From the NCBI GenBank assembly GCA_018823045.1, contig JAHJIX010000017.1:1-50299 (forward strand): a DNA stretch of 50,299 bases, in the 5' to 3' direction. The stretch is from Patescibacteria group bacterium (GTDB lineage Bacteria > Patescibacteriota > Patescibacteriia > Magasanikbacterales > UBA922). The notes under the pieces are model-generated. The model saw only the letters and a program-made list of their open reading frames with translations. It had not been told where the DNA came from and ran no database searches. Positions 1 to 50,299 of the stretch are shown piece after piece (within the stretch, counting starts at the first letter, position 1; each line of letters starts with the position of its first letter). Both the position numbers and the translations under genes were made by a program.

Positions 1-49
1 GATTAAAAATTTTTATTAATATAATGCAAGTATATCATATATATTATTA

Positions 50-78
50 TTGTGAAAGAACCTAAAATCGTGTATAAT
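50..78 (+). promoter_or_regulatory. sigma70-type promoter candidate (TTGTGA-N17-TATAAT)
   Basis: TTGTGA at 50-55, 17-bp spacer, perfect TATAAT at 73-78. Confidence 0.55.
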
Positions 79-84
79 AATGCA

Positions 85-270
85 CATGGTGTTCAGCAAC
101 AGCAAACATAAAGGAGAATGTGTGAATTACACTATACCCAAAAAAATAACTAAAGCCACAGTAATTAACAGTCAACTTGGCAACAAAGCCTACCTCTGAG
201 CTAAACCACCACCTTGCTGAACACCACCTCAAACAAATTAACACCCTATTCGTTTTGAATAGGGTTTTTT
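85..270 (+). ncRNA. candidate ~185-nt structured transcript containing a 25-codon sORF (122-199)
   Basis: Upstream promoter; GGTGTTCAGCAA (88-99) pairs perfectly with TTGCTGAACACC (214-225); AAAGGAG SD then GTG start; terminator at 243-270. Confidence 0.35.
243..270 (+). terminator. intrinsic terminator
   Basis: ACCCTATTC-GTTTT-GAATAGGGT followed by a T run on the + strand. Confidence 0.7.
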
Positions 271-274
271 ATAT

Positions 275-844
275 TTATCTTGCAATCCAACTAGAAGCAA
301 GTGTTGCATCACAAGCCATTTTTGCATACTTAATACCCTCAGCTTCAATTTCTCCCCCACCATATGGATACATCCATACGACCATATCCGCTTGTGTTCC
401 TTCTCCAGTATTACACCCACCATAACTATCTTGCGGACAAGCATCCTTTGAAAATGTTCCGCTATCGCTACAATTTAATCGCGCAGAATCTCCTGTCCAA
501 AATGATCCGTAATAATCAATACAGGTTGAACTCTCAGCAATGGCGTTACAGCTCCCTTTAATATTTTTACCTGACAATTTGTCTCCTTCTGCTTTAATCA
601 AATCATCCACTATTCCCATTTGTTCATTTTGATGCGCTTCTGTTGTTGCATCATCTAACTCTCGCATATAATCTTCTTCAAACTCAGTATCTCCATCTGC
701 TCTGAGAGCATCTGCTTCTTCTTGTGTCATGAGTTCCCCACCTTCTCGTTCATTTTGAAAGTCTTCATCTATTTCTGTTTTATTACATCCAACAGTGACA
801 AAACAAAGGGCAAGGATACATAGTGTTGTGAGTGTTTTTTTCAT
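275..844 (-). CDS. putative lipoprotein with Cys-rich C-terminal domain
   Basis: Signal peptide ending VTVGC, acidic linker, six Cys in the C-terminal ~90 aa. Confidence 0.7.
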   Translation of the reverse strand: MKKTLTTLCILALCFVTVGCNKTEIDEDFQNEREGGELMTQEEADALRADGDTEFEEDYMRELDDATTEAHQNEQMGIVDDLIKAEGDKLSGKNIKGSCNAIAESSTCIDYYGSFWTGDSARLNCSDSGTFSKDACPQDSYGGCNTGEGTQADMVVWMYPYGGGEIEAEGIKYAKMACDATLASSWIAR

Positions 845-855
845 ATATCTATATA

Positions 856-1449
856 TTAATTAACTATATTATTTTTTAACCACAAAGCAAATTTCCTTAC
901 ACAACCACAGTCATCACCCTTTCTATTACTACTCCAATCCCCCATTTCTTCAGCTGTCATCTCTGCAAATGTTTTTGTTTTTCCTTCTGGAATAAATATT
1001 TTATGAATCTCTCCCCAGTTATGCGCCCCGAGTTCACCTCGTTCTTCTTCTGCAAGTCTCCCTCGAGTAATGGTTTCAAAAAAAACTGGTTCATCAAGTG
1101 TCTCATCCATATAGGCAACAGTATCTCGAAATTCACAACTTCTGTCAAGTCCAGATATTAACTTTAAAATTCCTTTATTTCCAATCGTTTCCATAGCAAA
1201 ATTCACATAAGCCTTTGGAAATCCATTTAATGCTGGAATATAAAATCCGCCATCTTGAGCAATACAAGGCTTTCCTATATGATCAAACGCATACAACACT
1301 TTTTCATGTGCAATCACCTTTGTTTCATCAGAGCGTGGTTCTGGAATTTCAATCTCTACTGACACCACATCAATATCTACCCCTTCAAAATTTCTATTGA
1401 GTGATATTATTTTTGCTTTATTTGTAGTTGCGAAGTGAATGTGTTTCAT
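856..1449 (-). CDS. rdgB: non-canonical purine NTP pyrophosphatase (Ham1/RdgB family)
   Basis: FATTNKAK N-terminal motif, QDGGFYIPALNGFP, WGEIHKIFIPEGKTKTFAEM. Confidence 0.85.
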   Translation of the reverse strand: MKHIHFATTNKAKIISLNRNFEGVDIDVVSVEIEIPEPRSDETKVIAHEKVLYAFDHIGKPCIAQDGGFYIPALNGFPKAYVNFAMETIGNKGILKLISGLDRSCEFRDTVAYMDETLDEPVFFETITRGRLAEEERGELGAHNWGEIHKIFIPEGKTKTFAEMTAEEMGDWSSNRKGDDCGCVRKFALWLKNNIVN

Positions 1450-1451
1450 AT

Positions 1452-1805
1452 TTACTCTATTTCTTTTGTTAACTTTTCATTCTCCCAATGCCGATCTTTA
1501 TCTCTCTTTGTCTTCTTTGCCATATTCTTTTTGAATGCTTCCGTGAGGTCTATTCCGCTTTGATTGGCAAGGCAAATAAGAACAAAAAGAACATCCGCCA
1601 TTTCATCAGCTAGTTCTCCTTTTTCAGCTCCTTTTTTGAAGCTTTGATCTCCGTGTGTTCTGATGAGGATACGGGAGAGTTCCCCTACTTCTTCCATGAG
1701 TTGCCCGAGGTTTGTAAGTTCAGAGAAATATCTGACTCCTATTTCTTTGATCCATTCATCTACCTCCGTTTGAGCTTCGCTCAGGGTTATGTTTTGGTTT
1801 GGCAT
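1452..1805 (-). CDS. MazG-like nucleotide pyrophosphohydrolase
   Basis: LMEEVGELSR and ELADEMADVLF motifs of the MazG all-alpha NTP-PPase fold. Confidence 0.9.
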   Translation of the reverse strand: MPNQNITLSEAQTEVDEWIKEIGVRYFSELTNLGQLMEEVGELSRILIRTHGDQSFKKGAEKGELADEMADVLFVLICLANQSGIDLTEAFKKNMAKKTKRDKDRHWENEKLTKEIE

Positions 1806-1806
1806 A

Positions 1807-2319
1807 TTATTTCTTCAATAATAAATCACTATAAGAAAGAGAAATCAAATCCTCTTCACAAATTTCAAATAAATTAAGATAAAAATTACATTGTTCAAGT
1901 AATTTTTCTTTTCCTATAGAACCATCCTTATCAATAGCCTCAATCTCTACAAAGGTTCCTAAATCTTCTACCACATCAATATGAAATTTCACATTATCAA
2001 TAAAGTAAATTTCTCTTTTCTTATCAACTATAGTAAGAATGCCAAGCGATTTTGTTAAAATATCTTTTAAAGAAGAATTTGGAACAAAATTATAAAGAGT
2101 AACATCTGACTGTTTCGGTCCTTCTTTATTTTCTCTTTGATAATGAATTAATTTATTTTCAATATTTCCTTCTCGAAGTTTTAATCTTCCATTGTTAACC
2201 TTAAAATATGTATCAATTTGATGGTCCACTCCCTTAAAATCTGCATTTTTTGATTTCAAAATATCTCGAATAGCTTCTTGATTATTTGATTTTGCCTTAA
2301 TTTCAATATTTAGTTCCAT
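1807..2319 (-). CDS. cyaB: CYTH-domain protein (class IV adenylate cyclase-like)
   Basis: NIEIKAK, QIDTYF, RLKLRE, KKREIY, LGTFVEIE motifs; start set to MELNIEIK at 2319. Confidence 0.88.
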   Translation of the reverse strand: MELNIEIKAKSNNQEAIRDILKSKNADFKGVDHQIDTYFKVNNGRLKLREGNIENKLIHYQRENKEGPKQSDVTLYNFVPNSSLKDILTKSLGILTIVDKKREIYFIDNVKFHIDVVEDLGTFVEIEAIDKDGSIGKEKLLEQCNFYLNLFEICEEDLISLSYSDLLLKK

Positions 2320-2827
2320 ATTCATTATCATTTAATTTTTTAATAATATTTTCCACTAATTTTTCTACAGGTTTATCTGTAATTATTTCTATCTTCCTCC
2401 CAGGCAATTTTGAATAATCAACATCTTTTGGTGTAAGATTTTTAAGCAACTTTTTATCAGCCTCTCTGTGACAATCATGCCTTTCTCTTGTCAGGATCCT
2501 TTTTTTTCTTGTTTCAACATCAGCGCTACAAATTATACAAGTTAAATCAATTTTATATTTTTTTTGCCATTTTTTTAGAATTTTTCTATCACCTTCAAAA
2601 ATAAAGGGAGATTCCATTATCAAATCTACATTGTTTTTGACTTGATCTTCAGCAAGATGAAAATACAACTTATAACTGTCTTCCGTATGAAAATTTAATT
2701 TTTCGTATAAACCAGCTTTGATAGTGTCTTTGTGCAAACAACAAATATTAAGCCTCTTTGATAATTCACGAGCAAGCGTGCTTTTTCCTGTACCAGCAAG
2801 TCCGCAAATGATTATTAATTTACTCAT
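2303..2827 (-). CDS. P-loop kinase (AAA_33 / gluconate-shikimate kinase-like)
   Basis: Walker A GLAGTGKST at the N-terminus; R..R..R lid-like segment. Confidence 0.8.
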   Translation of the reverse strand: MSKLIIICGLAGTGKSTLARELSKRLNICCLHKDTIKAGLYEKLNFHTEDSYKLYFHLAEDQVKNNVDLIMESPFIFEGDRKILKKWQKKYKIDLTCIICSADVETRKKRILTRERHDCHREADKKLLKNLTPKDVDYSKLPGRKIEIITDKPVEKLVENIIKKLNDNEYGTKY

Positions 2828-2855
2828 AGCATAATTCTATTATTTAAAACTTTTC

Positions 2856-2910
2856 TAATTGTGCAGCGGCCGTTGCACAATTATGAACTATGGCGAATTC
2901 GCCACAATTA
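2856..2910. repeat. two adjacent palindromes sharing a CACAATTA arm
   Basis: TAATTGTGCA-N8-TGCACAATTA (2856-2883) and TGGCGAATTCGCCA-CAATTA (2891-2910). Confidence 0.55.
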
Positions 2911-2932
2911 AGCTATATCGTCCCCTACCTTT

Positions 2933-3403
2933 TTAAACCGAATAAACAACAATATAAGGATGATCACTTCCCACGCTCATCGGAATACCCGCAAATTCTC
3001 CATTTTTTATCACATCAGGATTATTCATATTCCTTTCACGAATAAAAAACACTTCTGCATCATATTTATTATCAATAAACTTCTTATTTCTATATGCCAA
3101 ATTCATTTCATCATCTGGAAAAGGTTTTCCATCTGGCTCTCTTAGAAGCCAATTAGGAATAACATAATCATCTGAGACAAACACAATAAAATCAAAATCA
3201 GAATAAAGGCTTCCCCGAAATCCTGGTTCTTCATACTTTCCAAATGTTCCTTTGACAGAAGATCCCATCATTGTAATTTTGAGTATTCCTTCATCAGGCA
3301 AAAGTAAATTTTTTATCTTTTCAATCGCCTTTTCACGAAGTTCTAATTGTTTTTCTTGTGAAAAAGGTGTTTTTGGTGGGCGGGTTTTTAGGTGTTGTTC
3401 CAT
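2933..3403 (-). CDS. nucleotidyltransferase-domain protein (Pol beta superfamily)
   Basis: GS...SDFDFIV motif (MGSSVKG...YSDFDF). Confidence 0.7.
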   Translation of the reverse strand: MEQHLKTRPPKTPFSQEKQLELREKAIEKIKNLLLPDEGILKITMMGSSVKGTFGKYEEPGFRGSLYSDFDFIVFVSDDYVIPNWLLREPDGKPFPDDEMNLAYRNKKFIDNKYDAEVFFIRERNMNNPDVIKNGEFAGIPMSVGSDHPYIVVYSV

Positions 3404-3480
3404 ATTGTCATATTTTTATTGTGAAAATATTGTTGTAATTAAAGTTTTGTTGTGATTTTAAATTTTGATTACTTCGTTCT

Positions 3481-3506
3481 GAGACGCAGCGGTGCGGGGT
3501 CTCTAC
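3481..3506 (-). repeat. GTAG-family REP (degenerate)
   Basis: Reverse complement GTAGAGACCCCGCACCGCTGCGTCTC: GTAG tag plus GAGAC/GTCTC stem. Confidence 0.6.
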
Positions 3507-3665
3507 GGGGTATTATTTATAGTTTTCATCCTCTTTCCAAAACAAAGATAATCTTGAATTTGATTTTTTATTTTTGTGTAAATTGATTTATAAGATCTAA
3601 TTATAATAAATACAAAAGCTGATCTTAATTTATAAAAAATATTGAATTTTCAAATCTGTTCGTCT

Positions 3666-3692
3666 GTAGAGACGTCAGCACTGCTGCGTCTT
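3666..3692 (+). repeat. GTAG-family REP
   Basis: GTAG-AGACG-T-CAGCA-C-TGCTG-CGTCT hairpin. Confidence 0.65.
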
Positions 3693-3760
3693 GTCCTTTG
3701 CATTGTTCTTTAAATAATTTTTAATTCTATTATTTTCATTACCTTAACCAATTGTCATAT

Positions 3761-4141
3761 CTAAGCAAAGAATGAAAATAAAATAATTATCAGTAATAAG
3801 ATTAAAAGCAAAACAAAATATTTCTTAAAATATTGATCTTTCACTTCCCTACAAAATTCTTTTATTGTATTTATATTAAATTTTTTAGGAAATTGTTTTT
3901 TCATCTTATATAATCGAAAAGCAATACAGAATACTGATAAAATAAAAATAATTGATACTATTCCCAAAAGATACATATCATATATACCAAAACACGGAAA
4001 TGAATTTTCAATACTTTGTTCACATGGGAAAAAGATATTAACGATAGCACCAAAGAAAAGAGTAGCGCCATCAATAAAATATAATAGTATTGAAGACAAT
4101 GCTATGATAAGAGGGGCTTTTATTTCTTTATATATTGACAT
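3761..4141 (-). CDS. hypothetical membrane protein
   Basis: 126-aa ORF with three hydrophobic segments; part of the co-directional array. Confidence 0.65.
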   Translation of the reverse strand: MSIYKEIKAPLIIALSSILLYFIDGATLFFGAIVNIFFPCEQSIENSFPCFGIYDMYLLGIVSIIFILSVFCIAFRLYKMKKQFPKKFNINTIKEFCREVKDQYFKKYFVLLLILLLIIILFSFFA

Positions 4142-4415
4142 ATTTTTTTAAAAATTGAATTAGCATATAAATTATTAAAGATAAAAGAAGAACATTCAAC
4201 CCAAAAAGTATATAAGACATCTCTTCTCCCCAAACACCACACCAATAAAATGGAATTGGGAACCCTCCCCATCCTTCAATTATTCCTCCAGTATCTGATA
4301 TCGTACATTTTGTACCAATGCCTTTACTTAGTATAGTAAAAACAAATCCAAATAACATACTGGAAATTATTTGAAAGATATGAGGTTTGTTTATTTTTTC
4401 ATTATCTTCTGTCAT
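4128..4415 (-). CDS. hypothetical membrane protein
   Basis: 95 aa, two TM segments flanking a GWGGFPIPF loop. Confidence 0.65.
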   Translation of the reverse strand: MTEDNEKINKPHIFQIISSMLFGFVFTILSKGIGTKCTISDTGGIIEGWGGFPIPFYWCGVWGEEMSYILFGLNVLLLSLIIYMLIQFLKKYVNI

Positions 4416-4427
4416 AATATTAAATAA

Positions 4428-4850
4428 TTACTTTATTTTTTTAACCATCAATATGCAATCAATATTCACTTCCTTTATGCTTTCAAATCCCAAACTTTTA
4501 TAAAAATCAACAGCTGACTTAACACTATTTGTACATATTTCATCAAAACCTTTTTGAATTGCATAATTAAATATTTCTTGCATGATTAACTTACCAAATC
4601 CCTTTTTTTGATAATTAATATTTGTAAAAACTCTTTCAACTTTGTTTTTTTTCAAAGTAGCCGTTGCATAGATATTATTTTCATCTTTCAAAATAAAACA
4701 ATCATTTTTATCTTCTAATAAAGCTTTTGGGTCAGATTGTTGAGTCATAAATTTTACACCTTCTGGACTGAGATTTAGTAATGGAATTACTTCTCGAATC
4801 ATATTTGATGTCATTTCTAAATCTTTTTTACTTATTTTTGTAATAATCAT
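4428..4850 (-). CDS. GNAT family N-acetyltransferase
   Basis: VFTNINYQKKGFGKLIM acetyl-CoA motif A and AVDFYKSLGF; start moved to MIITK at 4850. Confidence 0.85.
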   Translation of the reverse strand: MIITKISKKDLEMTSNMIREVIPLLNLSPEGVKFMTQQSDPKALLEDKNDCFILKDENNIYATATLKKNKVERVFTNINYQKKGFGKLIMQEIFNYAIQKGFDEICTNSVKSAVDFYKSLGFESIKEVNIDCILMVKKIK

Positions 4851-4919
4851 CCTAATTTCAGTTAATAAATGATAGTTTTTTATTAATTTCACCAAGACAT
4901 CCACCTTGAACCATATAAA

Positions 4920-5213
4920 TTACTTTTTTATTTTCTTTTTATATATTGTGATTACTACCTCCTGGATGATGAATACTGGAATAAAAATCAGAAAAAAATT
5001 GCTCCAAGGAATGAAAGTCGCTGGTGGATTGCAGGGAGGTTGCCCACTAGCGCATTTCCAAGGGAAGGAAACAATCATATTTTGCTGATTTTCTAGATTT
5101 AATAGTGTGAAGACCATTGCAATAGCTAACGTAATGATCAACGCAGCCAATAGCCGTGCTATCATTTTGTTTAAAGTATACTTTTTCATAATATTTTTAT
5201 TTATAATTCTCAT
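4920..5213 (-). CDS. hypothetical membrane protein
   Basis: 97 aa, two TM segments and a CASGQPPC loop. Confidence 0.6.
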   Translation of the reverse strand: MRIINKNIMKKYTLNKMIARLLAALIITLAIAMVFTLLNLENQQNMIVSFPWKCASGQPPCNPPATFIPWSNFFLIFIPVFIIQEVVITIYKKKIKK

Positions 5214-5233
5214 CCTCCTCCCAATTTTTGGGA

Positions 5234-6163
5234 TTATCTATTATATATTGTTGTATGTTTAGAAATTCTCGTAATAATTTCCTTTCTTAACATCACATGC
5301 GGGGTGATTGCTATTTTCTTTTCTCTATCAATATCAAATTCAGAAAAATATTTTTCCAGATAGTCCAATGTTCTATCATCATTACAAATAATAACATTTC
5401 TTTTTTTATCGAGTTCTATCAAATTTAAAAATGACACTTCTGAATTGGCTGATCGTAAAAATTGATCAATTTCTTCTTGAAAATTATCGATAATGTGTTT
5501 TGAATCCCACACTTCTAGTTGTACAATAAATAATTCTGGATTAATATATTTAGAATCATTTTTTAGAGAATCCAAAATATTTTTTTCTATACTTTCTTGA
5601 ACTTCTGAAAAATATTCTTCTTCAAATGTTGATGAGTAATCGAAGAATGTTTTTAATTCTTCATAGGCAATCTTATCTTCTTCTTTCGTTATTTTTGCTT
5701 GAAAATTTAAGGTATTTGACAGTATTGCCACTGCTAATAATTCAGCAGATGACGGAGAAATCTTTTCAAGTAGATTTTCCTTTTCATATTCTCTAAAAAT
5801 AAGCGTTGCTGCTGCTCCAATTGGTTCAATGACAGCATGTTCTCCTATTTTTTCACTCCAATAACTTTCAAAACCGGGATGATGATCAAAAATATGTGAA
5901 ACATTATCTAATTTTACAATTTTGTCAAAATGATCTGGATCAGAGACATCTATTACGACAAAATCCACATCCTCTACGCTTGCATCTGTTTTGTTAACAT
6001 TCAAGTCTTTATACTTTTGTGTGACACTTGAATTACATGCAGCCGTTACTACTATTTCTGCCTCCTCTTTTTTTAAATCGAGTAATTCCTTATATGCAAA
6101 AAGACAGGCAAAAGCATCTATATCTATAAAGGTACTCCCAGATGTTATTATTTTTTTTCTCAT
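5234..6163 (-). CDS. DHH-family phosphoesterase, Mn-dependent inorganic pyrophosphatase (PpaC-like)
   Basis: DIDAFAC, VIDVSD, FDHH motifs; C-terminal VMLRKEI resembles PpaC. Confidence 0.8.
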   Translation of the reverse strand: MRKKIITSGSTFIDIDAFACLFAYKELLDLKKEEAEIVVTAACNSSVTQKYKDLNVNKTDASVEDVDFVVIDVSDPDHFDKIVKLDNVSHIFDHHPGFESYWSEKIGEHAVIEPIGAAATLIFREYEKENLLEKISPSSAELLAVAILSNTLNFQAKITKEEDKIAYEELKTFFDYSSTFEEEYFSEVQESIEKNILDSLKNDSKYINPELFIVQLEVWDSKHIIDNFQEEIDQFLRSANSEVSFLNLIELDKKRNVIICNDDRTLDYLEKYFSEFDIDREKKIAITPHVMLRKEIITRISKHTTIYNR

Positions 6164-6196
6164 ATTTGTTTTTGTTTTATAAAATTTTCTATGATA

Positions 6197-6514
6197 TTAT
6201 CTCTTTAATGACAAATCATCGAAATCTTTCTCTAAATCCTTTTTTTGCTCATCACTAAGATTATCTTCAAATATGTTATCTATCTCTTCTTCCGATATAT
6301 TCATCTTCTTTATTATCGCTAATAACTTTATTTCATTACCAACTTGATAAACCCTAATTAATTTTCGTAAACAGTCAGTCCTCTTCTCTGATTGAATTAA
6401 ATAAATTACAAATGCATATAACAAAAACCATTCAATACTATCAAATAAAAATAATATTAAAAAAGCTACAGTAATTTCAATAAAGTAAGCTAAAACTATT
6501 TTATAAAATTTCAT
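6197..6514 (-). CDS. hypothetical membrane protein
   Basis: 105 aa, N-terminal TM pair, acidic C-terminus. Confidence 0.6.
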   Translation of the reverse strand: MKFYKIVLAYFIEITVAFLILFLFDSIEWFLLYAFVIYLIQSEKRTDCLRKLIRVYQVGNEIKLLAIIKKMNISEEEIDNIFEDNLSDEQKKDLEKDFDDLSLKR

Positions 6515-6530
6515 ATTTATTATTCCTATA

Positions 6531-6589
6531 ATAAATTAATCCACCTCTTCACCCTCTTCAAAGTCTCCTCTTGCCCCAAAACACCAGCA
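6531..6589 (-). repeat. relic duplicate of the gltX 3' end
   Basis: 6553-6589 matches gltX 7185-7221 at 36/37 nt; continues in frame as AGVLGQEETLKRVKRWINLL*. Confidence 0.85.
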
Positions 6590-6590
6590 G

Positions 6591-7127
6591 TTATTTCAAC
6601 TCAAAATTGTAGTGACGGATGATTTGTTCAACAGCAGCTTCAGGCGATATATTGCCACTTTCAATCACAAAAGTATTTGTCCCGGGGATAACTACATGAT
6701 TTTTTGCCTTCATTTGACTGCGCAATTTTTCTACAGTAGCTATTTTGCCTACAGGTGCTCGATCATCTTGTATAACTCGTTTCTCTAACACATCAATTGG
6801 GCAGGAAAGAAACACGTAATGTATTTCCCCATCATATTTTTCCATGATCGCCTGAATATTTTTCAAGTAGGGCAAAAAATCTGGATGTGAATATGCCCAA
6901 GTAAATATTAGACCATCAATCTGAGATTTTGCAGCTGTTTCGAAGACAAGATGTCGAACATCCCAGATGAGATTTTTAAAACCCGTAGTTCCAAAATCGA
7001 AGACTGAACGAGCTACATCTACACTAATGTGATTATGAAATAATCGAAATCCAGTTTTGCGAGACAGCTGCTTGGCTATTGTTAGCTTACCTGAAGCTTC
7101 AGGGCCATATATGATAATAAGTTTCAT
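6591..7127 (-). CDS. P-loop kinase (shikimate/nucleoside kinase-like AAA family)
   Basis: GPEASGKLT P-loop and LFHNH motif. Confidence 0.8.
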   Translation of the reverse strand: MKLIIIYGPEASGKLTIAKQLSRKTGFRLFHNHISVDVARSVFDFGTTGFKNLIWDVRHLVFETAAKSQIDGLIFTWAYSHPDFLPYLKNIQAIMEKYDGEIHYVFLSCPIDVLEKRVIQDDRAPVGKIATVEKLRSQMKAKNHVVIPGTNTFVIESGNISPEAAVEQIIRHYNFELK

Positions 7128-7154
7128 AGTCAGTCAATTTTTCTAATAGATTTA

Positions 7155-8627
7155 CTAAACCAACCCCTCAATTCCCTTCTTAATCCTCTTCAAAGTCTCC
7201 TCTTGCCCTAAAACACCAGCAATCTCAAAAGGACTTGGAGAATTCTTTCGTCCAGAGAGCGCTGTACGCATTGGCCAAAGCACATCCCCTACCCCAAAGT
7301 TATTATTTTGAATCCATTTTTTCATTTCATCTTCAAGTACCTCTTGTTTCCAAAAAGCAAAATTCTTGAGAAATTCATAAAGGAACTCTAATTTTTCTTT
7401 GCTTTCTTCTTTGGTCGCTTTTTTCCAAATGATGAGCTCAGGATCATATTCTAATTCTGTTGCAAAAATATAGCCAAGAGACTCTGGAAGCTCTGTAAAT
7501 ACCTCCATACGCTCTTTTTCGAGTGCTACGACGCTTTCAAGCCACTCCATATCTACATCATCACCCACGAGCCCAGCATTTTTTAGATATGGCAAAGAAT
7601 GGCGTGCAAAATCAATATTCGACATGCCCTTTATATATTGTTTATTATACCAAGCAAGCTTTTCACGGTTAAATACTGCTGCAGACTTCGCTACTTTGTC
7701 AAAATCAAATTCTTTTTCAAGTTCTGCAAGAGAAAAGATTTCTCTATCATCACCAGGATTCCAACCAAGAAAAGAAATAAAATTCACCAAAGCTTCAGGC
7801 AAATATCCTTTTTCTTTGAAATCTTCTACCGCTACGTCCCCATGACGCTTGCTGAGTTTTGCTTTTTGTTCGTTTACAAGAAGAGACAAATGCGCAAACT
7901 GAGGCGCTTCCCATCCAAACATTTCGTAGAGCATAATATGCTTTGGTGTTGAAGAAATCCATTCTTCTCCGCGGATGACATGAGTGATTTCCATCAAATG
8001 ATCGTCCACTACCACCGCAAAGTGATAAGTTGGGAAACCATCAGACTTCATGAGTACTTGATCATCAATAAGCTCATTTTTGAATTCAACTTCTCCGCGT
8101 ACCATATCAGTAAACTTCGTTACACCTTCCTTTGGCATTTTAAGACGGATAACATGACTTTCTCCTGCTGCAATCTTTGCATCCACTTCTTCTTTGCTGA
8201 GTTCTCGACAATGTCCATCATATCCTGTAGGCATTTTGTTGAGTTCTTGCATTTTTCTTACCTCATCAAGTCGCTCTTTCCCACAAAAACAATGATAAGC
8301 ATGCCCTTTTTCTAGAAGCACATCCATGTTTTCTTTATAAATAGGAAGACGCTCTGACTGAATATATGGTCCATGATCTCCTAATTGAACAGTGTTTCCA
8401 AGTGGATCAAGAGTTACGCCTTCATCAATTTCAATTCCTCCCCATGCGAGAGACTTTACCATAGCTTCTATACTTCCTTCTACAAGGCGTGCTCTATCCG
8501 TATCTTCTACCCGAAGAACAAAGCTTCCATTATGCTTTTTGGCATATAAATAAGCATAGAGTGCTGTACGCAGGCTTCCAACATGTAAAAACCCAGTCGG
8601 TGATGGTGCAAATCTTGTTTTAATCAT
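7155..8627 (-). CDS. gltX: glutamate--tRNA ligase
   Basis: RFAPSPTGFLHVG (HIGH), LRVEDTD, IRGEEW, KLSKR (KMSKS). Confidence 0.98.
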   Translation of the reverse strand: MIKTRFAPSPTGFLHVGSLRTALYAYLYAKKHNGSFVLRVEDTDRARLVEGSIEAMVKSLAWGGIEIDEGVTLDPLGNTVQLGDHGPYIQSERLPIYKENMDVLLEKGHAYHCFCGKERLDEVRKMQELNKMPTGYDGHCRELSKEEVDAKIAAGESHVIRLKMPKEGVTKFTDMVRGEVEFKNELIDDQVLMKSDGFPTYHFAVVVDDHLMEITHVIRGEEWISSTPKHIMLYEMFGWEAPQFAHLSLLVNEQKAKLSKRHGDVAVEDFKEKGYLPEALVNFISFLGWNPGDDREIFSLAELEKEFDFDKVAKSAAVFNREKLAWYNKQYIKGMSNIDFARHSLPYLKNAGLVGDDVDMEWLESVVALEKERMEVFTELPESLGYIFATELEYDPELIIWKKATKEESKEKLEFLYEFLKNFAFWKQEVLEDEMKKWIQNNNFGVGDVLWPMRTALSGRKNSPSPFEIAGVLGQEETLKRIKKGIEGLV

Positions 8628-8655
8628 ACGGTAATTAATTATAATTTATAGATCT

Positions 8656-9333
8656 TTAAAATAAAAAAGTATATACACTCCAAAAAAGAACTACTACACC
8701 TAAAAACATACTTATTTTTGAATTTAATACATGAGATCTAGATAAGTTGCGATTTTCGTGAACCAACATTCTTTTAGATTCAAATATATTCACGACATCT
8801 TCATACGAGTACATCTTTTCTACAGGAACACCCCAAAACTTTTTCTTTAAAAAGAAAAGCATTGGTTCACCCTGCGAAAAAGAGAAATAGAAAATATGAG
8901 ATCTCATATTTTTAAATTTCACTTCAAATGTTTCTATATTTTTTAACGCAGAACGAGGAAAAACTTTTAACACAATTCCGTTCTTCTTGATATAGACAGT
9001 ATCTTCTTTAATACTTATATATACAGGACTTCCTACCAATCCCCATATATACAGGAAAATGTTACACACTACATGTAAAAATCCAGCAAATATAACACTT
9101 AACATCACATATACTAACACATTACTCCAGAAATCACGATTTCCTTTCAAAAAAACAAAAAAACTGATATCAAAATACAATCCGATACCTAAAATGATTA
9201 TACCAATAGGGATCAAAGCCATTAAGGCCCAAATAATATATATAAAAGCATCACTGAGTGAATACAAAAAACGAACCACCTTCACTGGCTTCTGTTTCCA
9301 AATTACTTCTGGTAATATTATTTCTGTTTCCAT
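8656..9333 (-). CDS. hypothetical membrane protein (paralog of 9362-10069)
   Basis: Two N-terminal TMs, soluble domain with KNIETF and F..G.EP, C-terminal TM. Confidence 0.7.
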   Translation of the reverse strand: METEIILPEVIWKQKPVKVVRFLYSLSDAFIYIIWALMALIPIGIIILGIGLYFDISFFVFLKGNRDFWSNVLVYVMLSVIFAGFLHVVCNIFLYIWGLVGSPVYISIKEDTVYIKKNGIVLKVFPRSALKNIETFEVKFKNMRSHIFYFSFSQGEPMLFFLKKKFWGVPVEKMYSYEDVVNIFESKRMLVHENRNLSRSHVLNSKISMFLGVVVLFWSVYTFLF

Positions 9334-9343
9334 ATAACATCAT

Positions 9344-9360
9344 TTACAACTGAGACATAA
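9344..9360 (-). repeat. relic duplicate of the TrmH-family gene 3' end (MSQL*)
   Basis: TTATGTCTCAGTTGTAA versus TTATGTCTCAACTATAA at 10091-10107; 14/17 nt, all differences synonymous. Confidence 0.6.
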
Positions 9361-9361
9361 G

Positions 9362-10069
9362 CTACATAAAATATCTTAAATAAACCCCTACCAATATAAT
9401 TACAGCTCCTATCCACATAATTCTAGGAGAATGGAATATTGTTTTTGGAAAAAATTGGTTATTCCCTTTATGGCCTTCAATATACCCTCGCTCAACTTCA
9501 ATGTTTTCTTTTTTCAATAAATCCATAACCTCATACAGAGTATAACTGTTTTTAAGACTACTCCCTAGTGGTGCATCTCGTAAAAACAAGGAAACAGGCT
9601 CTCTTCCATCATTAAATGAGATATTACAAATCTTAATTTTTGCATATCTTACCAACATAAATGAAAAAAAGAAGGTCTCGATATTTTTTATTGATGATAT
9701 TGGATAACTATCTTTTATCTTTCCTTTTTTCGTTTTTACATATAATGTTTCATCTTCAATATGCATATGTGCAATAAATATTGGAAAATAATTACCATTT
9801 GCTACTATAAATGTAATCGCAATATTTAAAACTGCAGTAACGACTAATACTAATGCTGAAAAAACAAAAATATCAACAAAAAAACCATTATCTACCAATA
9901 GACCAAACGCATCAATAGCAAAAAAGATTAATCCTAAACAAAAAAATATAAAAAATAACATTAATGACATTCTTTCTATAGAAAGTAAAAAACGAAGCCT
10001 ACGAAAAGAGGTTCTTGCCCAACGAACATCTGATAATGTCACATTTTGTCCAACTTGTTTATAGTCCAT
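9362..10069 (-). CDS. hypothetical membrane protein (paralog of 8656-9333)
   Basis: Same topology; EDETLYVK, KNIETF, FNDGREP. Confidence 0.7.
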   Translation of the reverse strand: MDYKQVGQNVTLSDVRWARTSFRRLRFLLSIERMSLMLFFIFFCLGLIFFAIDAFGLLVDNGFFVDIFVFSALVLVVTAVLNIAITFIVANGNYFPIFIAHMHIEDETLYVKTKKGKIKDSYPISSIKNIETFFFSFMLVRYAKIKICNISFNDGREPVSLFLRDAPLGSSLKNSYTLYEVMDLLKKENIEVERGYIEGHKGNNQFFPKTIFHSPRIMWIGAVIILVGVYLRYFM

Positions 10070-10090
10070 AGTATATACTATTTAATAATC

Positions 10091-10819
10091 TTATAGTTGA
10101 GACATAACAATCCCCCCAGCAATCGCCACATTCAGTGACTCTGCTTGTCCTTTTCCGGGGATAGTGTAGCGTGTATCGACAAGAGAATCAACTTCTTTAG
10201 ATAATCCATGTGATTCACTTCCGAGTACCAGACAAACATTTCCTTGTGGCAGTGTTTGGAGTGGCTCTCCATCAAGAGAAAGACCAATACACTGATACCC
10301 AGCATCTTTTAGCTGATGAAATGCCTGATACTCAACATCAACATGTACCGGAAAATGAAACAATGACCCCATCGTGCTTCGTACTAATTTAGGATTATAC
10401 AAATCAACACAATGCTCAGATAAGATCACGCCAGCAACACCAAACCAATCTGCCGTACGAATGAGTGTACCTACATTGCCCGGATCTTTTAGTCCATCTA
10501 AATACAGAACTGGACCACCCTCAGGTAATTTACCCAAAGGAATTTTAGCAACTGCCATTACTCCAGGAAAAGTATCTGTACTACTCATTTGATTTGCATC
10601 TTTTACAGAAAGTCGCTCAACCGGTACTCCTTTTTTATATGCGCTAGCAATAATTGGTGCAATCGCATCATCTTGCTCTCGCCCTTCTTCAATATATACC
10701 GTTACCGTACTGTATGATGAAGCTAGCAGTTCTCCTACCCCTTTTACTCCTTCAACAATAAATTGCTGTTCTTCTCTGCGAAACTTTTTTTGCAATAATT
10801 TTTTGAGTTGTTTTTTCAT
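10091..10819 (-). CDS. TrmH/SpoU family RNA 2'-O-methyltransferase
   Basis: DPGNVGTLIRTADWFG, VLGSESHGL, ESLNVAIAG SPOUT motifs. Confidence 0.93.
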   Translation of the reverse strand: MKKQLKKLLQKKFRREEQQFIVEGVKGVGELLASSYSTVTVYIEEGREQDDAIAPIIASAYKKGVPVERLSVKDANQMSSTDTFPGVMAVAKIPLGKLPEGGPVLYLDGLKDPGNVGTLIRTADWFGVAGVILSEHCVDLYNPKLVRSTMGSLFHFPVHVDVEYQAFHQLKDAGYQCIGLSLDGEPLQTLPQGNVCLVLGSESHGLSKEVDSLVDTRYTIPGKGQAESLNVAIAGGIVMSQL

Positions 10820-10823
10820 ATAT

Positions 10824-11573
10824 TTATTTTGTTATTTTTTCTTTTATACAAAGAGATGAAAATACCACAAACGCCTTCCAAATCCGTTTCCACCGAGATG
10901 GCTGACGAATCAAACGCCAGAGCCATTCAAAACCAAGTATCCGAACGATCTTTGGTGCACGCACTTGCTTGCCTGATAAAAAATCAAATGTTCCACCGAT
11001 ACCCATTGCAACTTTCACACTTGGGAGACTTGGCAAATGTTCATACATCCATTTTTCTTGTTTTTTATGCCCAAATGCAACAAATAATATATCTGGAGCG
11101 CTTAAAATAATATCTTCAAGTACAGCATCTTGTTCTGTAGGATTAAGATAAATCAGGCGCTCGCCTTCTTCTTTTAGCTGCGGCCCTTTGTGCACACCGG
11201 CAATACGAAGATTTGGATACTTCTCTTGCAAATAGACTTTTGTTTTTTTGAGCACGTCATCATCTCCTGAACCGAGCAAATAGACACTTTTCCATTCGTT
11301 TTCTGCCAATGCACAGATATCTTGCATCAAATCTACTCCTGTAATACGTGGAATACGTCCTTTACTCCATAATTGAATCCCTTTGCCATCACAGACATTT
11401 ATGTCTCCATTATTTAATACTTCTTTAAAATAATGATCTGTTTGTGCATCTACCAACATTTCTGGATTTGGAGTGAAAAGTAAATATTGCTTTTGTGTAG
11501 CCAAAATTCGCTTGATTGTCTCAAGAATTTCATTCTTTTTATATGTATCAATGCGAATATCTAAACAATGCAT
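10824..11573 (-). CDS. WecB/TagA/CpsF family glycosyltransferase
   Basis: TPNPEM, CDGKGI, RITGVDL, FVAFGHKKQEKW, GIGGTFDF, GFEWLWRL; start moved to MHCLD at 11573. Confidence 0.93.
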   Translation of the reverse strand: MHCLDIRIDTYKKNEILETIKRILATQKQYLLFTPNPEMLVDAQTDHYFKEVLNNGDINVCDGKGIQLWSKGRIPRITGVDLMQDICALAENEWKSVYLLGSGDDDVLKKTKVYLQEKYPNLRIAGVHKGPQLKEEGERLIYLNPTEQDAVLEDIILSAPDILFVAFGHKKQEKWMYEHLPSLPSVKVAMGIGGTFDFLSGKQVRAPKIVRILGFEWLWRLIRQPSRWKRIWKAFVVFSSLCIKEKITK

Positions 11574-11608
11574 ATAAATTTTGCTAATTATAAAGTAATT
11601 TACCACAG

Positions 11609-11636
11609 TTGACAGTTTTTTTCAATATGGTATAGT
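11609..11636 (+). promoter_or_regulatory. clpB promoter candidate
   Basis: TTGACA (11609-11614), 16-bp spacer, TGn-TATAGT extended -10. Confidence 0.6.
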
Positions 11637-11640
11637 ATAT

Positions 11641-11667
11641 TTATCACTCTCTGTACAAGAGTGATAA
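11641..11667 (+). promoter_or_regulatory. CIRCE (HrcA operator) variant
   Basis: TTATCACTC-N9-GAGTGATAA versus consensus TTAGCACTC-N9-GAGTGCTAA, upstream of clpB. Confidence 0.8.
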
Positions 11668-11682
11668 TAATTAATGAATATT

Positions 11683-11796
11683 CTCCCCCTACGAGGGGGA
11701 GTTAGAGGGGGTCTATCTTCGCAATTGATATTGGTATTGGTTAATCCTTAATCAACTCTCCGGCAGACCCCACCTAACCTCCCCTTATAGGGGAGG
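11683..11796 (+). mobile_element. empty REPIN/MITE-like element, copy A (DUF559-associated family)
   Basis: Left end CTCCCCCTACGAGGGGGAGTTAGAGGGGGTC, 52-bp spacer, right end GACCCCACCTAACCTCCCCTTATAGGGGAGG. Confidence 0.88.
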
Positions 11797-11867
11797 AATT
11801 AAAAAATAAGTTACCCGCCCAAGGTGGGCAAACAAGTTATAAGTTACACGTTATAAGCTACAAATAT

Positions 11868-14510
11868 ATGTTTAACCCACAACAATTTACCCACAAATCA
11901 CAAGAAGCACTTGGGCGTGCCAGTGCTATCGCTCATGAAAATGGGCAACCGCAAATTGAACCTCCACACCTCTTTTTATCTCTCCTTGAGCAAACAGATG
12001 GGGTGGTTATTTCTATTTTACAAAAAGGAAATATTAATATTGATCAGCTCACCAAAAATATTCAGCAGATGATTAATGCGCTCCCAAAACAATTTGGAAA
12101 TATGGGTGGTGGTCTTGGCCAAATTATGCTTGGACAAGCCATGATGCATATGCTAGGGCAAGCGCATGATGAATCAAAAAATATGGGAGACGACTATATT
12201 TCTGTTGAACATATTCTTTTAGCCTACACCAAACAAAAAAATCCGATCAGCGATATTTTAGCAAATCAAGGACTTGATTATAAAACAATTTTAACCGTAT
12301 TAGCAGAAGTACGAGGCAACCAAAAAGTTGACTCCCCTTCTCCAGAAAACACCTACCAAGCTCTTGAAAAATACGGGACAAACTTTACTGATCTTGCACG
12401 CAAAGAAAAACTTGACCCAGTCATCGGTCGAGATGAAGAAATTCGTCGCGTCATGCAAGTCATTACACGCCGAACAAAAAACAATCCAGTGCTTATTGGA
12501 GAACCAGGTGTAGGAAAAACGGCAATTGTCGAAGGACTCGCTCAACGTATTGTCAATGGAGATGTCCCAGAATCACTCAAAGACAAAGAAATTATAGGGC
12601 TTGATATTGGTGCACTCATTGCTGGGACAAAATTTCGTGGTGAATTTGAAGAACGTTTCAAAGCCACACTCAAAGAAGTAGAAAAATCAAAAGGCAAAGT
12701 CATTCTCTTTATTGATGAATTGCATACCCTTATGGGTGCAGGTTCAAGTGACGGCAGTGTGGACGCAAGTAATATGATTAAACCGGCCCTTGCTCGTGGA
12801 GAACTCCGAACGGTTGGTGCAACAACACTCAAAGAATACCAAAAACATATTGAAAAAGATGCTGCATTTGAACGACGCTTTCAACCCGTGATGGTTCTTG
12901 AACCAGAGCAAGACGATGCCATTGCAATATTGCGTGGTATTAAAGAAAAATATGAAGTGCATCATGGAGTGCGCATTACTGACCCGGCTATTGTTGCTGC
13001 GGTAGAGCTGTCTAGTCGCTATATTTCTGATCGATTTTTACCAGATAAAGCGATTGATCTAATTGATGAAGCAACGTCAGCCCTACGTATGGAAATTGAC
13101 TCTATGCCAGATGAACTGGATCGCTTAAAACGCCAGATGATGAAATACGAAATTGAGATTGAAGCACTCAAAAAAGAAAAAGATACTGATTCAAAAAATC
13201 GACTTGCACATATTAAAAAAGAATTAGAAAACTTACGAGAAGAAAGTACAGAGCTTGAAATTCATTGGAAAAATGAAAAAGAAATCATTACCCACATTCG
13301 TGAATCCAAAAAAGAAATCGATGAACTCAAACAAGAAGCAGAAATTACAGAAAGACAAGGAGATTTACAAAAAGTAGCAGAAATTCGCTATGACCAAATT
13401 CCACAAAAAGAAAAAAATATTCAAGAATTAGAAATAAAACTCAAAGATATTCAACAAGACCGTGGTATTTTAAAAGAAGAAGTAACTGATGAAGATATAG
13501 CGAGCGTTGTCTCAAGATGGACCGGCATTCCTGTATCAAAAATGCTTCAAAGTGAAAGTGAAAAATTAACCAAACTCGAAGAAGTACTTGCCAAACGTGT
13601 GATTGGCCAAGACGAAGCTATTGCCGCGGTGTCTCACGCCATTCGTCGCTCTCGCGCTGGAATTTCAGAAGAAAAACGCCCGATTGGTTCCTTTATGTTT
13701 ATGGGACCAACCGGAGTTGGAAAAACAGAACTTGCAAAAGCGCTCGCAGAAGTACTCTTTAACGATGAAGAAGCTATTGTACGCGTAGACATGAGTGAAT
13801 ACATGGAAAAACATTCCGTTAGTAAAATGATGGGCGCAGCACCTGGCTATGTTGGCTATGAAGAAGGCGGTCAACTCACAGAAAAAATCCGTCGCCGACC
13901 ATATTCTGTTATTTTGTTTGATGAAATAGAAAAAGCACACGGAGATGTCTTTAACGTCATGCTCCAAATTTTAGATGATGGCCAATTAACTGATGCAAAA
14001 GGACGCAAAGTCAACTTTAAAAACACCGTCATTATCATGACCAGTAACGTTGGCTCAAGCATGATCATGAACCTCAGTCGCAAAGGTGAATTTGGATTTG
14101 GAGAACAACAAACACATGGCCTGAAAGAAAATGAAGATTTGATTAAGAAAAAACTTATGGATACCCTTCAAGAACACTTTAAACCAGAATTTCTCAACCG
14201 TGTGGACGATATTATCATGTTCCACCCACTCGAAGAAAAAGAAATCCGCTCAATTATTGAATTACAATTAACACATATTGAATCACGGATTGCAGAAAAG
14301 AAAATCACGCTTGATGTACTCAAAAGTGCAAAAGATTGGCTAGCTAAAAAAGGCTATGATCCAGAATTTGGCGCCCGCCCACTCAAACGAGTCCTCCAAA
14401 GAGAACTCCTGGACCCTCTTGCGATGATGATTATCGAAGGCAGCCTTGCAGAAGGTGATCATGTGAAAGTAAGAGTCGCAAAAGATGAACTGGTGATTGA
14501 AAAGAGGTAA
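11868..14510 (+). CDS. clpB: ATP-dependent chaperone ClpB
   Basis: Clp N-domain, two Walker A motifs ([16 protein letters not shown]), coiled-coil middle domain, GARPLKR. Confidence 0.98.
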
Positions 14511-14522
14511 GATAAAAAAAAT

Positions 14523-14550
14523 AAACCACCGTATTGGTGGTTTATTTTTT
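14523..14550. terminator. bidirectional intrinsic terminator after clpB
   Basis: AAACCACC-GTATT-GGTGGTTT with A and T tracts on both sides. Confidence 0.8.
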
Positions 14551-14574
14551 TATATTTTTTCTTATTTTATATAA

Positions 14575-14637
14575 TCACCATCCAATAATACCTACAGACA
14601 CAATAATAATCCCTGTTATTATTGGGAATTTTAGCAT
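14575..14637 (-). CDS. candidate 20-aa hydrophobic small protein (MLKFPIITGIIIVSVGIIGW)
   Basis: ORF below the track cutoff; AAAGGAGG upstream (15-nt spacing to ATG) and TATAAT; one TM-length hydrophobic run. Confidence 0.4.
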   Translation of the reverse strand: MLKFPIITGIIIVSVGIIGW

Positions 14638-14719
14638 AGTAATAATATATAACCTCCTTTACTATTATAACACAAAAGCTCCTGATAATATCAAGAGCTT
14701 TATATATATTTTTTTCCTA

Positions 14720-15736
14720 CTACTCTCCCCCACAAACCGTCTCTATAATCGCTGTACATACTTCATACGGATCCATATTTGCTGCTGGGCGACGATCTTC
14801 TAAATACCCTTTCCCTTCTGCTGCAACGTGTGCTGGAACGCGGATAGATGCACCACGATCGCTAATACCATATCTAAATTCACCAATGTGACATGTTTCA
14901 TGATGACCCGTGAGTCGCTCTTCATTATGCGCGCCATAGAGTTTCATCATGTCGATATGTTTTTTGCCTAATTTTTCTATTGCAAATTGAATATAATTAA
15001 TTCCACCCTCTTCTCGCATGAGCTTTGTACTATAATTGGTATGTGCTCCCGCTCCATTCCAATCTCCTTTGACTGGTTTTGGATACAGTGTTGCATATAC
15101 TCCATATTTTTCTGCAATTCTATACAACAACCAACGACTAATCCACAATTGATCTGACACAGATAAGGCATCGAGAGTTCCTACTTGAAATTCCCATTGT
15201 GATGGCATCACTTCTGCATTAATTCCCTCAAAAGAAATCCCTGCAGCAAGGCATGCATGCATATGCTCTTCGACAATTGGTCGCCCAAATACTTCATCAG
15301 CACCAACACCACAATAATATCCACCTTGTGGTGCAGGAAAACCATTATCTGGCCATCCAAGTGGTTTGTTTCCTTTAAATAAGGTGTATTCTTGTTCAAT
15401 ACCAAATAATGATCCTTGTGATTCATAGCGTGCGGCAACAGTTCTCAGTTCAGCTCGTGTATTTGATGGGTGTGGTGAACCATCTGGAAGCAAAACCTCA
15501 CAAAGTACTAAAATATTGTTATTTCCTCTTAATGGATCTAAAATATGATAAACAGGGCGTAAAATACAATCGCTTTCTACTCCTTTTGCTTGATAGGTAC
15601 TTGACCCATCAAACGACCAATCTGGGATATCTTCTAATTGAAGAACATCATGACGAAGGACTTTTGTCTTTGAACGTAATTTCTTTGTCGGCTGATTTCC
15701 ATCAACCCAAATATACTCAGCAATAGTGTGTCCCAT
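14720..15736 (-). CDS. glnII: glutamine synthetase type II
   Basis: AEYIWVDG, WSFDGSST, GINAEVMPSQWEFQVG, DWNGAGAHTN, RLTGHHET, GYLEDRRP; ~338 aa fits GSII; start moved to 15736. Confidence 0.93.
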   Translation of the reverse strand: MGHTIAEYIWVDGNQPTKKLRSKTKVLRHDVLQLEDIPDWSFDGSSTYQAKGVESDCILRPVYHILDPLRGNNNILVLCEVLLPDGSPHPSNTRAELRTVAARYESQGSLFGIEQEYTLFKGNKPLGWPDNGFPAPQGGYYCGVGADEVFGRPIVEEHMHACLAAGISFEGINAEVMPSQWEFQVGTLDALSVSDQLWISRWLLYRIAEKYGVYATLYPKPVKGDWNGAGAHTNYSTKLMREEGGINYIQFAIEKLGKKHIDMMKLYGAHNEERLTGHHETCHIGEFRYGISDRGASIRVPAHVAAEGKGYLEDRRPAANMDPYEVCTAIIETVCGGE

Positions 15737-15881
15737 ATAAAACGAATTGAGATGTGAATAATCTTCTCTATTTGAGTATAGTAGCATAAGAAAAGCAAGT
15801 TGGCAAAGTATATCATTTGCCTACTATACACCAAACAAAACACAGCCTGTGGACGGCTGTGTTTTTTATATTTTAACATTA

Positions 15882-16226
15882 TTACACTTCAGGAAAAATC
15901 TTTTTCCCCTCTTTATCGTATAAGTGAATTGCAAGCACCGGGCAAGATTGTGCTGCCATAAGCATCATATCTTCATCATATGCATTTGGATCATCAATGT
16001 ATGCAAGATTTTTATCATCCATTTTAAATAAGCCATCAGCAACAACAACACAAGATTGCGCCCCAATACAGGCTTGGCGATCAACAACCACACGACGCAC
16101 AGGGTCGCCCTCTTTTGTTCTAATTGCCTCAGCTTTCCCTTCAGGGATATCTGCAGGAGTTGCTACCTCTGTTTGATTTTCTGCCTCTTGATTGAGCTTA
16201 TCAATATGCTCTTGTGCGTTTGACAT
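15882..16226 (-). CDS. monocluster ferredoxin, probably [3Fe-4S]
   Basis: CIGAQSC...CPVLAI with the second Cys replaced by Ala. Confidence 0.85.
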   Translation of the reverse strand: MSNAQEHIDKLNQEAENQTEVATPADIPEGKAEAIRTKEGDPVRRVVVDRQACIGAQSCVVVADGLFKMDDKNLAYIDDPNAYDEDMMLMAAQSCPVLAIHLYDKEGKKIFPEV

Positions 16227-16280
16227 ATGTTTTTCTTATAACTTATTCGCTTTTGGTAGATAAAATATTTAATGGAAGTC

Positions 16281-16395
16281 CTCCCCCTACGAGGGGGAGT
16301 TAGAGGGGGTCAATCTTTGCAATTAAGACAGGTGTCAATTAATCCTTCTTTTAGCGCTCCGTAAGACCCCACCTAACCTCCCCTTATAGGGGAGG
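16281..16395 (+). mobile_element. empty REPIN/MITE-like element, copy B
   Basis: Both 31-bp ends identical to copy A; 53-bp spacer. Confidence 0.88.
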
Positions 16396-16405
16396 AATTT
16401 TATGT

Positions 16406-16714
16406 TTAAATATCACCTAAAAATTCATCTTTCACATCAATATGTTCTCCTTCTCCTAGACAATCTTCCTTTTCAGCATTATTTACTTTATATACAACAT
16501 TATCTGTTGTACATTCGCAAACTATATGCGTGTCATCGACCTCAACACTGGGTGCATAGCCACAATATCCAAGACAACCACAATAATCCAAATCATATGT
16601 TTTATTAGATTCTCCAGGTTTAAGTTCTGTTGCTTTTGAGAGTGCATCCATAAGTCGTGTTGCTCCAAAAGAGAGACATACACGCCCACGACATACTCGA
16701 ATTTTTTTACTCAT
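16406..16714 (-). CDS. thioredoxin-like [2Fe-2S] ferredoxin
   Basis: CRGRVC...CLGYC (C-x4-C, C-x3-C); start moved to MSKKIRV at 16714. Confidence 0.8.
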   Translation of the reverse strand: MSKKIRVCRGRVCLSFGATRLMDALSKATELKPGESNKTYDLDYCGCLGYCGYAPSVEVDDTHIVCECTTDNVVYKVNNAEKEDCLGEGEHIDVKDEFLGDI

Positions 16715-16728
16715 ATATATAATATACA

Positions 16729-17016
16729 CTAAAATCCCATTTGTTTCCGAATAGATTCTGGTAATTCCCATGGTGGGTCAAAAGTTGTTTCAATAGTAAC
16801 TGTTTCTACTCCAAGTAAATAGATTGCATTGCGAATATCTTCTTCAAGTGTGCCTTTTAATGGACAAGCGGGAGTAGTTAAGGTCATGAGGATATATACT
16901 TCTTTATCACTTTTTATTTCAATTTCGTAAATAAACCCAAGTGCCCAAACATCAACCCCAATATGCGGATCAATCACTGTTTCAAGTGCTTTAATAACTT
17001 GTTCTTTTTTTAGCAT
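16729..17016 (-). CDS. DUF59/SufT-like Fe-S cluster assembly protein
   Basis: VIDPHIGVDVWALGFIY, MTLTTPACP, TFDPPW. Confidence 0.9.
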   Translation of the reverse strand: MLKKEQVIKALETVIDPHIGVDVWALGFIYEIEIKSDKEVYILMTLTTPACPLKGTLEEDIRNAIYLLGVETVTIETTFDPPWELPESIRKQMGF

Positions 17017-17032
17017 AATTGTAAAATCTGCT

Positions 17033-17131
17033 GTTCAGAGAATATCTATATTGTTTTGAACTGTCGCTACACACAGCCAGACGCGTAAAACGACGTCGGC
17101 TTATGAAAAATAATATAGATATTCTCTGAAC
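17033..17131. repeat. long stem-loop (24-bp arms, GC-rich loop) downstream of iscU
   Basis: GTTCAGAGAATATCTATATTGTTT pairs with AAATAATATAGATATTCTCTGAAC (one G-T). Confidence 0.75.
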
Positions 17132-17144
17132 GTAAATAGGTTCT

Positions 17145-17792
17145 TTAACCGTAATACTTCTCAGAATAAAAACGAATCAATTGCTCAATTTCTGGAATAG
17201 CTTCAGGATTCGCTGCACCCACTTTTAATTTCTTTTGTACTTCTTCTACTGTTTGCGCTCCTTCAAGTACAGCTTCTTCAATATCTTTATCCGTAATATT
17301 TAATGTCGCATCAATAACTTTTGCTCCTTGCACAACAATTCGATCATGTTGTCCTGTTTTACGAAACCAATCATTAATTGCTGACTGAAGCGCCTTGTCA
17401 CCGAGGACTGAACAATGGATCTTGCGATTTGGCAATCCATCTAACCGTTTCATAATATCTTGTGGCTTCACTTTTAATGCTTCATCAAGCGTCATTCCCC
17501 CATCTTCAATTAACATCACAGAAAGCATTGATGTTGACGCAATTGCTGAACCACAACCAAAGGTTTGCCACTTACAATCAGTAATTTTTTCTGTTTCTTT
17601 ATCAATTTTCAACCAAATAACCATCTCGTCTCCACACGCAGGAGAACCAACACGCCCCATAGCATCAGCAGCATATGCATCTTCTTCTCCTGCTTTTAAA
17701 ATATTACGGGGATTAAAAAAATGATCCTTTACCATATCACTATAAAGCCATGAACCGCCTTGATTGTCTCTGATTTTTGCTTCTTGTCCCAT
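17145..17792 (-). CDS. iscU: IscU/NifU-type Fe-S scaffold with degenerate C-terminal BFD-like domain
   Basis: GSPACGD, FGCGSAIAS, KIHCSVL; C-terminal ITDKDIEEAV...TVEEVQ lacks Cys ligands. Confidence 0.88.
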   Translation of the reverse strand: MGQEAKIRDNQGGSWLYSDMVKDHFFNPRNILKAGEEDAYAADAMGRVGSPACGDEMVIWLKIDKETEKITDCKWQTFGCGSAIASTSMLSVMLIEDGGMTLDEALKVKPQDIMKRLDGLPNRKIHCSVLGDKALQSAINDWFRKTGQHDRIVVQGAKVIDATLNITDKDIEEAVLEGAQTVEEVQKKLKVGAANPEAIPEIEQLIRFYSEKYYG

Positions 17793-17842
17793 ATATTTTA
17801 ACTAATGTTACGTATATTCCTTATATCATATATAGCTAAGAT

Positions 17843-17911
17843 ATCTCCTTATTTTTTAGGCAGCAACTGTTTGAGTCGGAGCGAGTCTTGATGACTAAAA
17901 AATAAGGAGAT
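17843..17911. repeat. long stem-loop (17-bp perfect arms) between iscS and iscU
   Basis: ATCTCCTTATTTTTTAG ... CTAAAAAATAAGGAGAT around a 35-nt GC-richer loop. Confidence 0.75.
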
Positions 17912-17936
17912 TCGAGGCTAAAAGAATATATATTCA

Positions 17937-19196
17937 TTATCGTTGTAAATAAGTTGGATGAGTATTGTCTGTTGGATTTTGACTTAATCTCACCGGAGAA
18001 ATTTCTCGTAATTTCTCAACAATCGCTGGTAAATACGTTAACACATAATCAATATCTTCTTTACTTGTTGATGCACCTAAAGTAAAACGGATGCTTCCAT
18101 GCGCATACTCATAAGGTAATCCACAAGCAAGTAACACATGTGACGGATCAAGTGATTCAGACGTACACGCTGACCCAGTTGAACACACGATACCGTATTC
18201 ATCTAAGTATAAGAGCAAGGCTTCACCCTCTATATCTAAAATAGAAATATTTAAATTGTTTGGTAAACGAACATCAACTCCATCAAGCTCAGGTCCATTT
18301 AAACGAATTTTTGAAATACGTTTTTGTAACTCTTTCCAAAAATATGCGCGTAACTCAATCAAGCGAGTATTTTCTTCTACACGCTTTTTTTGCGCCAAAT
18401 CAAAGGCTTTCGCAAAACCAATAATTCCTGGCATATGCTCAGTCCCCGCACGCATACGAAACTCTTGTGCACCACCCACAATTAATGGTTGGATTGCAAA
18501 ACCACGTCGTTTATACAGCACACCAATACCTTTTGGGCCATATAGTTTACTGCCATTCATGGTCAATAAATCAACATGCAATTTTTCTACATTAAGATCG
18601 AGTACTCCTGCTGCTTGGCAGGCATCTGTATGGAAGTATGGATAAACCGTTCCTTCTGCTTTTCGCCATTTTAAAATCTCTCGCCCAATGTCTGCAATTG
18701 GTTCTACTGTTCCAATTTCATTATTTGCATACATAATACTGACCAAAATCGTATCTGGTCGAAGTGCTTCTTTTACTTGCGTAGCAGAAACAAGACCCGT
18801 TTCATCAGGTCGCAAATATGTTACCTCAAATCCTTCTTTTTCTAATTGCTCACATGCATGGAGTACCGCATGATGCTCTACTTCTGACGTAATAATATGT
18901 TTTCCTTTGTGTGCATGTTTTTTTGCTACACCAAAAATAGCCATATTATCTGACTCTGTCCCTCCACTACAAAAGATAATGCTGTCTGCCTGTGTGCCTA
19001 AATAGCCTGCAATCATTTTGCGCGCTTGATCAACAGCATTTTTGACCTCTCGCCCAATATGGTATAATGCAGAAGGATTCCCAAAGTGTTCTGTAAAATA
19101 TGGGAGCATCGCATCAAGCACTTCTTTATGCACAGGTGTCGTCGCTGCATGATCAAGATAGACCAATCGTTTATCTGTCGGTTTTATTGGAAACAT
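17937..19196 (-). CDS. iscS: cysteine desulfurase (IscS/NifS, group I)
   Basis: YLDHAATT, SGGTESDN, HTDACQ, NGSKLYGPKG (PLP Lys), STGSACTS. Confidence 0.96.
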   Translation of the reverse strand: MFPIKPTDKRLVYLDHAATTPVHKEVLDAMLPYFTEHFGNPSALYHIGREVKNAVDQARKMIAGYLGTQADSIIFCSGGTESDNMAIFGVAKKHAHKGKHIITSEVEHHAVLHACEQLEKEGFEVTYLRPDETGLVSATQVKEALRPDTILVSIMYANNEIGTVEPIADIGREILKWRKAEGTVYPYFHTDACQAAGVLDLNVEKLHVDLLTMNGSKLYGPKGIGVLYKRRGFAIQPLIVGGAQEFRMRAGTEHMPGIIGFAKAFDLAQKKRVEENTRLIELRAYFWKELQKRISKIRLNGPELDGVDVRLPNNLNISILDIEGEALLLYLDEYGIVCSTGSACTSESLDPSHVLLACGLPYEYAHGSIRFTLGASTSKEDIDYVLTYLPAIVEKLREISPVRLSQNPTDNTHPTYLQR

Positions 19197-19602
19197 ATAA
19201 TGTAATAATAGTATCTAGTGTAGATTTTTGCATAAAATCACGTAAATCGTGCTGTAATACCATAAAAAAATCTTGTGATGCACAAAGTTTTTCACGTGGA
19301 CAATCAAATGCCGGATCACGTAAGCAAGATGTTGGCCCATATGGTCCTTCAATTGCTTCATAAATTTCTAAAAATGTAATATCTTTTGGATCTTTTACTA
19401 ATGAATAGCCACCATGTGCCCCTTTTGTGGCTTGTATCAACTTTGCTTTCTTTAATAATGAAGCAATTCGTTGCAAAAATAAAAATGACATGTTATGCTT
19501 TTCAGTGAATTGTCTTAAACTTAATTGTTCTTTTGGCGCAACTAAAGATAATGCAACGAGAAATTGCACACCGTAATCGACTTGTTTGTTGAGACAGATC
19601 AT
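19171..19602 (-). CDS. Rrf2 family transcriptional regulator (IscR-like)
   Basis: wHTH with KGAHGGYSL and three C-terminal Cys; start moved to 19602. Confidence 0.88.
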   Translation of the reverse strand: MICLNKQVDYGVQFLVALSLVAPKEQLSLRQFTEKHNMSFLFLQRIASLLKKAKLIQATKGAHGGYSLVKDPKDITFLEIYEAIEGPYGPTSCLRDPAFDCPREKLCASQDFFMVLQHDLRDFMQKSTLDTIITLYVSNKTDR

Positions 19603-19617
19603 AATAAAAACATAAAA

Positions 19618-19662
19618 ATCATACCTATATGGTATGATATATGATATTCCCCTATTTGTCAA
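19618..19662 (-). promoter_or_regulatory. promoter of the rrf2-iscS operon with overlapping palindromic operator
   Basis: Minus-strand TTGACA (19662-19657)-N17-TATCAT (19639-19634); ATCATACC-TATAT-GGTATGAT at 19618-19638. Confidence 0.6.
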
Positions 19663-19669
19663 GAAATAT

Positions 19670-20350
19670 ATGAATAATAATACGACAATTATTTTAAAAA
19701 AACACTTCCTCTGCCCAGACCTTATTGAGCTTCATATTCAAAAACCAACTGACTTCACCTTTTTAGCAGGACAATTTGTTCAATTTATGATCCCTGATGG
19801 CGAAAACACCGCTCCACGATCATATTCTATTACCTCTCCCCCATCACAACATGAACTTGTTTTTGTTATTAAACTCATTCCTGGTGGCAAAGCAGGAGAA
19901 TATTTAAAAACTATTGAAGTTGGTGATTCACTCGATATCCGTGGCCCACTTGGTCATTTTGTGCATAAAGAGCCTAGCTCAATGACTTGTATTGCAACGG
20001 GTGTTGGTATTACACCGATTATGAGCTTAATTGAAGATGAACTCGTCACAAAAAAGACAAATACTCCGATTCGCCTCATTTTTGGCTTCCGACACGCAGA
20101 AAATATATTTTGGATAGAAAAATTGGACAAATTAACAAAACAATATAGCAACTTTTCATATACCCTTACCCTCTCTCAAGCAGATGATGCATGGACTGGT
20201 GCACGTGGTCGTGTGACAGAACATTTACCAGAAGTAGATGAATCTGAACATATCTATATTTGTGGTAATCCACATATGGTAAAAGATGTCCGAGATAGAT
20301 ATCTTGAACAAGGAGTTGAAAGTAAGCAGGTGCATTTTGAGATTTTTTAA
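19670..20350 (+). CDS. FAD/NAD(P)-binding ferredoxin reductase-type oxidoreductase
   Basis: GQFVQF, RSYSITS, GPLGHF, ATGVGITP, YICGNPHMV, HFEIF; start moved to 19670. Confidence 0.9.
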   Translation: MNNNTTIILKKHFLCPDLIELHIQKPTDFTFLAGQFVQFMIPDGENTAPRSYSITSPPSQHELVFVIKLIPGGKAGEYLKTIEVGDSLDIRGPLGHFVHKEPSSMTCIATGVGITPIMSLIEDELVTKKTNTPIRLIFGFRHAENIFWIEKLDKLTKQYSNFSYTLTLSQADDAWTGARGRVTEHLPEVDESEHIYICGNPHMVKDVRDRYLEQGVESKQVHFEIF

Positions 20351-20446
20351 ATTTTATTTAAATAACACCTAATCACACTTGACAAAACGTGTGATTTTTG
20401 GTATATAAAAGACTCAACAAACCGTTCCTTGAAAGGAAAAAACTAC

Positions 20447-20890
20447 ATGCAAATGACACGAGATAAATTGAAAAGAATTTTCATATTTATCCGTATAATA
20501 GGTATGATACTTTTCATGGTATATATGGTATGGAGCTACCTGACAGGGTATACTTTTAACAAAAGAGACTTCATCATCTTTTGGACAAAAGGAACTCCAC
20601 AATACTTTATGGTTGGATATACACAAACTGCCTTATATATCCTTATTGCGATCTTTTTGGGATCATGGTTATATGTACGGTATGTAAAAAAAGAAAAAAA
20701 CAAATATAACTATTTGTTATGGATATTTGTCCTGATGTTCTTTGCACTATTTCCTATCAATCTATGGCTTATTAAAAGCTATTGGATAAAAGAAACACTC
20801 ATTATTGAATTTCACAAGTTTTTATTTTTACTTATGATATTCAATATATACTTTGCAACAAAAAAACTAAAAAAGGAGCATGTCCATTGA
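20447..20890 (+). CDS. hypothetical membrane protein
   Basis: Four hydrophobic segments; TTGACA promoter candidate upstream. Confidence 0.6.
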   Translation: MQMTRDKLKRIFIFIRIIGMILFMVYMVWSYLTGYTFNKRDFIIFWTKGTPQYFMVGYTQTALYILIAIFLGSWLYVRYVKKEKNKYNYLLWIFVLMFFALFPINLWLIKSYWIKETLIIEFHKFLFLLMIFNIYFATKKLKKEHVH

Positions 20891-21087
20891 AAACTAAATA
20901 CACCTGGGAGGAAATTCTCTCCCTGCAAAACAAAGCTCAACTCACCAACGTGGAGTTAGCTTGCCTGCGAAGAAAATTGAAAATGGAGGAAGACCCCGAA
21001 AACACACGTCCTGAACAGACGCCTATGGAATTTCTCCATACATTGTTGAGTGCAACAATGAAATTGAATGAAGCTGAGAAAAAATAA
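20887..21087 (+). CDS. hypothetical protein
   Basis: 66-aa TTG-start ORF overlapping the previous stop codon by 4 nt. Confidence 0.45.
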   Translation: MKTKYTWEEILSLQNKAQLTNVELACLRRKLKMEEDPENTRPEQTPMEFLHTLLSATMKLNEAEKK

Positions 21088-21161
21088 CTAAATTTCTTTT
21101 TGAAACAATTTTTTTGGGCAGGAACGATACGCCTAGTAGGTCATATACCGAACGGCGTTTT

Positions 21162-22412
21162 TTAATTTAACAACTTCCCTTGCCCTTCATCTATTTCTTC
21201 ATCATCTTCACCTGGTAACTCAAGAGCATCAACGGTTGGCAAACTCACTCCCATGATTCCCTGTAAATCACCATACATCCCTGACGTATTCATAATTACT
21301 CGCTCAATTTCTTTTTCTCGTTTACTCCAAATACGCTGCATAGAGCGTTTTTCTGTTTCAAGTCCTTCTTTCATACTTGCAAAAGCAGAAACAATATTTT
21401 CTATCTTATTTCGAAATTCATTTCCACGTAAATAATCATACACATATTCCATTTTTTGATCTTTTCCTACCAAAGATTGCTTTGCTTGATTTAATTCTCG
21501 TAAATGCAAGCGCACAGTCGCCACAAGAGCCAATGCAAATTTATAATGACACACCCACACACCATCTTTAAATGCAAAGGTTTCAACATCTGCTGGAAGC
21601 GATTGAGAAACCAAAATACAAACATCCGCTTTTATAACCGCTTGATCATCTTTTAATTTTTTAATCCAATTATTACTCCACACTTTGGTATTTTTTGACT
21701 CCCACAAAATAACTCCCAAATGTTGCCCAAATGAAGCTTCAACATGTTGCACTAAATCAGCCCCACGTACTCCAGTCGGGACATCTTCAATACCATCCAT
21801 AGGAAAATGCTGCTGTAATAGCATTTTTAAATCATTTTCTTGCACATCTCCTTGAATTTGCATTGAGCCTTGTTCGCTTTTCCTTTTCAGGTCTTCAATT
21901 GTTGAGCGCATCTGCTCCATTTGCTTATCTTTTTCTGCAATTTTTAAACGACTTTCTTCAGAGGCTTCTTCTTTTACCTGCTTTGAAATCTTTTCTCTCT
22001 CTTCATCAAGTTGTCGTTGTAATTCAAATTTTAAACTTTTTTCTTTTTCTTCAATTTCTCGTTTTTGTTTTCGCAATTCCAACTCTTGCACTTGCATATT
22101 GCGTATTTTTTCTTCTTTCTCTTGATTTATTTTTTGTAGATCTTGCAATTCAAGCCCAATCTTTTCTTGTGCTTTTTCTTGCGCAAGTACCCACATTTTT
22201 TCTTTTTCTTTTTGTAATTTTTCTTGAACCGATTGTTCAATTTCTTGTGATTGTTTTTGAAGCGCTTGTTTTTGATATTGTACTTCTGCTAATTGCTTAT
22301 CTATATCTTTTCGTAATTCTATTTCTAATTGTGTACTAATTTGCTTGGTCAACGCTTCAGACAATGGAATACTCGAACTACAACTCGGACAAATAATGTG
22401 TTGATCTGACAT
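21162..22412 (-). CDS. DUF2130 family coiled-coil protein
   Basis: N-terminal CPSC, long coiled coil, SEQGSMQIQG, ILWESKNTK, SGMYGDLQGI. Confidence 0.85.
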   Translation of the reverse strand: MSDQHIICPSCSSSIPLSEALTKQISTQLEIELRKDIDKQLAEVQYQKQALQKQSQEIEQSVQEKLQKEKEKMWVLAQEKAQEKIGLELQDLQKINQEKEEKIRNMQVQELELRKQKREIEEKEKSLKFELQRQLDEEREKISKQVKEEASEESRLKIAEKDKQMEQMRSTIEDLKRKSEQGSMQIQGDVQENDLKMLLQQHFPMDGIEDVPTGVRGADLVQHVEASFGQHLGVILWESKNTKVWSNNWIKKLKDDQAVIKADVCILVSQSLPADVETFAFKDGVWVCHYKFALALVATVRLHLRELNQAKQSLVGKDQKMEYVYDYLRGNEFRNKIENIVSAFASMKEGLETEKRSMQRIWSKREKEIERVIMNTSGMYGDLQGIMGVSLPTVDALELPGEDDEEIDEGQGKLLN

Positions 22413-22419
22413 ATGTTTT

Positions 22420-23385
22420 TTATTTATAACGTCTTCCCATTCCTTCTCTTTTTGGTAATTGAGATAATTCCGGGTAACTCCTTTCTATTTGTTGTTCTAC
22501 TCTCTCTAATTCTTTATCAATCTCTTTTTTCATAGCCTCTTTCAATCCTTTTTGTACATAATCCACAACAAGCTCTCGATATCTTTCATTTCTAACACCT
22601 GGTAAAAAATATTGATTTAATGTATCTTGATATCTTTTGAGATGATATTCATATTCACCATGTTCTTCAAAGTCAGAGTCCAAAATATATTGGATATCTT
22701 CTCTTACAATATCTTGAAAGTCTTGTAATAATTGTTCTTCAGAAAAATATTCTTTTTCTATTGAAATATCTGCTCGGTGTTCCCGTATGAAACTTAAAAT
22801 TTGTTCTAAATTTTTTGAAGAAAAAGCTATCCCAAAAAATCTTTGCCCTCTATGAAATGTGTCTTGATCGTATAATTCACAAAAAAAAGCTCCTTCCATT
22901 TGCTCAGCAAGTTTGTGTGCACGTTTTCGTCTTTCTATATTATCTGGTGCACGAAAAAAAGTACCACCCTCACCATCAAATAAATGCCATGATTCTTCTG
23001 TACCAAACGGAATAAAACCTTCATACTGTTTCATAAATTCTTCTGATACTTGTTTACCCTCGACAATAAAAGCTCTTCTATATCTTCTATCTGCAGGTAC
23101 AGCCATATTTAATTCATATTCAGTTGCCTTCATTAAAATAAATCCTGGTAATTGATACTCAGACAAATTTCTTTCCATAGCAAGAATATCAAAGTTCACA
23201 TCTTGAGAATTTTTTCCAAGATCTTCACCTAATTTACGTAACTGTCTATGGATTTCATCCCGTTCTGTATCAATTGCGTGAATTAAACGTGGAGTTGCAT
23301 GGGGATCTTTTTGTAAATCACGTACTTCTTTCCACTTTCTTTTATATTCTTTTAATTTTTCTTTATATTGTTCTTCTATACTCAT
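22420..23385 (-). CDS. hypothetical protein
   Basis: 321-aa ORF, charged helical termini, tightly packed with its neighbours. Confidence 0.7.
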   Translation of the reverse strand: MSIEEQYKEKLKEYKRKWKEVRDLQKDPHATPRLIHAIDTERDEIHRQLRKLGEDLGKNSQDVNFDILAMERNLSEYQLPGFILMKATEYELNMAVPADRRYRRAFIVEGKQVSEEFMKQYEGFIPFGTEESWHLFDGEGGTFFRAPDNIERRKRAHKLAEQMEGAFFCELYDQDTFHRGQRFFGIAFSSKNLEQILSFIREHRADISIEKEYFSEEQLLQDFQDIVREDIQYILDSDFEEHGEYEYHLKRYQDTLNQYFLPGVRNERYRELVVDYVQKGLKEAMKKEIDKELERVEQQIERSYPELSQLPKREGMGRRYK

Positions 23386-23393
23386 ATATACAT

Positions 23394-23846
23394 CTATTTA
23401 ATCCACCAATAAATACCTACAAAAATAATAAACAACACGATCCAAAGACCTTTTTTGTTTTTTCCAACACTGCCAATACTATTTCCAGCAAGTGTTTCAG
23501 ACATGGCAATAATTTTTCCTGTTACTTTATCTTCATAAAAAGTATACGTACCATCTTCATTTGCTTTTCTTTCACTTTTTGAGGTCAAATCTCCTGGAAT
23601 ATCATGAAAAATACCGTCTTTAATAAATCCATAAATAAAACTCCCTGTATAGTGATGACAAATATGTTTTTTCTTTTCTTCTCTTGTTTCTTTAATTTTT
23701 ACTGGTTCAACATCAAAAGTCATACCATCTGACTCAAAGTCTGCTTGTTCTTCTCGTAAAGCCTCTTGCATTTCAGAAGAAAAATTTGACAAATCAGTTT
23801 TGCTTGGATTTTTAAAATAGTTAATGTACTGTTGTAAGTAATTCAT
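23394..23846 (-). CDS. hypothetical protein with C-terminal membrane anchor
   Basis: 150 aa; C-terminal LWIVLFIIFVGIYWW. Confidence 0.65.
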   Translation of the reverse strand: MNYLQQYINYFKNPSKTDLSNFSSEMQEALREEQADFESDGMTFDVEPVKIKETREEKKKHICHHYTGSFIYGFIKDGIFHDIPGDLTSKSERKANEDGTYTFYEDKVTGKIIAMSETLAGNSIGSVGKNKKGLWIVLFIIFVGIYWWIK

Positions 23847-24128
23847 ATATATTTATTTTAAATATAAGTGTATTTGGAGTATACTGATTTTCAAACAAAA
23901 GAACAAGGCTTGTGGGATTGACAAATATGGATATTTTCCATTAAGATAACACAGTATACGCTCTTCACCAAAAACTACTCCTCAAACAAATGTTCACTCA
24001 CCCATGCCTCACACACAGAGAACGATATTATTTTTCAAAAAAATAGAAAAAAATGATCTCTTTTTGATCTCGCATAGAGATATTATACAAGTTCTAAAAC
24101 CCGTACTAAGTACGGATTCAATTTTTAT

Positions 24129-25418
24129 TTATGTATTTCCAAATAATTTTACTCGTTCATCCATAATAATGCTTGATTTGCACATACGTTTTTTTAATAC
24201 AAGCCCTTCCAACGAAGTACAACGACTCAACGCAACATAAGTTTGCCCATGAGCAAAACTACCTCGCCCTAAATCAATAATGACTTTTTCAAATGTTTTT
24301 CCTTGGCTTTTATGAATCGTAATTGCCCAAGCAAGTTTAAGCGGAATTTGCGTAAATGTTCCCATAATTTCACGCTCAAATTTGCCGTCTTCAAACAAAT
24401 AACGAGAAATTTCCCATGTATGTGCATGTACTTTTACCACAGTATTATCTGTTTTTTCTACAAAAACGGTATCTCTTTTTATATCAACAATTGTTCCAAT
24501 CGTTCCATTCACCCAACGTCTTTCTGGATCATTTAAAATAAACATGATCTGAGCCCCTACTTTTAAAGTAATTTGTTCATCATTAGGGTAAAGATTTCTC
24601 GCAATATCTCCAGTTTGCCCAGATAAAAAATTCTTTTCTGGTGCATCAAGTTTTTCCAGTCGTTTTTCATTTACTGCCCGTGCACTAGCATTTGTTGTCA
24701 TGAGATAAATATATTTTTCATGATCTTCTGGAACAAAATTTGGATCAAAACGAGTATTTAATAATTCCAAATCTTTATGATTTACAGAATTATCTCGCAC
24801 GGCATTTAGCATATCAATAAATGTACAATCTGTTTGTCTATAAATTTCCTTGAGTTCAATAATATCCATTTCAAATTTCGTTCCAAACAAATCATTTTTA
24901 TCTCGCAATGCCTCTGCACCAAAAAAGTATGGAACAGTATATTCAGAAAAGAATTTATCTCTCTCATGTGGAGTAACCACTGGTGGCAATTGATATAAAT
25001 CGCCAAAAAAGACCATCTGTACTCCACCAAATGGTTGTTCTGTCTTTCGAGCACGCCTAAGCACAATGTCAATTGCATCAAGCAGATCAGCACGCACCAT
25101 AGAAATCTCATCAATAGCAATGGTTTCTATTTTCTGAAACTTTTTTTGCTTTTTTTCATCTAAACGCATTTTTTCTGCTTCAGCCTTTTCAAACCCAGGT
25201 TTTAAGGTAAAAAAGGAATGAATCGTATCTCCATTGATATTAATCGCAGAAATTCCTGTTGGTGCAAGTAAAATCGTTTTTTTTGACGTATTGTCTCGAA
25301 TATACTCTAACAACGTTGACTTCCCTGTCCCAGCCTTCCCAGTAATAAACACATTAGACTGGGTATCTTGTACTTTTCTTATCGCTTCTTGCGCTTCTGC
25401 TGAAAATTTCATGGGCAT
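24129..25418 (-). CDS. Pif1-like SF1B 5'-3' DNA helicase
   Basis: GKAGTGKST, APTGISA, TIHSFF, IDEISMV, GDLYQLPPV, YRQ, AWAITIHKSQG, YVALSR. Confidence 0.9.
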   Translation of the reverse strand: MPMKFSAEAQEAIRKVQDTQSNVFITGKAGTGKSTLLEYIRDNTSKKTILLAPTGISAININGDTIHSFFTLKPGFEKAEAEKMRLDEKKQKKFQKIETIAIDEISMVRADLLDAIDIVLRRARKTEQPFGGVQMVFFGDLYQLPPVVTPHERDKFFSEYTVPYFFGAEALRDKNDLFGTKFEMDIIELKEIYRQTDCTFIDMLNAVRDNSVNHKDLELLNTRFDPNFVPEDHEKYIYLMTTNASARAVNEKRLEKLDAPEKNFLSGQTGDIARNLYPNDEQITLKVGAQIMFILNDPERRWVNGTIGTIVDIKRDTVFVEKTDNTVVKVHAHTWEISRYLFEDGKFEREIMGTFTQIPLKLAWAITIHKSQGKTFEKVIIDLGRGSFAHGQTYVALSRCTSLEGLVLKKRMCKSSIIMDERVKLFGNT

Positions 25419-25488
25419 AATACTTGAAAAGCTTAGTAAATATGAGATGCCTGTATTATATCATTATTGCTAGATTAGACAAAATAAG

Positions 25489-26757
25489 CTATTTATTCTT
25501 TACAAACAACATATCCCATAAAATAAATAGAGAATATTTTGTTAATTTAAAGAAATATTTCACTTTTAATACTGTTCTTGTCAAGCTTTTCCTTCTATCT
25601 TTACTATCACAAAATTGGTCAAGAAATGTATCTTTTTCTGATGCAATAATATCATACATAGCATGAAATGTTCTATCTTTTTTCATTTGATTCCAAATCC
25701 ATCTATATCGAAGTTGCCGTTTGTAATATGATAAAAGACTGTTATAATTATTTAATTTTTTCTTTACAATATCTCCTATGATTACACTCTTTTCTCCCGC
25801 TAAATACTCTTCAATTATTGGCGCAGCTTCTTTTCCCGCGATAATTGCTCCTTTAATACCATCTGCCGCAAATGCTCCACAAAAACCAGCTGAATCACCA
25901 AGAAGTAAGGCGTTTTTATATGAAATATTTTTCAAAACACCTTCTATTGGAATAGTATTACCAAAAACTTCAATTGGTTTTGAATTATTAATCTTAATAA
26001 TCTTTTTCTCTTGTAAGATCTCAACAAATTTTTCTGTTAACTCTCTTGCTGTTTTTTTATCTTTATCTAATTTTGCAAGTCCCACACGAAAGGCTGGTTT
26101 TCCATTATGCTTTGTTGGAGAAAGCCACCCACCATAACCAAGTGAAAACTCCCCAAACCAAAAATGATAAATCGTTTCAGCAGCATTTTTACCCAAAAGT
26201 ACTTCTCCTTCAAATACTTCTTCATACCCAAAAAGAAAATCTTTTGTTTCTGACAAATGTAGATGTGTTTTAGCAACGGTCGATTTATTTCCATCTGCTC
26301 CAACCAAAAAATCACAAGAAATCTGTTTCTTTTCTCCATTTACCATAACAGAGATAGTGTCTACTGTACCATCATTATTTAGATGAAGATCTTTATATAC
26401 AGCTTTAAACAATACATCAATAGACTCTGGCAATGATCTACCAAATGCCTTCACAAGCGCTTTTGTATCTGTTTGATAAATCCAAGGTTCTTTTGTATAA
26501 GAAAAAAAGTGTTTATCATAATCTGGAGCTACCACACAGATAGATGAAATTTGGTTGGTAATATAGTTATCGACGTCAAAAAATTCTTGAAAAATCTTTC
26601 GAGTATGAGAAGTAATTAAACCAGTTGATTCAACTGAGCTACCAAAACATGGTTTTGCATCGAGAATAAGCACTGAATATTTTTCAGACAGATGCTTAAC
26701 CAGTGTAATCCCAGCAAAACTTCCTCCTACTATGATAATGTTATAATGTTTTTTCAT
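25489..26757 (-). CDS. FAD-dependent oxidoreductase (geranylgeranyl reductase family)
   Basis: GGSFAG Rossmann motif, LVGADG, GYGGW, LLGDSAG...GIKGAI. Confidence 0.8.
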   Translation of the reverse strand: MKKHYNIIIVGGSFAGITLVKHLSEKYSVLILDAKPCFGSSVESTGLITSHTRKIFQEFFDVDNYITNQISSICVVAPDYDKHFFSYTKEPWIYQTDTKALVKAFGRSLPESIDVLFKAVYKDLHLNNDGTVDTISVMVNGEKKQISCDFLVGADGNKSTVAKTHLHLSETKDFLFGYEEVFEGEVLLGKNAAETIYHFWFGEFSLGYGGWLSPTKHNGKPAFRVGLAKLDKDKKTARELTEKFVEILQEKKIIKINNSKPIEVFGNTIPIEGVLKNISYKNALLLGDSAGFCGAFAADGIKGAIIAGKEAAPIIEEYLAGEKSVIIGDIVKKKLNNYNSLLSYYKRQLRYRWIWNQMKKDRTFHAMYDIIASEKDTFLDQFCDSKDRRKSLTRTVLKVKYFFKLTKYSLFILWDMLFVKNK

Positions 26758-26776
26758 ATTATTCCTTTAATTCTTT

Positions 26777-27376
26777 TTACAAAAAAAATCCCCTAGAGAT
26801 ATTAAATGTCATATGAAGCATGTCGAGAAAATAAATATGCTTATTTTTATATCGAAGAATACCAAATAATACAAAACCACCTAGATAAAAAATGAGCACC
26901 ATATTCATAGGGAAAAATCCAATATGCCCGACAAAAAACATAAGTGTCGCAAGTACTGCAGCAAGCTTATATGACACAATTTTTTCAAGTAATGTCTGCA
27001 AAAAACCAAAAGCTAGTATATCTTGAGAAAATGATAATATAAAAAATGCTAGTCCCCACTGAAATATATACGCTGATGAACCCTGATAGGTCAAACAAAC
27101 GATAAAAAATAAAGCAATAGGAATAAGATATCCTAACAAATACCGTTTTTTTCTTATATGTAAAAAAGAAATTTGTTTAAAAATACATTTCCAGACAAAC
27201 AAACAGACCACAGTACAAATAAGCATTACCACACTTATTTGTACACTTTGCCAGGCAACTAACTCAGTATACCCAAAAATCTGCTGAATAAACTCATAGT
27301 TATAATGGTTCCAAATAAAAAGCCATGTGCCTAATAAAACAAGTACTTTTATTATCGTTAAAATATTTTTTTTCAT
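26777..27376 (-). CDS. CPBP/Abi family intramembrane protease-like protein
   Basis: Multi-TM; QDILAFGFLQ (degenerate EExxxR), FFVGH, HMTFN. Confidence 0.6.
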   Translation of the reverse strand: MKKNILTIIKVLVLLGTWLFIWNHYNYEFIQQIFGYTELVAWQSVQISVVMLICTVVCLFVWKCIFKQISFLHIRKKRYLLGYLIPIALFFIVCLTYQGSSAYIFQWGLAFFILSFSQDILAFGFLQTLLEKIVSYKLAAVLATLMFFVGHIGFFPMNMVLIFYLGGFVLFGILRYKNKHIYFLDMLHMTFNISRGFFL

Positions 27377-27393
27377 ACAAATACTATTTTTAT

Positions 27394-28188
27394 TTACTCT
27401 GGAAGGTTATCCCAAAAAAAATCAAATACCATCTTTATCATACCATATAAAATTTTATCTTCAATGATAATTCCATTTGGATTCTCAGGATGTGCGTTGA
27501 TAATAGATACTTTATTTTCACCATAAATACCTAATTCACAATCATATGGAAATTGATCTTTTGAAATCATTTTTTTCTCAATACGATATGTTATATTTAT
27601 TTTCTTATATAAATCTTGCCAAAAGACAGATTCTTCTTCGGTTTCTGCCAAAATAACACGAGTTTTAATTGGTCGTTCATCTGCTTTTTTAAAATATCTT
27701 TCTAACACTCCATCTCTCAATTGCATTTGCAATGCTGTAATATTCCCCCACCCCATAATTTCATATTCTCCTGCTTGACTTACTTGATCATCTAAAATTT
27801 TTTCAATATTTTTCAAACCCTCAAAATATCTAATTTTTGGCTTATGAGGCAAAGAATTATATAATTCTTCTATATCAGGAAATACTTGTTTTGCTTGCTT
27901 AACTTGCCCTTTAGCAAGTTCTTCTTTCATTTCTGTAAAACGCAACAAACTTTCTGGTGGTTCAATTTGATAAAATTGTTTCTTTTCTTTTTCAATCTCA
28001 ACAATCAATCCTTGGACACTTAATTCTGTCAATATACGGTAAACAGTACTTCTACTAATATGTATTTCTTTTGCAATAGTACTTGGATAATCACCACCAG
28101 CTTCAAGCAAATAAAGATAAATTTTAGCCGCTTTATCACTTAAACCCAATTGTTCTACTTTTTTTTGTAATTGAATATCTATATTCAT
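27394..28188 (-). CDS. TrmB family transcriptional regulator (copy 1)
   Basis: N-terminal HTH (SRSTVYRILTELSVQGL), PHKPKIRYFEG linker, C-terminal ligand domain. Confidence 0.85.
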   Translation of the reverse strand: MNIDIQLQKKVEQLGLSDKAAKIYLYLLEAGGDYPSTIAKEIHISRSTVYRILTELSVQGLIVEIEKEKKQFYQIEPPESLLRFTEMKEELAKGQVKQAKQVFPDIEELYNSLPHKPKIRYFEGLKNIEKILDDQVSQAGEYEIMGWGNITALQMQLRDGVLERYFKKADERPIKTRVILAETEEESVFWQDLYKKINITYRIEKKMISKDQFPYDCELGIYGENKVSIINAHPENPNGIIIEDKILYGMIKMVFDFFWDNLPE

Positions 28189-28202
28189 ATTATTCCTTGT
28201 AA

Positions 28203-29000
28203 TTATTCCTTGTAATTATCCCAGCTAAAATTAAAAATCATTTTCATCATTTGATGAAATATCTTATCTTCAATAATAAATGCAACTGCTGTCTCTTTAT
28301 GATCTGTAACAATACATACTCTATCTGTCCCATAGATTAAAATTTGGCTCTCATATGGGAAAGAATCTTTTTTAAAATATTTCTGTTGTTGCAACTCAAA
28401 TAATTGTGGATATTTTGTTTTTCTTTGTTGTAAACGACTATATTTTTCTGATTCTTGATGAAAAGCACGAGAAGAAAGCCCTTTATCTAAATATGCTTGA
28501 TAATATGTATCTAATGCATCTTCAGGCAAAGATAATTGAAATTCTGAAATATTACTCCAACCACAAATTTCATAACTACCTTCCTGAGTATATATATCAT
28601 TATATGCAAAATGAACAATTTGGTCGGCCCCTTCAAAAAAACGCATAGTTGGTTTATGAGGTAAAGCTTCAAATAGTGCATTAATATCAGGGAAAATTTG
28701 CTCGGCTTCTTTTTTCCTTTTTTGAGCCAAATGTATTTGCATATCAGTATATGCCAACAAATTAACAGGTGGCTCTAACTGATAAAATAATTTATTTTTT
28801 TTCTTTACTTCAACAGCCAACCCTTTTACATGTAAATCTGTTAAAATTCTATACACTGTCGTTCTATTAATTTTTGTTTCTTTTGCAATAGCACTTGGGT
28901 ACGCTCCCCCACTTTGTAATAAAAAAATATATATTTGAGCGGACATGTCACTTAAGCCCAGCTTTTGAATTTTTTTTTGTAAACTTTTATCTGTTGTCAT
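28203..29000 (-). CDS. TrmB family transcriptional regulator (copy 2)
   Basis: NRTTVYRILTDL, PHKPTMRFFEG. Confidence 0.85.
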   Translation of the reverse strand: MTTDKSLQKKIQKLGLSDMSAQIYIFLLQSGGAYPSAIAKETKINRTTVYRILTDLHVKGLAVEVKKKNKLFYQLEPPVNLLAYTDMQIHLAQKRKKEAEQIFPDINALFEALPHKPTMRFFEGADQIVHFAYNDIYTQEGSYEICGWSNISEFQLSLPEDALDTYYQAYLDKGLSSRAFHQESEKYSRLQQRKTKYPQLFELQQQKYFKKDSFPYESQILIYGTDRVCIVTDHKETAVAFIIEDKIFHQMMKMIFNFSWDNYKE

Positions 29001-29001
29001 A

Positions 29002-29799
29002 TTATTCTTTATAACTTGCCCAGCTAAAGTTAAAAATCATCTTCATCATATTATGAAATATTTGATCTTCAACAATAAATGCAACAGGTACTTCTTTATG
29101 CGCATTAATGACAGCCACTCTATTACTTCCATATATCGAAATTTGACTTTGATATGGAAAATCCTTGGCCTCAAAATATTTTGTTTGTGGTACATTTTTT
29201 TCTTTTAATGGAGAATATAATGTTTTTTTAAATGGAGTATTTCCTTCTCCTCGCGGATAAAAAGCACGTAAAGTCAAATCTTTTTTATCTAAAATTTTAA
29301 TATACTTATTTAAAACTTTTACACCTCCTAATTTCAATTGCAAATCATTAATATTACTCCACCCAACAATCTCATAACTACCAGGTTGAGAGTATACGTC
29401 ATCATACACTTTTGTAATATTTTCTAATCCTTCAAAAAATCTGATCTTTGGTTTATGAGGAAGTGATTGAAATAATGCTTCAATATCTGGAAATAATTGC
29501 TCTGCTTTCCCTTTCTTCTCTTTTGCAAGAGTAATTTGCATGTCAGTATAACGAAGTAAACTTTTTGGTGGCTCTAGTTGATAAAATAATTTATTCTTTT
29601 TTTCTATCTCAACGACTAAACCTTTAATGGTTAATCTTGTTAATACACGATAAACTTTACTTCTATTTAATCCTGTTTCTTTTGCTATACGACTGGGGTA
29701 TCCACCACCATTTTCTAATAAATACACATAAATGACAGCCTCGCTTTCTTCTAAACCAAGCTCTGTTATCTTTTTTTGTAATTGCTTATCTGTTGGCAT
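29002..29799 (-). CDS. TrmB family transcriptional regulator (copy 3)
   Basis: NRSKVYRVLTRL, PHKPKIRFFEG. Confidence 0.85.
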   Translation of the reverse strand: MPTDKQLQKKITELGLEESEAVIYVYLLENGGGYPSRIAKETGLNRSKVYRVLTRLTIKGLVVEIEKKNKLFYQLEPPKSLLRYTDMQITLAKEKKGKAEQLFPDIEALFQSLPHKPKIRFFEGLENITKVYDDVYSQPGSYEIVGWSNINDLQLKLGGVKVLNKYIKILDKKDLTLRAFYPRGEGNTPFKKTLYSPLKEKNVPQTKYFEAKDFPYQSQISIYGSNRVAVINAHKEVPVAFIVEDQIFHNMMKMIFNFSWASYKE

Positions 29800-29808
29800 A
29801 AATTATAA

Positions 29809-30594
29809 TTATGAAATAGAATTCCACGATAAATCAAATAACAATTTAATCATCTGATATAGTACTTTATCTTCAATAATAATACCCATAGCAGTATGTT
29901 CATGGGCATTCATAAGAGAAACCCGATCTTCCCCGTATAATAAAATTTGACTTGTATATGGAAACTGTTCTTTTGATAAATATTTTGCTTGTTTTGGAAA
30001 ATCGGTTTTTGTTTTTTCTCTATATAATTGTGTTACTCCTTCTTCACGATTTTCATCTGAATAAATACCTCGTATACTCAAACCTTTTGTATAAATTTCT
30101 TCTAAATGCTCTTCCAATTTCTTAGAAGAAATATCTTTTTCTAAATCAACGATATTCCCTAATACCAAAATTTCATATGAACCCTCTTGATAAAAAACGT
30201 CATCAAAAATAGATATAAGATTATCGAACCCTTCAAAAAATCTCACAGTGGGTTTGTGTGGGAGTGATTTATATATGGCTTCAATATCATCAAAGATATT
30301 TATTGCTTTTTGATCACGTTCTTCAGCTAATCGCACTTGTGTTTTTGTATAGTTAAGTAATGATCTTGGGGGAGATACTTTATAATACAATTTATTTTTT
30401 CTTTTTGTTTCAATAATAAGCCCTTTAATGCTTAAATCTGTAAGCAACCGATAAACACTTGTTCTATTCATATTTAATTTACTCGCAATAGTACTTGGCG
30501 CAGCACCACCCTGCTCTAATAGATATGCATAAACAGAACTTAAGTTATCACTTAAGCCTAATTGTTTTATATGTGTATAAATATGTCTATTCAT
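29809..30594 (-). CDS. TrmB family transcriptional regulator (copy 4)
   Basis: NRTSVYRLLTDL, PHKPTVRFFEG. Confidence 0.85.
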   Translation of the reverse strand: MNRHIYTHIKQLGLSDNLSSVYAYLLEQGGAAPSTIASKLNMNRTSVYRLLTDLSIKGLIIETKRKNKLYYKVSPPRSLLNYTKTQVRLAEERDQKAINIFDDIEAIYKSLPHKPTVRFFEGFDNLISIFDDVFYQEGSYEILVLGNIVDLEKDISSKKLEEHLEEIYTKGLSIRGIYSDENREEGVTQLYREKTKTDFPKQAKYLSKEQFPYTSQILLYGEDRVSLMNAHEHTAMGIIIEDKVLYQMIKLLFDLSWNSIS

Positions 30595-30637
30595 ATAAAT
30601 GTATTTTCGCTATAAAATAACCATACCAAACAAATGA

Positions 30638-30676
30638 TTTTTTGTCCAATCTAACGAACAAAAAAGTTGTCCACAG
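30638..30676 (+). promoter_or_regulatory. operator-like semi-palindrome, copy 1
   Basis: TTTTTTGTCCAATCTAACGAACAAAAAAGTTGTCCACAG; 35/39 identical to 33832-33870. Confidence 0.6.
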
Positions 30677-30802
30677 GTATTTTTGTTTTACTTTAGGTAA
30701 ATTTGCACAACTAAAAATCCTTAAAAACATAAAGCCCATGTTTTTTTGATTATACTCAATTTATTGATCATTACAACTCAAAAAAATTATTAATTAAACA
30801 AC

Positions 30803-31426
30803 ATGACATCAATATTCCAAAAGAAATATATAATTATTATTTCTTTTATTGGAACTATCTTACTCATTTCAATCTGGCATATGTTTTTTATAAATAAACA
30901 AACACATACCATTGAACCGATTGGAATTATCGAAGAAGTCCCAGGACTTGAACTATTTACAGCAAGCCCACAAGAAGGACTTCGTGGACGATATACAGAA
31001 CATAATCAAAGCGTATACTTTGAAGCAATTCGAAGTGGCATTAGACACCCAAAAATTATTCAAGAAGCATTTTTGACTCATGAGTATAATGTTGAATATC
31101 GATTTTATACTCAAGATGGCCAAGAATTTTTTGGACCAAATATTGGTACAGCATCTCCAAATATAGAATGGATCGCATGGGCTGGTTGGTCTGATCTAAA
31201 CAAAGATGGCGTTTCAGATAACTTATCTCATCTATCTCTCAAATATTATGAAAATGAAGAAGTGTATCTTGATACCTTACACACAAATTATATGCTTGCA
31301 TATAAAGCCACACAAGCACTTCAACAAGTTCCACTTGTATCAGAAGAACTTGCATTAGAAATTAATCTCCTTCAAAGCGCACCTAAACAGATACAAGAAG
31401 AATATCGATTGTTAGAACAAAAATAG
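30803..31426 (+). CDS. hypothetical exported/membrane-anchored protein
   Basis: N-terminal TM; motifs resembling the 32692 product. Confidence 0.7.
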   Translation: MTSIFQKKYIIIISFIGTILLISIWHMFFINKQTHTIEPIGIIEEVPGLELFTASPQEGLRGRYTEHNQSVYFEAIRSGIRHPKIIQEAFLTHEYNVEYRFYTQDGQEFFGPNIGTASPNIEWIAWAGWSDLNKDGVSDNLSHLSLKYYENEEVYLDTLHTNYMLAYKATQALQQVPLVSEELALEINLLQSAPKQIQEEYRLLEQK

Positions 31427-31427
31427 T

Positions 31428-31478
31428 TGTTGCAGGTAAGAAGTGCTGAAAAATTTCAGCTCTTCCCTCTGCAATAAC
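31428..31478 (+). repeat. 51-bp structured leader repeat, copy 1
   Basis: 48/51 identical to 32613-32663; internal hairpin GAAG(T/A)GCTGA-AAAATT-T(C/T)AGCTCTTC. Confidence 0.85.
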
Positions 31479-31505
31479 TGTAGAGCGTAATCCTATTAGG
31501 AGGAT

Positions 31506-32558
31506 GTGATGAAACACACCTGCATCTTGTTCCTCAGCATGATGGCCATGTTGGCCTTCGGCTGTGGGGAAGACCTCACACAAGCTTTGGTGGATACCCC
31601 CACCCAAGAATCCCCCACGGAAGAATTTGAGCAAGAGTCATTCTCTGTCATCAAATTCCAAGAAGGAACAACATCATCTGAGGCCTTACGTCTGTTTCAG
31701 ACCAACAACAACCCCGACTTAGAAGTAACTGTTGTCCTTCCTAGCTACACATCTCATCGATATGTACGAAAGGACTCCCCAGAGAATCAACAGGCGTCTA
31801 TCCTGAATCAAGAAATTGAATTCATCAAATTCATATCAAATCAATTTGATACCGAAGATGAACTTGAGTCCGTTGTCTACAATGAACTCATGGAGACGCT
31901 TTTAGAAATTGAGCAAAACAGCCATGTCACCGTGCAATCAATCAAGATTAAAACGGCTGATTTTCAAAAGTTTGACATAATTCCATCTCTGATTCAAGAT
32001 ATTCAGATCCATGACTCCATACAAAATATTGGAGACACACTGAATACCCGTAGAGATGCAATCACCGACTTTACTGATGACAGGGCTTATGTACCAGATG
32101 GTGGCTCATCCACAATTTGGACAAGTGGTAGCCTCCAAAAATTTTGGTTTACATCATCTCAATTATCGCATTACTCTAGTTGGCGTAGAGGATTAGAGAT
32201 TGATACATTGATCATCCCTCGCAGTCGGGCTGGATGTGGGAATAATACGAGCACGAATATGCCTGTTTCCTATAAAGACACAGAAGCCTTTGACGATGGG
32301 AATGCTCGTATATGTACTGTTGGAACGAGTAGTGCCAATAGACTTCGGCCAAATAGGCTTTACTGGACCTGGCATTCCTTCTCTAGTTTCGAACAAGGCC
32401 TTAACCCAACAATTCAAGTTCTTTTCCAGCCCACAAAGAGAATGTGGATTGGTCAAGCTTGGGCTATGTTTAGTGATTCCCATATGCCTATTCAATGGTT
32501 GCTCCAATATAATTATAACGAAGCACCTGGACGCGAAGTATCTTGGAATCATAACTAA
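31506..32558 (+). CDS. putative lipoprotein
   Basis: AGGAGG SD; lipobox LAFGC followed by GED. Confidence 0.8.
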   Translation: MMKHTCILFLSMMAMLAFGCGEDLTQALVDTPTQESPTEEFEQESFSVIKFQEGTTSSEALRLFQTNNNPDLEVTVVLPSYTSHRYVRKDSPENQQASILNQEIEFIKFISNQFDTEDELESVVYNELMETLLEIEQNSHVTVQSIKIKTADFQKFDIIPSLIQDIQIHDSIQNIGDTLNTRRDAITDFTDDRAYVPDGGSSTIWTSGSLQKFWFTSSQLSHYSSWRRGLEIDTLIIPRSRAGCGNNTSTNMPVSYKDTEAFDDGNARICTVGTSSANRLRPNRLYWTWHSFSSFEQGLNPTIQVLFQPTKRMWIGQAWAMFSDSHMPIQWLLQYNYNEAPGREVSWNHN

Positions 32559-32612
32559 AGATAACTTCATCACAATAACCAATTCAACTCGGTAACCGAT
32601 AATAGGTTCCGA

Positions 32613-32663
32613 TGTTGCTGGTAAGAAGAGCTGAAAAATTTTAGCTCTTCCCTCTGCAATAAC
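32613..32663 (+). repeat. 51-bp structured leader repeat, copy 2
   Basis: Matches 31428-31478. Confidence 0.85.
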
Positions 32664-32691
32664 GCAGACACTCACCCTACTAGGGGGAAAT

Positions 32692-33720
32692 GTGAAAAAA
32701 CTGCTCTACCTCTTTAGCTTGATGGGCATACTATCCATCGGCTGCGGAGAAGAATATCTCATCCTTGATGGGATACAAGAAGAAGTCCAACAGGGCTTTG
32801 AGAACAACAACCGCTCCAACATGGAGCCACAAGATAATCCAGAGTCCAGCTACGCGCTCGACTTTGATATCAACAACGACGATAAGGTACGCGTTTACTT
32901 GACGGATAAGATGGATGGTCATGGTATCATCCTCGAAATCCTCCGCGGCCCCGATCGCCCCCTCCTCCAAGATGATGATGGAAAAGACATCATTGATCCC
33001 GAGCTCCCAGCTCAAGAGATCGATGCCCGATTCATTTCGATGTACGGCCAGACCTTCATGAGTAGTTATGGAGGACACGGTCCGGTTAACCCAAACTGGG
33101 GTGATCGAGATGATATACATACTGATATTGATGAACGTGCACGAGACTTTGAAATGGCGGTCATGATGATCGATATACTCGCAAACGAGAAGGTCAATCT
33201 TGAACTTTTTGATGAAGCAAATAACTTAATTTACAACTTCAAAAAGACCTCTAAGATCATCCATCCATCTGAACATACAAATATTCAAACGAAGAGCCTA
33301 CGGATATATCAACACCACTTCTTGATACATTATTCAGAGATTCGTTTGAACTTTCATCATTCCGCAACAGCAGACCATATTTACTATGCTAATCGTCCAT
33401 ATAACTATCACTACACAAAGAATCATGGTAGAGGCCCTTTTGAATCAGGAATGCGTCGTCGATGCTTACGAACATTTAACTTTTACATAGGCCATGCCCC
33501 ATTCTCCAGTTCTTGTGCTGATAGTAGAGACGATGGATTAGCCTGTTGTAATACTGGATATGGAAAGAGCTCTGGACATCATGTATGTAATGATGACACC
33601 CTCCTCCAAAAAGAAATAATGATACTAGAAGATCAATTAAGATATTATGATCATCATAATCAGACTTCTAGTACATGTCGAGACTGGTGGCCACGAGCCT
33701 ACGCCCCCTCCTGCAACTAA
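32692..33720 (+). CDS. putative lipoprotein with Cys/His-rich C-terminal domain
   Basis: AGGGGG SD, GTG start, lipobox LSIGC followed by GEE; seven Cys in the C-terminal ~75 aa. Confidence 0.8.
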   Translation: MKKLLYLFSLMGILSIGCGEEYLILDGIQEEVQQGFENNNRSNMEPQDNPESSYALDFDINNDDKVRVYLTDKMDGHGIILEILRGPDRPLLQDDDGKDIIDPELPAQEIDARFISMYGQTFMSSYGGHGPVNPNWGDRDDIHTDIDERARDFEMAVMMIDILANEKVNLELFDEANNLIYNFKKTSKIIHPSEHTNIQTKSLRIYQHHFLIHYSEIRLNFHHSATADHIYYANRPYNYHYTKNHGRGPFESGMRRRCLRTFNFYIGHAPFSSSCADSRDDGLACCNTGYGKSSGHHVCNDDTLLQKEIMILEDQLRYYDHHNQTSSTCRDWWPRAYAPSCN

Positions 33721-33783
33721 AAAGAAACACTTCATCACACCCCACCTAATTAACATGACTCAATGAGTTGTGTCCCACCCTTA

Positions 33784-33813
33784 ACCCTGTGCCTAGGCAT
33801 AGGGTCCTTTTTT
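33784..33813 (+). terminator. intrinsic terminator of the lipoprotein unit
   Basis: ACCCTGTGCC-TA-GGCATAGGGT followed by CCTTTTTT. Confidence 0.75.
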
Positions 33814-33831
33814 ATCTAAAATATTAATATA

Positions 33832-33870
33832 TTTTTTGTCCAATTTGACGAACAAAATAGTTTTCCACAG
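33832..33870 (+). promoter_or_regulatory. operator-like semi-palindrome, copy 2
   Basis: TTTTTTGTCCAATTTGACGAACAAAATAGTTTTCCACAG. Confidence 0.6.
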
Positions 33871-34170
33871 ATTTTTAACGCTAATTACAAGCAAAAATAC
33901 AGTATTTCAATTTTCATGTTTCACACAAAAATAAAGTACTTGCTATATTTAATTTAGATTGCTCATTACAATTTAAACGAAAGGAAGAACAGAAAACTGC
34001 CACTTTCTTTACATAATGTACATTATAACGTACATAGTTAATTTCATGTTGTGAACAACACAACAAAACAACAGTATACTCATATACTGTAAAACACATA
34101 ATAGTTTAAACATGAGGTGAAGTAATAGGCACTTCATGTTTAGATTGAATAACAAAAAAGGAAATACATC

Positions 34171-34480
34171 GTGAGAAAACTCTTCTCTATCCTGGGCATG
34201 TTTTTCATGCTGCTGGGATTAGCCCCAACACCAGTCGAGGCACAACAAACCGCCACCAACTTCATCTACCCGGTGAAAGCAACGGATGTCAACAACATCC
34301 TCGACAACATCAACGATCCTGCCGATGGGCATGGTTGGGTGATCTATACGAGCTTGGGTAGCTACTACAACAACGGCAGCGATTGCCTGACTGGCTACCA
34401 CGACGCTGATGACTACAACCGCACAGGCGCTGCCAACAACGATCTGAATGCTCCGGTATATGCGGTTGCTAACGGTACTG
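34171..34480 (+). pseudogene. truncated secreted M23 family peptidase
   Basis: Signal peptide, FIYPV, GYHDADDYN (HxxxD), APVYAVANG; the frame then runs into antisense TrmB sequence and lacks the HxH motif. Confidence 0.75.
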
Positions 34481-34699
34481 ATAAAATAATTTATTCTTTT
34501 TTTCTACTTCAACAACCAAGCCTTGTGCAACTAACTCATCAAGTATACGGTACACACTACCACGAGTAATTTTAGTTTCTTTAGAAATTCTACTTGGAAA
34601 AGTTTTATTTTGTTCTAATAAAAACAAATAAATACCCGTTGCCTTTTCTCCTAAACCCAATTTTGTTATTTTTTCTATTACTTTTGAATCAATAGCCAT
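34469..34699 (-). pseudogene. truncated TrmB family regulator (copy 5, HTH only)
   Basis: Matches copies 1-4 up to KKNKLFYQ, then stops after two codons. Confidence 0.85.
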
Positions 34700-34708
34700 A
34701 TAATTATT

Positions 34709-36856
34709 TTACTCAACAAAAACTCCTTTTGCCCGCAATTCTTTTTTATATTCAGCAAGCACTAAGCGAATATTTTCGTATGATACTTTTTCTTTTAATA
34801 CCGTAAAAATGGGCTTTACTCCTTTTTCAACTCCTTTTTTTTCTATTGCTGCCCTAATATCTTTTTTCACCCCTTTGGTCATAAATTTCATGATATCAAT
34901 ATCATAGCCTTCTTCAATCAAGCGCGCAAGGTGACTATACACAGTCGTCTCTTTTAGTCCTCGCTCTCGTGCAATTGCTGCCACTGGCATTCCCTCTTTA
35001 TATTGTGTATATGTCAATTGATATGTACCCCCTTTAATCACACTTTTATCTTGCCCCAATCGTTCTTTTATAAATGTCGTGATAATGGCTAAAAATTGAT
35101 CCCCATACTTTTTTAACTTCATCTCCCCCACTCCTGAAATTTGTCGGAATTGTATCTTATTCATTGGTTTTTCTCTTGCCATCTCATCAAGGGTTGCATC
35201 AGAAAATACGACATATGGCGGAATATTGTCTCTTTGCGCAATTTTTGTTCTGGCATCTCGAAATAATTCAAACAATGCTTCATCTGTTTCTTGTCGCTTT
35301 GTCTTTTTCTTTTCTTTTGCTTCTGCTTTTAATCGTTTTTCAAATGAAGACAAATGCACTAAATTTACTTTCTTTTTGCCTGTAAGCACTTTTTTTCCTT
35401 GTTCTGTGATTTTTAATGCCTGATACTGTTCGTACGCAACAAAAAATAATCCCAAATTTAACATCTGCAAAAAATATTGTCGCCATTCTTCTGAACTCAA
35501 ATCTGCTCCAATACCATGAGTAGACAATTGATCATAACCACGAGAAATAATATCGTGTCGGCGTGAACCACGCAACACATCAATAACTAAAGACACCGGT
35601 GCTTTTTGCTCAGTACGCACAATCGCTGATAAGGCTTTTTGTACAATCTCTGTGCCATCAAATACTTCTGGCGGATTAGTACATACATCACAATTACCAC
35701 AATCTTTATCTAAATATTCATGAAAATAATGCAAAAGCATTTTACGCCGACAAGTGAGCGCATCAGCAAATTGCTGCATACGCTCTAATTTTGCCAATTG
35801 CAAATCTTTTTGCCCACTCCCTTCTAATATTTTTCGAAGAGTCACGACATCTTGAAAGGTATAAAAAAGAATAGTATCACTTGGCAGTCCATCACGACCG
35901 GCACGCCCAATTTCTTGATAATACCCCTCAATATTTTTTGGGAGATTATAATGCATGACATAGCGCACGTTTGATTTGTCAATACCCATACCAAAAGCAA
36001 TGGTTGCGCAAATTACAGAAGTCTTTCCGTGAATAAACTCTTGCTGAACACGACTTCTCTCTTCTGCTGACATTCCTGCATGATATGCCCATGCATTTAC
36101 TCCATTCATGCGTAATCTCTGAGCAATTTTTTCTGTATCTTTTCTTCTCAGACAATAGATAATGCCCGCTTCATTTGGTTTTTTACTAATATACCCTAAT
36201 ATTTTTTGAAAACGCTCTTTGCCTGGAAGCACAGTTAAATGCAAATTTGGCCGATCAAAAGAAGACACAAATGTTTTTGGATCATCAATTTGTAATTGTG
36301 CCACAATATCTTTACGAGTAATTCTGTCAGCAGTCGCTGTCAAGGCAATAATTGGTACCTCAGGGAACTTCTTTCGCAATAGATGTAATCTCGTGTACTC
36401 CGGACGAAAATCATGCCCCCAGCCCGAAATACAATGGGCTTCATCAATTGCAAAAAAAGAAACATCAATTGAATCTAAAAAATAAAGAAAATCAGAAGAG
36501 ACGACTTTTTCTGGTGAAACATATAATAAACGAATCTTCCCTTGCCTTACTGCATCTTTTACCGAATCTTGATCATCATAAGACATACTACTATTCATGT
36601 ATGCCGCATCAATTCCATTTTCTACCAAACTCGTCACTTGATCTTCCATGAGTGAAATTAATGGAGATACCACAATACACACACCTTTTTTTACCAACGC
36701 AGGAATCTGGTAACACAAAGACTTCCCCCCACCAGTTGGCATGAGTACAAAAGCATCTTTTCCTTTTAACACAGATAAAATAATTTCCTCCTGCATCGGA
36801 CGAAATTGATCATAACCAAAATATTGCTTTAATATGTCTTTAATCTTCTTTTTCAT
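34709..36856 (-). CDS. recQ: ATP-dependent DNA helicase RecQ
   Basis: MPTGGGKS, DEAHC, WGHDFRPEY, QEIGRAGRDG, Zn-binding CRR...CGNCDVC, RQC and HRDC domains. Confidence 0.97.
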   Translation of the reverse strand: MKKKIKDILKQYFGYDQFRPMQEEIILSVLKGKDAFVLMPTGGGKSLCYQIPALVKKGVCIVVSPLISLMEDQVTSLVENGIDAAYMNSSMSYDDQDSVKDAVRQGKIRLLYVSPEKVVSSDFLYFLDSIDVSFFAIDEAHCISGWGHDFRPEYTRLHLLRKKFPEVPIIALTATADRITRKDIVAQLQIDDPKTFVSSFDRPNLHLTVLPGKERFQKILGYISKKPNEAGIIYCLRRKDTEKIAQRLRMNGVNAWAYHAGMSAEERSRVQQEFIHGKTSVICATIAFGMGIDKSNVRYVMHYNLPKNIEGYYQEIGRAGRDGLPSDTILFYTFQDVVTLRKILEGSGQKDLQLAKLERMQQFADALTCRRKMLLHYFHEYLDKDCGNCDVCTNPPEVFDGTEIVQKALSAIVRTEQKAPVSLVIDVLRGSRRHDIISRGYDQLSTHGIGADLSSEEWRQYFLQMLNLGLFFVAYEQYQALKITEQGKKVLTGKKKVNLVHLSSFEKRLKAEAKEKKKTKRQETDEALFELFRDARTKIAQRDNIPPYVVFSDATLDEMAREKPMNKIQFRQISGVGEMKLKKYGDQFLAIITTFIKERLGQDKSVIKGGTYQLTYTQYKEGMPVAAIARERGLKETTVYSHLARLIEEGYDIDIMKFMTKGVKKDIRAAIEKKGVEKGVKPIFTVLKEKVSYENIRLVLAEYKKELRAKGVFVE

Positions 36857-36940
36857 ATACGTCCCTAGTTTACAGGTTTTACCCTACTTTGTCGAGTCAA
36901 AAAAAGAGCCCTCTACAGGCTCTTTAATCTCAATACTTTT

Positions 36941-37528
36941 TTATAACGGCAGAGTCAAATTAAACCCTTGTGCTCCTGCAATACCACCTTGCCCTTGTGG
37001 CACTGGTGCTGGAGCAAAGTTCACAGCAATCGGCATGACTTCTCCCGTAATCGTAGGGTAATAAATCATACTATTTTTTACCCCATAATCATATACTTCT
37101 TTTGTCACTCGTACATCTTGCTCACAATAATCTTTTACTTTTTGAATCTCACCTTGTCTAAACCATTCCATCGCAATCAACCCATCTGCACTTTTTTTCA
37201 TTTGGAGTGTGGCTTGTGCGACATCATCTAATTTAAAGCGTTTTCCACATGATTCTTTAATCACTTTAAGCAAATCTAAATGTGGAATGATGGTTAGATC
37301 TCCCGTATAATAACGATTCAAAATTGGCACATCAAAATGCTCACTATTATACCCAATAATTCGTTCTGCTTTTTCAAGTATTGGCCAAAGTTCTTTTAAC
37401 TCATGTTCTTCAAATGATCGATATGAATCTGTTTCATATTCATAGATAGATACAACCGTTACCTTCATGGTCGACAAATTCTTAATATCACCAATAGTTT
37501 CAATATCAAAGACAATCTCACGAGACAT
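36941..37528 (-). CDS. RNase H-like / DEDD exonuclease domain protein (YprB-like)
   Basis: VFDIET, GYNSEHFD, YCEQDV; start moved to 37528. Confidence 0.8.
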   Translation of the reverse strand: MSREIVFDIETIGDIKNLSTMKVTVVSIYEYETDSYRSFEEHELKELWPILEKAERIIGYNSEHFDVPILNRYYTGDLTIIPHLDLLKVIKESCGKRFKLDDVAQATLQMKKSADGLIAMEWFRQGEIQKVKDYCEQDVRVTKEVYDYGVKNSMIYYPTITGEVMPIAVNFAPAPVPQGQGGIAGAQGFNLTLPL

Positions 37529-37596
37529 AAGCAAATTATATAAAAATAACTGATTAAAAGTATAACACAATGCAATCCAACTGAATAGATGATCAT

Positions 37597-37962
37597 TTAC
37601 CCAATATGCGGTACTCCACTATACTTTGCATGTATATACTGACCTACAGATGTTTGTTGAAGTTCTTTTTCAATATATTCTTTATGCCAATCGGCTTCTC
37701 GTACTCCAATAACTGGAATGTTTAAAACATATCCCCATGTATTTACCAAAGTCACCGCCAAACGAGTGGCGGTAAAGCTCCCCACACCCAATAGTACTGC
37801 CATACCTTCAATCTCTTTTGGTGTTTTCTCTTGTTCTGTTAAAAATTCATCAACAGCCACAAGCATATCTCTATTTTTATATGGATATGTTTTTGTTACA
37901 CCAACAGCATCTGTAATCGTTATGTTATCTCGTACAGAAGGGTCAATCATTAATATATACAT
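37597..37962 (-). CDS. tsaB: tRNA threonylcarbamoyladenosine biosynthesis protein TsaB (short form)
   Basis: GVGSFTATRLAVTLVN and LNIPVIGV. Confidence 0.8.
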   Translation of the reverse strand: MYILMIDPSVRDNITITDAVGVTKTYPYKNRDMLVAVDEFLTEQEKTPKEIEGMAVLLGVGSFTATRLAVTLVNTWGYVLNIPVIGVREADWHKEYIEKELQQTSVGQYIHAKYSGVPHIG

Positions 37963-37965
37963 AAA

Positions 37966-38556
37966 TTAAATATCTAACTCATTAATCACCAGTTTGTGTT
38001 TTGCTTCAAATAATGCAAATAAAAATCGATCCATCACATGACGACGATCAAAAAATTCTTCTTCTGTCATACAAGTAAACCGAATGCTACAACCAAACTC
38101 TTTTTCATGCTCTGTTATCAACCGATTAATCACTCGCTCTTTCACATCTCCGATAAATAATATATCTGAAGGAGCACGCATATCTCCTGAAAAGATACCT
38201 GTTAATAACAATACACGAATGCTTCCACCTTTTTTTGTTAATTCTTCAACAAAAGTTTCTTCACCGAGCATATGCTCTTTCAGCAACAACGCTTGTAAAT
38301 CTGAAAAAAATATTGATCCCATATTCAAACGATAATATTTTCTTCGATCTTCTGTTTCCTCATTTGACAAATGCTTATCTGCCACAACCTCCACAACACC
38401 TGACTGACATAATAAATCAAGCTCACGCCGCACAGCATTAATTTGTGTGTCTAATTCTCGTGTTAATTCACGAACAAAAAACTTACTGCTCGGTTCTCTA
38501 AAAAATACACGAAGTAAACGATATCTTGTTTTTGAACCAAATAAGTGTTCAAGCAT
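37966..38556 (-). CDS. winged-helix protein with degenerate nucleotidyltransferase-like domain
   Basis: LFGSKTR...FVRELTR...NAVRRELDLL HTH; LLTGIF...DILFIG. Confidence 0.7.
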   Translation of the reverse strand: MLEHLFGSKTRYRLLRVFFREPSSKFFVRELTRELDTQINAVRRELDLLCQSGVVEVVADKHLSNEETEDRRKYYRLNMGSIFFSDLQALLLKEHMLGEETFVEELTKKGGSIRVLLLTGIFSGDMRAPSDILFIGDVKERVINRLITEHEKEFGCSIRFTCMTEEEFFDRRHVMDRFLFALFEAKHKLVINELDI

Positions 38557-38643
38557 AGCAATGATAATTAGATAAAAAAAGAGTCTCTTCCACAGAGCGA
38601 ATAAATATAGTATAATAGTAATGATTCATGAAGTCAAAAAATT

Positions 38644-40761
38644 ATGAGAGAACCGTTTGCATTATATGAATTTTTTATAGAAGGACGACGACGTGCAGAG
38701 TCACATGTTCTTCTCCATATTACTGAACAAAATCCCCATGATGAGACTAAAGGGGCTCTTTTTGTTGTGTGTGAAATTAAACATGGCACCATTGCACAAA
38801 TTGAGCATTTGCAAAAGATGATTGATGATATTGAGTCAGGATACTACGAAACAGACCAAACAAGTAAAAAACACCCTTTTGAGCAAACTCTTGAGTTTAT
38901 TAACCACAGAACACATCACATATTACAAAAAGATGCTGGTGAAGTTGATTGTTTTGTCGGAATAATTGAAGACAATACTATTTATTTTTCTATTCATGGA
39001 GAACCACGAGCACTGTTAATGTACCAAGAACAAAAATCTTGGCAAACCGTTGATCTGCTCGAAGGAAGAACCAATGATACTGATGATACGATCTTTTGCA
39101 AAGTAACAAAAGGCACTCTTGCTGATGACGATTTGTTGTTTATTGCAACACCTGAAGTAACGGAAGTATTTCCACTTGAAGAATTACAACAACTCTTTAC
39201 GAGCCATACACCTAAAAAATCTATTGAAACTATTCAAAATCATTTCGAACAAATAAAAGATGATCTTTCCTTTGGTGGATTACTTATTCACCAGCCAAAA
39301 AAGAAAAAACATCTTCATGAAAAAAAAGAATCTTTAACTATCATTCCACAACATAATACCCCACCACCTAACAGACCACAAAAAACAGAACTTCCACGTC
39401 CAGAAACAAACTACAGACCTCGACCACAAACAAGTAAAAGTACCGAACCACTATGGAATCGGATACTCATTGGTATTGGGAAAAATTTGGTTATAATTGT
39501 TATGGGCATTGCCCTTACTATAAAAAAATTCCTCTGGTGGATTGGTCGCCAATTTTTAGTATTATTTCTCATTGCAACAAACCACGGTAACCAACGACAA
39601 ACTATTATTGAAGAATATCGTCAAGGAATGAGACAAAAAAAACAATATATTGAAGAACTTTCTCTTCTCAGTAAATTGTTATTTTTAGGAACCATTGTAC
39701 TTATTTGTGTATTGAGTGGAAGTGTGATCTTTATGAATAAGAAAAAAGAACAAGAGACAGTCGTGGCATATCAAACAGAAGTCACTTCTATTATTCAAGA
39801 AAAACAACAAGAAGCTGAGGCAAGTTTACTCTATGGTAATGAATCAAAAGCACTCAGATTACTTGAAGAAATTCAATCACTTTTAGCGTCACTCCCTGTA
39901 GATAGCGAAACAATTCGTATTACAAAAGAAGTTACCGATCAAACAGAAAATATTACAAAAAAATTACAAAAAATAGAAGAAACACCGGTAACACTTGTTG
40001 AAAATATTTCTCAATATGCAAAAACCAGTCATATGGCCTACATCAATGGCCTGCTCTTTTTGTATGATAACAATGAAAAAGAACATGTCCTTTTTCATCC
40101 AGGAACACATATCGTTGAAACAAAAAAATACGATACCATTTCTTCAATGATTGATAGTTATGTACCAAAAGAAGATGACGAAATTTTCTTTTTAACTAAT
40201 GAAGATACGATTGCCTCATGGGACGAAGAAACAAAAAGCATGGAACAAAAAGATATTACCTACCCACAAGAAAAAGGATCTATTAGAGCCATGGCAACAT
40301 ATAACCGAAACTTATACACCCTTGATCCTATTCAAAATCAAATATATAAACATACACCAACTGTTACAGGATTTACCAAGGGAACTCCGTGGCTCCAATC
40401 CAATGAAGCCGATTTAACAAGTGCTGTTGATATTGCTATTGATGGACAAGTGTATGTCCTTAAGCAATCTGGAGAGTTACTTGTCTTTGAACGCGGGAAA
40501 CAAAGTAGCTTTAATTCCGCAAGCATCCAACCACCACTGGAAGAGCCACAAGAAATTTGGGCTCGCTATGAATATGACAATATCTATATTTTAGAACCAA
40601 GAAACAAACGTATTATTGAAATGACTAAACAAGGATCACTCATACGACAATATACCTCTAGCCAATGGAATAATCCTAGTTCTATGGCTGTTGACCCAGA
40701 AAAAGGTCTTATTTATGTCCTTGATGAAGGAAATCTCTATAGTATTGAAATTAAGGATTAA
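38644..40761 (+). CDS. membrane-spanning protein: PP2C-like N-terminal domain and extracellular beta-propeller-like domain
   Basis: LADDDLLFIAT..V segment resembles PP2C; central TM; NLYTLD, QVYVLK, NIYILE, LIYVLD repeats. Confidence 0.6.
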   Translation: MREPFALYEFFIEGRRRAESHVLLHITEQNPHDETKGALFVVCEIKHGTIAQIEHLQKMIDDIESGYYETDQTSKKHPFEQTLEFINHRTHHILQKDAGEVDCFVGIIEDNTIYFSIHGEPRALLMYQEQKSWQTVDLLEGRTNDTDDTIFCKVTKGTLADDDLLFIATPEVTEVFPLEELQQLFTSHTPKKSIETIQNHFEQIKDDLSFGGLLIHQPKKKKHLHEKKESLTIIPQHNTPPPNRPQKTELPRPETNYRPRPQTSKSTEPLWNRILIGIGKNLVIIVMGIALTIKKFLWWIGRQFLVLFLIATNHGNQRQTIIEEYRQGMRQKKQYIEELSLLSKLLFLGTIVLICVLSGSVIFMNKKKEQETVVAYQTEVTSIIQEKQQEAEASLLYGNESKALRLLEEIQSLLASLPVDSETIRITKEVTDQTENITKKLQKIEETPVTLVENISQYAKTSHMAYINGLLFLYDNNEKEHVLFHPGTHIVETKKYDTISSMIDSYVPKEDDEIFFLTNEDTIASWDEETKSMEQKDITYPQEKGSIRAMATYNRNLYTLDPIQNQIYKHTPTVTGFTKGTPWLQSNEADLTSAVDIAIDGQVYVLKQSGELLVFERGKQSSFNSASIQPPLEEPQEIWARYEYDNIYILEPRNKRIIEMTKQGSLIRQYTSSQWNNPSSMAVDPEKGLIYVLDEGNLYSIEIKD

Positions 40762-40795
40762 GACCCTATTTCATTGTTTTCCACATGATATGTTC

Positions 40796-40824
40796 TTGAC
40801 TTTCTTATTGATATTAGATATAAT
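40796..40824 (+). promoter_or_regulatory. tRNA promoter
   Basis: TTGACT-N17-TATAAT ending 14 nt upstream of the tRNA. Confidence 0.7.
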
Positions 40825-40838
40825 ATTATCGTTCTTAT

Positions 40839-40910
40839 GTCGCCATCGTCTAATGGTTAGGACACCAGGTTTTCATCCTGGTAATCGGGGTTCGATTCCC
40901 CGTGGCGATA
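40839..40910 (+). tRNA. trnE: tRNA-Glu (TTC), CCA not encoded
   Basis: GTCGCCA/TGGCGAT acceptor stem, CCAGG-TTTTCAT-CCTGG anticodon arm, GGGGTTCGATTCCCC T arm. Confidence 0.95.
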
Positions 40911-40955
40911 CGCGAAAAATGGTCATTCGATCATTTTTTTGTTATCATACCAATA

Positions 40956-41007
40956 TCATCCTGAGTGGATACCGACATGCAATGTACGGGAGGAATCGAA
41001 GGATCCC
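40956..41007 (+). repeat. TCATCCTGAG...CGAAGGATC palindromic repeat
   Basis: TCATCCTGAGT at 40956-40966 and CGAAGGATCCC at 40997-41007; partial copy at 43925-43945. Confidence 0.5.
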
Positions 41008-41036
41008 AATGACAAATTTTTTTTGAATCTTATACT

Positions 41037-42080
41037 ATGATTATTTTAGGAATTGAATCTTCTTGCGATGATACGAGCATTGCCCTGCTTGAAGTCAAAG
41101 ACAGTCAATTACACATGCTTGCTGAAAAAACAGCAAGCCAAATTGATATACATAAAATACATGGTGGAGTTATCCCAGAAATTGCAGGAAGAGCACACGC
41201 AGAGCATATATTACCCGTTATTGAAGAAGTACTCAAAGATCAGCCAACACCAGATGCTATTGCCGTCACAGCAGGTCCAGGATTAGTCACAGCGCTCCTT
41301 GTTGGGGTTGAAGCCGCAAAATCACTCAGCTACCTATTAAACATTCCCCTTATCCGTATTAATCATATGGAAGGGCATATCTATTCTCCCCTCCTTCCAG
41401 AACAAGGAACAGATGGTGAATTAAAAGACATTGCATTTCCTGCACTGTGTTTAACCGTCAGTGGTGGGCATAGTGCGATTACCCTTATGCACAAACATGG
41501 CGAATACGAACGCATTGGTGCCACTCGCGATGATGCTGCTGGAGAGACTTTTGATAAAATTGCAAAGATGGTAGGTTTTGAATACCCTGGTGGACCAAAA
41601 ATTTCAAAAGCAGCAAAAACAGGCAATCCAAAAGCAATTGATTTTCCTCGACCAATGATACTTAAAGATACCTGTGACTTTAGCTTTGCCGGACTCAAAA
41701 CGGCAGCCCTCTATTGGTTACGAGATAATACCTTTGAAGAAACAACTATTACAAGAGAAGATTTTTGTGCTTCTATTGAAGCAGCAATCGTTGACTCTCT
41801 CCTGATTAAAACAATGCGAGCTGCAAAAAAACACCAACCAAAAACTATTATTTTAGCTGGTGGCGTTTCGGCAAACCCAACACTTCGTACACAATTAGAA
41901 GAACGCATTGCAAAAATCCTTCCTCATACAACATTTCTTAAGCCACAAAAAGGCTATTCTATGGATAATGCGGCTATGATTGCGCTTGCTGGATATTATC
42001 ATGCAAAAGAAAAAGACTTTACTACTCCAAAAGAATTATTTGCTGATCCACAATGGTACTTGACAGACAATTCAAACTAA
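41037..42080 (+). CDS. tsaD: tRNA N6-adenosine threonylcarbamoyltransferase TsaD
   Basis: GIESSCDDT, HGGVIPEIA, NHMEGH, VSGGHS, DDAAGETFDK, DNAAMIA. Confidence 0.97.
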   Translation: MIILGIESSCDDTSIALLEVKDSQLHMLAEKTASQIDIHKIHGGVIPEIAGRAHAEHILPVIEEVLKDQPTPDAIAVTAGPGLVTALLVGVEAAKSLSYLLNIPLIRINHMEGHIYSPLLPEQGTDGELKDIAFPALCLTVSGGHSAITLMHKHGEYERIGATRDDAAGETFDKIAKMVGFEYPGGPKISKAAKTGNPKAIDFPRPMILKDTCDFSFAGLKTAALYWLRDNTFEETTITREDFCASIEAAIVDSLLIKTMRAAKKHQPKTIILAGGVSANPTLRTQLEERIAKILPHTTFLKPQKGYSMDNAAMIALAGYYHAKEKDFTTPKELFADPQWYLTDNSN

Positions 42081-42178
42081 CGTATAATCGATAAAATTGT
42101 TCGTTTACAATAACAAGGAGACCTATAAAGGGTCTTCTTTTTTAGAGCCAAAAACTGGCTCGAGGAGTTCATCCATCC

Positions 42179-42841
42179 ATGCCTAAACACAAAAACATCC
42201 AACCAAAAATAATTTTGGTTGCTGGAGCAAGTGGGTCTGGTAAATCTACAGTTATAGAAGAAATCAAACACGTATTAGGTGACCTTTGTGTTGTTATTCC
42301 ACTTGATATGTTCTACTTAGATTTTGGAGCAAAAACCCCCGAAGAGCAAAGCCAGATAAACTTTGACCATCCTAAAGCAATTGATTGGCGTTTAGTTTTT
42401 CATGTATTACTTTCTCTCAAAGCAGGTAATCCAACACTCATCCCTATCTATGACTTTGAAACTCATAGTAGAAAAACTACTGGAACCCTCGTTGAGGCTG
42501 CCCCAATCATTCTATTAGAAGGCCTTATGGCCCTATTTGATAAAGAAGTCCGTTCACTAGCTCATAGAGCTATCTTCGTTGATGCAGAACTTGATATTTG
42601 CTTACAACGACGAATTGCTCGTGATACAAAACCTGTTAACGAAGGTGGTCGTGGCAGAAGTCAAGATTCTGTCTTAAAACAATGGTTACAGGTACGTGAA
42701 ATGTACCGTCGCTTCTTTGAACCAACAAAACAGTATGCTAATATTGTCCTTCCTGAAGGAGGACATAACAAAGAAGGCATTCATATACTCCTTTGCTGGC
42801 TCAGATATGAACTAGGCTTCAACGGCCAAACAGAGGAATAA
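42179..42841 (+). CDS. udk: uridine kinase
   Basis: GASGSGKST, NFDHP, PIYDFETHSR, ILLEG, RRIARD, EPTKQYA. Confidence 0.92.
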   Translation: MPKHKNIQPKIILVAGASGSGKSTVIEEIKHVLGDLCVVIPLDMFYLDFGAKTPEEQSQINFDHPKAIDWRLVFHVLLSLKAGNPTLIPIYDFETHSRKTTGTLVEAAPIILLEGLMALFDKEVRSLAHRAIFVDAELDICLQRRIARDTKPVNEGGRGRSQDSVLKQWLQVREMYRRFFEPTKQYANIVLPEGGHNKEGIHILLCWLRYELGFNGQTEE

Positions 42842-42878
42842 TACAAAACAAAACACATCCCGCCCGTAACACTCACCG

Positions 42879-42922
42879 CGGCACTGACTTGTAAAGCACA
42901 CTCGCTTTGCATATCGGTGTCG
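42879..42922 (+). repeat. 19-bp imperfect hairpin between convergent udk and ATP-grasp genes
   Basis: CGGCACTGACTTGTAAAGC-ACACTC-GCTTTGCATATCGGTGTCG with three G-T pairs and two mismatches. Confidence 0.55.
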
Positions 42923-42938
42923 CCTTTTAAATTACAGA

Positions 42939-43838
42939 CTATTTTACAAGCATATCAGCAATCCGCTCGATAAATGTTTGAAACACTTCTCCACGTGCTG
43001 GTGAAAATAATCCGACACGAGAGTTAAGCTCCATAATAAATGGTTTGCCTGCTAAAAAGACAATATCTACCCCAACATAATATGTTGTATCAAATACTTT
43101 TTTAATTTCTTCAATAATTGGATACACCGACATTGGTATTTTATCTGTTTCAATGACTCGTAACTCTCCACCCTGTGCTACATTTGCACGATACTCACCT
43201 TCTTGTGGCACACGATAAAATGAATAAATAATTTCTCCATTAATAAGCACAATTCGTAAATCATGCATACCGTCATATACTCCAGGAATACCTTCACTTG
43301 TATCAATAAACTCTTGCACAATAACCGGAAATTCATACGACTGTGCAAGCACATGCTCAGTACTTCCAATATGCACGTCATGTCCACCTTCACCCCAAAT
43401 AGCTTTTACTACTTTTATATCACCATCAAACTCAGATACGGCAGCCACTAATTCTTCTTGATTTTCTACTTTTATTGTTTTTGGGCAATATTGTTTAAAT
43501 AGTTCATAGGTTTTCCATTTATCGACGCAAACACTATTTACAAAATCATTATTTAAAATAGTCATACTTCCATCAGAAGGAAACAACCGTGCTCCTTTAT
43601 CAAATAATGTATCAATTACTACTTCTCCTGTCTCAACGACTTCACCATCTTTAAATTGCCAACTATTTGAAAAAACTCCATTTCCTTTATAACTATCATG
43701 CTGACGAACAATAAAAAATTTAGCACCACGTGCTTCTACCTGTTTTGCGAGTTCTTGATATGACTCTAAATACTCCTCTTTATTCAATGGATAATCAAGT
43801 TTTCCTGCCAAATCAAAAAATACAGCAATTTTTTTCAT
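42939..43838 (-). CDS. ATP-grasp domain protein (RimK-like)
   Basis: DKWKTY, VVKAIWGEGG, IVQEFID, DLRIV, YRANVAQGG, FIMELNS. Confidence 0.85.
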   Translation of the reverse strand: MKKIAVFFDLAGKLDYPLNKEEYLESYQELAKQVEARGAKFFIVRQHDSYKGNGVFSNSWQFKDGEVVETGEVVIDTLFDKGARLFPSDGSMTILNNDFVNSVCVDKWKTYELFKQYCPKTIKVENQEELVAAVSEFDGDIKVVKAIWGEGGHDVHIGSTEHVLAQSYEFPVIVQEFIDTSEGIPGVYDGMHDLRIVLINGEIIYSFYRVPQEGEYRANVAQGGELRVIETDKIPMSVYPIIEEIKKVFDTTYYVGVDIVFLAGKPFIMELNSRVGLFSPARGEVFQTFIERIADMLVK

Positions 43839-43963
43839 AATACAAAAATTAGCTATGTATATAACATATAGCCCTATCCTAACACATTAATCAAAACATG
43901 AGAAGCCCCTACACTCCAATATACTGTCATCCTGAGTGACTGAAGTAAATAACAATTAAAGTC

Positions 43964-44078
43964 CCTCCCCTATAAGGGGAGGTTAGGTGGGGTCTTTCGG
44001 AGGAATTGAAGAAGGTTTATTATTAAAAAATCTTAATCGCAAATATGGACCCCCTCTAACTCCCCCTCGTAGGGGGAG
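43964..44078 (-). mobile_element. empty REPIN/MITE-like element, copy C
   Basis: Reverse complement has both 31-bp ends identical to copies A and B; 53-bp spacer. Confidence 0.88.
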
Positions 44079-44091
44079 AAATTCTCTTTAT

Positions 44092-45243
44092 CTAGGAAAA
44101 CATCTTTTTTGAAGAAAAATGTGGCACTACATTTGGGCATTTTAATACTGTTTGATCTTCTAGCAAACGAATATGTTTTTTTTCTTTTAAACGCTCTACC
44201 CCTTTACCATAAATCACCTCATCTTCTTTGTCTTTTCTCCCAACAACCACCCAACGAATTTGTGGTAACTCTTCTATTAATTCACAACAGGGTGTGTACC
44301 CCTTAGTTTTACGATACGTACATGGTTCAAGTGTTGAATAAAGTGTAAAATCACGACTCTCCCAATCAGGGCAATTACTTTTAAGCATATTAATCGCATC
44401 GTGCTCTGCATGAATGTCTCCCCGTCTATAGCCATGAGCCACAATTTCAAATGTATCTGCTGCGACAATTAATGCCCCAACCGCATAGCCATTTTTAGAA
44501 ATATTAGATAACTGCGCATATGTTTCTGCTAACTCAAAAAATTGTTGATCAATTTGTTCCCAAAATACTTCTTTTAAATGACGAGAAAATCCTGCTTCGA
44601 CAATTCCATTATCATTTACATGCGTATCAAAAATATATTTATATCCATATTGCGCAATATCTTCTAATTTTTCTGTATAGTTTGGTTTATGATTAACACA
44701 AAAAACTCCCGTAATCTTAGTATTTGGGAGTGTCTTAATGGCATCAATTAATCCACGTATGGTTTGACCTGTTGAGACCATACAATCAACAATGGCAACC
44801 TTTTTTCCTTCAATTTCTTTTGGTAAGTACATTGTCCGTTTGTAATATCCTGTTTTTTGTTCAAATTCAACAGATGGAACATGATAATGAAAACTTTTAC
44901 TAATAATTACTGGCAATGATCGCTCTGCCCCAATGTATGACGCCACAGGAATACCATCAGCTTCAATTGTGACAATAACTTCAGTATCGTCTGATACCAT
45001 TTTTGCTAAATAGTCACTCACTTTTTTATACAAAGCGAAATTGGTCAATGTGCTTCCTTTAAATGGATAGAGAAAATACTGATATTTTTCAACACTCCCA
45101 CCATTTTTTTCTACTGTGTACACTGGTGCATCAATGAACAGTTGCATTGCTTCATCTAAATCATATTTTTCTTTTAAAATCTGCTCTTCAATTTTTTGCA
45201 CATACTCCTGAATAGGTTGACCGAAATTCTTTTGTGACATCAT
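44092..45243 (-). CDS. purine phosphoribosyltransferase fused to a Zn-dependent cytidine-deaminase-like domain
   Basis: TIEADGIP, TGYY, KKVAIVDCMVSTGQT (PRPP loop); HAE and TLEPC-x8-PC Zn motif. Confidence 0.8.
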   Translation of the reverse strand: MMSQKNFGQPIQEYVQKIEEQILKEKYDLDEAMQLFIDAPVYTVEKNGGSVEKYQYFLYPFKGSTLTNFALYKKVSDYLAKMVSDDTEVIVTIEADGIPVASYIGAERSLPVIISKSFHYHVPSVEFEQKTGYYKRTMYLPKEIEGKKVAIVDCMVSTGQTIRGLIDAIKTLPNTKITGVFCVNHKPNYTEKLEDIAQYGYKYIFDTHVNDNGIVEAGFSRHLKEVFWEQIDQQFFELAETYAQLSNISKNGYAVGALIVAADTFEIVAHGYRRGDIHAEHDAINMLKSNCPDWESRDFTLYSTLEPCTYRKTKGYTPCCELIEELPQIRWVVVGRKDKEDEVIYGKGVERLKEKKHIRLLEDQTVLKCPNVVPHFSSKKMFS

Positions 45244-45357
45244 AGAAATATTCTAGATTATATAAAAAAATAGTCCTTACAAAGTATAACACAATGAAAT
45301 GAAATAATAAAAAAAGCCCCCTTTTGTCAAGGAGACTTCTCTTTTTTTTATACTCAA

Positions 45358-48300
45358 TTATTCCACCACAACTCTCCCCTTGCCAAACAGATCTTCAATC
45401 GCTTGTTCAACAACATCACCCCACTCAACCAAAAAATCAGTCTTAATGATGTTGGCGCCAATACAAATATAGGCACGGTGTCCACCAGGATGCGCAGCAA
45501 AGAGCGATTTTAAGGCCCCGCTGTGCTCTTCGGCTTCTTCTTGAGAAATAGTGAGAGAAAACATTGCTTCTTTTTTAAATGCAAGCCCGAGCCCGCCTGT
45601 TTCTGTTTTTTCTTTCTTTTTTACAGTACTATTTCCTAAAGAAACTTGCTTTGCAATTAATGATGCATTTTGTTTATCGAGTAAATACACATTTTCTGGA
45701 AACACTTTATTTTCTCCATCTTCACGCGGTGTTTTTCCGACAATACACAACAAATTTCCTTCTTGCCAAAATGATTGTGTTTTTTTATATACTTTTGGAA
45801 ATACTAATAACTCCATAACACAAGTCGTATCTTGTATGGTCACAAATAACATAACATCTCCTCGCTTAGTAATTTTCTTTTGCACTTTGTCAACAATACC
45901 TCCAACAACTGCCCAAGTATCTCTTGGAGCATGTTCAATATCTTCAAGAGGCGTTAACACCTCTTTCATTTTTTCTTGATAATACACAAAAGGATGAGAA
46001 GAAATGTACAAGCCAAGTAATTTTTTTTCCCACAATAATTTTTGATCCATCGTTGCCAAGTCAGCTTTTTTAAGGACAACTTTACTATCTAATGCAATAT
46101 CAGTCCCAGCAAACAATGATCCTTGATTACTACTTTGTTTTTCTTTAATTTGTTTCACGAAAAATAACATATTTTCCATGTTTAAAATTAAAGATCCTCG
46201 ATCAATACCAAAACAATCAAGTGCCCCGGCTTCGGCCAAACTTTGAAGTGACTTTTTATTCAAATCTTTATCCACCGCACGCGTGAGAAAATCTTCGAGA
46301 TCTTTATACTGTCCATGTGCCTTTCTTTCACGATAAATAACATCACAAATATGAGAACCCACATTTTTAATAGCAGTTAAGCCAAACCGAATTCTCCCAG
46401 GCTCTCCCGCTTTTGACACCATGGCAAAGTTTTTAAAACTTTCATTTACATCTGGTGGAAGGACATCAATATTCATACGTCGACACTCTCCAACAATCGC
46501 TGCCACTTTATCTGTATCACCAAACTCAGCTTGTAAAATAGCCGTCATATACTGCACAGGATAATTAGCCTTCATATAGGCAGTTTGATATGCCACCATA
46601 CCATAACTTGCACTATGTGATTTATTAAAGGCGTATGTCGCAAATGGTTTAATATTTTCCCACAAATCATGCACGGTTTCTTTTGGAATATTATTGGCAA
46701 CACACCCATCTTTAAATTTCTTTTCTTGTTCATCCATGAGCTCTGGGATTTTCTTTCCCATGGCTTTTCTAAATTTATCCGCTTCTAACCAATTATATCC
46801 GGCGAGTTTGATCGCCGTTAACATGACATCATCTTGATAAATCAACAGACCAAGTGACTTTTCTAAAATTTCTTCTAAATCTTTATGAGGATAGGTAATT
46901 GTTTCTGGATGATGTTTGCGTCGAATATATTCAGGAATGAAGTCCATTGGCCCTGGTCGATAAAGTGCCACCATCGCCATGATATCTTCAATTGTTGTCG
47001 GACGCAACTCTTTAATCCACCGAATCATGCCTGAACTACCAAATTGAAAGACTCCCATGGTTTCTCCACGAGAAATCATGTCAAAAGTTTTTTTGTCTTC
47101 AAGTGGTAGATTATAAATATCAACATCATCACCAGTCGTTGCTTTTACAATTGTCATTGCATTTCCTAAAATAGACAAGTTCCGAATACCTAAGAAATCA
47201 TTTTTTAACACTCCTGCAGCCTCAATATCATGCATGTCATACTGAGTCAAAATTCTATCTCCCCCAGTTTCACGCTGAATGGGTGAATAATCTGTCAATG
47301 GCGTTGGAGAAATAACAACCCCTGCAGCATGAATAGACGTATGACGGTTACACCCTTCTACTTGTTGCGCTAAATCAAGTAAACTTTTCACTTCTTCATT
47401 TGTCTCATACAGTCGTTTTAAATCAGGCTCTTCATGTAACGCTTTTTCAATCGTCATTGGTGCACCTTGTGCTCCTTGTGGAATTAATTTTGCGACTTGA
47501 TCACAAAAACTATATGAACACCCCATTGCACGCCCAACATCACGTACACTTGCACGCGCTGCCATCGTTCCAAAGGTAATAATTTGAGCAACCTTGTCTG
47601 TCCCATATTTTTTTGTGACATACTCAATCATTTCATCACGCCGATCATCAGCAAAATCAGTATCGACATCAGGAGCAGACGGACGAAATGGATTAAGAAA
47701 ACGCTCAAATGGTAATTTAAAACGAATAGGATCAACGGTGGTAATTCCAATGACATATGAAACCAAAGAACCCGCTGCTGACCCACGAGTAGACTCTACA
47801 ATCCCTTGCGATTTTGCATAACGCACATAATCTGCCACACATAAAAAGTATGGTGCATAGCCTTTTGTTTTAATAATATCAAGCTCGTATTCAATCCGAT
47901 CAGTAATTTCTTTTGTGATTTCTTTATAAAATTTTGGTGCACATGCATATGCATCATCACGCAAAACATCATCATAGGTTTTGCCTGGTGGCAACTCTAC
48001 TGGCGCAAAATGCCACACACCCAATGGAATTTCTACATCAATTCGCTCTGCAATCTTGACAGTATTTTCAAGCGCCTCTGGAATATGACGAAAACGAGAC
48101 GCGATATCGTCTGCCGTATTGAGTGAACGATCGACTTGACGAAAATCTTCTCGATCAGTATATGATACCTTCCAACCATTTGAAATACAACGCAAAATAT
48201 CTTGCGCATCAGTATCTTCAGGATTTAAATAATGCACATCCCGACTCACCACAAGTGGAATACCTGTATCTTTTGATAACTCAATTAATCTTGTATTCAC

Positions 48301-48858
48301 CATGACTTGCCCTGAAATTGCGGGGTGATCTTGTAATTCTAAATAAAAATATTCTGCACCAAATATTTCTCGCATGAGAAGCGCCTCTTTTTTTGCTTCT
48401 TCATATTTATCTTTTAACAAATACTGTGAAATACGACCATCAATTGTCCCTGAAAGCGCAATCACCCCTTTTGCATGTTTTTGTAATAATTCATTATCTA
48501 CTCGTGGCTTGTCTAAAAAAAATCCTTCTAAATGCCCAGTAGAAGACATTTCCATCAAATTTCGGTACCCTTCATAATTTTCAGCAAGAAGCGTCAACCG
48601 ATATATTTGTTTATCAAGCTCAGTGTCTTTATCATGCCGAGTTCTGGCAGCAACAAAAGCATCAAAACCAATAATTGGCTTGATGTCTTCGGCTTTACAG
48701 GCGTTATAAAATTTAATTGCACCGTACATTCCCCCGTAATCTGTCAGTGCCAATGCCTTAAACCCTCGTTTTTTTGCCGCTTTTACTAGAGGTTTAATCT
48801 TTGACAATCCATTTAAAAAAGAAAAATGGGAATGAACATGTAGATGGACAAAATTCAT
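45358..48858 (-). CDS. dnaE: DNA polymerase III subunit alpha
   Basis: PHP domain HLHVHS, RGSAAGSLV, PDVDTD, KNDFLG, AFNKSHS, OB fold; uninterrupted 1166 aa. Confidence 0.98.
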   Translation of the reverse strand: MNFVHLHVHSHFSFLNGLSKIKPLVKAAKKRGFKALALTDYGGMYGAIKFYNACKAEDIKPIIGFDAFVAARTRHDKDTELDKQIYRLTLLAENYEGYRNLMEMSSTGHLEGFFLDKPRVDNELLQKHAKGVIALSGTIDGRISQYLLKDKYEEAKKEALLMREIFGAEYFYLELQDHPAISGQVMVNTRLIELSKDTGIPLVVSRDVHYLNPEDTDAQDILRCISNGWKVSYTDREDFRQVDRSLNTADDIASRFRHIPEALENTVKIAERIDVEIPLGVWHFAPVELPPGKTYDDVLRDDAYACAPKFYKEITKEITDRIEYELDIIKTKGYAPYFLCVADYVRYAKSQGIVESTRGSAAGSLVSYVIGITTVDPIRFKLPFERFLNPFRPSAPDVDTDFADDRRDEMIEYVTKKYGTDKVAQIITFGTMAARASVRDVGRAMGCSYSFCDQVAKLIPQGAQGAPMTIEKALHEEPDLKRLYETNEEVKSLLDLAQQVEGCNRHTSIHAAGVVISPTPLTDYSPIQRETGGDRILTQYDMHDIEAAGVLKNDFLGIRNLSILGNAMTIVKATTGDDVDIYNLPLEDKKTFDMISRGETMGVFQFGSSGMIRWIKELRPTTIEDIMAMVALYRPGPMDFIPEYIRRKHHPETITYPHKDLEEILEKSLGLLIYQDDVMLTAIKLAGYNWLEADKFRKAMGKKIPELMDEQEKKFKDGCVANNIPKETVHDLWENIKPFATYAFNKSHSASYGMVAYQTAYMKANYPVQYMTAILQAEFGDTDKVAAIVGECRRMNIDVLPPDVNESFKNFAMVSKAGEPGRIRFGLTAIKNVGSHICDVIYRERKAHGQYKDLEDFLTRAVDKDLNKKSLQSLAEAGALDCFGIDRGSLILNMENMLFFVKQIKEKQSSNQGSLFAGTDIALDSKVVLKKADLATMDQKLLWEKKLLGLYISSHPFVYYQEKMKEVLTPLEDIEHAPRDTWAVVGGIVDKVQKKITKRGDVMLFVTIQDTTCVMELLVFPKVYKKTQSFWQEGNLLCIVGKTPREDGENKVFPENVYLLDKQNASLIAKQVSLGNSTVKKKEKTETGGLGLAFKKEAMFSLTISQEEAEEHSGALKSLFAAHPGGHRAYICIGANIIKTDFLVEWGDVVEQAIEDLFGKGRVVVE

Positions 48859-48920
48859 AATCGTATCGTTTCTGAGTCTATAATAGCGTAAAATACGCTG
48901 AATGACAAGGGTACAATGTT

Positions 48921-49362
48921 CCTCCCCTATGAGGGGAGGTTAGGTGGGGTCCTTCGAAGAAAATATATGAACAATCTGCCACAATTGTTCTAATACTATA
49001 TCGAGTTCATTCAAAATTTGTTCATTTCTATATCTAACAATAGTATATCCTTGTTCTTCTAAATATGTTTGTCTTTCGATATCTTTTAATCTTTGTTTAT
49101 TTTCTCCATGAATATTTCCATCTATTTCTAAAATCAATCTTAATTCATGACAATAAAAATCTACAATATAATAATCAATATTATATTGTCTTCTAAATTT
49201 TATTCCTAATTGTTTCCCTCGTAATTCCTGCCAAAGAATCTGTTCTGACTTCGTTGCTTGTTTACGAAGTAACTTTCTTCTTTCTCTTGTTGATGATTGA
49301 TTTTGATAATATAACTTATTTTCCATAGATGAACCCCCTCTAACTCCCCCTCATAGGGGGAG
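48921..49362 (-). mobile_element. loaded REP-flanked element carrying a DUF559 endonuclease gene, copy D
   Basis: Ends at 49331-49362 and 48921-48951 differ from copies A-C by 2 nt and 1 nt and enclose one ORF. Confidence 0.85.
48940..49326 (-). CDS. DUF559 / very-short-patch-repair (Vsr-like) endonuclease
   Basis: LRKQAT.SE.ILWQELR, KFRRQY, YIVDFYC, ILEIDGNIH, GYTIVRYRN. Confidence 0.92.
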   Translation of the reverse strand: MENKLYYQNQSSTRERRKLLRKQATKSEQILWQELRGKQLGIKFRRQYNIDYYIVDFYCHELRLILEIDGNIHGENKQRLKDIERQTYLEEQGYTIVRYRNEQILNELDIVLEQLWQIVHIFSSKDPT

Positions 49363-49440
49363 AATAAATCATTATATTTAGTATATCATAAAAAATACAT
49401 TCCCATTGAAACATACTCATTTTTAGGGTATGATACCTCT

Positions 49441-50299
49441 ATGGCTTTTGATAGAATAAACAAATTAAAAAAGAACAAAATAAAACTTTTTTGGATCAGA
49501 GCACTCATGAATGTAAAGATGCTCAATATTGTGATGTCTATTTTTTATGTTCATCGTGGAATTCAACTGCATGAGATATTTTATCTCTCTATTATTTGGG
49601 GTGCAACAAACTTACTGACAGAAATTCCCTCAAGCTACATGGCAGACCAATGGGGTAGAAAAAAAACAATTCTCCTTGGGATCATTGGCATACTCATGTA
49701 CTGGATATTTTATTTCTTTGCTGATTCATTTTTTCTTTTTGCCGTTGGAACAATCTGGTATGCCCTTTCATTTTCAATGATCTCAGGAACTGACCAGGCA
49801 CTACTTTATGATAGTGAGAGAGAATTGAAACAGACAAAACAATCACTCAAGACCTTTGGCACATTTAGTGCTGCAAGCAATATCTTTAAAGTCTTTGCGA
49901 CCCTTATTGGTGTCATTATTGCCAAAGATCTTATTGAATCTCAATTTCAAATACTCATAAGTATTGATGTTATTGTTACTGTTGCTGCATTAGGTCTTGG
50001 ATACACTCTTGTTGAAGCAAATCACAAAATCGATGTAGAGAAAATTGAATCAGGAGTAATGATCGATGCAATAAACTTACTCAAAAAAAACAAACTCCTC
50101 TTGCGCGCAATACTTGGTCGTGTCATTCTTTTTACAGGAAGTTTAGTTCTCTTTCATTATTATCAAGTCTTTTTTGTTGGTATGGGCTTACCGCTTCTTG
50201 CGCTTGGAATCGGATTTTCTCTTATGCATGCATCTGCAGGACTCTTTAAGCATTATGGTCTCAAATATATTCCAAAAAAACGCGTCCGTTTTTGGATTG
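49441..50299 (+). CDS. MFS transporter (partial, runs off the window end)
   Basis: Read by hand from ATG 49441: MAFDRINKLKKNKIKLFWIRALMN...EIPSSYMADQWGRKKTILLG (MFS motif A). Confidence 0.85.
   Translation, partial: MAFDRINKLKKNKIKLFWIRALMNVKMLNIVMSIFYVHRGIQLHEIFYLSIIWGATNLLTEIPSSYMADQWGRKKTILLGIIGILMYWIFYFFADSFFLFAVGTIWYALSFSMISGTDQALLYDSERELKQTKQSLKTFGTFSAASNIFKVFATLIGVIIAKDLIESQFQILISIDVIVTVAALGLGYTLVEANHKIDVEKIESGVMIDAINLLKKNKLLLRAILGRVILFTGSLVLFHYYQVFFVGMGLPLLALGIGFSLMHASAGLFKHYGLKYIPKKRVRFWI

What the first reader, a model, noticed from the sequence alone, without database searches (positions are those of the whole stretch)
6531..7221. Kinase gene inserted in the gltX 3' end, leaving a relic alternative C-terminus
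Seen: 37 bp of gltX (7185-7221) recur at 6553-6589 with one mismatch, starting 1 nt after the kinase stop codon. The relic continues as a different tail (RVKRWINLL*) from the current one (RIKKGIEGLV*). No integrase lies nearby. Established: elements that integrate into 3' ends supply a replacement tail and displace the old one. Inference: a single-gene (~630 bp) acquisition used an essential aminoacyl-tRNA synthetase gene as its landing site, possibly by natural transformation with one-sided homology. The 7-kb co-directional array downstream may have grown the same way.
Basis: partly seen in the sequence, partly recalled or inferred. Interest (0 to 1): 0.65.

Follow-up and report, generated by a model that had tools for sequence, protein, structure and literature searches.

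The report
Kinase gene inserted behind gltX
In this tiny groundwater bacterium one foreign kinase gene was slipped in just behind the essential glutamyl-tRNA synthetase gene together with a spare copy of that gene's last codons, leaving the old gene end as a dead 63-base relic; this is a clean but fairly ordinary recombination scar, and no mobile element is present.

Summary
The repeat is real. 6553-6589 and 7185-7221 match at 36 of 37 bases, against 0 expected by chance, and the codon-aligned homology runs on to 52 nt at 88%. The same structure stands in four assemblies.

All genes read on the minus strand: gltX, 27 nt, a complete 178-aa P-loop kinase gene, 1 nt, a 63-nt gltX end relic (AGVLGQEETLKRVKRWINLL*), 11 nt, then p105.

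In the sister species gltX is followed 1 nt later by the p105 homologue, with no kinase (8 of 8 places). p105 has no other homologue in 5.8 billion proteins. The kinase occurs in 6 of 107 family genomes, and its nearest relatives (55-63%) are in Chloroflexota. So a 632-bp single-gene insertion is well supported.

The mechanism is inferred. A duplicated homology segment is what a single crossover of a small circular or circularised DNA leaves; one-sided-homology events are expected to delete. No recombinase lies within 75 kb.

No further gltX relics lie in the downstream array.

The same genome has similar scars at alaS, nrdB and probably trmH.

Verdict: a new member of a known kind, of moderate interest.

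The parts
7155..8627 (-). gltX, glutamyl-tRNA synthetase, 490 aa, intact
   Evidence: Pfam tRNA-synt_1c at 3.5e-109 and Anticodon_2 at 2.7e-36. Orthologues are present in 40 of 41 relatives.
7185..7221 (-). Upstream copy of the 37-nt identity block, inside gltX (codons AGVLGQEETLKR)
   Evidence: It matches 6553-6589 at 36 of 37 bases.
7155..7184 (-). Current gltX tail, IKKGIEGLV plus stop. Under a simple insertion model this is the copy that came in with the insert.
   Evidence: It matches the tail of the closest relative L044 (RIKKGIEVLG) at 26 of 30 nt.
7128..7154 (-). 27-nt spacer between the gltX stop and the kinase start
   Evidence: It has no significant similarity to the relic-to-p105 spacer (p = 0.16).
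6591..7127 (-). Cargo: a complete 178-aa P-loop small-molecule kinase of unknown substrate (Walker A GPEASGKLT)
   Evidence: It aligns over its full length with 16 homologues. The AlphaFold model has pLDDT 90.5. Foldseek matches sugar, gluconate, shikimate and APS kinases and TmrD at TM 0.6-0.72. No Pfam or NCBIfam family reaches its cut-off.
6553..6589 (-). Downstream copy of the 37-nt block, non-coding, starting 1 nt after the kinase stop
6526..6552 (-). Relic tail VKRWINLL plus TAG. It is a diverged but codon-aligned gltX end and keeps the family pattern R-[IV]-x-x-x-I-x-x-L.
   Evidence: Over its first 7 codons it matches the sister-species tail at 16 of 21 nt and the current tail at 14 of 21 nt (counted).
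6515..6525 (-). 11-nt spacer to p105. An AGGA motif that overlaps the relic stop lies 9 nt before the p105 ATG and may be its ribosome-binding site (inference).
   Evidence: Sequence read.
6197..6514 (-). p105, a genus-specific small membrane-like protein and the ancestral downstream neighbour of gltX
   Evidence: The only homologue cluster among 5.8 billion proteins is that of the sister species, at 62%. There it starts 1 nt after the gltX stop in 8 of 8 places.
9344..9360 (-). Probable second scar. The last codons of the SpoU/TrmH methyltransferase gene (MSQL*) recur 1 nt after the stop of the 235-aa membrane-protein gene.
   Evidence: 14 of 17 nt match and all differences are synonymous. 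Relatives have other genes, or none, between SpoU and gltX.

Best explanation
This is an insertion scar. In the ancestor, gltX ended in the RVKRWINLL-type tail and was followed about 11 nt later by p105, as it still is (at 1 nt) in the sister species.

A 632-bp piece of DNA then entered by recombination within the 37-nt block. The piece consisted of a gltX 3' end from a related allele (the 37-nt block plus the RIKKGIEGLV tail), a 27-nt spacer and one complete kinase gene. The kinase itself had been acquired from outside the phylum.

The live gltX now finishes in the incoming tail. The old tail is stranded behind the kinase as a silent relic that still carries the signals in front of p105.

The most likely route (inferred) is a Campbell-type single crossover of a small circular or circularised fragment, made by the host's own RecA after DNA uptake. 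A duplicated homology segment flanking the insert is the product of that reaction. Nothing in or near the insert encodes mobility, so this is a scar of recombination and not a self-mobile element.

Shown: the repeat, the order of the parts, the empty arrangement in the sister species, the foreign affinity of the kinase, and the absence of a nearby recombinase.

Inferred: which tail is the old one (about 60:40), the circular intermediate, and the enzyme.
For: - The repeat is real and unique and stands in four assemblies.
- The sister species G001 has SpoU, gltX, p105 and no kinase anywhere in its genome. The same holds in 8 of 8 places from several samples.
- p105 has only that one homologue cluster, so the gltX-p105 adjacency is ancestral.
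- The kinase occurs in 6 of 107 family genomes, at 23-39% identity in the five other than this one. Its nearest homologues are at 55-63% in Chloroflexota/Anaerolineae and Gammaproteobacteria. None of 67 homologue loci has gltX within 4 kb.
- The relic tail keeps the codon register and the conserved pattern of real GltX tails, so it evolved as a working allele and not by decay. Identity drops sharply from 36/37 to about 60% at the block-tail boundary, which marks a breakpoint.
- gltX alleles in this genus are visibly mosaic in their 3' third. GltX and the neighbouring SpoU give opposite nearest relatives.
- In E. coli experiments designed to detect HFIR, 56 of 60 recombinants carried a duplication of the homologous segment, from a single crossover of a circular molecule. 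HFIR itself was expected to give deletions (PMC3240628).
- RecA and a ComEC channel are encoded in the genome.
- At the parallel alaS scar, the 5' part of the relic is more divergent from the sister species than the live gene is, as expected if that part was carried by the incoming DNA.
Against: - No empty allele of this species and no gltX ending in the relic-type tail was found. All four assemblies carry the insert.
- The closest GltX known (87%) has the current-type tail. The opposite polarity therefore stays possible: the current tail native, and the relic plus p105 imported.
- A 37-nt identity is near the lower limit for RecA-dependent recombination (general knowledge).
- The origin of a 632-bp circle that begins 1 nt after a stop codon is unexplained.
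- The kinase's G+C (37%) is like that of gltX (39%), so composition gives no independent sign of foreignness.
Confidence: 0.6

Rival explanations
1. Homology-facilitated illegitimate recombination during natural transformation. A linear donor fragment anchored by homology inside gltX, and its heterologous end (just past the kinase stop) joined illegitimately to the recipient inside the gltX tail. The recipient's last 63 nt therefore survive downstream.
For: - ComEC and RecA are present.
- gltX 3' parts are mosaic among lineages.
- The intergenic gap is tiny (1-11 nt), so viable illegitimate joints that spare p105 would often fall inside the gltX tail.
- HFIR has been invoked for 3'-end displacement at T6SS and Rhs loci (PMC5361080).
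- A 7-nt TTTTGAG match lies close to the joint on both sides.
Against: - HFIR is expected to delete recipient DNA. In the experiment read, duplications came from single crossovers of circles (PMC3240628).
- The TTTTGAG match is not at the joint (2 nt and 10 nt away) and is not significant (p = 0.25).
- The model does not explain why identity is 36/37 exactly in the overlap and then falls to about 60%.
Confidence: 0.2
2. Site-specific integration of a minimal non-autonomous cassette. The 37-nt block would be an att core. The cassette (replacement tail plus kinase) would be mobilised in trans by a tyrosine or serine recombinase encoded elsewhere, or would be the last remnant of a larger integrated element (CIME-like).
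For: - The architecture is that of attL and attR at the 3' end of a gene, with a replacement tail, as with e14 in icd (PMC13626634).
- The genome encodes two full tyrosine recombinases and one large serine recombinase.
- Three more 3'-end scars lie in the same genome.
- In two of the four scars the relic starts exactly 1 nt after the cargo's stop codon, which looks non-random.
Against: - No recombinase lies within 75 kb.
- There are no inverted repeats or attC-like hairpins at the ends, and no terminator-like hairpins in the scan.
- None of 30 relatives has a second gltX tail downstream.
- None of 34 kinase homologue loci has flanking direct repeats of 14 nt or more, and none of 67 is near gltX.
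- The four blocks share no common core.
- The insert fills the whole space between the repeats, which leaves no room for a deleted larger element's ends.
Confidence: 0.15
3. Opposite polarity, or displacement in situ. gltX with the current tail, and the kinase behind it, were resident or arrived as a whole incoming allele. The relic would then be the last 63 nt of another gltX copy that came in with p105, or all that remains of the displaced resident gene.
For: - The current tail is the type seen in the closest GltX.
- GltX and SpoU phylogenetic affinities conflict: GltX is 87% to L044 and 66% to G001, whereas SpoU is 47% to L044 and 60% to G001. At least part of gltX has therefore moved between lineages.
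Against: - The model needs two events instead of one.
- p105 is shared only with the sister species and sits directly behind gltX there, so the relic-plus-p105 unit looks vertical.
- The 36/37 identity of the block would be a coincidence between two separately evolving alleles.
Confidence: 0.08
4. Chance similarity or an assembly artefact.
For: None. It is considered only because the data are metagenome assemblies.
Against: No match is expected by chance. The structure is identical in four assemblies from at least three read sets. The exact identity runs of 24 nt and 12 nt are shorter than the assembler's word, and the sequence upstream of the relic is kinase and not gltX, so reads must physically span the joint.
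Confidence: 0.01

Closest known systems
e14 cryptic prophage in icd of E. coli K-12, with the icdC pseudogene (Hill et al. 1989, as described in PMC13626634)
   Same: The insert lies in the 3' end of a housekeeping gene. It brings a replacement 3' end that keeps the gene intact. The displaced original end remains downstream as a non-coding relic, and direct repeats flank the insert.
   Different: e14 is 15 kb, encodes its own integrase and excises. Here the insert is 632 bp, carries one kinase gene and no recombinase, and excision could not be tested.
Insertion with long target duplication (Nobusato et al. 2000; Furuta, Abe and Kobayashi 2010, PMC2853133)
   Same: Genes are inserted with a direct duplication of more than 30 bp of target sequence. 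No other mobile element is present. Cases often overlap a gene's 3' end and occur mostly in naturally competent bacteria. The mechanism is unknown.
   Different: Those cases carry restriction-modification genes, and both repeat copies match the empty target almost perfectly. Here the cargo is a kinase, and the two copies diverge sharply after 37 nt, as two alleles would.
3'-end displacement at Rhs, CDI and T6SS effector loci, ascribed to homology-facilitated illegitimate recombination (PMC5361080)
   Same: A conserved 5' part acts as the homology anchor. A new 3' end plus cargo comes in, and the old 3' end is shifted downstream as an orphan.
   Different: Those are polymorphic toxin loci under diversifying selection and their orphans can be reused. 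Here the gene is an essential aminoacyl-tRNA synthetase and only its last 9 residues change.
Single-crossover (Campbell-type) integration of circular DNA that carries a short chromosomal segment (PMC3240628)
   Same: The product is a duplication of the homologous segment on both sides of the inserted DNA, and each copy is a hybrid of donor and recipient.
   Different: The experimental duplications were 109-950 bp and came from a plasmid. Here the homology is 37 nt of near-identity (63 nt in all), and the circle is hypothetical.

Membership tests
Integrative element with its own site-specific recombinase (prophage, ICE or IME at a gene's 3' end) | Direct repeats (attL and attR) flank the insert, and one of them overlaps the 3' end of the target gene | tested here: met
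   a 37-nt block with 1 mismatch, and 52 nt at 88%.
Integrative element with its own site-specific recombinase (prophage, ICE or IME at a gene's 3' end) | A recombinase gene lies inside the element, next to an att site | tested here: not met
   The insert holds only the kinase. The nearest tyrosine and serine recombinase genes are at C15:87362 and C15:84700, about 78 kb away.
Integrative element with its own site-specific recombinase (prophage, ICE or IME at a gene's 3' end) | Excision: circle-junction or empty-site molecules exist in the population | not testable with these tools
All 4 assemblies carry the insert.
Insertion with long target duplication (PMC2853133) | The insert is flanked by a direct duplication of more than 30 bp and has no mobility genes | tested here: met
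Insertion with long target duplication (PMC2853133) | The empty site in a close relative has one copy, and both repeats match it | tested here: inconclusive
   The sister species has one copy and no insert. Its gltX end is too diverged (about 22 of 36 nt) to say which repeat copy it matches.
Homology-facilitated illegitimate recombination | The illegitimate joint lies at a short microhomology, and recipient DNA is deleted and not duplicated | tested here: not met
   Recipient DNA is duplicated. The TTTTGAG match lies 2 nt and 10 nt from the joint and is not significant. The expectation is taken from PMC3240628.
Integron gene cassette | An attC imperfect palindrome follows the ORF, with intI and attI nearby | tested here: not met
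   There is no inverted repeat at either end. Only 1 nt follows the ORF before the relic. The nearest recombinase gene of any kind found is about 78 kb away.
P-loop NMP-kinase-fold small-molecule kinases (the cargo) | Walker A motif and the five-stranded parallel-sheet kinase fold | tested here: met
   GPEASGKLT at residues 8-16. The model has pLDDT 90.5. Its top folds are sugar, gluconate, shikimate and APS kinases and TmrD.
P-loop NMP-kinase-fold small-molecule kinases (the cargo) | Membership of a curated family (shikimate kinase, AAA_33, CPT and others) above its cut-off | tested here: not met
   The best Pfam hit is SKI at 20.9 bits against a cut-off of 22.1. All NCBIfam hits are far below their cut-offs.

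The most novel reading that the evidence does not exclude
Candidate-phyla-radiation bacteria may gain genes through a recurrent route that needs no local recombinase. In this route, minimal cassettes of one to a few genes carry a mimic of the last 20-135 nt of a conserved housekeeping gene and land in that gene's 3' end. This one 1.16-Mb genome would then hold four such landings: gltX, alaS, nrdB and trmH. Earlier notes of this scan describe look-alikes at uvrB, metG, serS, secA, alaS and a DNA ligase gene in other CPR and DPANN genomes.
Probability: 0.18. Interest if true: 0.7.

Novelty: new member of a known kind. Interest (0 to 1): 0.35.

Why it matters
Taken alone, this is a tidy example of how a streamlined, uncultured bacterium adds a single foreign gene without breaking an essential gene or its downstream neighbour. 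The scar records both alleles that took part.

Its wider value lies in recurrence. The same genome has at least three clear scars of this kind and a probable fourth, all behind conserved housekeeping genes. If that pattern holds across CPR genomes, it would describe a main route of gene gain in organisms with few classical mobile elements. It would also give a simple sequence signature for dating and counting such gains.

The cargo itself belongs to a widespread, uncharacterised kinase family that appears to move between phyla.

Tried and rejected
- Search for closer relatives or an empty allele:
  - A degenerate-pattern scan of metagenome contigs gave 15 hits, none from a close relative.
  - An exact-protein look-up of p105 found only contigs that carry the insert.
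  - A homologue search with p105 found only the sister species.
- Extension of the homology beyond the repeat on either side: not significant (p = 0.16 and p = 0.25).
- Integron or hairpin-ended element: no inverted repeats at the ends, and the terminator scan found no hairpins.
- The kinase as a self-mobile cassette: no flanking direct repeats in 34 homologue loci, and no linkage to gltX in 67.
- Recurrence at gltX in relatives: none of 30 loci has a second tail within 1.5 kb.
- Composition as evidence of foreignness: the kinase's G+C equals that of gltX, so it is uninformative.
- Decay of a once-perfect duplication: rejected. Differences are 1 in 37 in the block against about 40% in the tail, and the relic tail keeps the pattern of a working GltX end.
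- Stop-codon read-through of the kinase into the relic: the frames differ, so it would not give the gltX tail.
- Naming the kinase: sequence searches against PDB, Pfam and NCBIfam gave only P-loop-level hits. The fold search gave the general kinase class only.
Full report
**Observation**

All genes in this part of the window read on the minus strand. gltX (7155-8627, 490 aa) is followed by a 27-nt spacer and a 178-aa P-loop protein gene (6591-7127). One base after that gene comes a stretch that repeats the end of gltX.

The repeat 6553-6589 / 7185-7221 is 37 nt with one mismatch. Ungapped similarity runs to 52 nt at 88%. In 100 dinucleotide-preserving shuffles of the window, nothing matched the 37-mer even with 3 mismatches. 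The whole genome holds only these two copies.

In the gltX frame the downstream copy reads AGVLGQEETLKRVKRWINLL and stops at 6526-6528. The live gene ends AGVLGQEETLKRIKKGIEGLV. Eleven bases after the relic's stop the 105-aa gene (p105, 6197-6514) begins.

The locus is identical in two Logan assemblies and in an NCBI MAG, the last with 1 mismatch in 6.8 kb. All four contigs that encode the exact p105 protein carry the same arrangement. The exact identity runs are 24 nt and 12 nt, and the sequence in front of the relic is kinase and not gltX. A false assembly join is therefore not credible.

**Organism and setting**

The window is the start of a 149-kb contig of a 1.16-Mb, 35% G+C genome of the Magasanikbacteria group of Patescibacteria.

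In most family members gltX is followed by a gene of about 415 aa. In this genus that position is variable:
- The four closest GltX proteins (87, 81, 75 and 66% identity) are each followed by a different gene.
- Between SpoU and gltX the content also differs from genome to genome.

**Is the kinase an insertion?**

Yes, with good support.

- The only other species of the genus in the genome set (G001) shares the frame ClpB, WecG, SpoU, gltX, p105 and, further on, a 189-aa lipoprotein gene.
- In G001 the p105 homologue (62% identity) starts 1 nt after the gltX stop. This holds in 8 of 8 places from several samples.
- p105 has no other homologue among 5.8 billion proteins. The gltX-p105 adjacency is therefore ancestral for the two species.
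- G001 has no kinase homologue anywhere.
- Within the family only 6 of 107 genomes have one; the five other than this genome match at 23-39% identity.
- The nearest homologues, at 55-63% identity, are in Chloroflexota/Anaerolineae and Gammaproteobacteria. More distant ones are in Acidobacteriota and Bathyarchaeia.
- None of 67 homologue loci has gltX within 4 kb.
- In several Chloroflexota genomes the kinase gene has a lower G+C than its surroundings, as if it wanders there too.

The kinase is full length at both ends. In this genome its G+C (37%) equals that of gltX (39%), so composition adds nothing.

**Which tail is the old one?**

Under a simple insertion between direct repeats, the current tail, the spacer and the kinase form the 632-bp insert. 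The relic tail is then the resident end that still abuts p105.

Two points favour this reading:
- The relic-plus-p105 unit mirrors the sister species' layout.
- Over its first seven codons the relic tail is slightly closer to the sister species' tail (16 of 21 nt, sharing AGG GTG) than to the current tail (14 of 21), counted.

One point is against it. The closest known GltX (87%, L044) ends RIKKGIEVLG, at 26 of 30 nt identical to the current tail.

The relic is not a decayed copy of the current tail. It differs at 1 of 37 positions in the block but at about 40% in the tail. It also keeps the codon register and the conserved R-[IV]-x-x-x-I-x-x-L pattern of working GltX ends. So two functional alleles met here.

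That fits the wider picture:
- GltX alleles of this genus are strongly mosaic in their 3' third. P0098, P0099 and P0100 are 92-100% identical over the first 320 columns, 5-59% over the next 120, and 88-100% at the end.
- This genome's 3' third resembles L044 (87% nt) but not G001 (about 55% nt).
- The neighbouring SpoU gives the opposite affinity: 60% to G001 and 47% to L044.

I put the odds that the relic is the resident tail at about 60:40.

**Mechanism (inferred)**

No recombinase is nearby. The genome's tyrosine recombinases lie at C17:127676 and C15:87362, with partial copies at two contig ends. Its one large serine recombinase lies at C15:84700, about 78 kb away.

The ends have no inverted repeats or hairpins, and there is no room for an attC site. 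So this is neither a transposon nor an integron cassette.

The decisive structural feature is that the homologous segment is duplicated on both sides of the insert.
- In E. coli experiments designed to detect homology-facilitated illegitimate recombination (HFIR), true HFIR was expected to delete target DNA. In fact 56 of 60 recombinants carried a duplication of the homologous segment, because a circular molecule had integrated by a single crossover (PMC3240628).
- The genome encodes RecA and a ComEC uptake channel.
- I therefore favour a Campbell-type single crossover, within the 37-nt block, of a small circular or circularised fragment carrying a related gltX end plus the kinase.
- A recombinase acting in trans on the same substrate would give the same product and cannot be excluded.
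It does not predict the sharp 36/37 block, and the nearby TTTTGAG match is neither at the joint nor significant.

**Parallel scars in the same genome**

A scan of all 917 ORFs of 120 aa or more looked for a copy of their last 45 residues in nearby non-coding DNA. It found two more clear cases.

- alaS (C11:6115-7956, Pfam tRNA-synt_2c) has a 135-nt relic 640 nt downstream. The last 62 nt of that relic have 1 mismatch.
- nrdB (C17:82784-83818) has a 58-nt relic, stop codon included, 3.1 kb downstream. The relic lies behind an island with an HTH-Fic gene.
- In the window itself, the last codons of the SpoU/TrmH gene (MSQL*) recur 1 nt after the stop of the 235-aa gene, with only synonymous changes. 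An earlier first-reader note had flagged this.
- At alaS the 5' part of the relic is more divergent from the sister species than the live gene is. A single crossover predicts this if that part arrived on the incoming DNA.

No further gltX relic exists, and none of 30 relatives has a second gltX tail. The suggestion that the 7-kb array grew by repeated landings at gltX has no trace. The block between p105 and the 189-aa gene is, however, entirely different in the sister species.

**The cargo**

The protein has a Walker A motif (GPEASGKLT) and belongs to a well-conserved family. That family reaches no Pfam or NCBIfam cut-off and has no sequence relative in the PDB beyond the P-loop.

A confident model (pLDDT 90.5) matches sugar, gluconate, shikimate and APS kinases and the tunicamycin-resistance protein TmrD. 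The TM-scores are 0.6-0.72 and sequence identity is 11-20%. It is a small-molecule kinase of unknown substrate.

**Comparison with what is known**

The layout is that of e14 in icd with its icdC relic (PMC13626634), but without the element. It also resembles two other known patterns:
- the recombinase-free 'insertion with long target duplication' described for restriction-modification genes (PMC2853133);
- the 3'-end displacement seen at Rhs and T6SS loci (PMC5361080).

It is a new instance of a known kind of scar, in a lineage where I found no published description. Earlier notes of this scan list similar scars in other CPR and DPANN genomes. These are unchecked leads and I did not use them as evidence.

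**Limits**

No relative closer than 87% GltX identity was found. The polarity of the event and the enzyme remain inferences.

**Verdict**

This is a new member of a known kind, with interest 0.35. The recurrent-landing-pad reading has about an 18% chance and would be clearly more interesting if true.

Noticed in passing
window 9344-9360 (with 10091-10107): The last codons of the SpoU/TrmH methyltransferase gene (ATG TCT CAA CTA TAA, MSQL*) recur as ATG TCT CAG TTG TAA 1 nt after the stop of the 235-aa membrane-protein gene. This looks like a second, shorter tail-duplication scar. Relatives have other genes, or none, between SpoU and gltX.
   Followed up: partly
G000 contig C11:5352-5474 and 6115-7956 (locus L105): The alanyl-tRNA synthetase gene has a 135-nt copy of its own 3' end 640 nt downstream. 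The last 62 nt of that copy have 1 mismatch and the first 70 nt are about 80% identical. The intervening DNA has GC-rich hairpin repeats and only a 59-aa ORF on the opposite strand.
   Followed up: partly
G000 contig C17:79607-79664 and 82782-82839 (locus L106): The last 58 nt of nrdB, stop codon included, recur 3.1 kb downstream. They lie behind an island with an HTH-Fic gene, two GC-rich ORFs without family matches and two small paralogous ORFs. A tRNA-Leu gene lies just beyond.
   Followed up: partly
proteins P0096-P0100; loci L010 and L044: GltX of this genus is strongly mosaic. Three alleles are 92-100% identical over the catalytic domain, 5-59% in the first half of the anticodon-binding domain, and 88-100% at the end. 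The G001 allele carries an insertion of about 53 aa there. GltX and the adjacent SpoU give conflicting nearest relatives.
   Followed up: partly
window 856-6163, compared with L124 6457-10561: The ten co-directional genes between p105 and the 189-aa lipoprotein gene are DHH, GNAT, a second P-loop kinase, CYTH, MazG, Ham1 and small ORFs. None has a counterpart in the sister species, which has creatininase-like, MazG-like and RhuM-like genes in the same slot. This is a flexible islet bracketed by conserved genes.
   Followed up: partly
G000 contig C7:45299-45840 and C13:1-230: A 37-nt repeat (ATCTACAAAAGTAGAAATTGGATGTATGTTTTAAAC) recurs about every 63 nt at two contig ends. It looks like a CRISPR array with unusually short spacers, split by the assembly.
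   Followed up: no
G000 contig C20:88629-89718 and C8:1595-4764: 119-nt direct repeats (4 mismatches) flank a single 215-aa gene on C20. Direct repeats of about 180 nt (near perfect) flank three genes on C8. These are further repeat-bounded gene blocks, without an obvious 3'-end relic.
   Followed up: no
loci L042, L046, L047, L050: In Chloroflexota genomes the homologous kinase gene has a G+C 5-11 points below its own surroundings. The kinase family may therefore be a frequent horizontal traveller there as well.
   Followed up: no
window 7214-7220 and 6582-6588: On the coding strand the repeated block begins TGCTGGTG. GCTGGTG is 7 of the 8 bases of the E. coli Chi site (recalled from memory). 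It encodes Ala-Gly-Val and is probably a coincidence.
   Followed up: no

Follow-up and report, generated by a model that had tools for sequence, protein, structure and literature searches.

The three short palindromic repeats A, B and C, located in the 50,299-nt stretch of DNA analysed here (the window), which belongs to a Magasanikbacteria (candidate-phyla-radiation) genome, are probably gene-less derivatives of a selfish element encoding a DUF559 protein. A fourth copy, D, carries the DUF559 gene between the same kind of ends (Table 1). From sequence comparison, the chance was judged to be about even that A-D form one family of small selfish elements, in which D would be the autonomous form, A-C its gene-less derivatives, and the end modules the putative recognition sites of the nuclease. 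The best reading of the empty copies is a MITE/REPIN-like non-autonomous element partnered by a Vsr-like nuclease instead of a transposase.

Table 1. Elements and DUF559 gene located in the window, counted from its first letter
Feature	Position	Strand	Parts or match
Empty element A	11683..11796	+	left end 11683-11713; spacer 11714-11765 (52 nt); right end 11766-11796
Empty element B	16281..16395	+	left end 16281-16311; spacer 16312-16364 (53 nt); right end 16365-16395
Empty element C	43964..44078	-	left end 44048-44078; spacer 43995-44047 (53 nt); right end 43964-43994
Loaded element D (442 bp)	48921..49362	-	left end 49332-49362; right end 48921-48951
DUF559 gene (128 aa)	48940..49326	-	Pfam PF04480, E 7.6e-32

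The empty elements were 114-115 bp long. Element A, oriented like clpB, separated the promoter/operator of that gene from its start codon, and element B started 10 nt past the stop codon of a 2Fe-2S thioredoxin-like gene, with a ferredoxin gene downstream, and was antisense to both. Element C was found in sense direction between a phosphoribosyltransferase/deaminase gene (44092-45243) and a RimK-like gene (42939-43838), and D stood 62 nt upstream of dnaE (45358-48858). The left end, CTCCCCCTACGAGGGGGAGTTAGAGGGGGTC, and the right end, GACCCCACCTAACCTCCCCTTATAGGGGAGG, were exact in A, B and C, with 2 mismatches in the left and 1 in the right end of D; dinucleotide shuffles contained no match to either end. 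Each end consisted of one module, a C-run/G-run hairpin followed by a TTAG linker and a G-rich tail, which repeated the 3' arm of its own hairpin and closed in GGTC. The left end, and likewise the right end when reverse-complemented, represented this same module, and the 31-bp ends were therefore imperfect inverted copies, yet they differed in loop (ACG versus TAT) and stem (C5/G5 versus C4/G4), which agreed with the polarity described in the initial annotation. The minimum free energy structure of each copy was one long hairpin on either strand (z-scores -3.9 to -5.2), and the consensus structure comprised 35 pairs. The flanks of the four copies (ATT/AAT, GTC/AAT, TTT/GAC and ATT/AAC) formed no consistent direct repeat indicating a target-site duplication.

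The contrast between constant ends and variable spacers, from which the initial annotation had started, was confirmed. The ends of A, B and C were identical (62/62 in every pair), whereas the spacers matched at 35/52 (A-B), 31/52 (A-C) and 34/53 (B-C) positions, that is 60-67% (Fisher p 3e-7 to 4e-9 for pairwise identity of ends versus spacers). No variable column was found among the 62 of the ends, compared with 26 of 53 in the spacers (p 2e-11). Among the spacer blocks listed earlier, TAAnCCTT and CTCCG were present in all three copies, and TTGCnATT was exact in B and C with one mismatch in A. Between genomes, the ends were 56-59/62 identical (90-95%), and 53-55/56 outside the loops, compared with 62-68% for the protein-coding interiors. 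The far stronger constraint proposed for the ends was thus seen both within the window and between genomes, and the concentration of between-genome differences in the hairpin loops is the signature of constraint on stem and tail. The spacers need not be fast-diverging, as a birth-death population of copies with unconstrained spacers yields the same picture. Constrained spacer length was hinted at by a few compensatory pairs and by another genome, whose spacers were 54 nt long although unrelated in sequence, but only three copies were compared, and they may go back to one ancestral deletion.

The loaded copy D had ATG (left end) and CAT (right end) loops, as previously reported, and its left-end tail closed in T. 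Its ends were identical to those of A-C at 59/62 positions, and given the 3 differing positions D need not be the current partner of A-C. The sole gene within D was a PD-(D/E)XK nuclease gene closely fitted to the ends: the left-end tail GAGGGGG stood 7 nt before the ATG, in the position of a ribosome-binding site, and the stop codon TAA fell inside the right end (GAC CCC ACC TAA), the gene terminating in CTTCGAAGGACCCC as had been stated. The catalytic-type residues D56, E67, D69 and H73 were conserved, corresponding to the invariant D, ExD and H columns in the homologue alignment, and the protein matched PDB 3hrl (E 2.5e-16). With the AlphaFold2 model (pLDDT 86), Foldseek retrieved 3hrl (E 1.5e-8), the homing endonuclease I-Bth0305I (3r3p, E 1e-4, probability 1.00) and Vsr (1vsr, E 0.05). 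On this model, the protein is predicted to be a Vsr-like PD-(D/E)XK nuclease with a homing-endonuclease fold and not a transposase. Among the 36 window ORFs scanned in Pfam, no transposase, RAYT (Y1/HUH) or integrase was detected.

The internal-deletion origin suggested in the initial annotation gained support from the spacers, which matched the loaded interior in register over their first 45 nt (A 22/45, B 18/45 and C 24/45, where the background is 12.6 +/- 3 matches; p 0.003, 0.05 and 0.001 for A, B and C with the D interior, the range for A and C being about 0.001-0.006). The 3' side of the C spacer matched the D interior at 8/12 positions. Only the end-anchored comparison was informative; unanchored local alignment of the spacers with four loaded interiors was not significant (p >= 0.05). 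In the loaded interior, the initial 45 nt encode an N-terminus conserved among homologues (MxxxGRYxNxSS), which argues for deletion rather than insertion. These comparisons gave moderate support to the view that A-C were derived from a longer loaded element by internal deletion.

The same architecture was found in other Patescibacteria MAGs, where DUF559 genes with 56-60% protein identity were bracketed likewise (L117, L123/L124, L129-L138). The interiors of these cassettes were 378-385 nt; the left tail came directly 5' of the ATG, and the stop codon lay either within the right end or shortly before it. This architecture recurred with different sequences in a second subfamily of DUF559 (P0037, P0029, P0042), its ends being CCTCCTCC/GGAGGAGG with CAGGAGGAGGTCT in one set and CCCTTCCC/GGGAAGGG with ACAGGGAAGGGTCT in the other, and in both subfamilies the tail was a copy of the hairpin 3' arm. 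One genome held both subfamilies, each with its own hairpins. Such co-variation of end sequence with DUF559 subfamily is expected of a protein-recognition site. In many DUF559 homologues the C-terminus was encoded by the right end, for example DPT or TPPNLPL. Different flanks were seen around further small genes of these MAGs (PF05635, PDDEXK_3, GIY-YIG), so the module is no general flank of small genes there. A metagenome scan with one overly specific pattern yielded one solo module (L122), and a viral-contig scan with a 20-mer gave no matches; among the 23 viral-contig DUF559 loci that ranked best, 21 were without such hairpins.

Gain and loss of the element appeared visible when sites were compared across genomes. 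The closest relative found (ClpB 82% identical) carried no element at sites A and B, and no module in 22 kb. On the 3' side of the same 2Fe-2S gene, a loaded copy in opposite orientation (L123), the empty copy of the window and no copy (L139) were found in distant genomes, and a decayed doublet (L203) retained a module 31/31 identical to the D right end. Cassettes also occurred inside genes: one was inserted in frame within ValRS (L144), and DUF559 domains with flanking hairpin-encoded peptides were found inside UvrC, HsdS, HsdR and methyltransferase proteins.

REPINs have been described as having inverted ends that are invariant and a spacer that is less conserved and under constraint for its length and hairpin capacity (PMC3116915). 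The present elements resembled them in having two inverted hairpin-forming units around a spacer, in folding as a whole into a hairpin, in their invariant ends and less conserved spacer with apparent constraint on length and hairpin capacity and compensatory changes, in occurring as singlets, doublets and clusters, and in flanking an associated gene. They differed in that the gene encodes a DUF559 PD-(D/E)XK nuclease and not a Y1/HUH RAYT, and is enclosed by a single doublet whose ends supply ribosome-binding site and stop codon. There was no GTAG/CGTC tag at the hairpin foot and none outside the stem; on the bottom strand of the left hairpin, GTAG spanned loop and stem, and this was its only occurrence, other copies having ATAG or TTAG at that place. 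The present end motif was also shared across phyla, whereas REPs are lineage-specific.

Vsr-like (EDxHD) homing endonucleases, namely I-Bth0305I (PDB 3r3p) and the "fractured genes" of Dassa et al. 2009 (PMC2677866), share the Vsr-like fold and the small free-standing gene within or between host genes (L201 here), and in the free-standing ones a 5' hairpin covers the ribosome-binding site (PMC2677866), as seen here. They differ in carrying extra DNA-binding domains, in residing in phage genes, introns or split inteins, and in having one host-gene target, and neither inverted hairpin ends nor gene-less derivatives at multiple unrelated loci are known for them. MITEs such as Correia/NEMIS, which are non-autonomous and arise from transposons by internal deletion, are likewise short and intergenic, have terminal inverted repeats, and share their ends with a longer relative that carries a gene; here, there was no target-site duplication, the parent was without a known transposase, and each terminal repeat was a hairpin plus tail. 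Rickettsia palindromic elements and yeast mitochondrial GC clusters are palindromic repeats of AT-rich genomes that can sit in frame in protein-coding genes, and the ValRS, UvrC and HsdS cases behave like them; they are not known to have a sequence relationship to the present elements or a DUF559 partner. Our literature search on DUF559, COG2852, Vsr-like homing and MITE-linked homing endonucleases found no published description of the element.

In the favoured explanation, the autonomous form (D) would be a DUF559 gene tightly bracketed by two inverted modules, which would act in cis as sites for propagation recognised by the cognate nuclease. A-C would have kept both modules, ~45 nt of the 5' end and ~8-12 nt of the 3' end of the interior, with ~327 nt of the gene gone. 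Because only copies with intact modules would leave descendants, and copies would continually be born and lost, the ends would stay invariant and the unconstrained spacers would drift. We infer that DUF559 may bind or cut the modules, that copying may either be initiated by the nuclease and finished by host repair (homing-like) or pass through a hairpin intermediate, and that the empty copies may be mobilised in trans. A PD-(D/E)XK nuclease is unable to rejoin DNA, and host functions would therefore be required for spread to non-homologous sites, which counts against the explanation. In favour of this explanation were counted the ends shared by the empty and DUF559 copies, the divergent DUF559 genes within shared ends, the co-varying second subfamily, the right-end-encoded C-termini, the in-register spacer similarity, the apparent gain and loss, the in-frame ValRS, UvrC, HsdS, HsdR and methyltransferase cases, and the REPIN and Vsr-like precedents. 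Against it were counted the missing target-site duplication, the variable gene/module geometry, the modules without nearby DUF559, the mostly hairpin-less viral DUF559 loci (21/23), the differences between D and A-C ends, the number of empty copies (three) and the non-significant unanchored alignment.

Several of these points also bear on a rival, considered unlikely, in which the doublets are independent REP/REPIN-like repeats spread by another enzyme or host process, the DUF559 homing endonuclease invades their centres, and the empty copies are uninvaded targets. The end module occurred alone or in tandem at >116 loci of many phyla with no DUF559 gene within the 8 kb examined, and solo hairpin-plus-tail modules were found in Bacteroidales, candidate-phyla-radiation bacteria, Chloroflexota, cyanobacteria and others. 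The position of the gene relative to the modules varied, with tails facing outward in L144 and the gene beside the doublet, not within it, in L125 and L201, where in L201 it lay between PPDK_N and PEP-utilizers ORFs. The fold of DUF559 is that of a homing endonuclease, and co-variation of nuclease and ends is equally expected if endonuclease specificity tracks its target. However, the spacers look gene-derived, given their in-register resemblance to the initial 45 nt of the loaded interior, where the conserved N-terminus is encoded; the D ends themselves provide the ribosome-binding site and stop codon, and the scanned ORFs of the window included no transposase or RAYT.

It is quite improbable that the copies are structured RNA or DNA signals that the host retains, for instance as attenuating, terminator-like or mRNA-stabilising hairpins, with ends made invariant by purifying selection at each locus. 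The four copies were all untranslated or intercistronic, near gene ends or starts, their folds were very stable, no decayed copy was present in the window, and two outward-facing end hairpins met a loose terminator scan (5 T in 8), the inward side reading TTAGAGG. Against this, the nearest relative had no element at the orthologous sites, both orientations relative to transcription occurred, the same ends bracketed a nuclease gene, related cassettes lay inside coding sequences, and clear terminators nearby, e.g. 14515-14551, looked different. A consensus scan of the A and B spacers found no promoter. Searched against Rfam at gathering thresholds, the window contained only tRNA-Glu and no family for the elements, and at E <= 10 only generic long-hairpin miRNA models appeared, far under threshold. 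A CRISPR array was rejected, the copies being dispersed and the CRISPR-DR31 match reaching 13.9 bits against a threshold of 35. An integron attC site was rejected because the order GTTAG...CTAAC on either strand is the reverse of RYYYAAC ... GTTRRRY; the window also lacked an integrase.

Copies of one genome shared genome-specific end variants, such as the same T in both L117 right ends, which leaves room for homogenisation, and A, B and C agreed in their ends yet were unlike D; nevertheless, gene conversion among dispersed copies as the sole cause of end identity, with the ends unselected, is the least probable account, since tracts would need the same 31-bp boundary on both sides of every copy, the ends were conserved across genomes and phyla too, and between-genome changes lay mostly in loops, pointing to stem and tail constraint.

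DUF559 (PF04480) is one of the large protein families lacking a known role, with 23,977 clusters at 50% identity in the phmmer search (E <= 0.001), and the probable derivation of A-C from a DUF559 element suggests a role for it. Fixed, co-evolving hairpin ends together with these gene-less copies give a concrete testable hypothesis, in which DUF559 would be a selfish-element nuclease and the ends its substrate. If true, this would be a REPIN/MITE-like system partnered by neither a RAYT nor a DDE transposase, and it would account for the unusual termini, rich in G/P, that many annotated DUF559 proteins have, and for the DUF559 domains inside ValRS, UvrC and restriction-modification subunits. 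A wider proposal, which we regard as possible but doubtful, is that DUF559 is the nuclease of pan-bacterial hairpin-ended mobile cassettes that move within and between phyla, insert in frame in essential genes, and are the source of REPIN-like doublets and solo modules. For the annotation of small candidate-phyla-radiation genomes, the elements represent an intergenic repeat class that alters untranslated regions, such as the clpB leader.

The window contained three gene-less elements (A, B and C) and one loaded copy (D) that carried a DUF559 gene. Each end 31-mer occurred in the window three times exactly and once with 1-2 mismatches, and none was expected by chance. The ends of A, B and C were identical at 62/62 positions in every pair, whereas the spacers between them (52, 53 and 53 nt, respectively) matched at 35/52 (A-B), 31/52 (A-C) and 34/53 (B-C) positions (Fisher p <= 3e-7 against the ends), and variable columns numbered 0/62 in the ends and 26/53 in the spacers. 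The contrast of invariant ends and diverging spacers, claimed by the initial annotation, was therefore real. The loops, stem lengths, gene-end motif and conserved blocks that it had listed were also recovered, except that TTGCnATT had one mismatch in A.

Locations of the elements, related loci and neighboring features
Feature	Position	Strand	Description
Element A	window 11683-11796	+	exact match to both end 31-mers
Element B	window 16281-16395	+	exact match to both end 31-mers
Element C	window 43964-44078	-	exact match to both end 31-mers
Element D, 442 bp	window 48921-49362	-	both end 31-mers with 1-2 mismatches
L117			bracketed DUF559 gene; left hairpin with nested extra hairpin
L123/L124			DUF559 gene bracketed by the same ends
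L129-L138			bracketed DUF559 gene; loop ACC common to both hairpins
L139 (GCA_018650085.1)	9855-9980		orthologous to window 11669-11867
L203 (GCA_964345045.1)	16431-16525		decayed doublet
L144 (IMGVR_UViG_2894185313_000007)	613-1143		DUF559 cassette
L144	1777-1815; 1867-1896		solo modules
L201 (GCA_964344965.1)	8966-11658		P0042 gene and flanking ORFs
L201	9309-9331		additional hairpin module
L117	60-520	-	GIY-YIG gene
L130	3020-3500		PF05635 gene
clpB promoter and inverted repeat	window 11609-11668		upstream of clpB
TrmB-like genes	window 27394-30594		four tandem paralogs
TrmB-like fragment	window 34477-34597		fifth copy
Direct repeats, 46 nt	window 30637-30682; 33831-33876		87% identical
Higher-G+C segment	window 30637-33876		two putative lipoprotein genes
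Palindromic repeat, 51 nt	window 31428-31478; 32613-32663		94% identical

The left end was composed of a perfect 8-bp hairpin, CTCCCCCT-ACG-AGGGGGAG, followed by TTAG and AGGGGGTC, and the reverse complement of the right end read CCTCCCCT-ATA-AGGGGAGG, then TTAG and GTGGGGTC. The tail of each end was a G-rich repeat of the hairpin 3' arm, and both tails pointed inward. Since the left end and the reverse-complemented right end shared this hairpin, linker and tail layout, they represented one module in inverted orientation. On either strand, A-C folded into a single long hairpin (z-scores -3.9 to -5.2). The consensus structure held 35 pairs, including 3 within the spacer that were kept despite changes on both sides, which in a set of three sequences weakly suggested a pairing constraint. 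All 8 GC-rich 8-bp hairpins of the window lay within copies A-D, and no solo or decayed copies were found there by the hairpin scan. The elements matched no Rfam family, and no target-site duplication was visible around the four copies.

Judged by its ClpB, the host belonged to Candidatus Magasanikbacteria of the candidate phyla radiation (best non-self ClpB match 82% identical). Element A sat between a near-consensus promoter with an inverted-repeat operator and the clpB start, B began 10 nt past the stop of a 2Fe-2S thioredoxin-like gene, C began 14 nt past the stop of a phosphoribosyltransferase/deaminase gene, and D terminated 62 nt ahead of dnaE. Both orientations relative to transcription were represented, and no transposase was detected among the 36 window ORFs scanned. 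The clpB promoter (TTGACA-16-TATAGT) and the following inverted repeat, TTATCACTCT...AGAGTGATAA, were both kept in L139, the closest relative found, and probably form a heat-shock operator. Elsewhere in the window, four tandem TrmB-like regulator genes (261-265 aa, pairwise DNA identity 63-76%) were accompanied by a 121-nt fragment of a fifth copy 4 kb off. Direct repeats flanked a higher-G+C segment with two putative lipoprotein genes that had no Pfam match and shared only signal peptides, and a 51-nt palindrome occurred twice.

The 128-aa ORF of D was a DUF559 protein (PF04480, E 7.6e-32) related to PDB 3hrl, and retained the invariant D, ExD and H residues of the DUF559 alignment. Its AlphaFold2 model (pLDDT 86) matched 3hrl best (E 1.5e-8), followed by the catalytic domain of the homing endonuclease I-Bth0305I (3r3p, E 1e-4) and then Vsr (E 0.05). 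Vsr, DUF559 and 3r3p have been placed in one PD-(D/E)XK clade (Steczkiewicz et al., PMC3424549). In D, the tail GAGGGGG lay 7 nt ahead of the ATG and the stop codon was the TAA within the right end, thus the ends double as translation signals.

The internal-deletion origin that had been proposed for the empty copies received moderate support. In an end-anchored comparison, the spacers agreed with the interior of D over the first 45 nt of each at 22 positions in A, 18 in B and 24 in C, against a background of 12.6 +/- 3 (p about 0.003, 0.05 and 0.001, respectively), and the last 12 nt of the C spacer matched at 8/12. The corresponding 45 nt of D encode an N-terminus conserved among homologues, so the spacers probably descend from the gene; this was rated moderate because unanchored local alignment of the spacers to loaded interiors was not significant. 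The common spacer length is consistent with a single ancestral loss of about 327 nt and later dispersal to three or more loci. In another genome, 54-nt spacers separated the modules of two doublets (pairs of inverted modules) unrelated in sequence, which hints at a genuine length preference.

Other Patescibacteria (candidate-phyla-radiation) MAGs also carried DUF559 genes, with 56-60% protein identity, flanked by the same ends. The bracketed interiors were 378-385 nt long and 62-68% identical, and the ends compared across the window, L123 and L117 were identical at 56-59/62 positions, or 53-55/56 with the loops excluded. A second DUF559 subfamily (proteins P0037, P0029 and P0042) had the same architecture with different sequences, its ends being either CCTCCTCC/GGAGGAGG followed by CAGGAGGAGGTCT, or CCCTTCCC/GGGAAGGG followed by ACAGGGAAGGGTCT; its right ends started with AGACCTC, and the tail copied the 3' arm in each case. 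Both subfamilies were present in GCA_964344965.1, each with its specific hairpin type. The principle was retained in remoter loci including L125, L144 and L146 with 42-nt inverted ends. This co-variation was the strongest argument that the ends and the nuclease evolve as a single unit. Two other arrangements were observed at these loci: L117 also had a 92-aa GIY-YIG gene with tRNA-like sequences, nearly identical to each other, on its two sides, which resembles an insertion within or between duplicated tRNA genes, and the gene for a 23S rRNA intervening-sequence protein (PF05635) in L130 had its own inverted repeats, GACCACCTGATCACCTGACCAC / GTGGTAAGGTGGTTAAGTGGT, unlike the DUF559 ends.

The best-supported reading, held with about as much belief as doubt, is that A-C are MITE/REPIN-like non-autonomous derivatives of a selfish element that has hairpin ends and encodes DUF559. 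In the main rival reading, considered rather unlikely, the repeat family is independent and was invaded by a homing endonuclease. Among the matches listed, the 20-mer GAGGGGGAGTTAGAGGGGGT was found in more than 116 stretches, from hosts that included Bacteroidales, several candidate-phyla-radiation phyla, Caldilineaceae, Lentimicrobiaceae, cyanobacteria, Gemmatales, Alcanivorax and Desulfurobacterium, mostly in solo or tandem modules that were often nested inside other palindromes, and none of these 8-kb stretches encoded a DUF559 homologue. The solo modules may represent footprints, independent repeats or targets. On viral contigs, 21 of the best 23 DUF559 loci were without such hairpins. No published description of such an element was found in the literature search, which is no proof of novelty.

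In REPINs, the inverted ends are invariant, the spacer is less conserved, and both its length and its ability to form a hairpin matter (PMC3116915); A-C shared this pattern. If copies were continually born and lost, with descendants only from those with intact ends, every surviving copy would be young, yet the common ancestor of the lineages would be old. At a copy number of some tens, coalescence time would exceed copy age by a factor of roughly that number, enough for no change at 186 end positions beside 33-40% spacer divergence. The uniformity of the ends may also owe something to gene conversion, because genome-specific end variants recurred among copies within single genomes, but this process leaves unexplained why the ends are conserved between genomes and why their differences cluster in the loops.

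Differences between genomes suggested gain and loss. The wecG-clpB spacer of L139 retained promoter and operator, and a different palindromic element, ACGTCATTGCGAG...GAAGCAATCCCAG...CTGGGATTGC...CTCGCAATGACGT, stood at the place of A, between them and the clpB start; palindromic insertions seem to favor the clpB leader. The B site of L139 was without an element, and no such modules occurred across its 22 kb. In a remoter genome a loaded copy lay 3 nt past the 2Fe-2S gene stop in the orientation opposite to B, probably as an independent insertion. The decayed doublet of L203, from a genome whose ClpB was 72% identical to that of the window, had one module that agreed with D's right end at 31/31 positions and a partner with half its hairpin gone.

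Insertions into coding sequence were also observed. In L144, a DUF559 cassette some 177 codons long lay in frame within a valyl-tRNA synthetase ORF that also spanned two in-frame solo modules; the inverted modules on either side of the cassette had their tails outward. Among the best 150 family representatives, hairpin-encoded peptides flanked DUF559 domains within UvrC, HsdS, HsdR and methyltransferase proteins. In L201, the P0042 gene and, after it, a variant doublet (54-nt spacer) lay between a PPDK_N-domain ORF and a PEP-utilizers-domain ORF, which resembles a gene split by nuclease insertion; an additional hairpin module was located inside the PPDK_N ORF. Some proteins (P0186, P0189 and P0187) had two or three tandem DUF559 domains, and in the 1214-aa P0187, what looks like a restriction-modification enzyme contained two DUF559 insertions accompanied by recurring hairpin-encoded peptides.

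Follow-up and report, generated by a model that had tools for sequence, protein, structure and literature searches.

The window, by which we mean the whole 50,299-nt stretch of Patescibacteria chromosome under analysis, contains a block of three genes in which a signal-anchored protein (ORF207) is followed by two lipoproteins (A and B), each of the latter preceded by a 51-nt hairpin leader (L1 and L2, respectively; Table 1). ATG and GTG are the most likely true start codons of A and B, and the two genes lie in direct orientation with a ribosome-binding site each. A terminator scan detected no terminator-like site between ORF207, A and B, the sole candidate being the one that follows B. Likewise, a consensus scan detected no promoter inside the leader element, and the gap from hairpin to start codon is so short (28–30 nt) that it leaves no space for one. 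By eye, weak −10-like hexamers can be made out just 5′ of L1 (TAGAAC, 31413–31418) and of L2 (GATAAT, 32598–32603). Overall, this layout suggests that ORF207, A and B form a single transcription unit and are probably cotranscribed. Two antisense reading frames (31383–31634 and 32193–32675) were dismissed as mechanical, given their overlap with gene A or the leaders and the non-synonymous effect that the leader substitutions have on them. The block is flanked by four tandem TrmB-like genes and a fragment, and the window also holds another, unrelated family of palindromic repeats.

Table 1. Features of the ORF207–A–B block, with positions in the window.
Feature	Positions	Strand	Evidence or remark
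ORF207, signal-anchored protein, first gene of putative three-gene unit	30803–31426	+	ORF list, hhalign
Leader hairpin copy 1 (L1)	31428–31478	+	Starts 1 nt past ORF207 stop; ends 30 nt before A start
TGTAGAG, alternative partner (P1′) of L1 3′ arm CTCTGCA (31467–31473)	31479–31485	+	Constrained and long-context folds
SD region of A; mini-hairpin TCCT-ATT-AGGA (31491–31501) overlaps SD AGGAGG (31498–31503)	31491–31503	+	Marginal stability
Gene A, lipoprotein, 349 aa from ATG 31509	31509–32558	+	Family relatives, AlphaFold model
A signal peptide and lipobox (Cys19)	31509–31565	+	Shared block stops near 31574
3′ shared block copy 1, AAC-TAA through ACTTCATCACA	32553–32574	+	21/25 vs 33715–33739
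Leader hairpin copy 2 (L2)	32613–32663	+	Starts 54 nt past A stop; ends 28 nt before B start
GCAGA, alternative partner of L2 3′ arm (P1′, 5 bp)	32664–32668	+	Folds
SD region of B; mini-hairpin CCCT-ACT-AGGG (32675–32685) overlaps SD AGGGGGA	32675–32688	+	
Gene B, lipoprotein, 342 aa, from GTG 32692	32692–33720	+	HMMER relatives, family alignment
3′ shared block copy 2	33715–33739	+	Alignment, exact 11-mer match
Intrinsic-terminator-like hairpin then T-run, likely transcription-unit end	33784–33815	+	Terminator scan

With respect to the encoded proteins, A and B both have the hallmarks of lipoproteins, as each combines a signal peptide with a lipobox of the predicted GCGE type (FGCGED in A, IGCGEE in B), the sequence leading up to the invariant cysteine being MKHTCILFLSMMAMLAFG in A and MKKLLYLFSLMGILSIG in B. 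Almost all sequences in the A-family alignment have this cysteine, as do most members of the B family. The mature proteins are non-homologous, which agrees with the dissimilarity first judged by eye. Specifically, BLASTP aligns residues 1–75 only, and hhalign comparison of the two family profiles aligns only a 22-column segment corresponding to the signal peptide. The counter-scenario attached to the original prediction, full-length paralogy exposed by HMM–HMM comparison, is rejected on these grounds, with both sequence–profile and profile–profile alignments restricted to the N terminus or signal peptide; A and B represent different families. For A we found 10 relatives (32–41% identity), and its AlphaFold model (mean pLDDT 72) gave no significant match in the PDB. 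For B, a word-index search returned B alone, whereas an exhaustive HMMER search recovered 78 relatives, and we therefore rejected the view of B as an orphan. The B family is separate, widespread and uncharacterized, is marked by the motifs HSAT, NHG, HVCNDD and APxC, and has no match in Pfam, NCBIfam or the PDB; a single-sequence structure model of B (pLDDT 31) was unusable for comparison with A. ORF207 itself shows homology to the B family, namely to its N-terminal half (hhalign, ORF207 plus P0102 versus the B family: probability 97.5%, E 8.7e-12). Its only known relative is a 198-aa gene from elsewhere in the genome, at locus L011, and JGI metagenomes contained none.

The two leaders are identical at 48 of 51 positions, precisely as originally described in both coordinates and sequence, and none of 100 shuffles matched this level. 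The homology runs beyond the 51 nt, with 18 of 30 positions identical up to the start codon and 46 of 69 from there across the signal peptide as far as two codons past the lipobox, after which the DNA homology between A and B ends. The 5′ homologous block totals 147 nt. Within it, identity falls from 94% to about 65% directly past nt 51, the lower value holding across the SD region and signal peptide, and conservation of the leader significantly exceeds that of the 99 nt of homologous sequence next to it (Fisher p = 5e-5). For the signal peptides alone, DNA identity is 0.67 between A and B, compared with 0.61 for the true paralogs B and P0025 and 0.42–0.57 for unrelated lipoprotein signal peptides. 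At the other end of the genes, ACTTCATCACA does follow both stop codons, with exactly two occurrences in the window (32564–32574 and 33729–33739). This motif is part of a larger shared block, 21 of 25 positions identical, that takes in the last codon (AAC) and the stop codon (TAA); its score was reached by 0 of 500 shuffles.

In terms of structure, both leaders fold as anticipated into an inner stem of 10–11 bp within an outer stem of 8–9 bp, with energies of −22.8 (L1) and −20.9 kcal/mol (L2) and z-scores of −6.2 and −5.4. All three substitutions that separate L1 from L2 fall at stem positions, and none is compensatory (one introduces a U·U mismatch into L1, another does so in L2, and the third turns a G-C pair into G·U). 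The loops are conserved as well as the stems, a pattern more readily explained by sequence-specific recognition or recent copying than by a purely structural constraint. The hairpins are not terminators or attenuators of the intrinsic kind, as none of the three leaders we identified has a U-tract, L1, L2 and the L011 leader (L3) being followed by AACTGTAGAG, AACGCAGACA and TTATGCAGGA, respectively.

Locus L011 is informative on the origin of this arrangement. There, the 198-aa paralog of ORF207 (48% identity) is followed by hairpin L3, which starts 3 nt past its stop codon, and then by P0025, the closest relative of B; the locus has no A-type gene, and the 3′ motif is not present. L3 forms 25 bp, 10 of them G·U. 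Relative to L1, eight outer-stem pairs are in register, three of which carry one-sided changes that keep pairing, and the interior sequence is not conserved, differing from that of both L1 and L2. These comparisons were made from the individual folds because MAFFT misaligned the 3′ arm of L3, and RNAalifold was uninformative. L3 has an energy of −22.7 kcal/mol on the sense strand versus −2.3 kcal/mol on the other (for L2, −20.9 versus −15.0 kcal/mol). This sense-strand-only stability indicates that the structure acts in RNA and not in DNA. That L011 retains a hairpin in this position, although the interior differs and G·U pairs are numerous, speaks for selection acting on the RNA structure.

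Taken together, these observations are most consistent with a model in which the hairpin, ribosome-binding region and signal peptide constitute a copied expression and export module with an intercistronic RNA stem-loop at its front, a reading to which we give about an even chance of being correct. The ancestral order would have been an ORF207-like gene, a long RNA hairpin and a B-family lipoprotein gene, as still seen at L011. The 5′ module, comprising the hairpin, ribosome-binding region, signal peptide and GCGE lipobox, would then have been copied onto an A-family gene, with a short block around the stop codon duplicated too, so that gene A would be a chimera in which the mature domain of an unrelated family follows a leader and signal peptide of B type. 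The direction of this copying event is presumed. Points that count against the model are the number of instances (three, all from one population, and hence no statistical covariation) and the placing of L2, which lies 54 nt past the upstream stop codon where L1 and L3 lie 1–3 nt past theirs. One complication concerns base composition: GC3 is 0.42 in A and 0.43 in B versus 0.18 in ORF207, a disparity which suggests that A and B may have arrived together from elsewhere and which complicates a scenario in which A was inserted. In the mRNA, the hairpin would act as an intercistronic or 5′-proximal stem-loop, most plausibly marking a site for a double-strand-specific RNase and/or protecting the adjoining cistrons from exonucleases, and such processing or shielding would uncouple the level of lipoprotein expression from that of the upstream gene.

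Precedents for hairpins of this kind include the RNase III sites of phage T7 early mRNA, the 5′ stem-loop of the ompA leader and REP stem-loops, all of which process or stabilize transcripts. The leaders appear similar to these in having an irregular lower stem, an internal loop and an upper stem between cistrons, just 5′ of the next ribosome-binding site and without a U-tract. The resemblance is nonetheless one of fold architecture, with no sequence similarity, and we do not claim membership; an RNase III-type signal fits by architecture alone (19–25 bp over the leaders, internal loop), as judged from folds of the sequence. A cis-acting RNA had been proposed for the repeat at the outset, and in this general form the proposal stands, given that L011 has a hairpin in the corresponding position, that its outer stem aligns in register and that it is stable on the sense strand only. 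The more specific suggestion of a riboswitch does not, as the element is a plain extended hairpin without a multi-helix junction or an Rfam match.

Copying of the module also has precedents, among them the Erp/Elp lipoproteins of Borrelia burgdorferi (the "upstream homology box" and OspE/F-like leaders), which share an upstream region and leader peptide ahead of unrelated mature proteins. In that system, however, the genes reside in many copies on cp32 prophage plasmids and the shared region comprises a promoter and operator, whereas here there are two chromosomal copies in an operon-like unit, the shared part is an intercistronic RNA hairpin and there is no sequence relationship. The shared leader-peptide module seen here is an instance of the same evolutionary pattern, not of a homologous family.

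An unlikely alternative is that the hairpin itself is functionless: duplication or gene conversion would have copied the 5′ module, and the leader identity would reflect only how recent or how localized that copying was. The existence of just two near-identical copies with loops conserved like stems would suit a neutral remnant, as would the character of the three substitutions, all of which weaken pairing or are neutral to it. The same can be said of the absence of copies elsewhere in the databases searched. Exact searches with leader 20–25-mers in GTDB species representatives gave only two chance matches (in Paenibacillus and in a Woesearchaeota coding region), JGI metagenomes and IMG/VR contained no copies, and no similar leader was found 5′ of distant A-family homologues. 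The search for further family members with a covariance model of L1 and L2, suggested along with the original prediction, was carried out together with an outer-stem regular expression over 110 kb and returned the known copies only. Against neutrality, recent copying of the entire module should have left an even level of similarity throughout, which is at odds with the sharp drop in identity at the leader boundary, and the L011 hairpin has kept its place despite its different interior and many G·U pairs.

We also considered a translational or ligand-responsive switch, in which the 3′ arm of the hairpin would have two alternative partners, the 5′ arm (P1) and a segment just downstream (P1′), and the change from one to the other would control lipoprotein initiation, the trigger being, for instance, a ribosome terminating at the ORF207 stop codon 1–3 nt upstream or the binding of a factor. 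Such a switch is rather improbable in our estimation, even though P1′ can be drawn in all three leaders (CUCUGCA/UGUAGAG, 7 bp, in L1; UCUGC/GCAGA, 5 bp, in L2; and UCCUGUA/UGCAGGA, 7 bp, in L3). P1′ shows two double compensatory changes between L1 and L3. The positions of L1 and L3, 1–3 nt past the upstream stop codon, would also suit coupling to termination, but L2 lies 54 nt away. Blocking the 5′ arm in silico produced no consistent change in the accessibility of the SD or start codon. As for the small hairpins described as locking the SD, both are present and differ by one compensatory change (U-A to C-G), but the lock is weak, at only 4 bp. The fold from the hairpin end to just past the start codon, including the SD and start, was not better than shuffled sequence (shuffles were at least as stable with a frequency of 0.13–0.19), and in L3 the SD is not sequestered in this manner. 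Aptamer-like architecture was not found either, the leaders being single extended hairpins with an interior unconserved between L1/L2 and L3 and with no copies in the other genomes searched. In Rfam scans, the gathering threshold yielded a single tRNA for the whole window, and a cutoff of E≤10 over 30500–34300 and L011:5000–7300 yielded nothing on the leaders.

A broader claim, that the hairpin with P1/P1′ is a lineage-specific cis-regulatory RNA of Patescibacteria, portable together with the ribosome-binding site and lipoprotein signal peptide, seems to us decidedly doubtful. If true, it would describe an "expression-and-export cassette front end" that recombination sets before unrelated secreted cargo, placing such cargo under common post-transcriptional control.

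The repeat had alternatively been proposed to mark a recombination boundary, and as history, but only as history, this is supported in the sense that A looks like an A-family mature domain placed behind a B-type leader and signal peptide. It is highly improbable, however, that the leader (5′) and the ACTTCATCACA block (3′) are active crossover points at which lipoprotein cargo is exchanged by gene conversion or a site-specific recombinase, and we saw no sign of active cargo swapping. Conserved 5′ and 3′ blocks do flank non-homologous cargo, L011 is without gene A, and the 5′ block covers both the untranslated region and the start of the coding sequence, in the manner of the Borrelia hermsii UHS (PMC6011951) and the vpma sites of Mycoplasma agalactiae (PMC2268961). 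The UHS of the B. hermsii vmp genes is 61–62 bp in length and spans the ribosome-binding site and first codons, reaching 26 bp into the coding region (PMC6011951). That system further resembles ours in its separate 3′ block past the stop codon (DHS), its inverted repeat and the non-homologous lipoprotein cargo in between (PMC6011951), but it operates by gene conversion, in which a single expression site receives sequence from about 60 silent genes that lack promoters. In the window, by contrast, A and B both look expressible, the 3′ block measures only some 25 nt, and we found two copies in 110 kb, each with its own SD and start codon, and no silent-copy archive. The own ribosome-binding sites, direct orientation and single unit of A and B argue that neither is a silent cassette.

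The vpma genes (PMC2268961) and the vsp genes of M. bovis likewise share a conserved 5′ untranslated and signal-peptide region with differing mature parts, but they depend on a tyrosine recombinase (Xer1 or Mbr), a single promoter and DNA inversion. Site-specific-inversion loci of the vpma/vsp/vsa type would have a recombinase gene in or beside them, but a Pfam scan of 27 ORFs of the window, flanking genes included, found no recombinase or integrase domain, and the Pfam hits already on record for called genes near the region include none either. A and B, in addition, lie in direct orientation. Moreover, a synteny comparison within the population revealed none of the cassette gain, loss or reordering that had been envisaged: wherever they cover the region, the other assemblies (three to four, among them L005, L006 and L007) show 100% identity to the window, with no rearranged or inverted variants and no strain variation at either this locus or L011. 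The lack of the 3′ motif at L011 and the fact that L3 is not a DNA palindrome also speak against crossover sites. Integron attC sites share with the leaders an imperfect palindrome associated with a gene-sized cassette, but they lie 3′ of the cassette ORF, have core sites of the form RYYYAAC...GTTRRRY and need the IntI integrase. The leader ends (GTTGCAG...AATAAC) have the wrong order and consensus, the element lies 5′ of the ORFs and runs into coding homology, and no integrase was found in the ORFs scanned; the attC reading was rejected.

Similarly, there is very little to recommend a DNA operator, in which the palindrome GAAGAGCTGAAA/TTTCAGCTCTTC would be bound by an adjacent TrmB-like regulator. 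Such regulators do flank the block, L1 and L2 are near-perfect inverted repeats in DNA (the covariance model matches the reverse strand too), and their strict sequence conservation would suit recognition by a protein. The homologous L3, on the other hand, is not palindromic as DNA, as its antisense energy makes clear, the C-to-T change in L2 keeps pairing in RNA only, as G·U, and the site lies between cistrons, 28–30 nt short of the start codons, where the scan detected nothing resembling a promoter. Finally, insertion of a REP- or MITE-like miniature palindrome, mobile or repetitive in nature, 5′ of both genes is scarcely credible and was rejected despite the terminal inverted arms, the short palindromic form and the other palindromic repeat family in the window, as there are only two copies in 110 kb and none in the public collections searched, the homology does not stop at the element but carries on into the SD and signal-peptide sequences, and L3 has the same position and outer stem.

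To our knowledge, the control of surface and secreted proteins is almost wholly unknown in the Patescibacteria (candidate phyla radiation, CPR), which are uncultured. These proteins presumably mediate the host-dependent lifestyle of the group. The case described here comprises three instances from one population, and its value lies in providing a documented example and a search seed rather than a general mechanism. If the leader is indeed maintained by selection at the RNA level and has been copied together with the signal peptide to unrelated cargo, as our preferred model of a copied expression and export module holds, it would reveal a route by which new lipoproteins are recruited in these reduced genomes, and it would offer a concrete RNA element to seek in metatranscriptomes.

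The two adjacent lipoprotein genes, A and B, are preceded by 51-nt leader segments (L1, 31428-31478, and L2, 32613-32663) that are identical at 48 of 51 positions. The original prediction had correctly placed this repeat, both SD mini-hairpins, the GCGE lipoboxes and each copy of ACTTCATCACA. L1 and L2 fold alike, with a lower stem, small internal loop, upper stem and loop, and their energies of -22.8 and -20.9 kcal/mol correspond to z-scores of -6.2 and -5.4 relative to dinucleotide shuffles. Both hairpins lie 28-30 nt before the start codons and lack a U-tract, and a consensus scan found no promoter-like site at either. The shared frame proposed for these genes holds for the leader and in fact extends beyond it: similarity above that of shuffled controls continues to the start codon (18/30) and across the signal peptide as far as the second codon after the lipobox Cys (46/69), after which DNA similarity vanishes. 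The leader is nonetheless conserved better than these adjoining homologous 99 nt (Fisher p = 5e-5). At the 3′ end, ACTTCATCACA is part of a 21/25 block that takes in, for both genes, the final AAC codon and the TAA stop. Support for an SD locked in a hairpin is weak, as the mini-hairpins comprise only 4 bp, with one compensatory change between them, and the SD-proximal region folds no better than shuffled sequence. Separately, TTCATCACA in the 3′ motif after A (32566-32574) and TGTGATGAA, the stretch across the A start codon (31505-31513), are exact reverse complements; this potential 9-nt long-range pairing has no counterpart at B.

With respect to the encoded proteins, A has ten relatives (32-41% identity, one from a Magasanikbacteria MAG), all of them lipoprotein-like and ~340 aa long. 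The A protein of the window lacks a Cys-containing loop found in all ten homologs (columns ~355-375 of family alignment A1). B looked like an orphan in a word-indexed search, an appearance dispelled by an exhaustive HMMER search that returned 78 relatives of similar length. These define a family of uncharacterised ~330-aa exported proteins with several conserved Cys residues and the invariant or near-invariant motifs HS(AT) (HSAT), NHG, HVCNDD and a C-terminal APxC (alignment A2). Neither family has a match in Pfam, NCBIfam or PDB. Profile-profile comparison aligns the two families over the 22-column signal peptide only, which rules out A and B as diverged tandem paralogs and bears out the dissimilarity of the mature proteins noted by eye. 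Signal-peptide DNA identity between A and B is 67%, compared with 61% between B and its true paralog P0025 and 42-57%, well below the A/B value, among unrelated lipoprotein signal peptides. Because the A/B identity exceeds both, the 5′ ends of A and B are, as judged from sequence, homologous, and the cargo is not.

The locus is chromosomal and belongs to an uncultured member of the Patescibacteria (CPR), with DnaE, GltX, ClpB, IscS, NifU and RecQ encoded as housekeeping neighbours, and the same DNA recurs in two Logan assemblies and in MAGs GCA_018824665.1 and GCA_018814165.1. Between an array of TrmB-like regulators and recQ sit four genes for exported proteins, all on the plus strand, and a terminator scan found no terminator-like site between ORF207, A and B.

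Features of the exported-protein block and its surroundings
Feature	Position	Strand
Four tandem TrmB-like regulator genes	27394-30594	minus
ORF207, exported protein	30803-31426	plus
Lipoprotein A	31509-32558	plus
Lipoprotein B	32692-33720	plus
Terminator-like hairpin and T-run, 3′ of B	33784-33815	
ORF132, truncated, exported protein	34171-34569	plus

On the far side of the block from the TrmB array, a 76-aa N-terminal TrmB fragment occupies 34469-34699, and the 3′ end of ORF132 overlaps it in antisense. This layout looks like a rearrangement scar, in which the block (30595-34468) would lie inside a former TrmB array. Copies of a 46-nt direct repeat, 87% identical (ATTTTTTGTCCAAT..GTT[GT]TCCACAG), are located upstream of ORF207 (30637-30682) and, upstream of ORF132, just past the terminator of B (33831-33876); these may represent a shared promoter/operator or the edges of a duplicated segment. 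Elsewhere in the window, a GC-rich composite palindromic repeat family occupies intergenic sites (11666-11800, 16264-16399, 43958-44082, and 48915-48962 with 49324-49366). Its units, CTCCCCCTACGAGGGGGAGTTAGAGGGGGTC, are paired as inverted copies and come as two sequence variants in either orientation; one such pair flanks a 128-aa ORF, and the family has no Rfam match.

A third instance of the leader is provided by a paralogous locus carried by a different contig, L011, of the same MAG. This locus encodes P0025, the closest relative of B (36% identity), preceded by a 198-aa ORF207 paralog (48% identity) with no A-type gene in between. Both ORF207 and this paralog show homology to the B family over its N-terminal half (hhalign 97.5%), of which ORF207 is a stand-alone copy. 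The intergenic region begins 3 nt past the stop codon with TGTTGTAGG and its hairpin ends with CCTGTAAT, the window counterparts being TGTTGCAGG and TCTGCAAT. The hairpin itself, L3, spans 25 bp, and its interior sequence is unrelated to that of L1 and L2. Ten of its 25 pairs are G·U, and it folds at -22.7 kcal/mol as the sense strand versus -2.3 as the antisense strand; a G·U pair in L2 likewise costs the antisense strand 6 kcal/mol. The registers of L3 and L1 coincide over eight outer-stem pairs, of which three carry one-sided, pairing-preserving changes (G-C to G·U, C-G to U·G and G·U to G-C). Sense-only folding, the retained register and the G·U pairs are the strongest indication we have that the structure is kept in coding-strand RNA, rather than as a DNA palindrome or neutral leftover. 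Of the two readings first offered for the repeat, a cis-acting RNA is thereby favored, though not its riboswitch form, as the element has no Rfam match and no aptamer-like architecture. Two further observations concern these relatives: a gene for a Cas12a (Cpf1)-like protein (REC1, PI-like, RuvC and NUC domains; L011 10863-13029) lies ~4 kb downstream of the paralogous locus, and P0030, a distant B-family gene of another organism, has a strong upstream hairpin, GGAAAAGTGATCT...AGATCACTTTC (L012 335-400), with no sequence relation to the L1/L2 leader.

In terms of function, the hairpins would lie within a probable polycistronic mRNA and act as an intercistronic processing or stabilising signal, a putative mechanism that we hold with moderate confidence. 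Such signals classically take the form of an irregular intercistronic hairpin about two helical turns long, as in the RNase III sites of phage T7 early mRNA, 5′ stem-loop stabilisers and REP hairpins. A main limit of the case as a whole is that it has only three instances, all from one population. A minority hypothesis is that the leader may be bistable, its 3′ arm switching partners. When the folded segment is lengthened or the 5′ arm is blocked, the 3′ arm pairs with the adjoining downstream segment in all three leaders (CUCUGCA/UGUAGAG in L1, UCUGC/GCAGA in L2 and UCCUGUA/UGCAGGA in L3), and L1 and L3 differ here by two double compensatory changes. Blocking the 5′ arm in silico, however, did not consistently change computed SD or start-codon accessibility, and for this reason we rank the alternative helix as an unexplained feature. 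The other original reading, a recombination boundary, survives as history, given homologous 5′ ends with differing cargo, with no sign of an active cassette system: no recombinase was found in the 27 window ORFs scanned against Pfam, each gene has its own ribosome-binding site, the two lie in direct orientation, and no variation was seen, the four other assemblies being identical to the window across the region and the paralogous locus identical in the two MAGs. A canonical terminator (rejected by the terminator scan), an attC site (wrong end motifs, wrong side of the gene, no integrase) and a dispersed repeat (just two copies in 110 kb searched) were discarded, and exact leader cores were absent from GTDB representatives, JGI metagenomes and IMG/VR.

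As to origin, the ancestral unit would have carried an ORF207-like gene, followed by the hairpin and then a lipoprotein gene of B type. The window has two copies of the 5′ module, which comprises the hairpin, the ribosome-binding region and the signal peptide, and likewise two of the short stop-codon block, one module copy having presumably been joined to an A-family mature domain, such that L1 would retain the ancestral ORF207 junction and L2 the ancestral B junction; we infer the direction of copying. Third-codon-position GC (GC3) is 0.42 in A, 0.43 in B, whose 5′ half reaches 0.54, and 0.66 in ORF132, versus 0.18 in ORF207 and 0.17-0.31 in plus-strand genes at the paralogous locus (L011 5271-8550), values consistent with a foreign origin of the exported-protein cargo (31509-34468). 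The atypical GC3 of A, B and ORF132 relative to ORF207 also leaves room for more complex events, with A and B perhaps having arrived together.

Among known systems, the layout resembles the UHS/DHS blocks of Borrelia hermsii vmp genes (PMC6011951) and the conserved 5′ UTR and signal-peptide regions of Mycoplasma vpma/vsp genes, where recombination sites fall at -1 to -72 (PMC2268961). We do not file it under either, because it lacks the silent archives, recombinase and population variants that define them. The evolutionary pattern is that of the Borrelia burgdorferi Erp/Elp genes, in which upstream sequence and leader peptide are shared and the mature proteins are unrelated (PMC12018966). The locus is a new Patescibacteria instance of leader-module sharing among unrelated lipoproteins, with a structured RNA hairpin as its added feature.

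Follow-up and report, generated by a model that had tools for sequence, protein, structure and literature searches.

BoxC/PIT/TM repeats were already known from E. coli in the 1990s, occur in hundreds of copies in Enterobacter, Microcystis, Nostoc and Neisseria, and mark unstable loci. To our knowledge, their origin, the agent that spreads them and their function have so far all gone without explanation. What E. coli workers first called the BoxC repeat was found anew twice, under the name PIT element and later as TM_ECO (Hoyne & Maher 2000; Holder et al. 2015, PMC4666352), for which the consensus CCCTCNCCC N3-6 GGGNGAGGG N3 GGGNGAGGG was derived (PMC4666352). Strain MG1655 carries 23 TM_ECO copies and has five inverted TM pairs, each always composed of a type A copy (with a TTA linker) and a type B copy, and 3610 TM_ECO copies were counted over 262 proteobacterial genomes, with further GC-rich triplex-motif variants in Microcystis, Anabaena, Nostoc and Neisseria (PMC4666352). 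In the counts of Holder et al., individual E. coli strains have between 1 and 30 copies (13–30 in phylogroups A, B1 and C, 1–2 in B2) and Enterobacter strains from fewer than 30 to more than 300, while the majority of TM loci in E. coli are fixed from strain to strain (PMC4666352). Triplex formation was demonstrated by CD and NMR for single-stranded DNA of the E. coli sequence only, and DMS footprinting in E. coli revealed no triplex in vivo (PMC4666352). PIT elements stop DNA polymerase in vitro and have no promoter or terminator activity; Holder et al. reported no associated gene or mobile element, and the word "endonuclease" is absent from their text (PMC4666352).

Two other lines of earlier work touch on the locus described here, one through its repeats and one through its gene. 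The palindromes of the REP family are tagged with GTAG or CGTC at the 5' end (PMC3733652). Vsr, DUF559, DUF2726 and the homing endonuclease I-Bth0305I form a single nuclease clade (Steczkiewicz 2012, with Vsr and DUF559 in group 58), and the sole in vivo study of a DUF559-domain protein, VsrA of Caulobacter, found that it causes DNA damage (PMC12907096).

The DNA that we analysed (the window, 50,299 nt) comes from a low-GC (~35%) Magasanikbacteria-type CPR bacterium, whose closest relatives are 79% identical in DnaE and 82% identical in ClpB. At 48921..49362 on the minus strand lies a 442-bp unit, hereafter the loaded unit or E4, which consists of a triplex-motif end, a DUF559 ORF and a second triplex-motif end. 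The ORF (48940..49326, minus strand) begins with ATG and encodes a 128-aa YcjD-like, Vsr-fold PD-(D/E)xK nuclease. A previous sequence-only reading of this DNA had described a 128-aa DUF559 gene bracketed by two inward-facing, GC-rich modules, and both the gene and its bracketing modules were borne out. The mirror purine arm, which makes each end more than a hairpin, had been missed: in every end, a 3-nt loop joins a homopyrimidine arm to a homopurine arm, after which a TTA linker leads to the purine arm again, reversed but not complemented. In the upstream module, of the C5 type (49333..49362, minus strand; CTCCCCCT-ATG-AGGGGGAG-TTA-GAGGGGGT), a hairpin is thus followed by a 3-nt linker and the mirror arm. 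Its pyrimidine arm CTCCCCCT (49362-49355, minus strand) runs into the loop ATG, its purine arm AGGGGGAG (49351-49344, minus strand) into the linker TTA, and its mirror purine arm GAGGGGGT (49340-49333, minus strand) into TCATCT and the ATG start codon. The G-run of this module stands 7 nt before the ATG, and the repeat itself ends 6 nt before it, not 4 nt as had been stated. The downstream module, of the C4 type (48921..48950, plus strand; CCTCCCCT-ATG-AGGGGAGG-TTA-GGTGGGGT), comprises the pyrimidine arm CCTCCCCT (48921-48928), the loop ATG, the purine arm AGGGGAGG (48932-48939), the linker TTA (48940-48942) and the mirror purine arm GGTGGGGT (48943-48950), all on the plus strand. The linker is at the same time the TAA stop codon of the minus-strand ORF, and the module supplies the last residues KDPT together with the stop, as the previous reading had it.

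The protein falls within Pfam family PF04480 (E = 7.6e-32, 109.9 bits against a cutoff of 20.6, residues 14-118) and matches PDB entry 3hrl in sequence (E = 2.5e-16). It scores 62 bits against NCBIfam PRK09767, below the equivalog cutoff of 218, indicating that it is not a YcjD equivalog. The DF and EIDG..H motifs, previously described as intact, are so: D56, F57, E67, D69, G70 and H73 are all present and are invariant across 30 homologs, and D56, E67, D69 and H73 together with the 3hrl fold make up a Vsr-like PD-(D/E)xK core. An AlphaFold model (pLDDT 86) has this Vsr-type core after two helices. In Foldseek comparisons the model matched 3hrl with E = 9e-8 (TM 0.66/0.89), I-Bth0305I (3r3p) with E = 1e-4 (TM 0.58-0.77) and Vsr (1vsr) with E = 0.07. 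The homing endonuclease I-Bth0305I is accordingly the nearest characterised fold neighbour, and no sequence similarity of the window protein to 3r3p was detected. The best DUF559 homolog found anywhere is 60% identical. Pfam Vsr (PF03852) gave no match to the protein at E ≤ 0.1, and no cytosine/DNA methyltransferase gene was found among the scanned ORFs of the window. The previously suggested mismatch-directed nicking found no support here. PADLOC assigned the gene weak matches to nuclease domains only, one of them labelled "HEase", and a defence-system reading was rejected on these grounds. No transposase family, including RAYT/Y1_Tnp, was found among the ~50 ORFs of the 50-kb window.

Three more units in the window have the same ends and enclose no gene, at precisely the places where empty elements had been noted before. 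E1 (11683-11796, plus strand, 114 nt) occupies the divergent spacer between WecG and ClpB, E2 (16281-16395, plus strand, 115 nt) lies between two ferredoxin-like ORFs, and E3 (43964-44078, minus strand, 115 nt) lies between RimK-like and deaminase/PRTase ORFs. All four units, E1 to E4, are intergenic, and each is an inverted pair of one C5-type and one C4-type module. Both 31-nt ends are identical among E1, E2 and E3 (62 of 62 nt, with no difference over three copies), whereas the interiors are 57–64% identical, or ~40% diverged. The low identity of the interiors indicates that the copies in the window are old, and the identity of the ends despite this divergence requires that they be under selection, or be homogenised, at each copy. 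Read side by side, the empty interiors are similar to the loaded interior over their first ~20 nt and again over their last ~12 nt, and the empty units have the look of copies of the loaded unit that have lost internal sequence and been multiplied.

The only flank feature common to the units of the window is T-Y before and R-A after them, which lengthens the inverted repeat. No target-site duplication is visible at any of the four copies, in agreement with the sequence-only reading, nor was one found in pairs elsewhere. The three empty units share an interior yet sit at unrelated sites. The copies in the window, whose interiors are ~40% diverged, display no signs of recent movement. An Rfam scan of the window returned one tRNA only and no RNA family over the units; a reading of the units as intrinsic terminators was rejected, as a terminator scan found no terminator-like site. 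The unit E1 is missing from the nearest relatives (those with 82%-identical ClpB), in which a different palindromic element occupies the same point of the WecG-ClpB spacer, itself conserved. Around the dnaE gene of the relatives, no modules were found in ~52 kb, compared with 8 in the 50-kb window, and this neighbourhood is rearranged. Because of the rearrangement around dnaE and the other palindromic element at WecG-ClpB, the boundaries of insertion cannot be fixed from these relatives.

The upstream hairpin, folded as single-stranded DNA with ViennaRNA, which models the hairpin and not the triplex, has a predicted energy of -8.7 kcal/mol (z = -2.2). As single strands, the empty units are predicted to form two terminal hairpins that abut a central stem made by both inner arms, with folding energies of -23.5 to -25.2 kcal/mol (z from -3.4 to -4.2). 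A structural detector run over the 50-kb window returned exactly the 8 unit ends and 2 false matches, and the hairpin pattern matched 12 times, compared with 0 expected from 100 shuffles. All 8 ends of the window fit the triplex-motif plan, a class II purine motif (Holder 2015). Over 171 DUF559 flanks, the third arm was better described as a mirror copy in 27 cases and as a direct repeat in 8, with 15 ties, and 35 of the 53 third-arm substitutions replaced A with T. A mirror purine arm in which T is tolerated opposite A follows the rule of a purine-motif intrastrand triplex. The linkers of DUF559-flanking modules may also carry a whole extra GC hairpin.

By this comparison the window ends are sequence variants of the known BoxC/PIT/TM intrastrand-triplex motif, and an empty pair is a "tandem inverted TM". 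They do not conform to the strict TM_ECO consensus, the window arms being CTCCCCCT and CCTCCCCT with 8-nt stems. The repeats had been taken for a new REP-type family, an assignment that we abandon, as they belong to this known motif and lack a GTAG or CGTC tag. An identical 30-mer, CTCCCCCTACAAGGGGGAGTTAGAGGGGGT, was found in Magasanikbacteria, in Peribacteria and in Bacteroidaceae/Prevotellaceae of the rumen, and no DUF559 gene lies within 8 kb of the identical 30-mers that stand alone in Bacteroidaceae, Peribacteria and Aquificota. A phage-borne motif was considered and rejected, since 2.9 million viral contigs yielded 2 matches.

The association of the gene with the repeats extends well past the window. 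A DUF559 gene between such repeats in this genome alone had been named in advance as a result that would speak against the proposed gene-repeat system, and we found the arrangement to recur in other genomes. The 60%-identical homolog, in another CPR genome, lies between the same two ends with an extra hairpin in the linker, and other CPR homologs follow the same plan with arms CCCCCC or CCCTTCCC/CCTTCTCC, the latter with ACA linkers; the arm sequences vary between DUF559 loci and the plan is kept. Among the 75 metagenomic DUF559 genes with enough flanking sequence, 40 have at least one module within ~220 nt and 35 have no detectable module, compared with 4 modules in 126 kb of these same loci more than 800 nt from the gene (~0.005 per 250 nt). 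Loaded units with matched inward-facing modules have a uniform length of 435–524 bp, the interior being filled by the ORF, and the C-terminal tails of many homologs (KTPPNLPL, KDPSHLP, PSPRAPLPRGEG) are the result of read-through into the end module. Throughout the ~600 kb of examined loci, DUF559 is the only gene found between matched inward-facing modules, and it always fills the unit. When genome loci were selected by the motif (n = 19), one held a DUF559 gene, several held empty pairs and about half held single modules, and no gene other than DUF559 stood between modules.

The pairing is also seen outside the CPR bacteria, in less regular forms. In Pseudanabaena ABRG5-3, a perfect CCCCCCA-type inverted pair surrounds a DUF559 gene and further pairs adjoin it, and modules adjoin DUF559 genes on plasmid pAQ6 of Picosynechococcus PCC 7002 and in Deinococcus proteolyticus, N. 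gonorrhoeae (from which structure 3hrl comes) and Klebsiella. Here a DUF559 gene is not always enclosed by an inward-facing pair, and modules of either orientation lie on either side of it, the positions recorded for the 75 genes being upstream A in 25 cases, upstream B in 21, downstream A in 18 and downstream B in 18. The modules are often fused into one long interrupted palindrome, and the Deinococcus gene sits between outward-facing modules. With both orientations present on both sides of the gene among the 75, a strict topology of A upstream and B downstream was rejected as a general rule. Protein identity set against arm class gave a weak signal (49.3% vs 46.7%), reached by 1 of 2000 permutations. 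The literature that we searched links neither DUF559 nor ycjD to BoxC/PIT/TM or to any other repeat, and we know of no prior report of DUF559 as a partner enzyme class or of this gene-repeat link. The link between DUF559 and the repeat appears to be new; the repeat itself and the REP/RAYT-like logic were already known.

In E. coli K-12, ycjD has TM#9 165 nt downstream and a decayed module over its stop codon, and between these two sits a second copy, 45 nt long, of the ycjD 3' end. Of 5426 complete E. coli genomes, 3378 carry ycjD, namely phylogroups A, B1 and C and a few sequence types; elsewhere the eef operon stands in its place. The ycjD-less allele was rejected as an empty site owing to this replacement by the eefRABCD operon. 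A combined ycjD-plus-TM query gave 11–28 matches in all 35 sampled chromosomes with ycjD, the ycjD locus being counted among them, and at most 3 matches in 12 of 21 chromosomes without it. Some E. coli lacking ycjD, such as O157, keep 11–23 motifs, and the correlation between ycjD and TM in E. coli is confounded by phylogroup. The REP-flanked rayT gene of E. coli has no TM within 34 kb.

We regard it as very probable that DUF559 and the triplex-motif modules constitute one co-inherited unit, of which the empty units are gene-less derivatives. The gene and its ends recur together across phyla, the arms change with the plan kept, presence is lineage-specific, and the window holds no transposase. 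It is a more delicate matter whether the folded ends are the substrate of the nuclease and whether this enzyme is what spreads or maintains the repeats; we would give this slightly less than an even chance. We infer the action of the protein on the ends, the position of the cut and the route of copying from the anatomy and from the analogy with REP/RAYT. The 442-bp unit would be a compact selfish cassette in which the DUF559 gene fills the space between inverted BoxC/PIT/TM copies, and the 114-115-nt units would be its internally deleted, gene-less derivatives, equal to the inverted type A and type B pairs of E. coli. In single-stranded or supercoiled DNA, each end could fold as a hairpin with the mirror purine arm folded back onto it, and the whole unit could adopt a form in which two hairpins flank a central stem of both inner arms. 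The small nuclease would then recognise the folded shape rather than a long sequence and cut beside it, and host replication and repair may then produce a new copy of the unit or put it back into the DNA, leaving no target duplication and maintaining uniform ends. The arrangement would amount to a functional analogue of REP/RAYT-REPIN in which a PD-(D/E)xK nuclease replaces the HUH transposase. We know of no strand-transfer chemistry in PD-(D/E)xK nucleases and of no case in which they transpose DNA alone. A further-reaching proposal, tentative and in our judgement rather unlikely, is that DUF559 may be the missing partner enzyme of BoxC/PIT/TM and, at ~120 aa and recognising a DNA end folded as a hairpin with a third strand, the sole element-encoded factor of a ~450-bp mobile unit. 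On the same tentative footing, it would generate and maintain gene-less doublets and singlets by a cut-and-repair process unlike that of any known transposase or homing endonuclease.

Several of the same observations would also be expected if the DUF559 gene were a homing-type parasite, which invades pre-existing triplex-motif pairs by cutting the empty ones and being copied in during repair. The ~45-nt ends would then serve as homology, and the pairs would arise otherwise, through slippage at a polymerase-blocking structure or the work of another enzyme. The closest fold is that of I-Bth0305I, the weak PADLOC match is labelled "HEase", and a target duplication is absent. Empty pairs outnumber loaded ones (3:1 in the window, with DUF559 in 1 of 19 motif-selected loci), the loaded and empty interiors have ~20 nt at the start and ~12 nt at the end in common, and PIT elements block DNA polymerase in vitro (PMC4666352). 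However, homing needs near-identical alleles, and the empty interiors are ~40% diverged both from one another and from the loaded unit. It also leaves unexplained the solitary modules, the perfectly kept ends, and the differing arms with a kept plan among DUF559 lineages, and we consider it improbable. The position of the modules relative to the start and stop codons suggests a different explanation, in which they act in cis, as structural elements or regulators of a nuclease gene that could be toxic, and nothing is mobilised in trans. A G-run and anti-G-run would control translation at the start, an RNA or DNA end structure would form at the stop, and the empty units would be relics of gene loss. 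In the window and in several CPR homologs, the inner purine arm is Shine-Dalgarno-like and lies 5–7 nt before the ATG, where the pyrimidine arm could sequester it; the stop codon falls in or beside the downstream module; and a DUF559 protein, VsrA, damages DNA in Caulobacter (PMC12907096). At most other loci, however, the module is 16–170 nt from the start, and PIT elements lack promoter and terminator activity (PMC4666352), with no terminator found in the window units either. Moreover, within 50 kb three relics occupy unrelated intergenic positions and have an interior in common, which points to multiplication rather than three independent gene losses, and the solitary identical 30-mers of Bacteroidaceae, Peribacteria and Aquificota have no DUF559 gene within 8 kb, making a purely cis-acting role quite improbable.

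It may also be asked whether the units are moved by a transposase encoded elsewhere (RAYT, IS200/IS605 TnpA or another), with DUF559 as mere cargo, given that HUH enzymes classically move hairpin-ended repeats, that no PD-(D/E)xK nuclease is known to transpose DNA by itself, and that our search for transposases covered 50 kb of the genome. The ~50 ORFs in that stretch include no transposase family, though, and a passenger would not be expected to be the sole constant cargo, as DUF559 is between matched inward-facing modules in ~600 kb of loci. The association of gene and module holds across phyla, and E. coli rayT is flanked by its own REP sequences, more than 34 kb from any TM. We judge a passenger role to be highly improbable, and the co-inherited unit, with a nuclease that may act on its own ends, is the reading that we prefer.

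The small nucleases of DUF559 form a very large family with few functions assigned. Its pairing with triplex motifs, from ycjD of E. coli to the cyanobacteria, gives the orphan BoxC/PIT repeat family its first candidate partner gene, and the link gives both the nucleases and BoxC/PIT/TM a testable role. Read-through into the repeats explains the odd proline- and glycine-rich N- and C-terminal extensions of many annotated DUF559 proteins. If the preferred reading is true, this would be a second REP/RAYT-like system of a repeat plus keeper gene, built on another enzyme superfamily and on triplex-capable DNA. E. coli K-12, with ycjD and 23 TM copies, would be a ready model if DUF559 is the partner enzyme.

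Among enzymes, Vsr and VsrA belong to the same nuclease superfamily clade as the window protein, which has no PF03852 match and is accompanied by no methyltransferase gene in the window, and nothing about it indicates T:G mismatch repair. The EDxHD enzyme I-Bth0305I (3r3p) has the closest characterised fold, and its role is to spread its own gene. However, enzymes of this kind have a large additional region for DNA binding and are found within group I introns or inteins or between split-intein genes, whereas the window gene is intergenic and minimal (128 aa) and has inverted ends of its own; with no sequence match to 3r3p, the likeness to homing endonucleases is one of fold only. Among mobile repeats, MITEs, for example of the Correia type, are likewise short, have terminal inverted repeats and look like internal deletions of a longer coding unit. 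Unlike classical MITE/IS pairs, the window units combine their inverted ends with neither a target-site duplication nor a DDE or other transposase in the window, and the ends are structured homopurine/homopyrimidine modules.

The REP/RAYT-REPIN system is much closer in its organisation. It likewise has one small gene flanked by inverted hairpin repeats without a target duplication, ~100-nt gene-less inverted doublets and solitary repeats that far outnumber the gene (here three empty units for a single loaded one in the window, and DUF559 in 1 of the 19 motif-selected loci), and a repeat copy number that follows the presence of the gene in some lineages. The REPIN-like reading made earlier stands insofar as the gene-repeat unit recurs and neither a RAYT nor another transposase was seen among the ~50 window ORFs, and falls insofar as the repeats are not a new REP family. 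The enzymes are of different kinds, a Y1 HUH transposase in REP/RAYT and a PD-(D/E)xK Vsr-fold nuclease here. The repeats differ as well: the window linker TTAG lies 3' of the hairpin, not at the tagged 5' end, and is followed by the mirror arm, an extra arm with triplex potential that REP lacks. Unlike REP/RAYT genomes, CPR genomes carry several diverged DUF559 copies per contig.

The closest likeness in the repeats themselves is to BoxC/PIT/TM, with the same arm plan, a 3-6-nt loop, a 3-nt second loop and T allowed for A. Both are intergenic, occur singly or as inverted A + B pairs of ~85-115 nt, and vary strongly in copy number between lineages. In the hrpB-mrcB spacer of E. coli, pair #1/#2 follows the exact plan of the empty units of the window, tt...ga outer flanks included. 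What sets the window motif apart from TM_ECO is its arms (CTCCCCCT/CCTCCCCT as opposed to CCCTCNCCC), its CPR host, and the gene that its inverted pair encloses.

In the nearest relatives (L129 and L130), the spacer between the WecG and ClpB genes carries a different palindromic element of approximately 115 nt at the place occupied in the window by E1, the empty module pair at 11683-11796 (+). The element, which lies within 5765-6000 of L129 and 4923-5158 of L130, has the ends ACGTCATTGCGAG...CTCGCAATGACGT. The WecG-ClpB spacer, which adjoins a conserved small hairpin, serves as a landing site for two hairpin elements that are unrelated to each other, and a 23S_rRNA_IVP gene is located nearby.

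Other repeated sequences were resolved in the window. A 25-nt inverted repeat, with arms at 17033-17057 and 17107-17131 that are 96% complementary and 49 nt apart, is located just downstream of the nifU-iscS-rrf2 cluster. Four tandem paralogous ORFs of 264, 265, 265, and 261 aa (27394-30594, minus strand) each contain an N-terminal TrmB-type winged-helix domain and share 63-76% DNA identity among copies. Another two paralogous ORFs stand side by side on the plus strand at 31506-32558 and 32692-33720 (350 and 342 aa); no Pfam match was found for them, and a 51-nt stretch lies shortly ahead of each (31428-31478 and 32613-32663, 94% identical). Positions 1-6200 (minus strand) hold a run of nucleotide-housekeeping ORFs, namely Ham1/ITPase, MazG, CYTH, an AAA_33 kinase, GNAT, and a DHH phosphoesterase, and the rest of the window is ordinary core genome, including GltX, a SpoU methylase, ClpB, IscS/NifU, RecQ, TsaD, and DnaE.

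A second, 54%-identical DUF559 gene, together with an empty pair whose arms are CCTTCTCC / CTCTCTCC, was observed in GCA_964344965.1 (L118, 8966-11658). The gene and the pair occupy the exact interval that separates a PPDK_N ORF from a PEP-utilizers ORF, so that a PEP-synthase-like gene is present here as two ORFs split at that point.

Solitary intergenic modules that match the CPR A-end 30-mer perfectly or almost perfectly were found in distant phyla: in rumen Bacteroidaceae/Prevotellaceae (L004, L006, L010, L018, and L020), Desulfurobacterium (L007), Ignavibacteriales (L015), and Spirosoma soli (L021). No DUF559 gene was present within 8 kb of any of these modules.

Modules also accompany DUF559 genes in cultured organisms. 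Downstream of the DUF559 gene of N. gonorrhoeae (L125, 1498-2190), three tandem repeat copies are arranged with a period of 281 nt, and each repeat unit holds a CTCTCCC-type and a CCCTCCCC-type module. In E. coli MG1655, the stop codon of the DUF559 gene ycjD is overlapped by a decayed module, which accounts for the protein tail ...RRSPSP*, and the ycjD-fabI interval contains a partial duplicate of the ycjD 3' end of approximately 45 nt (L121, ~3330-3375, minus strand), located between ycjD and the numbered triplex motif TM#9.
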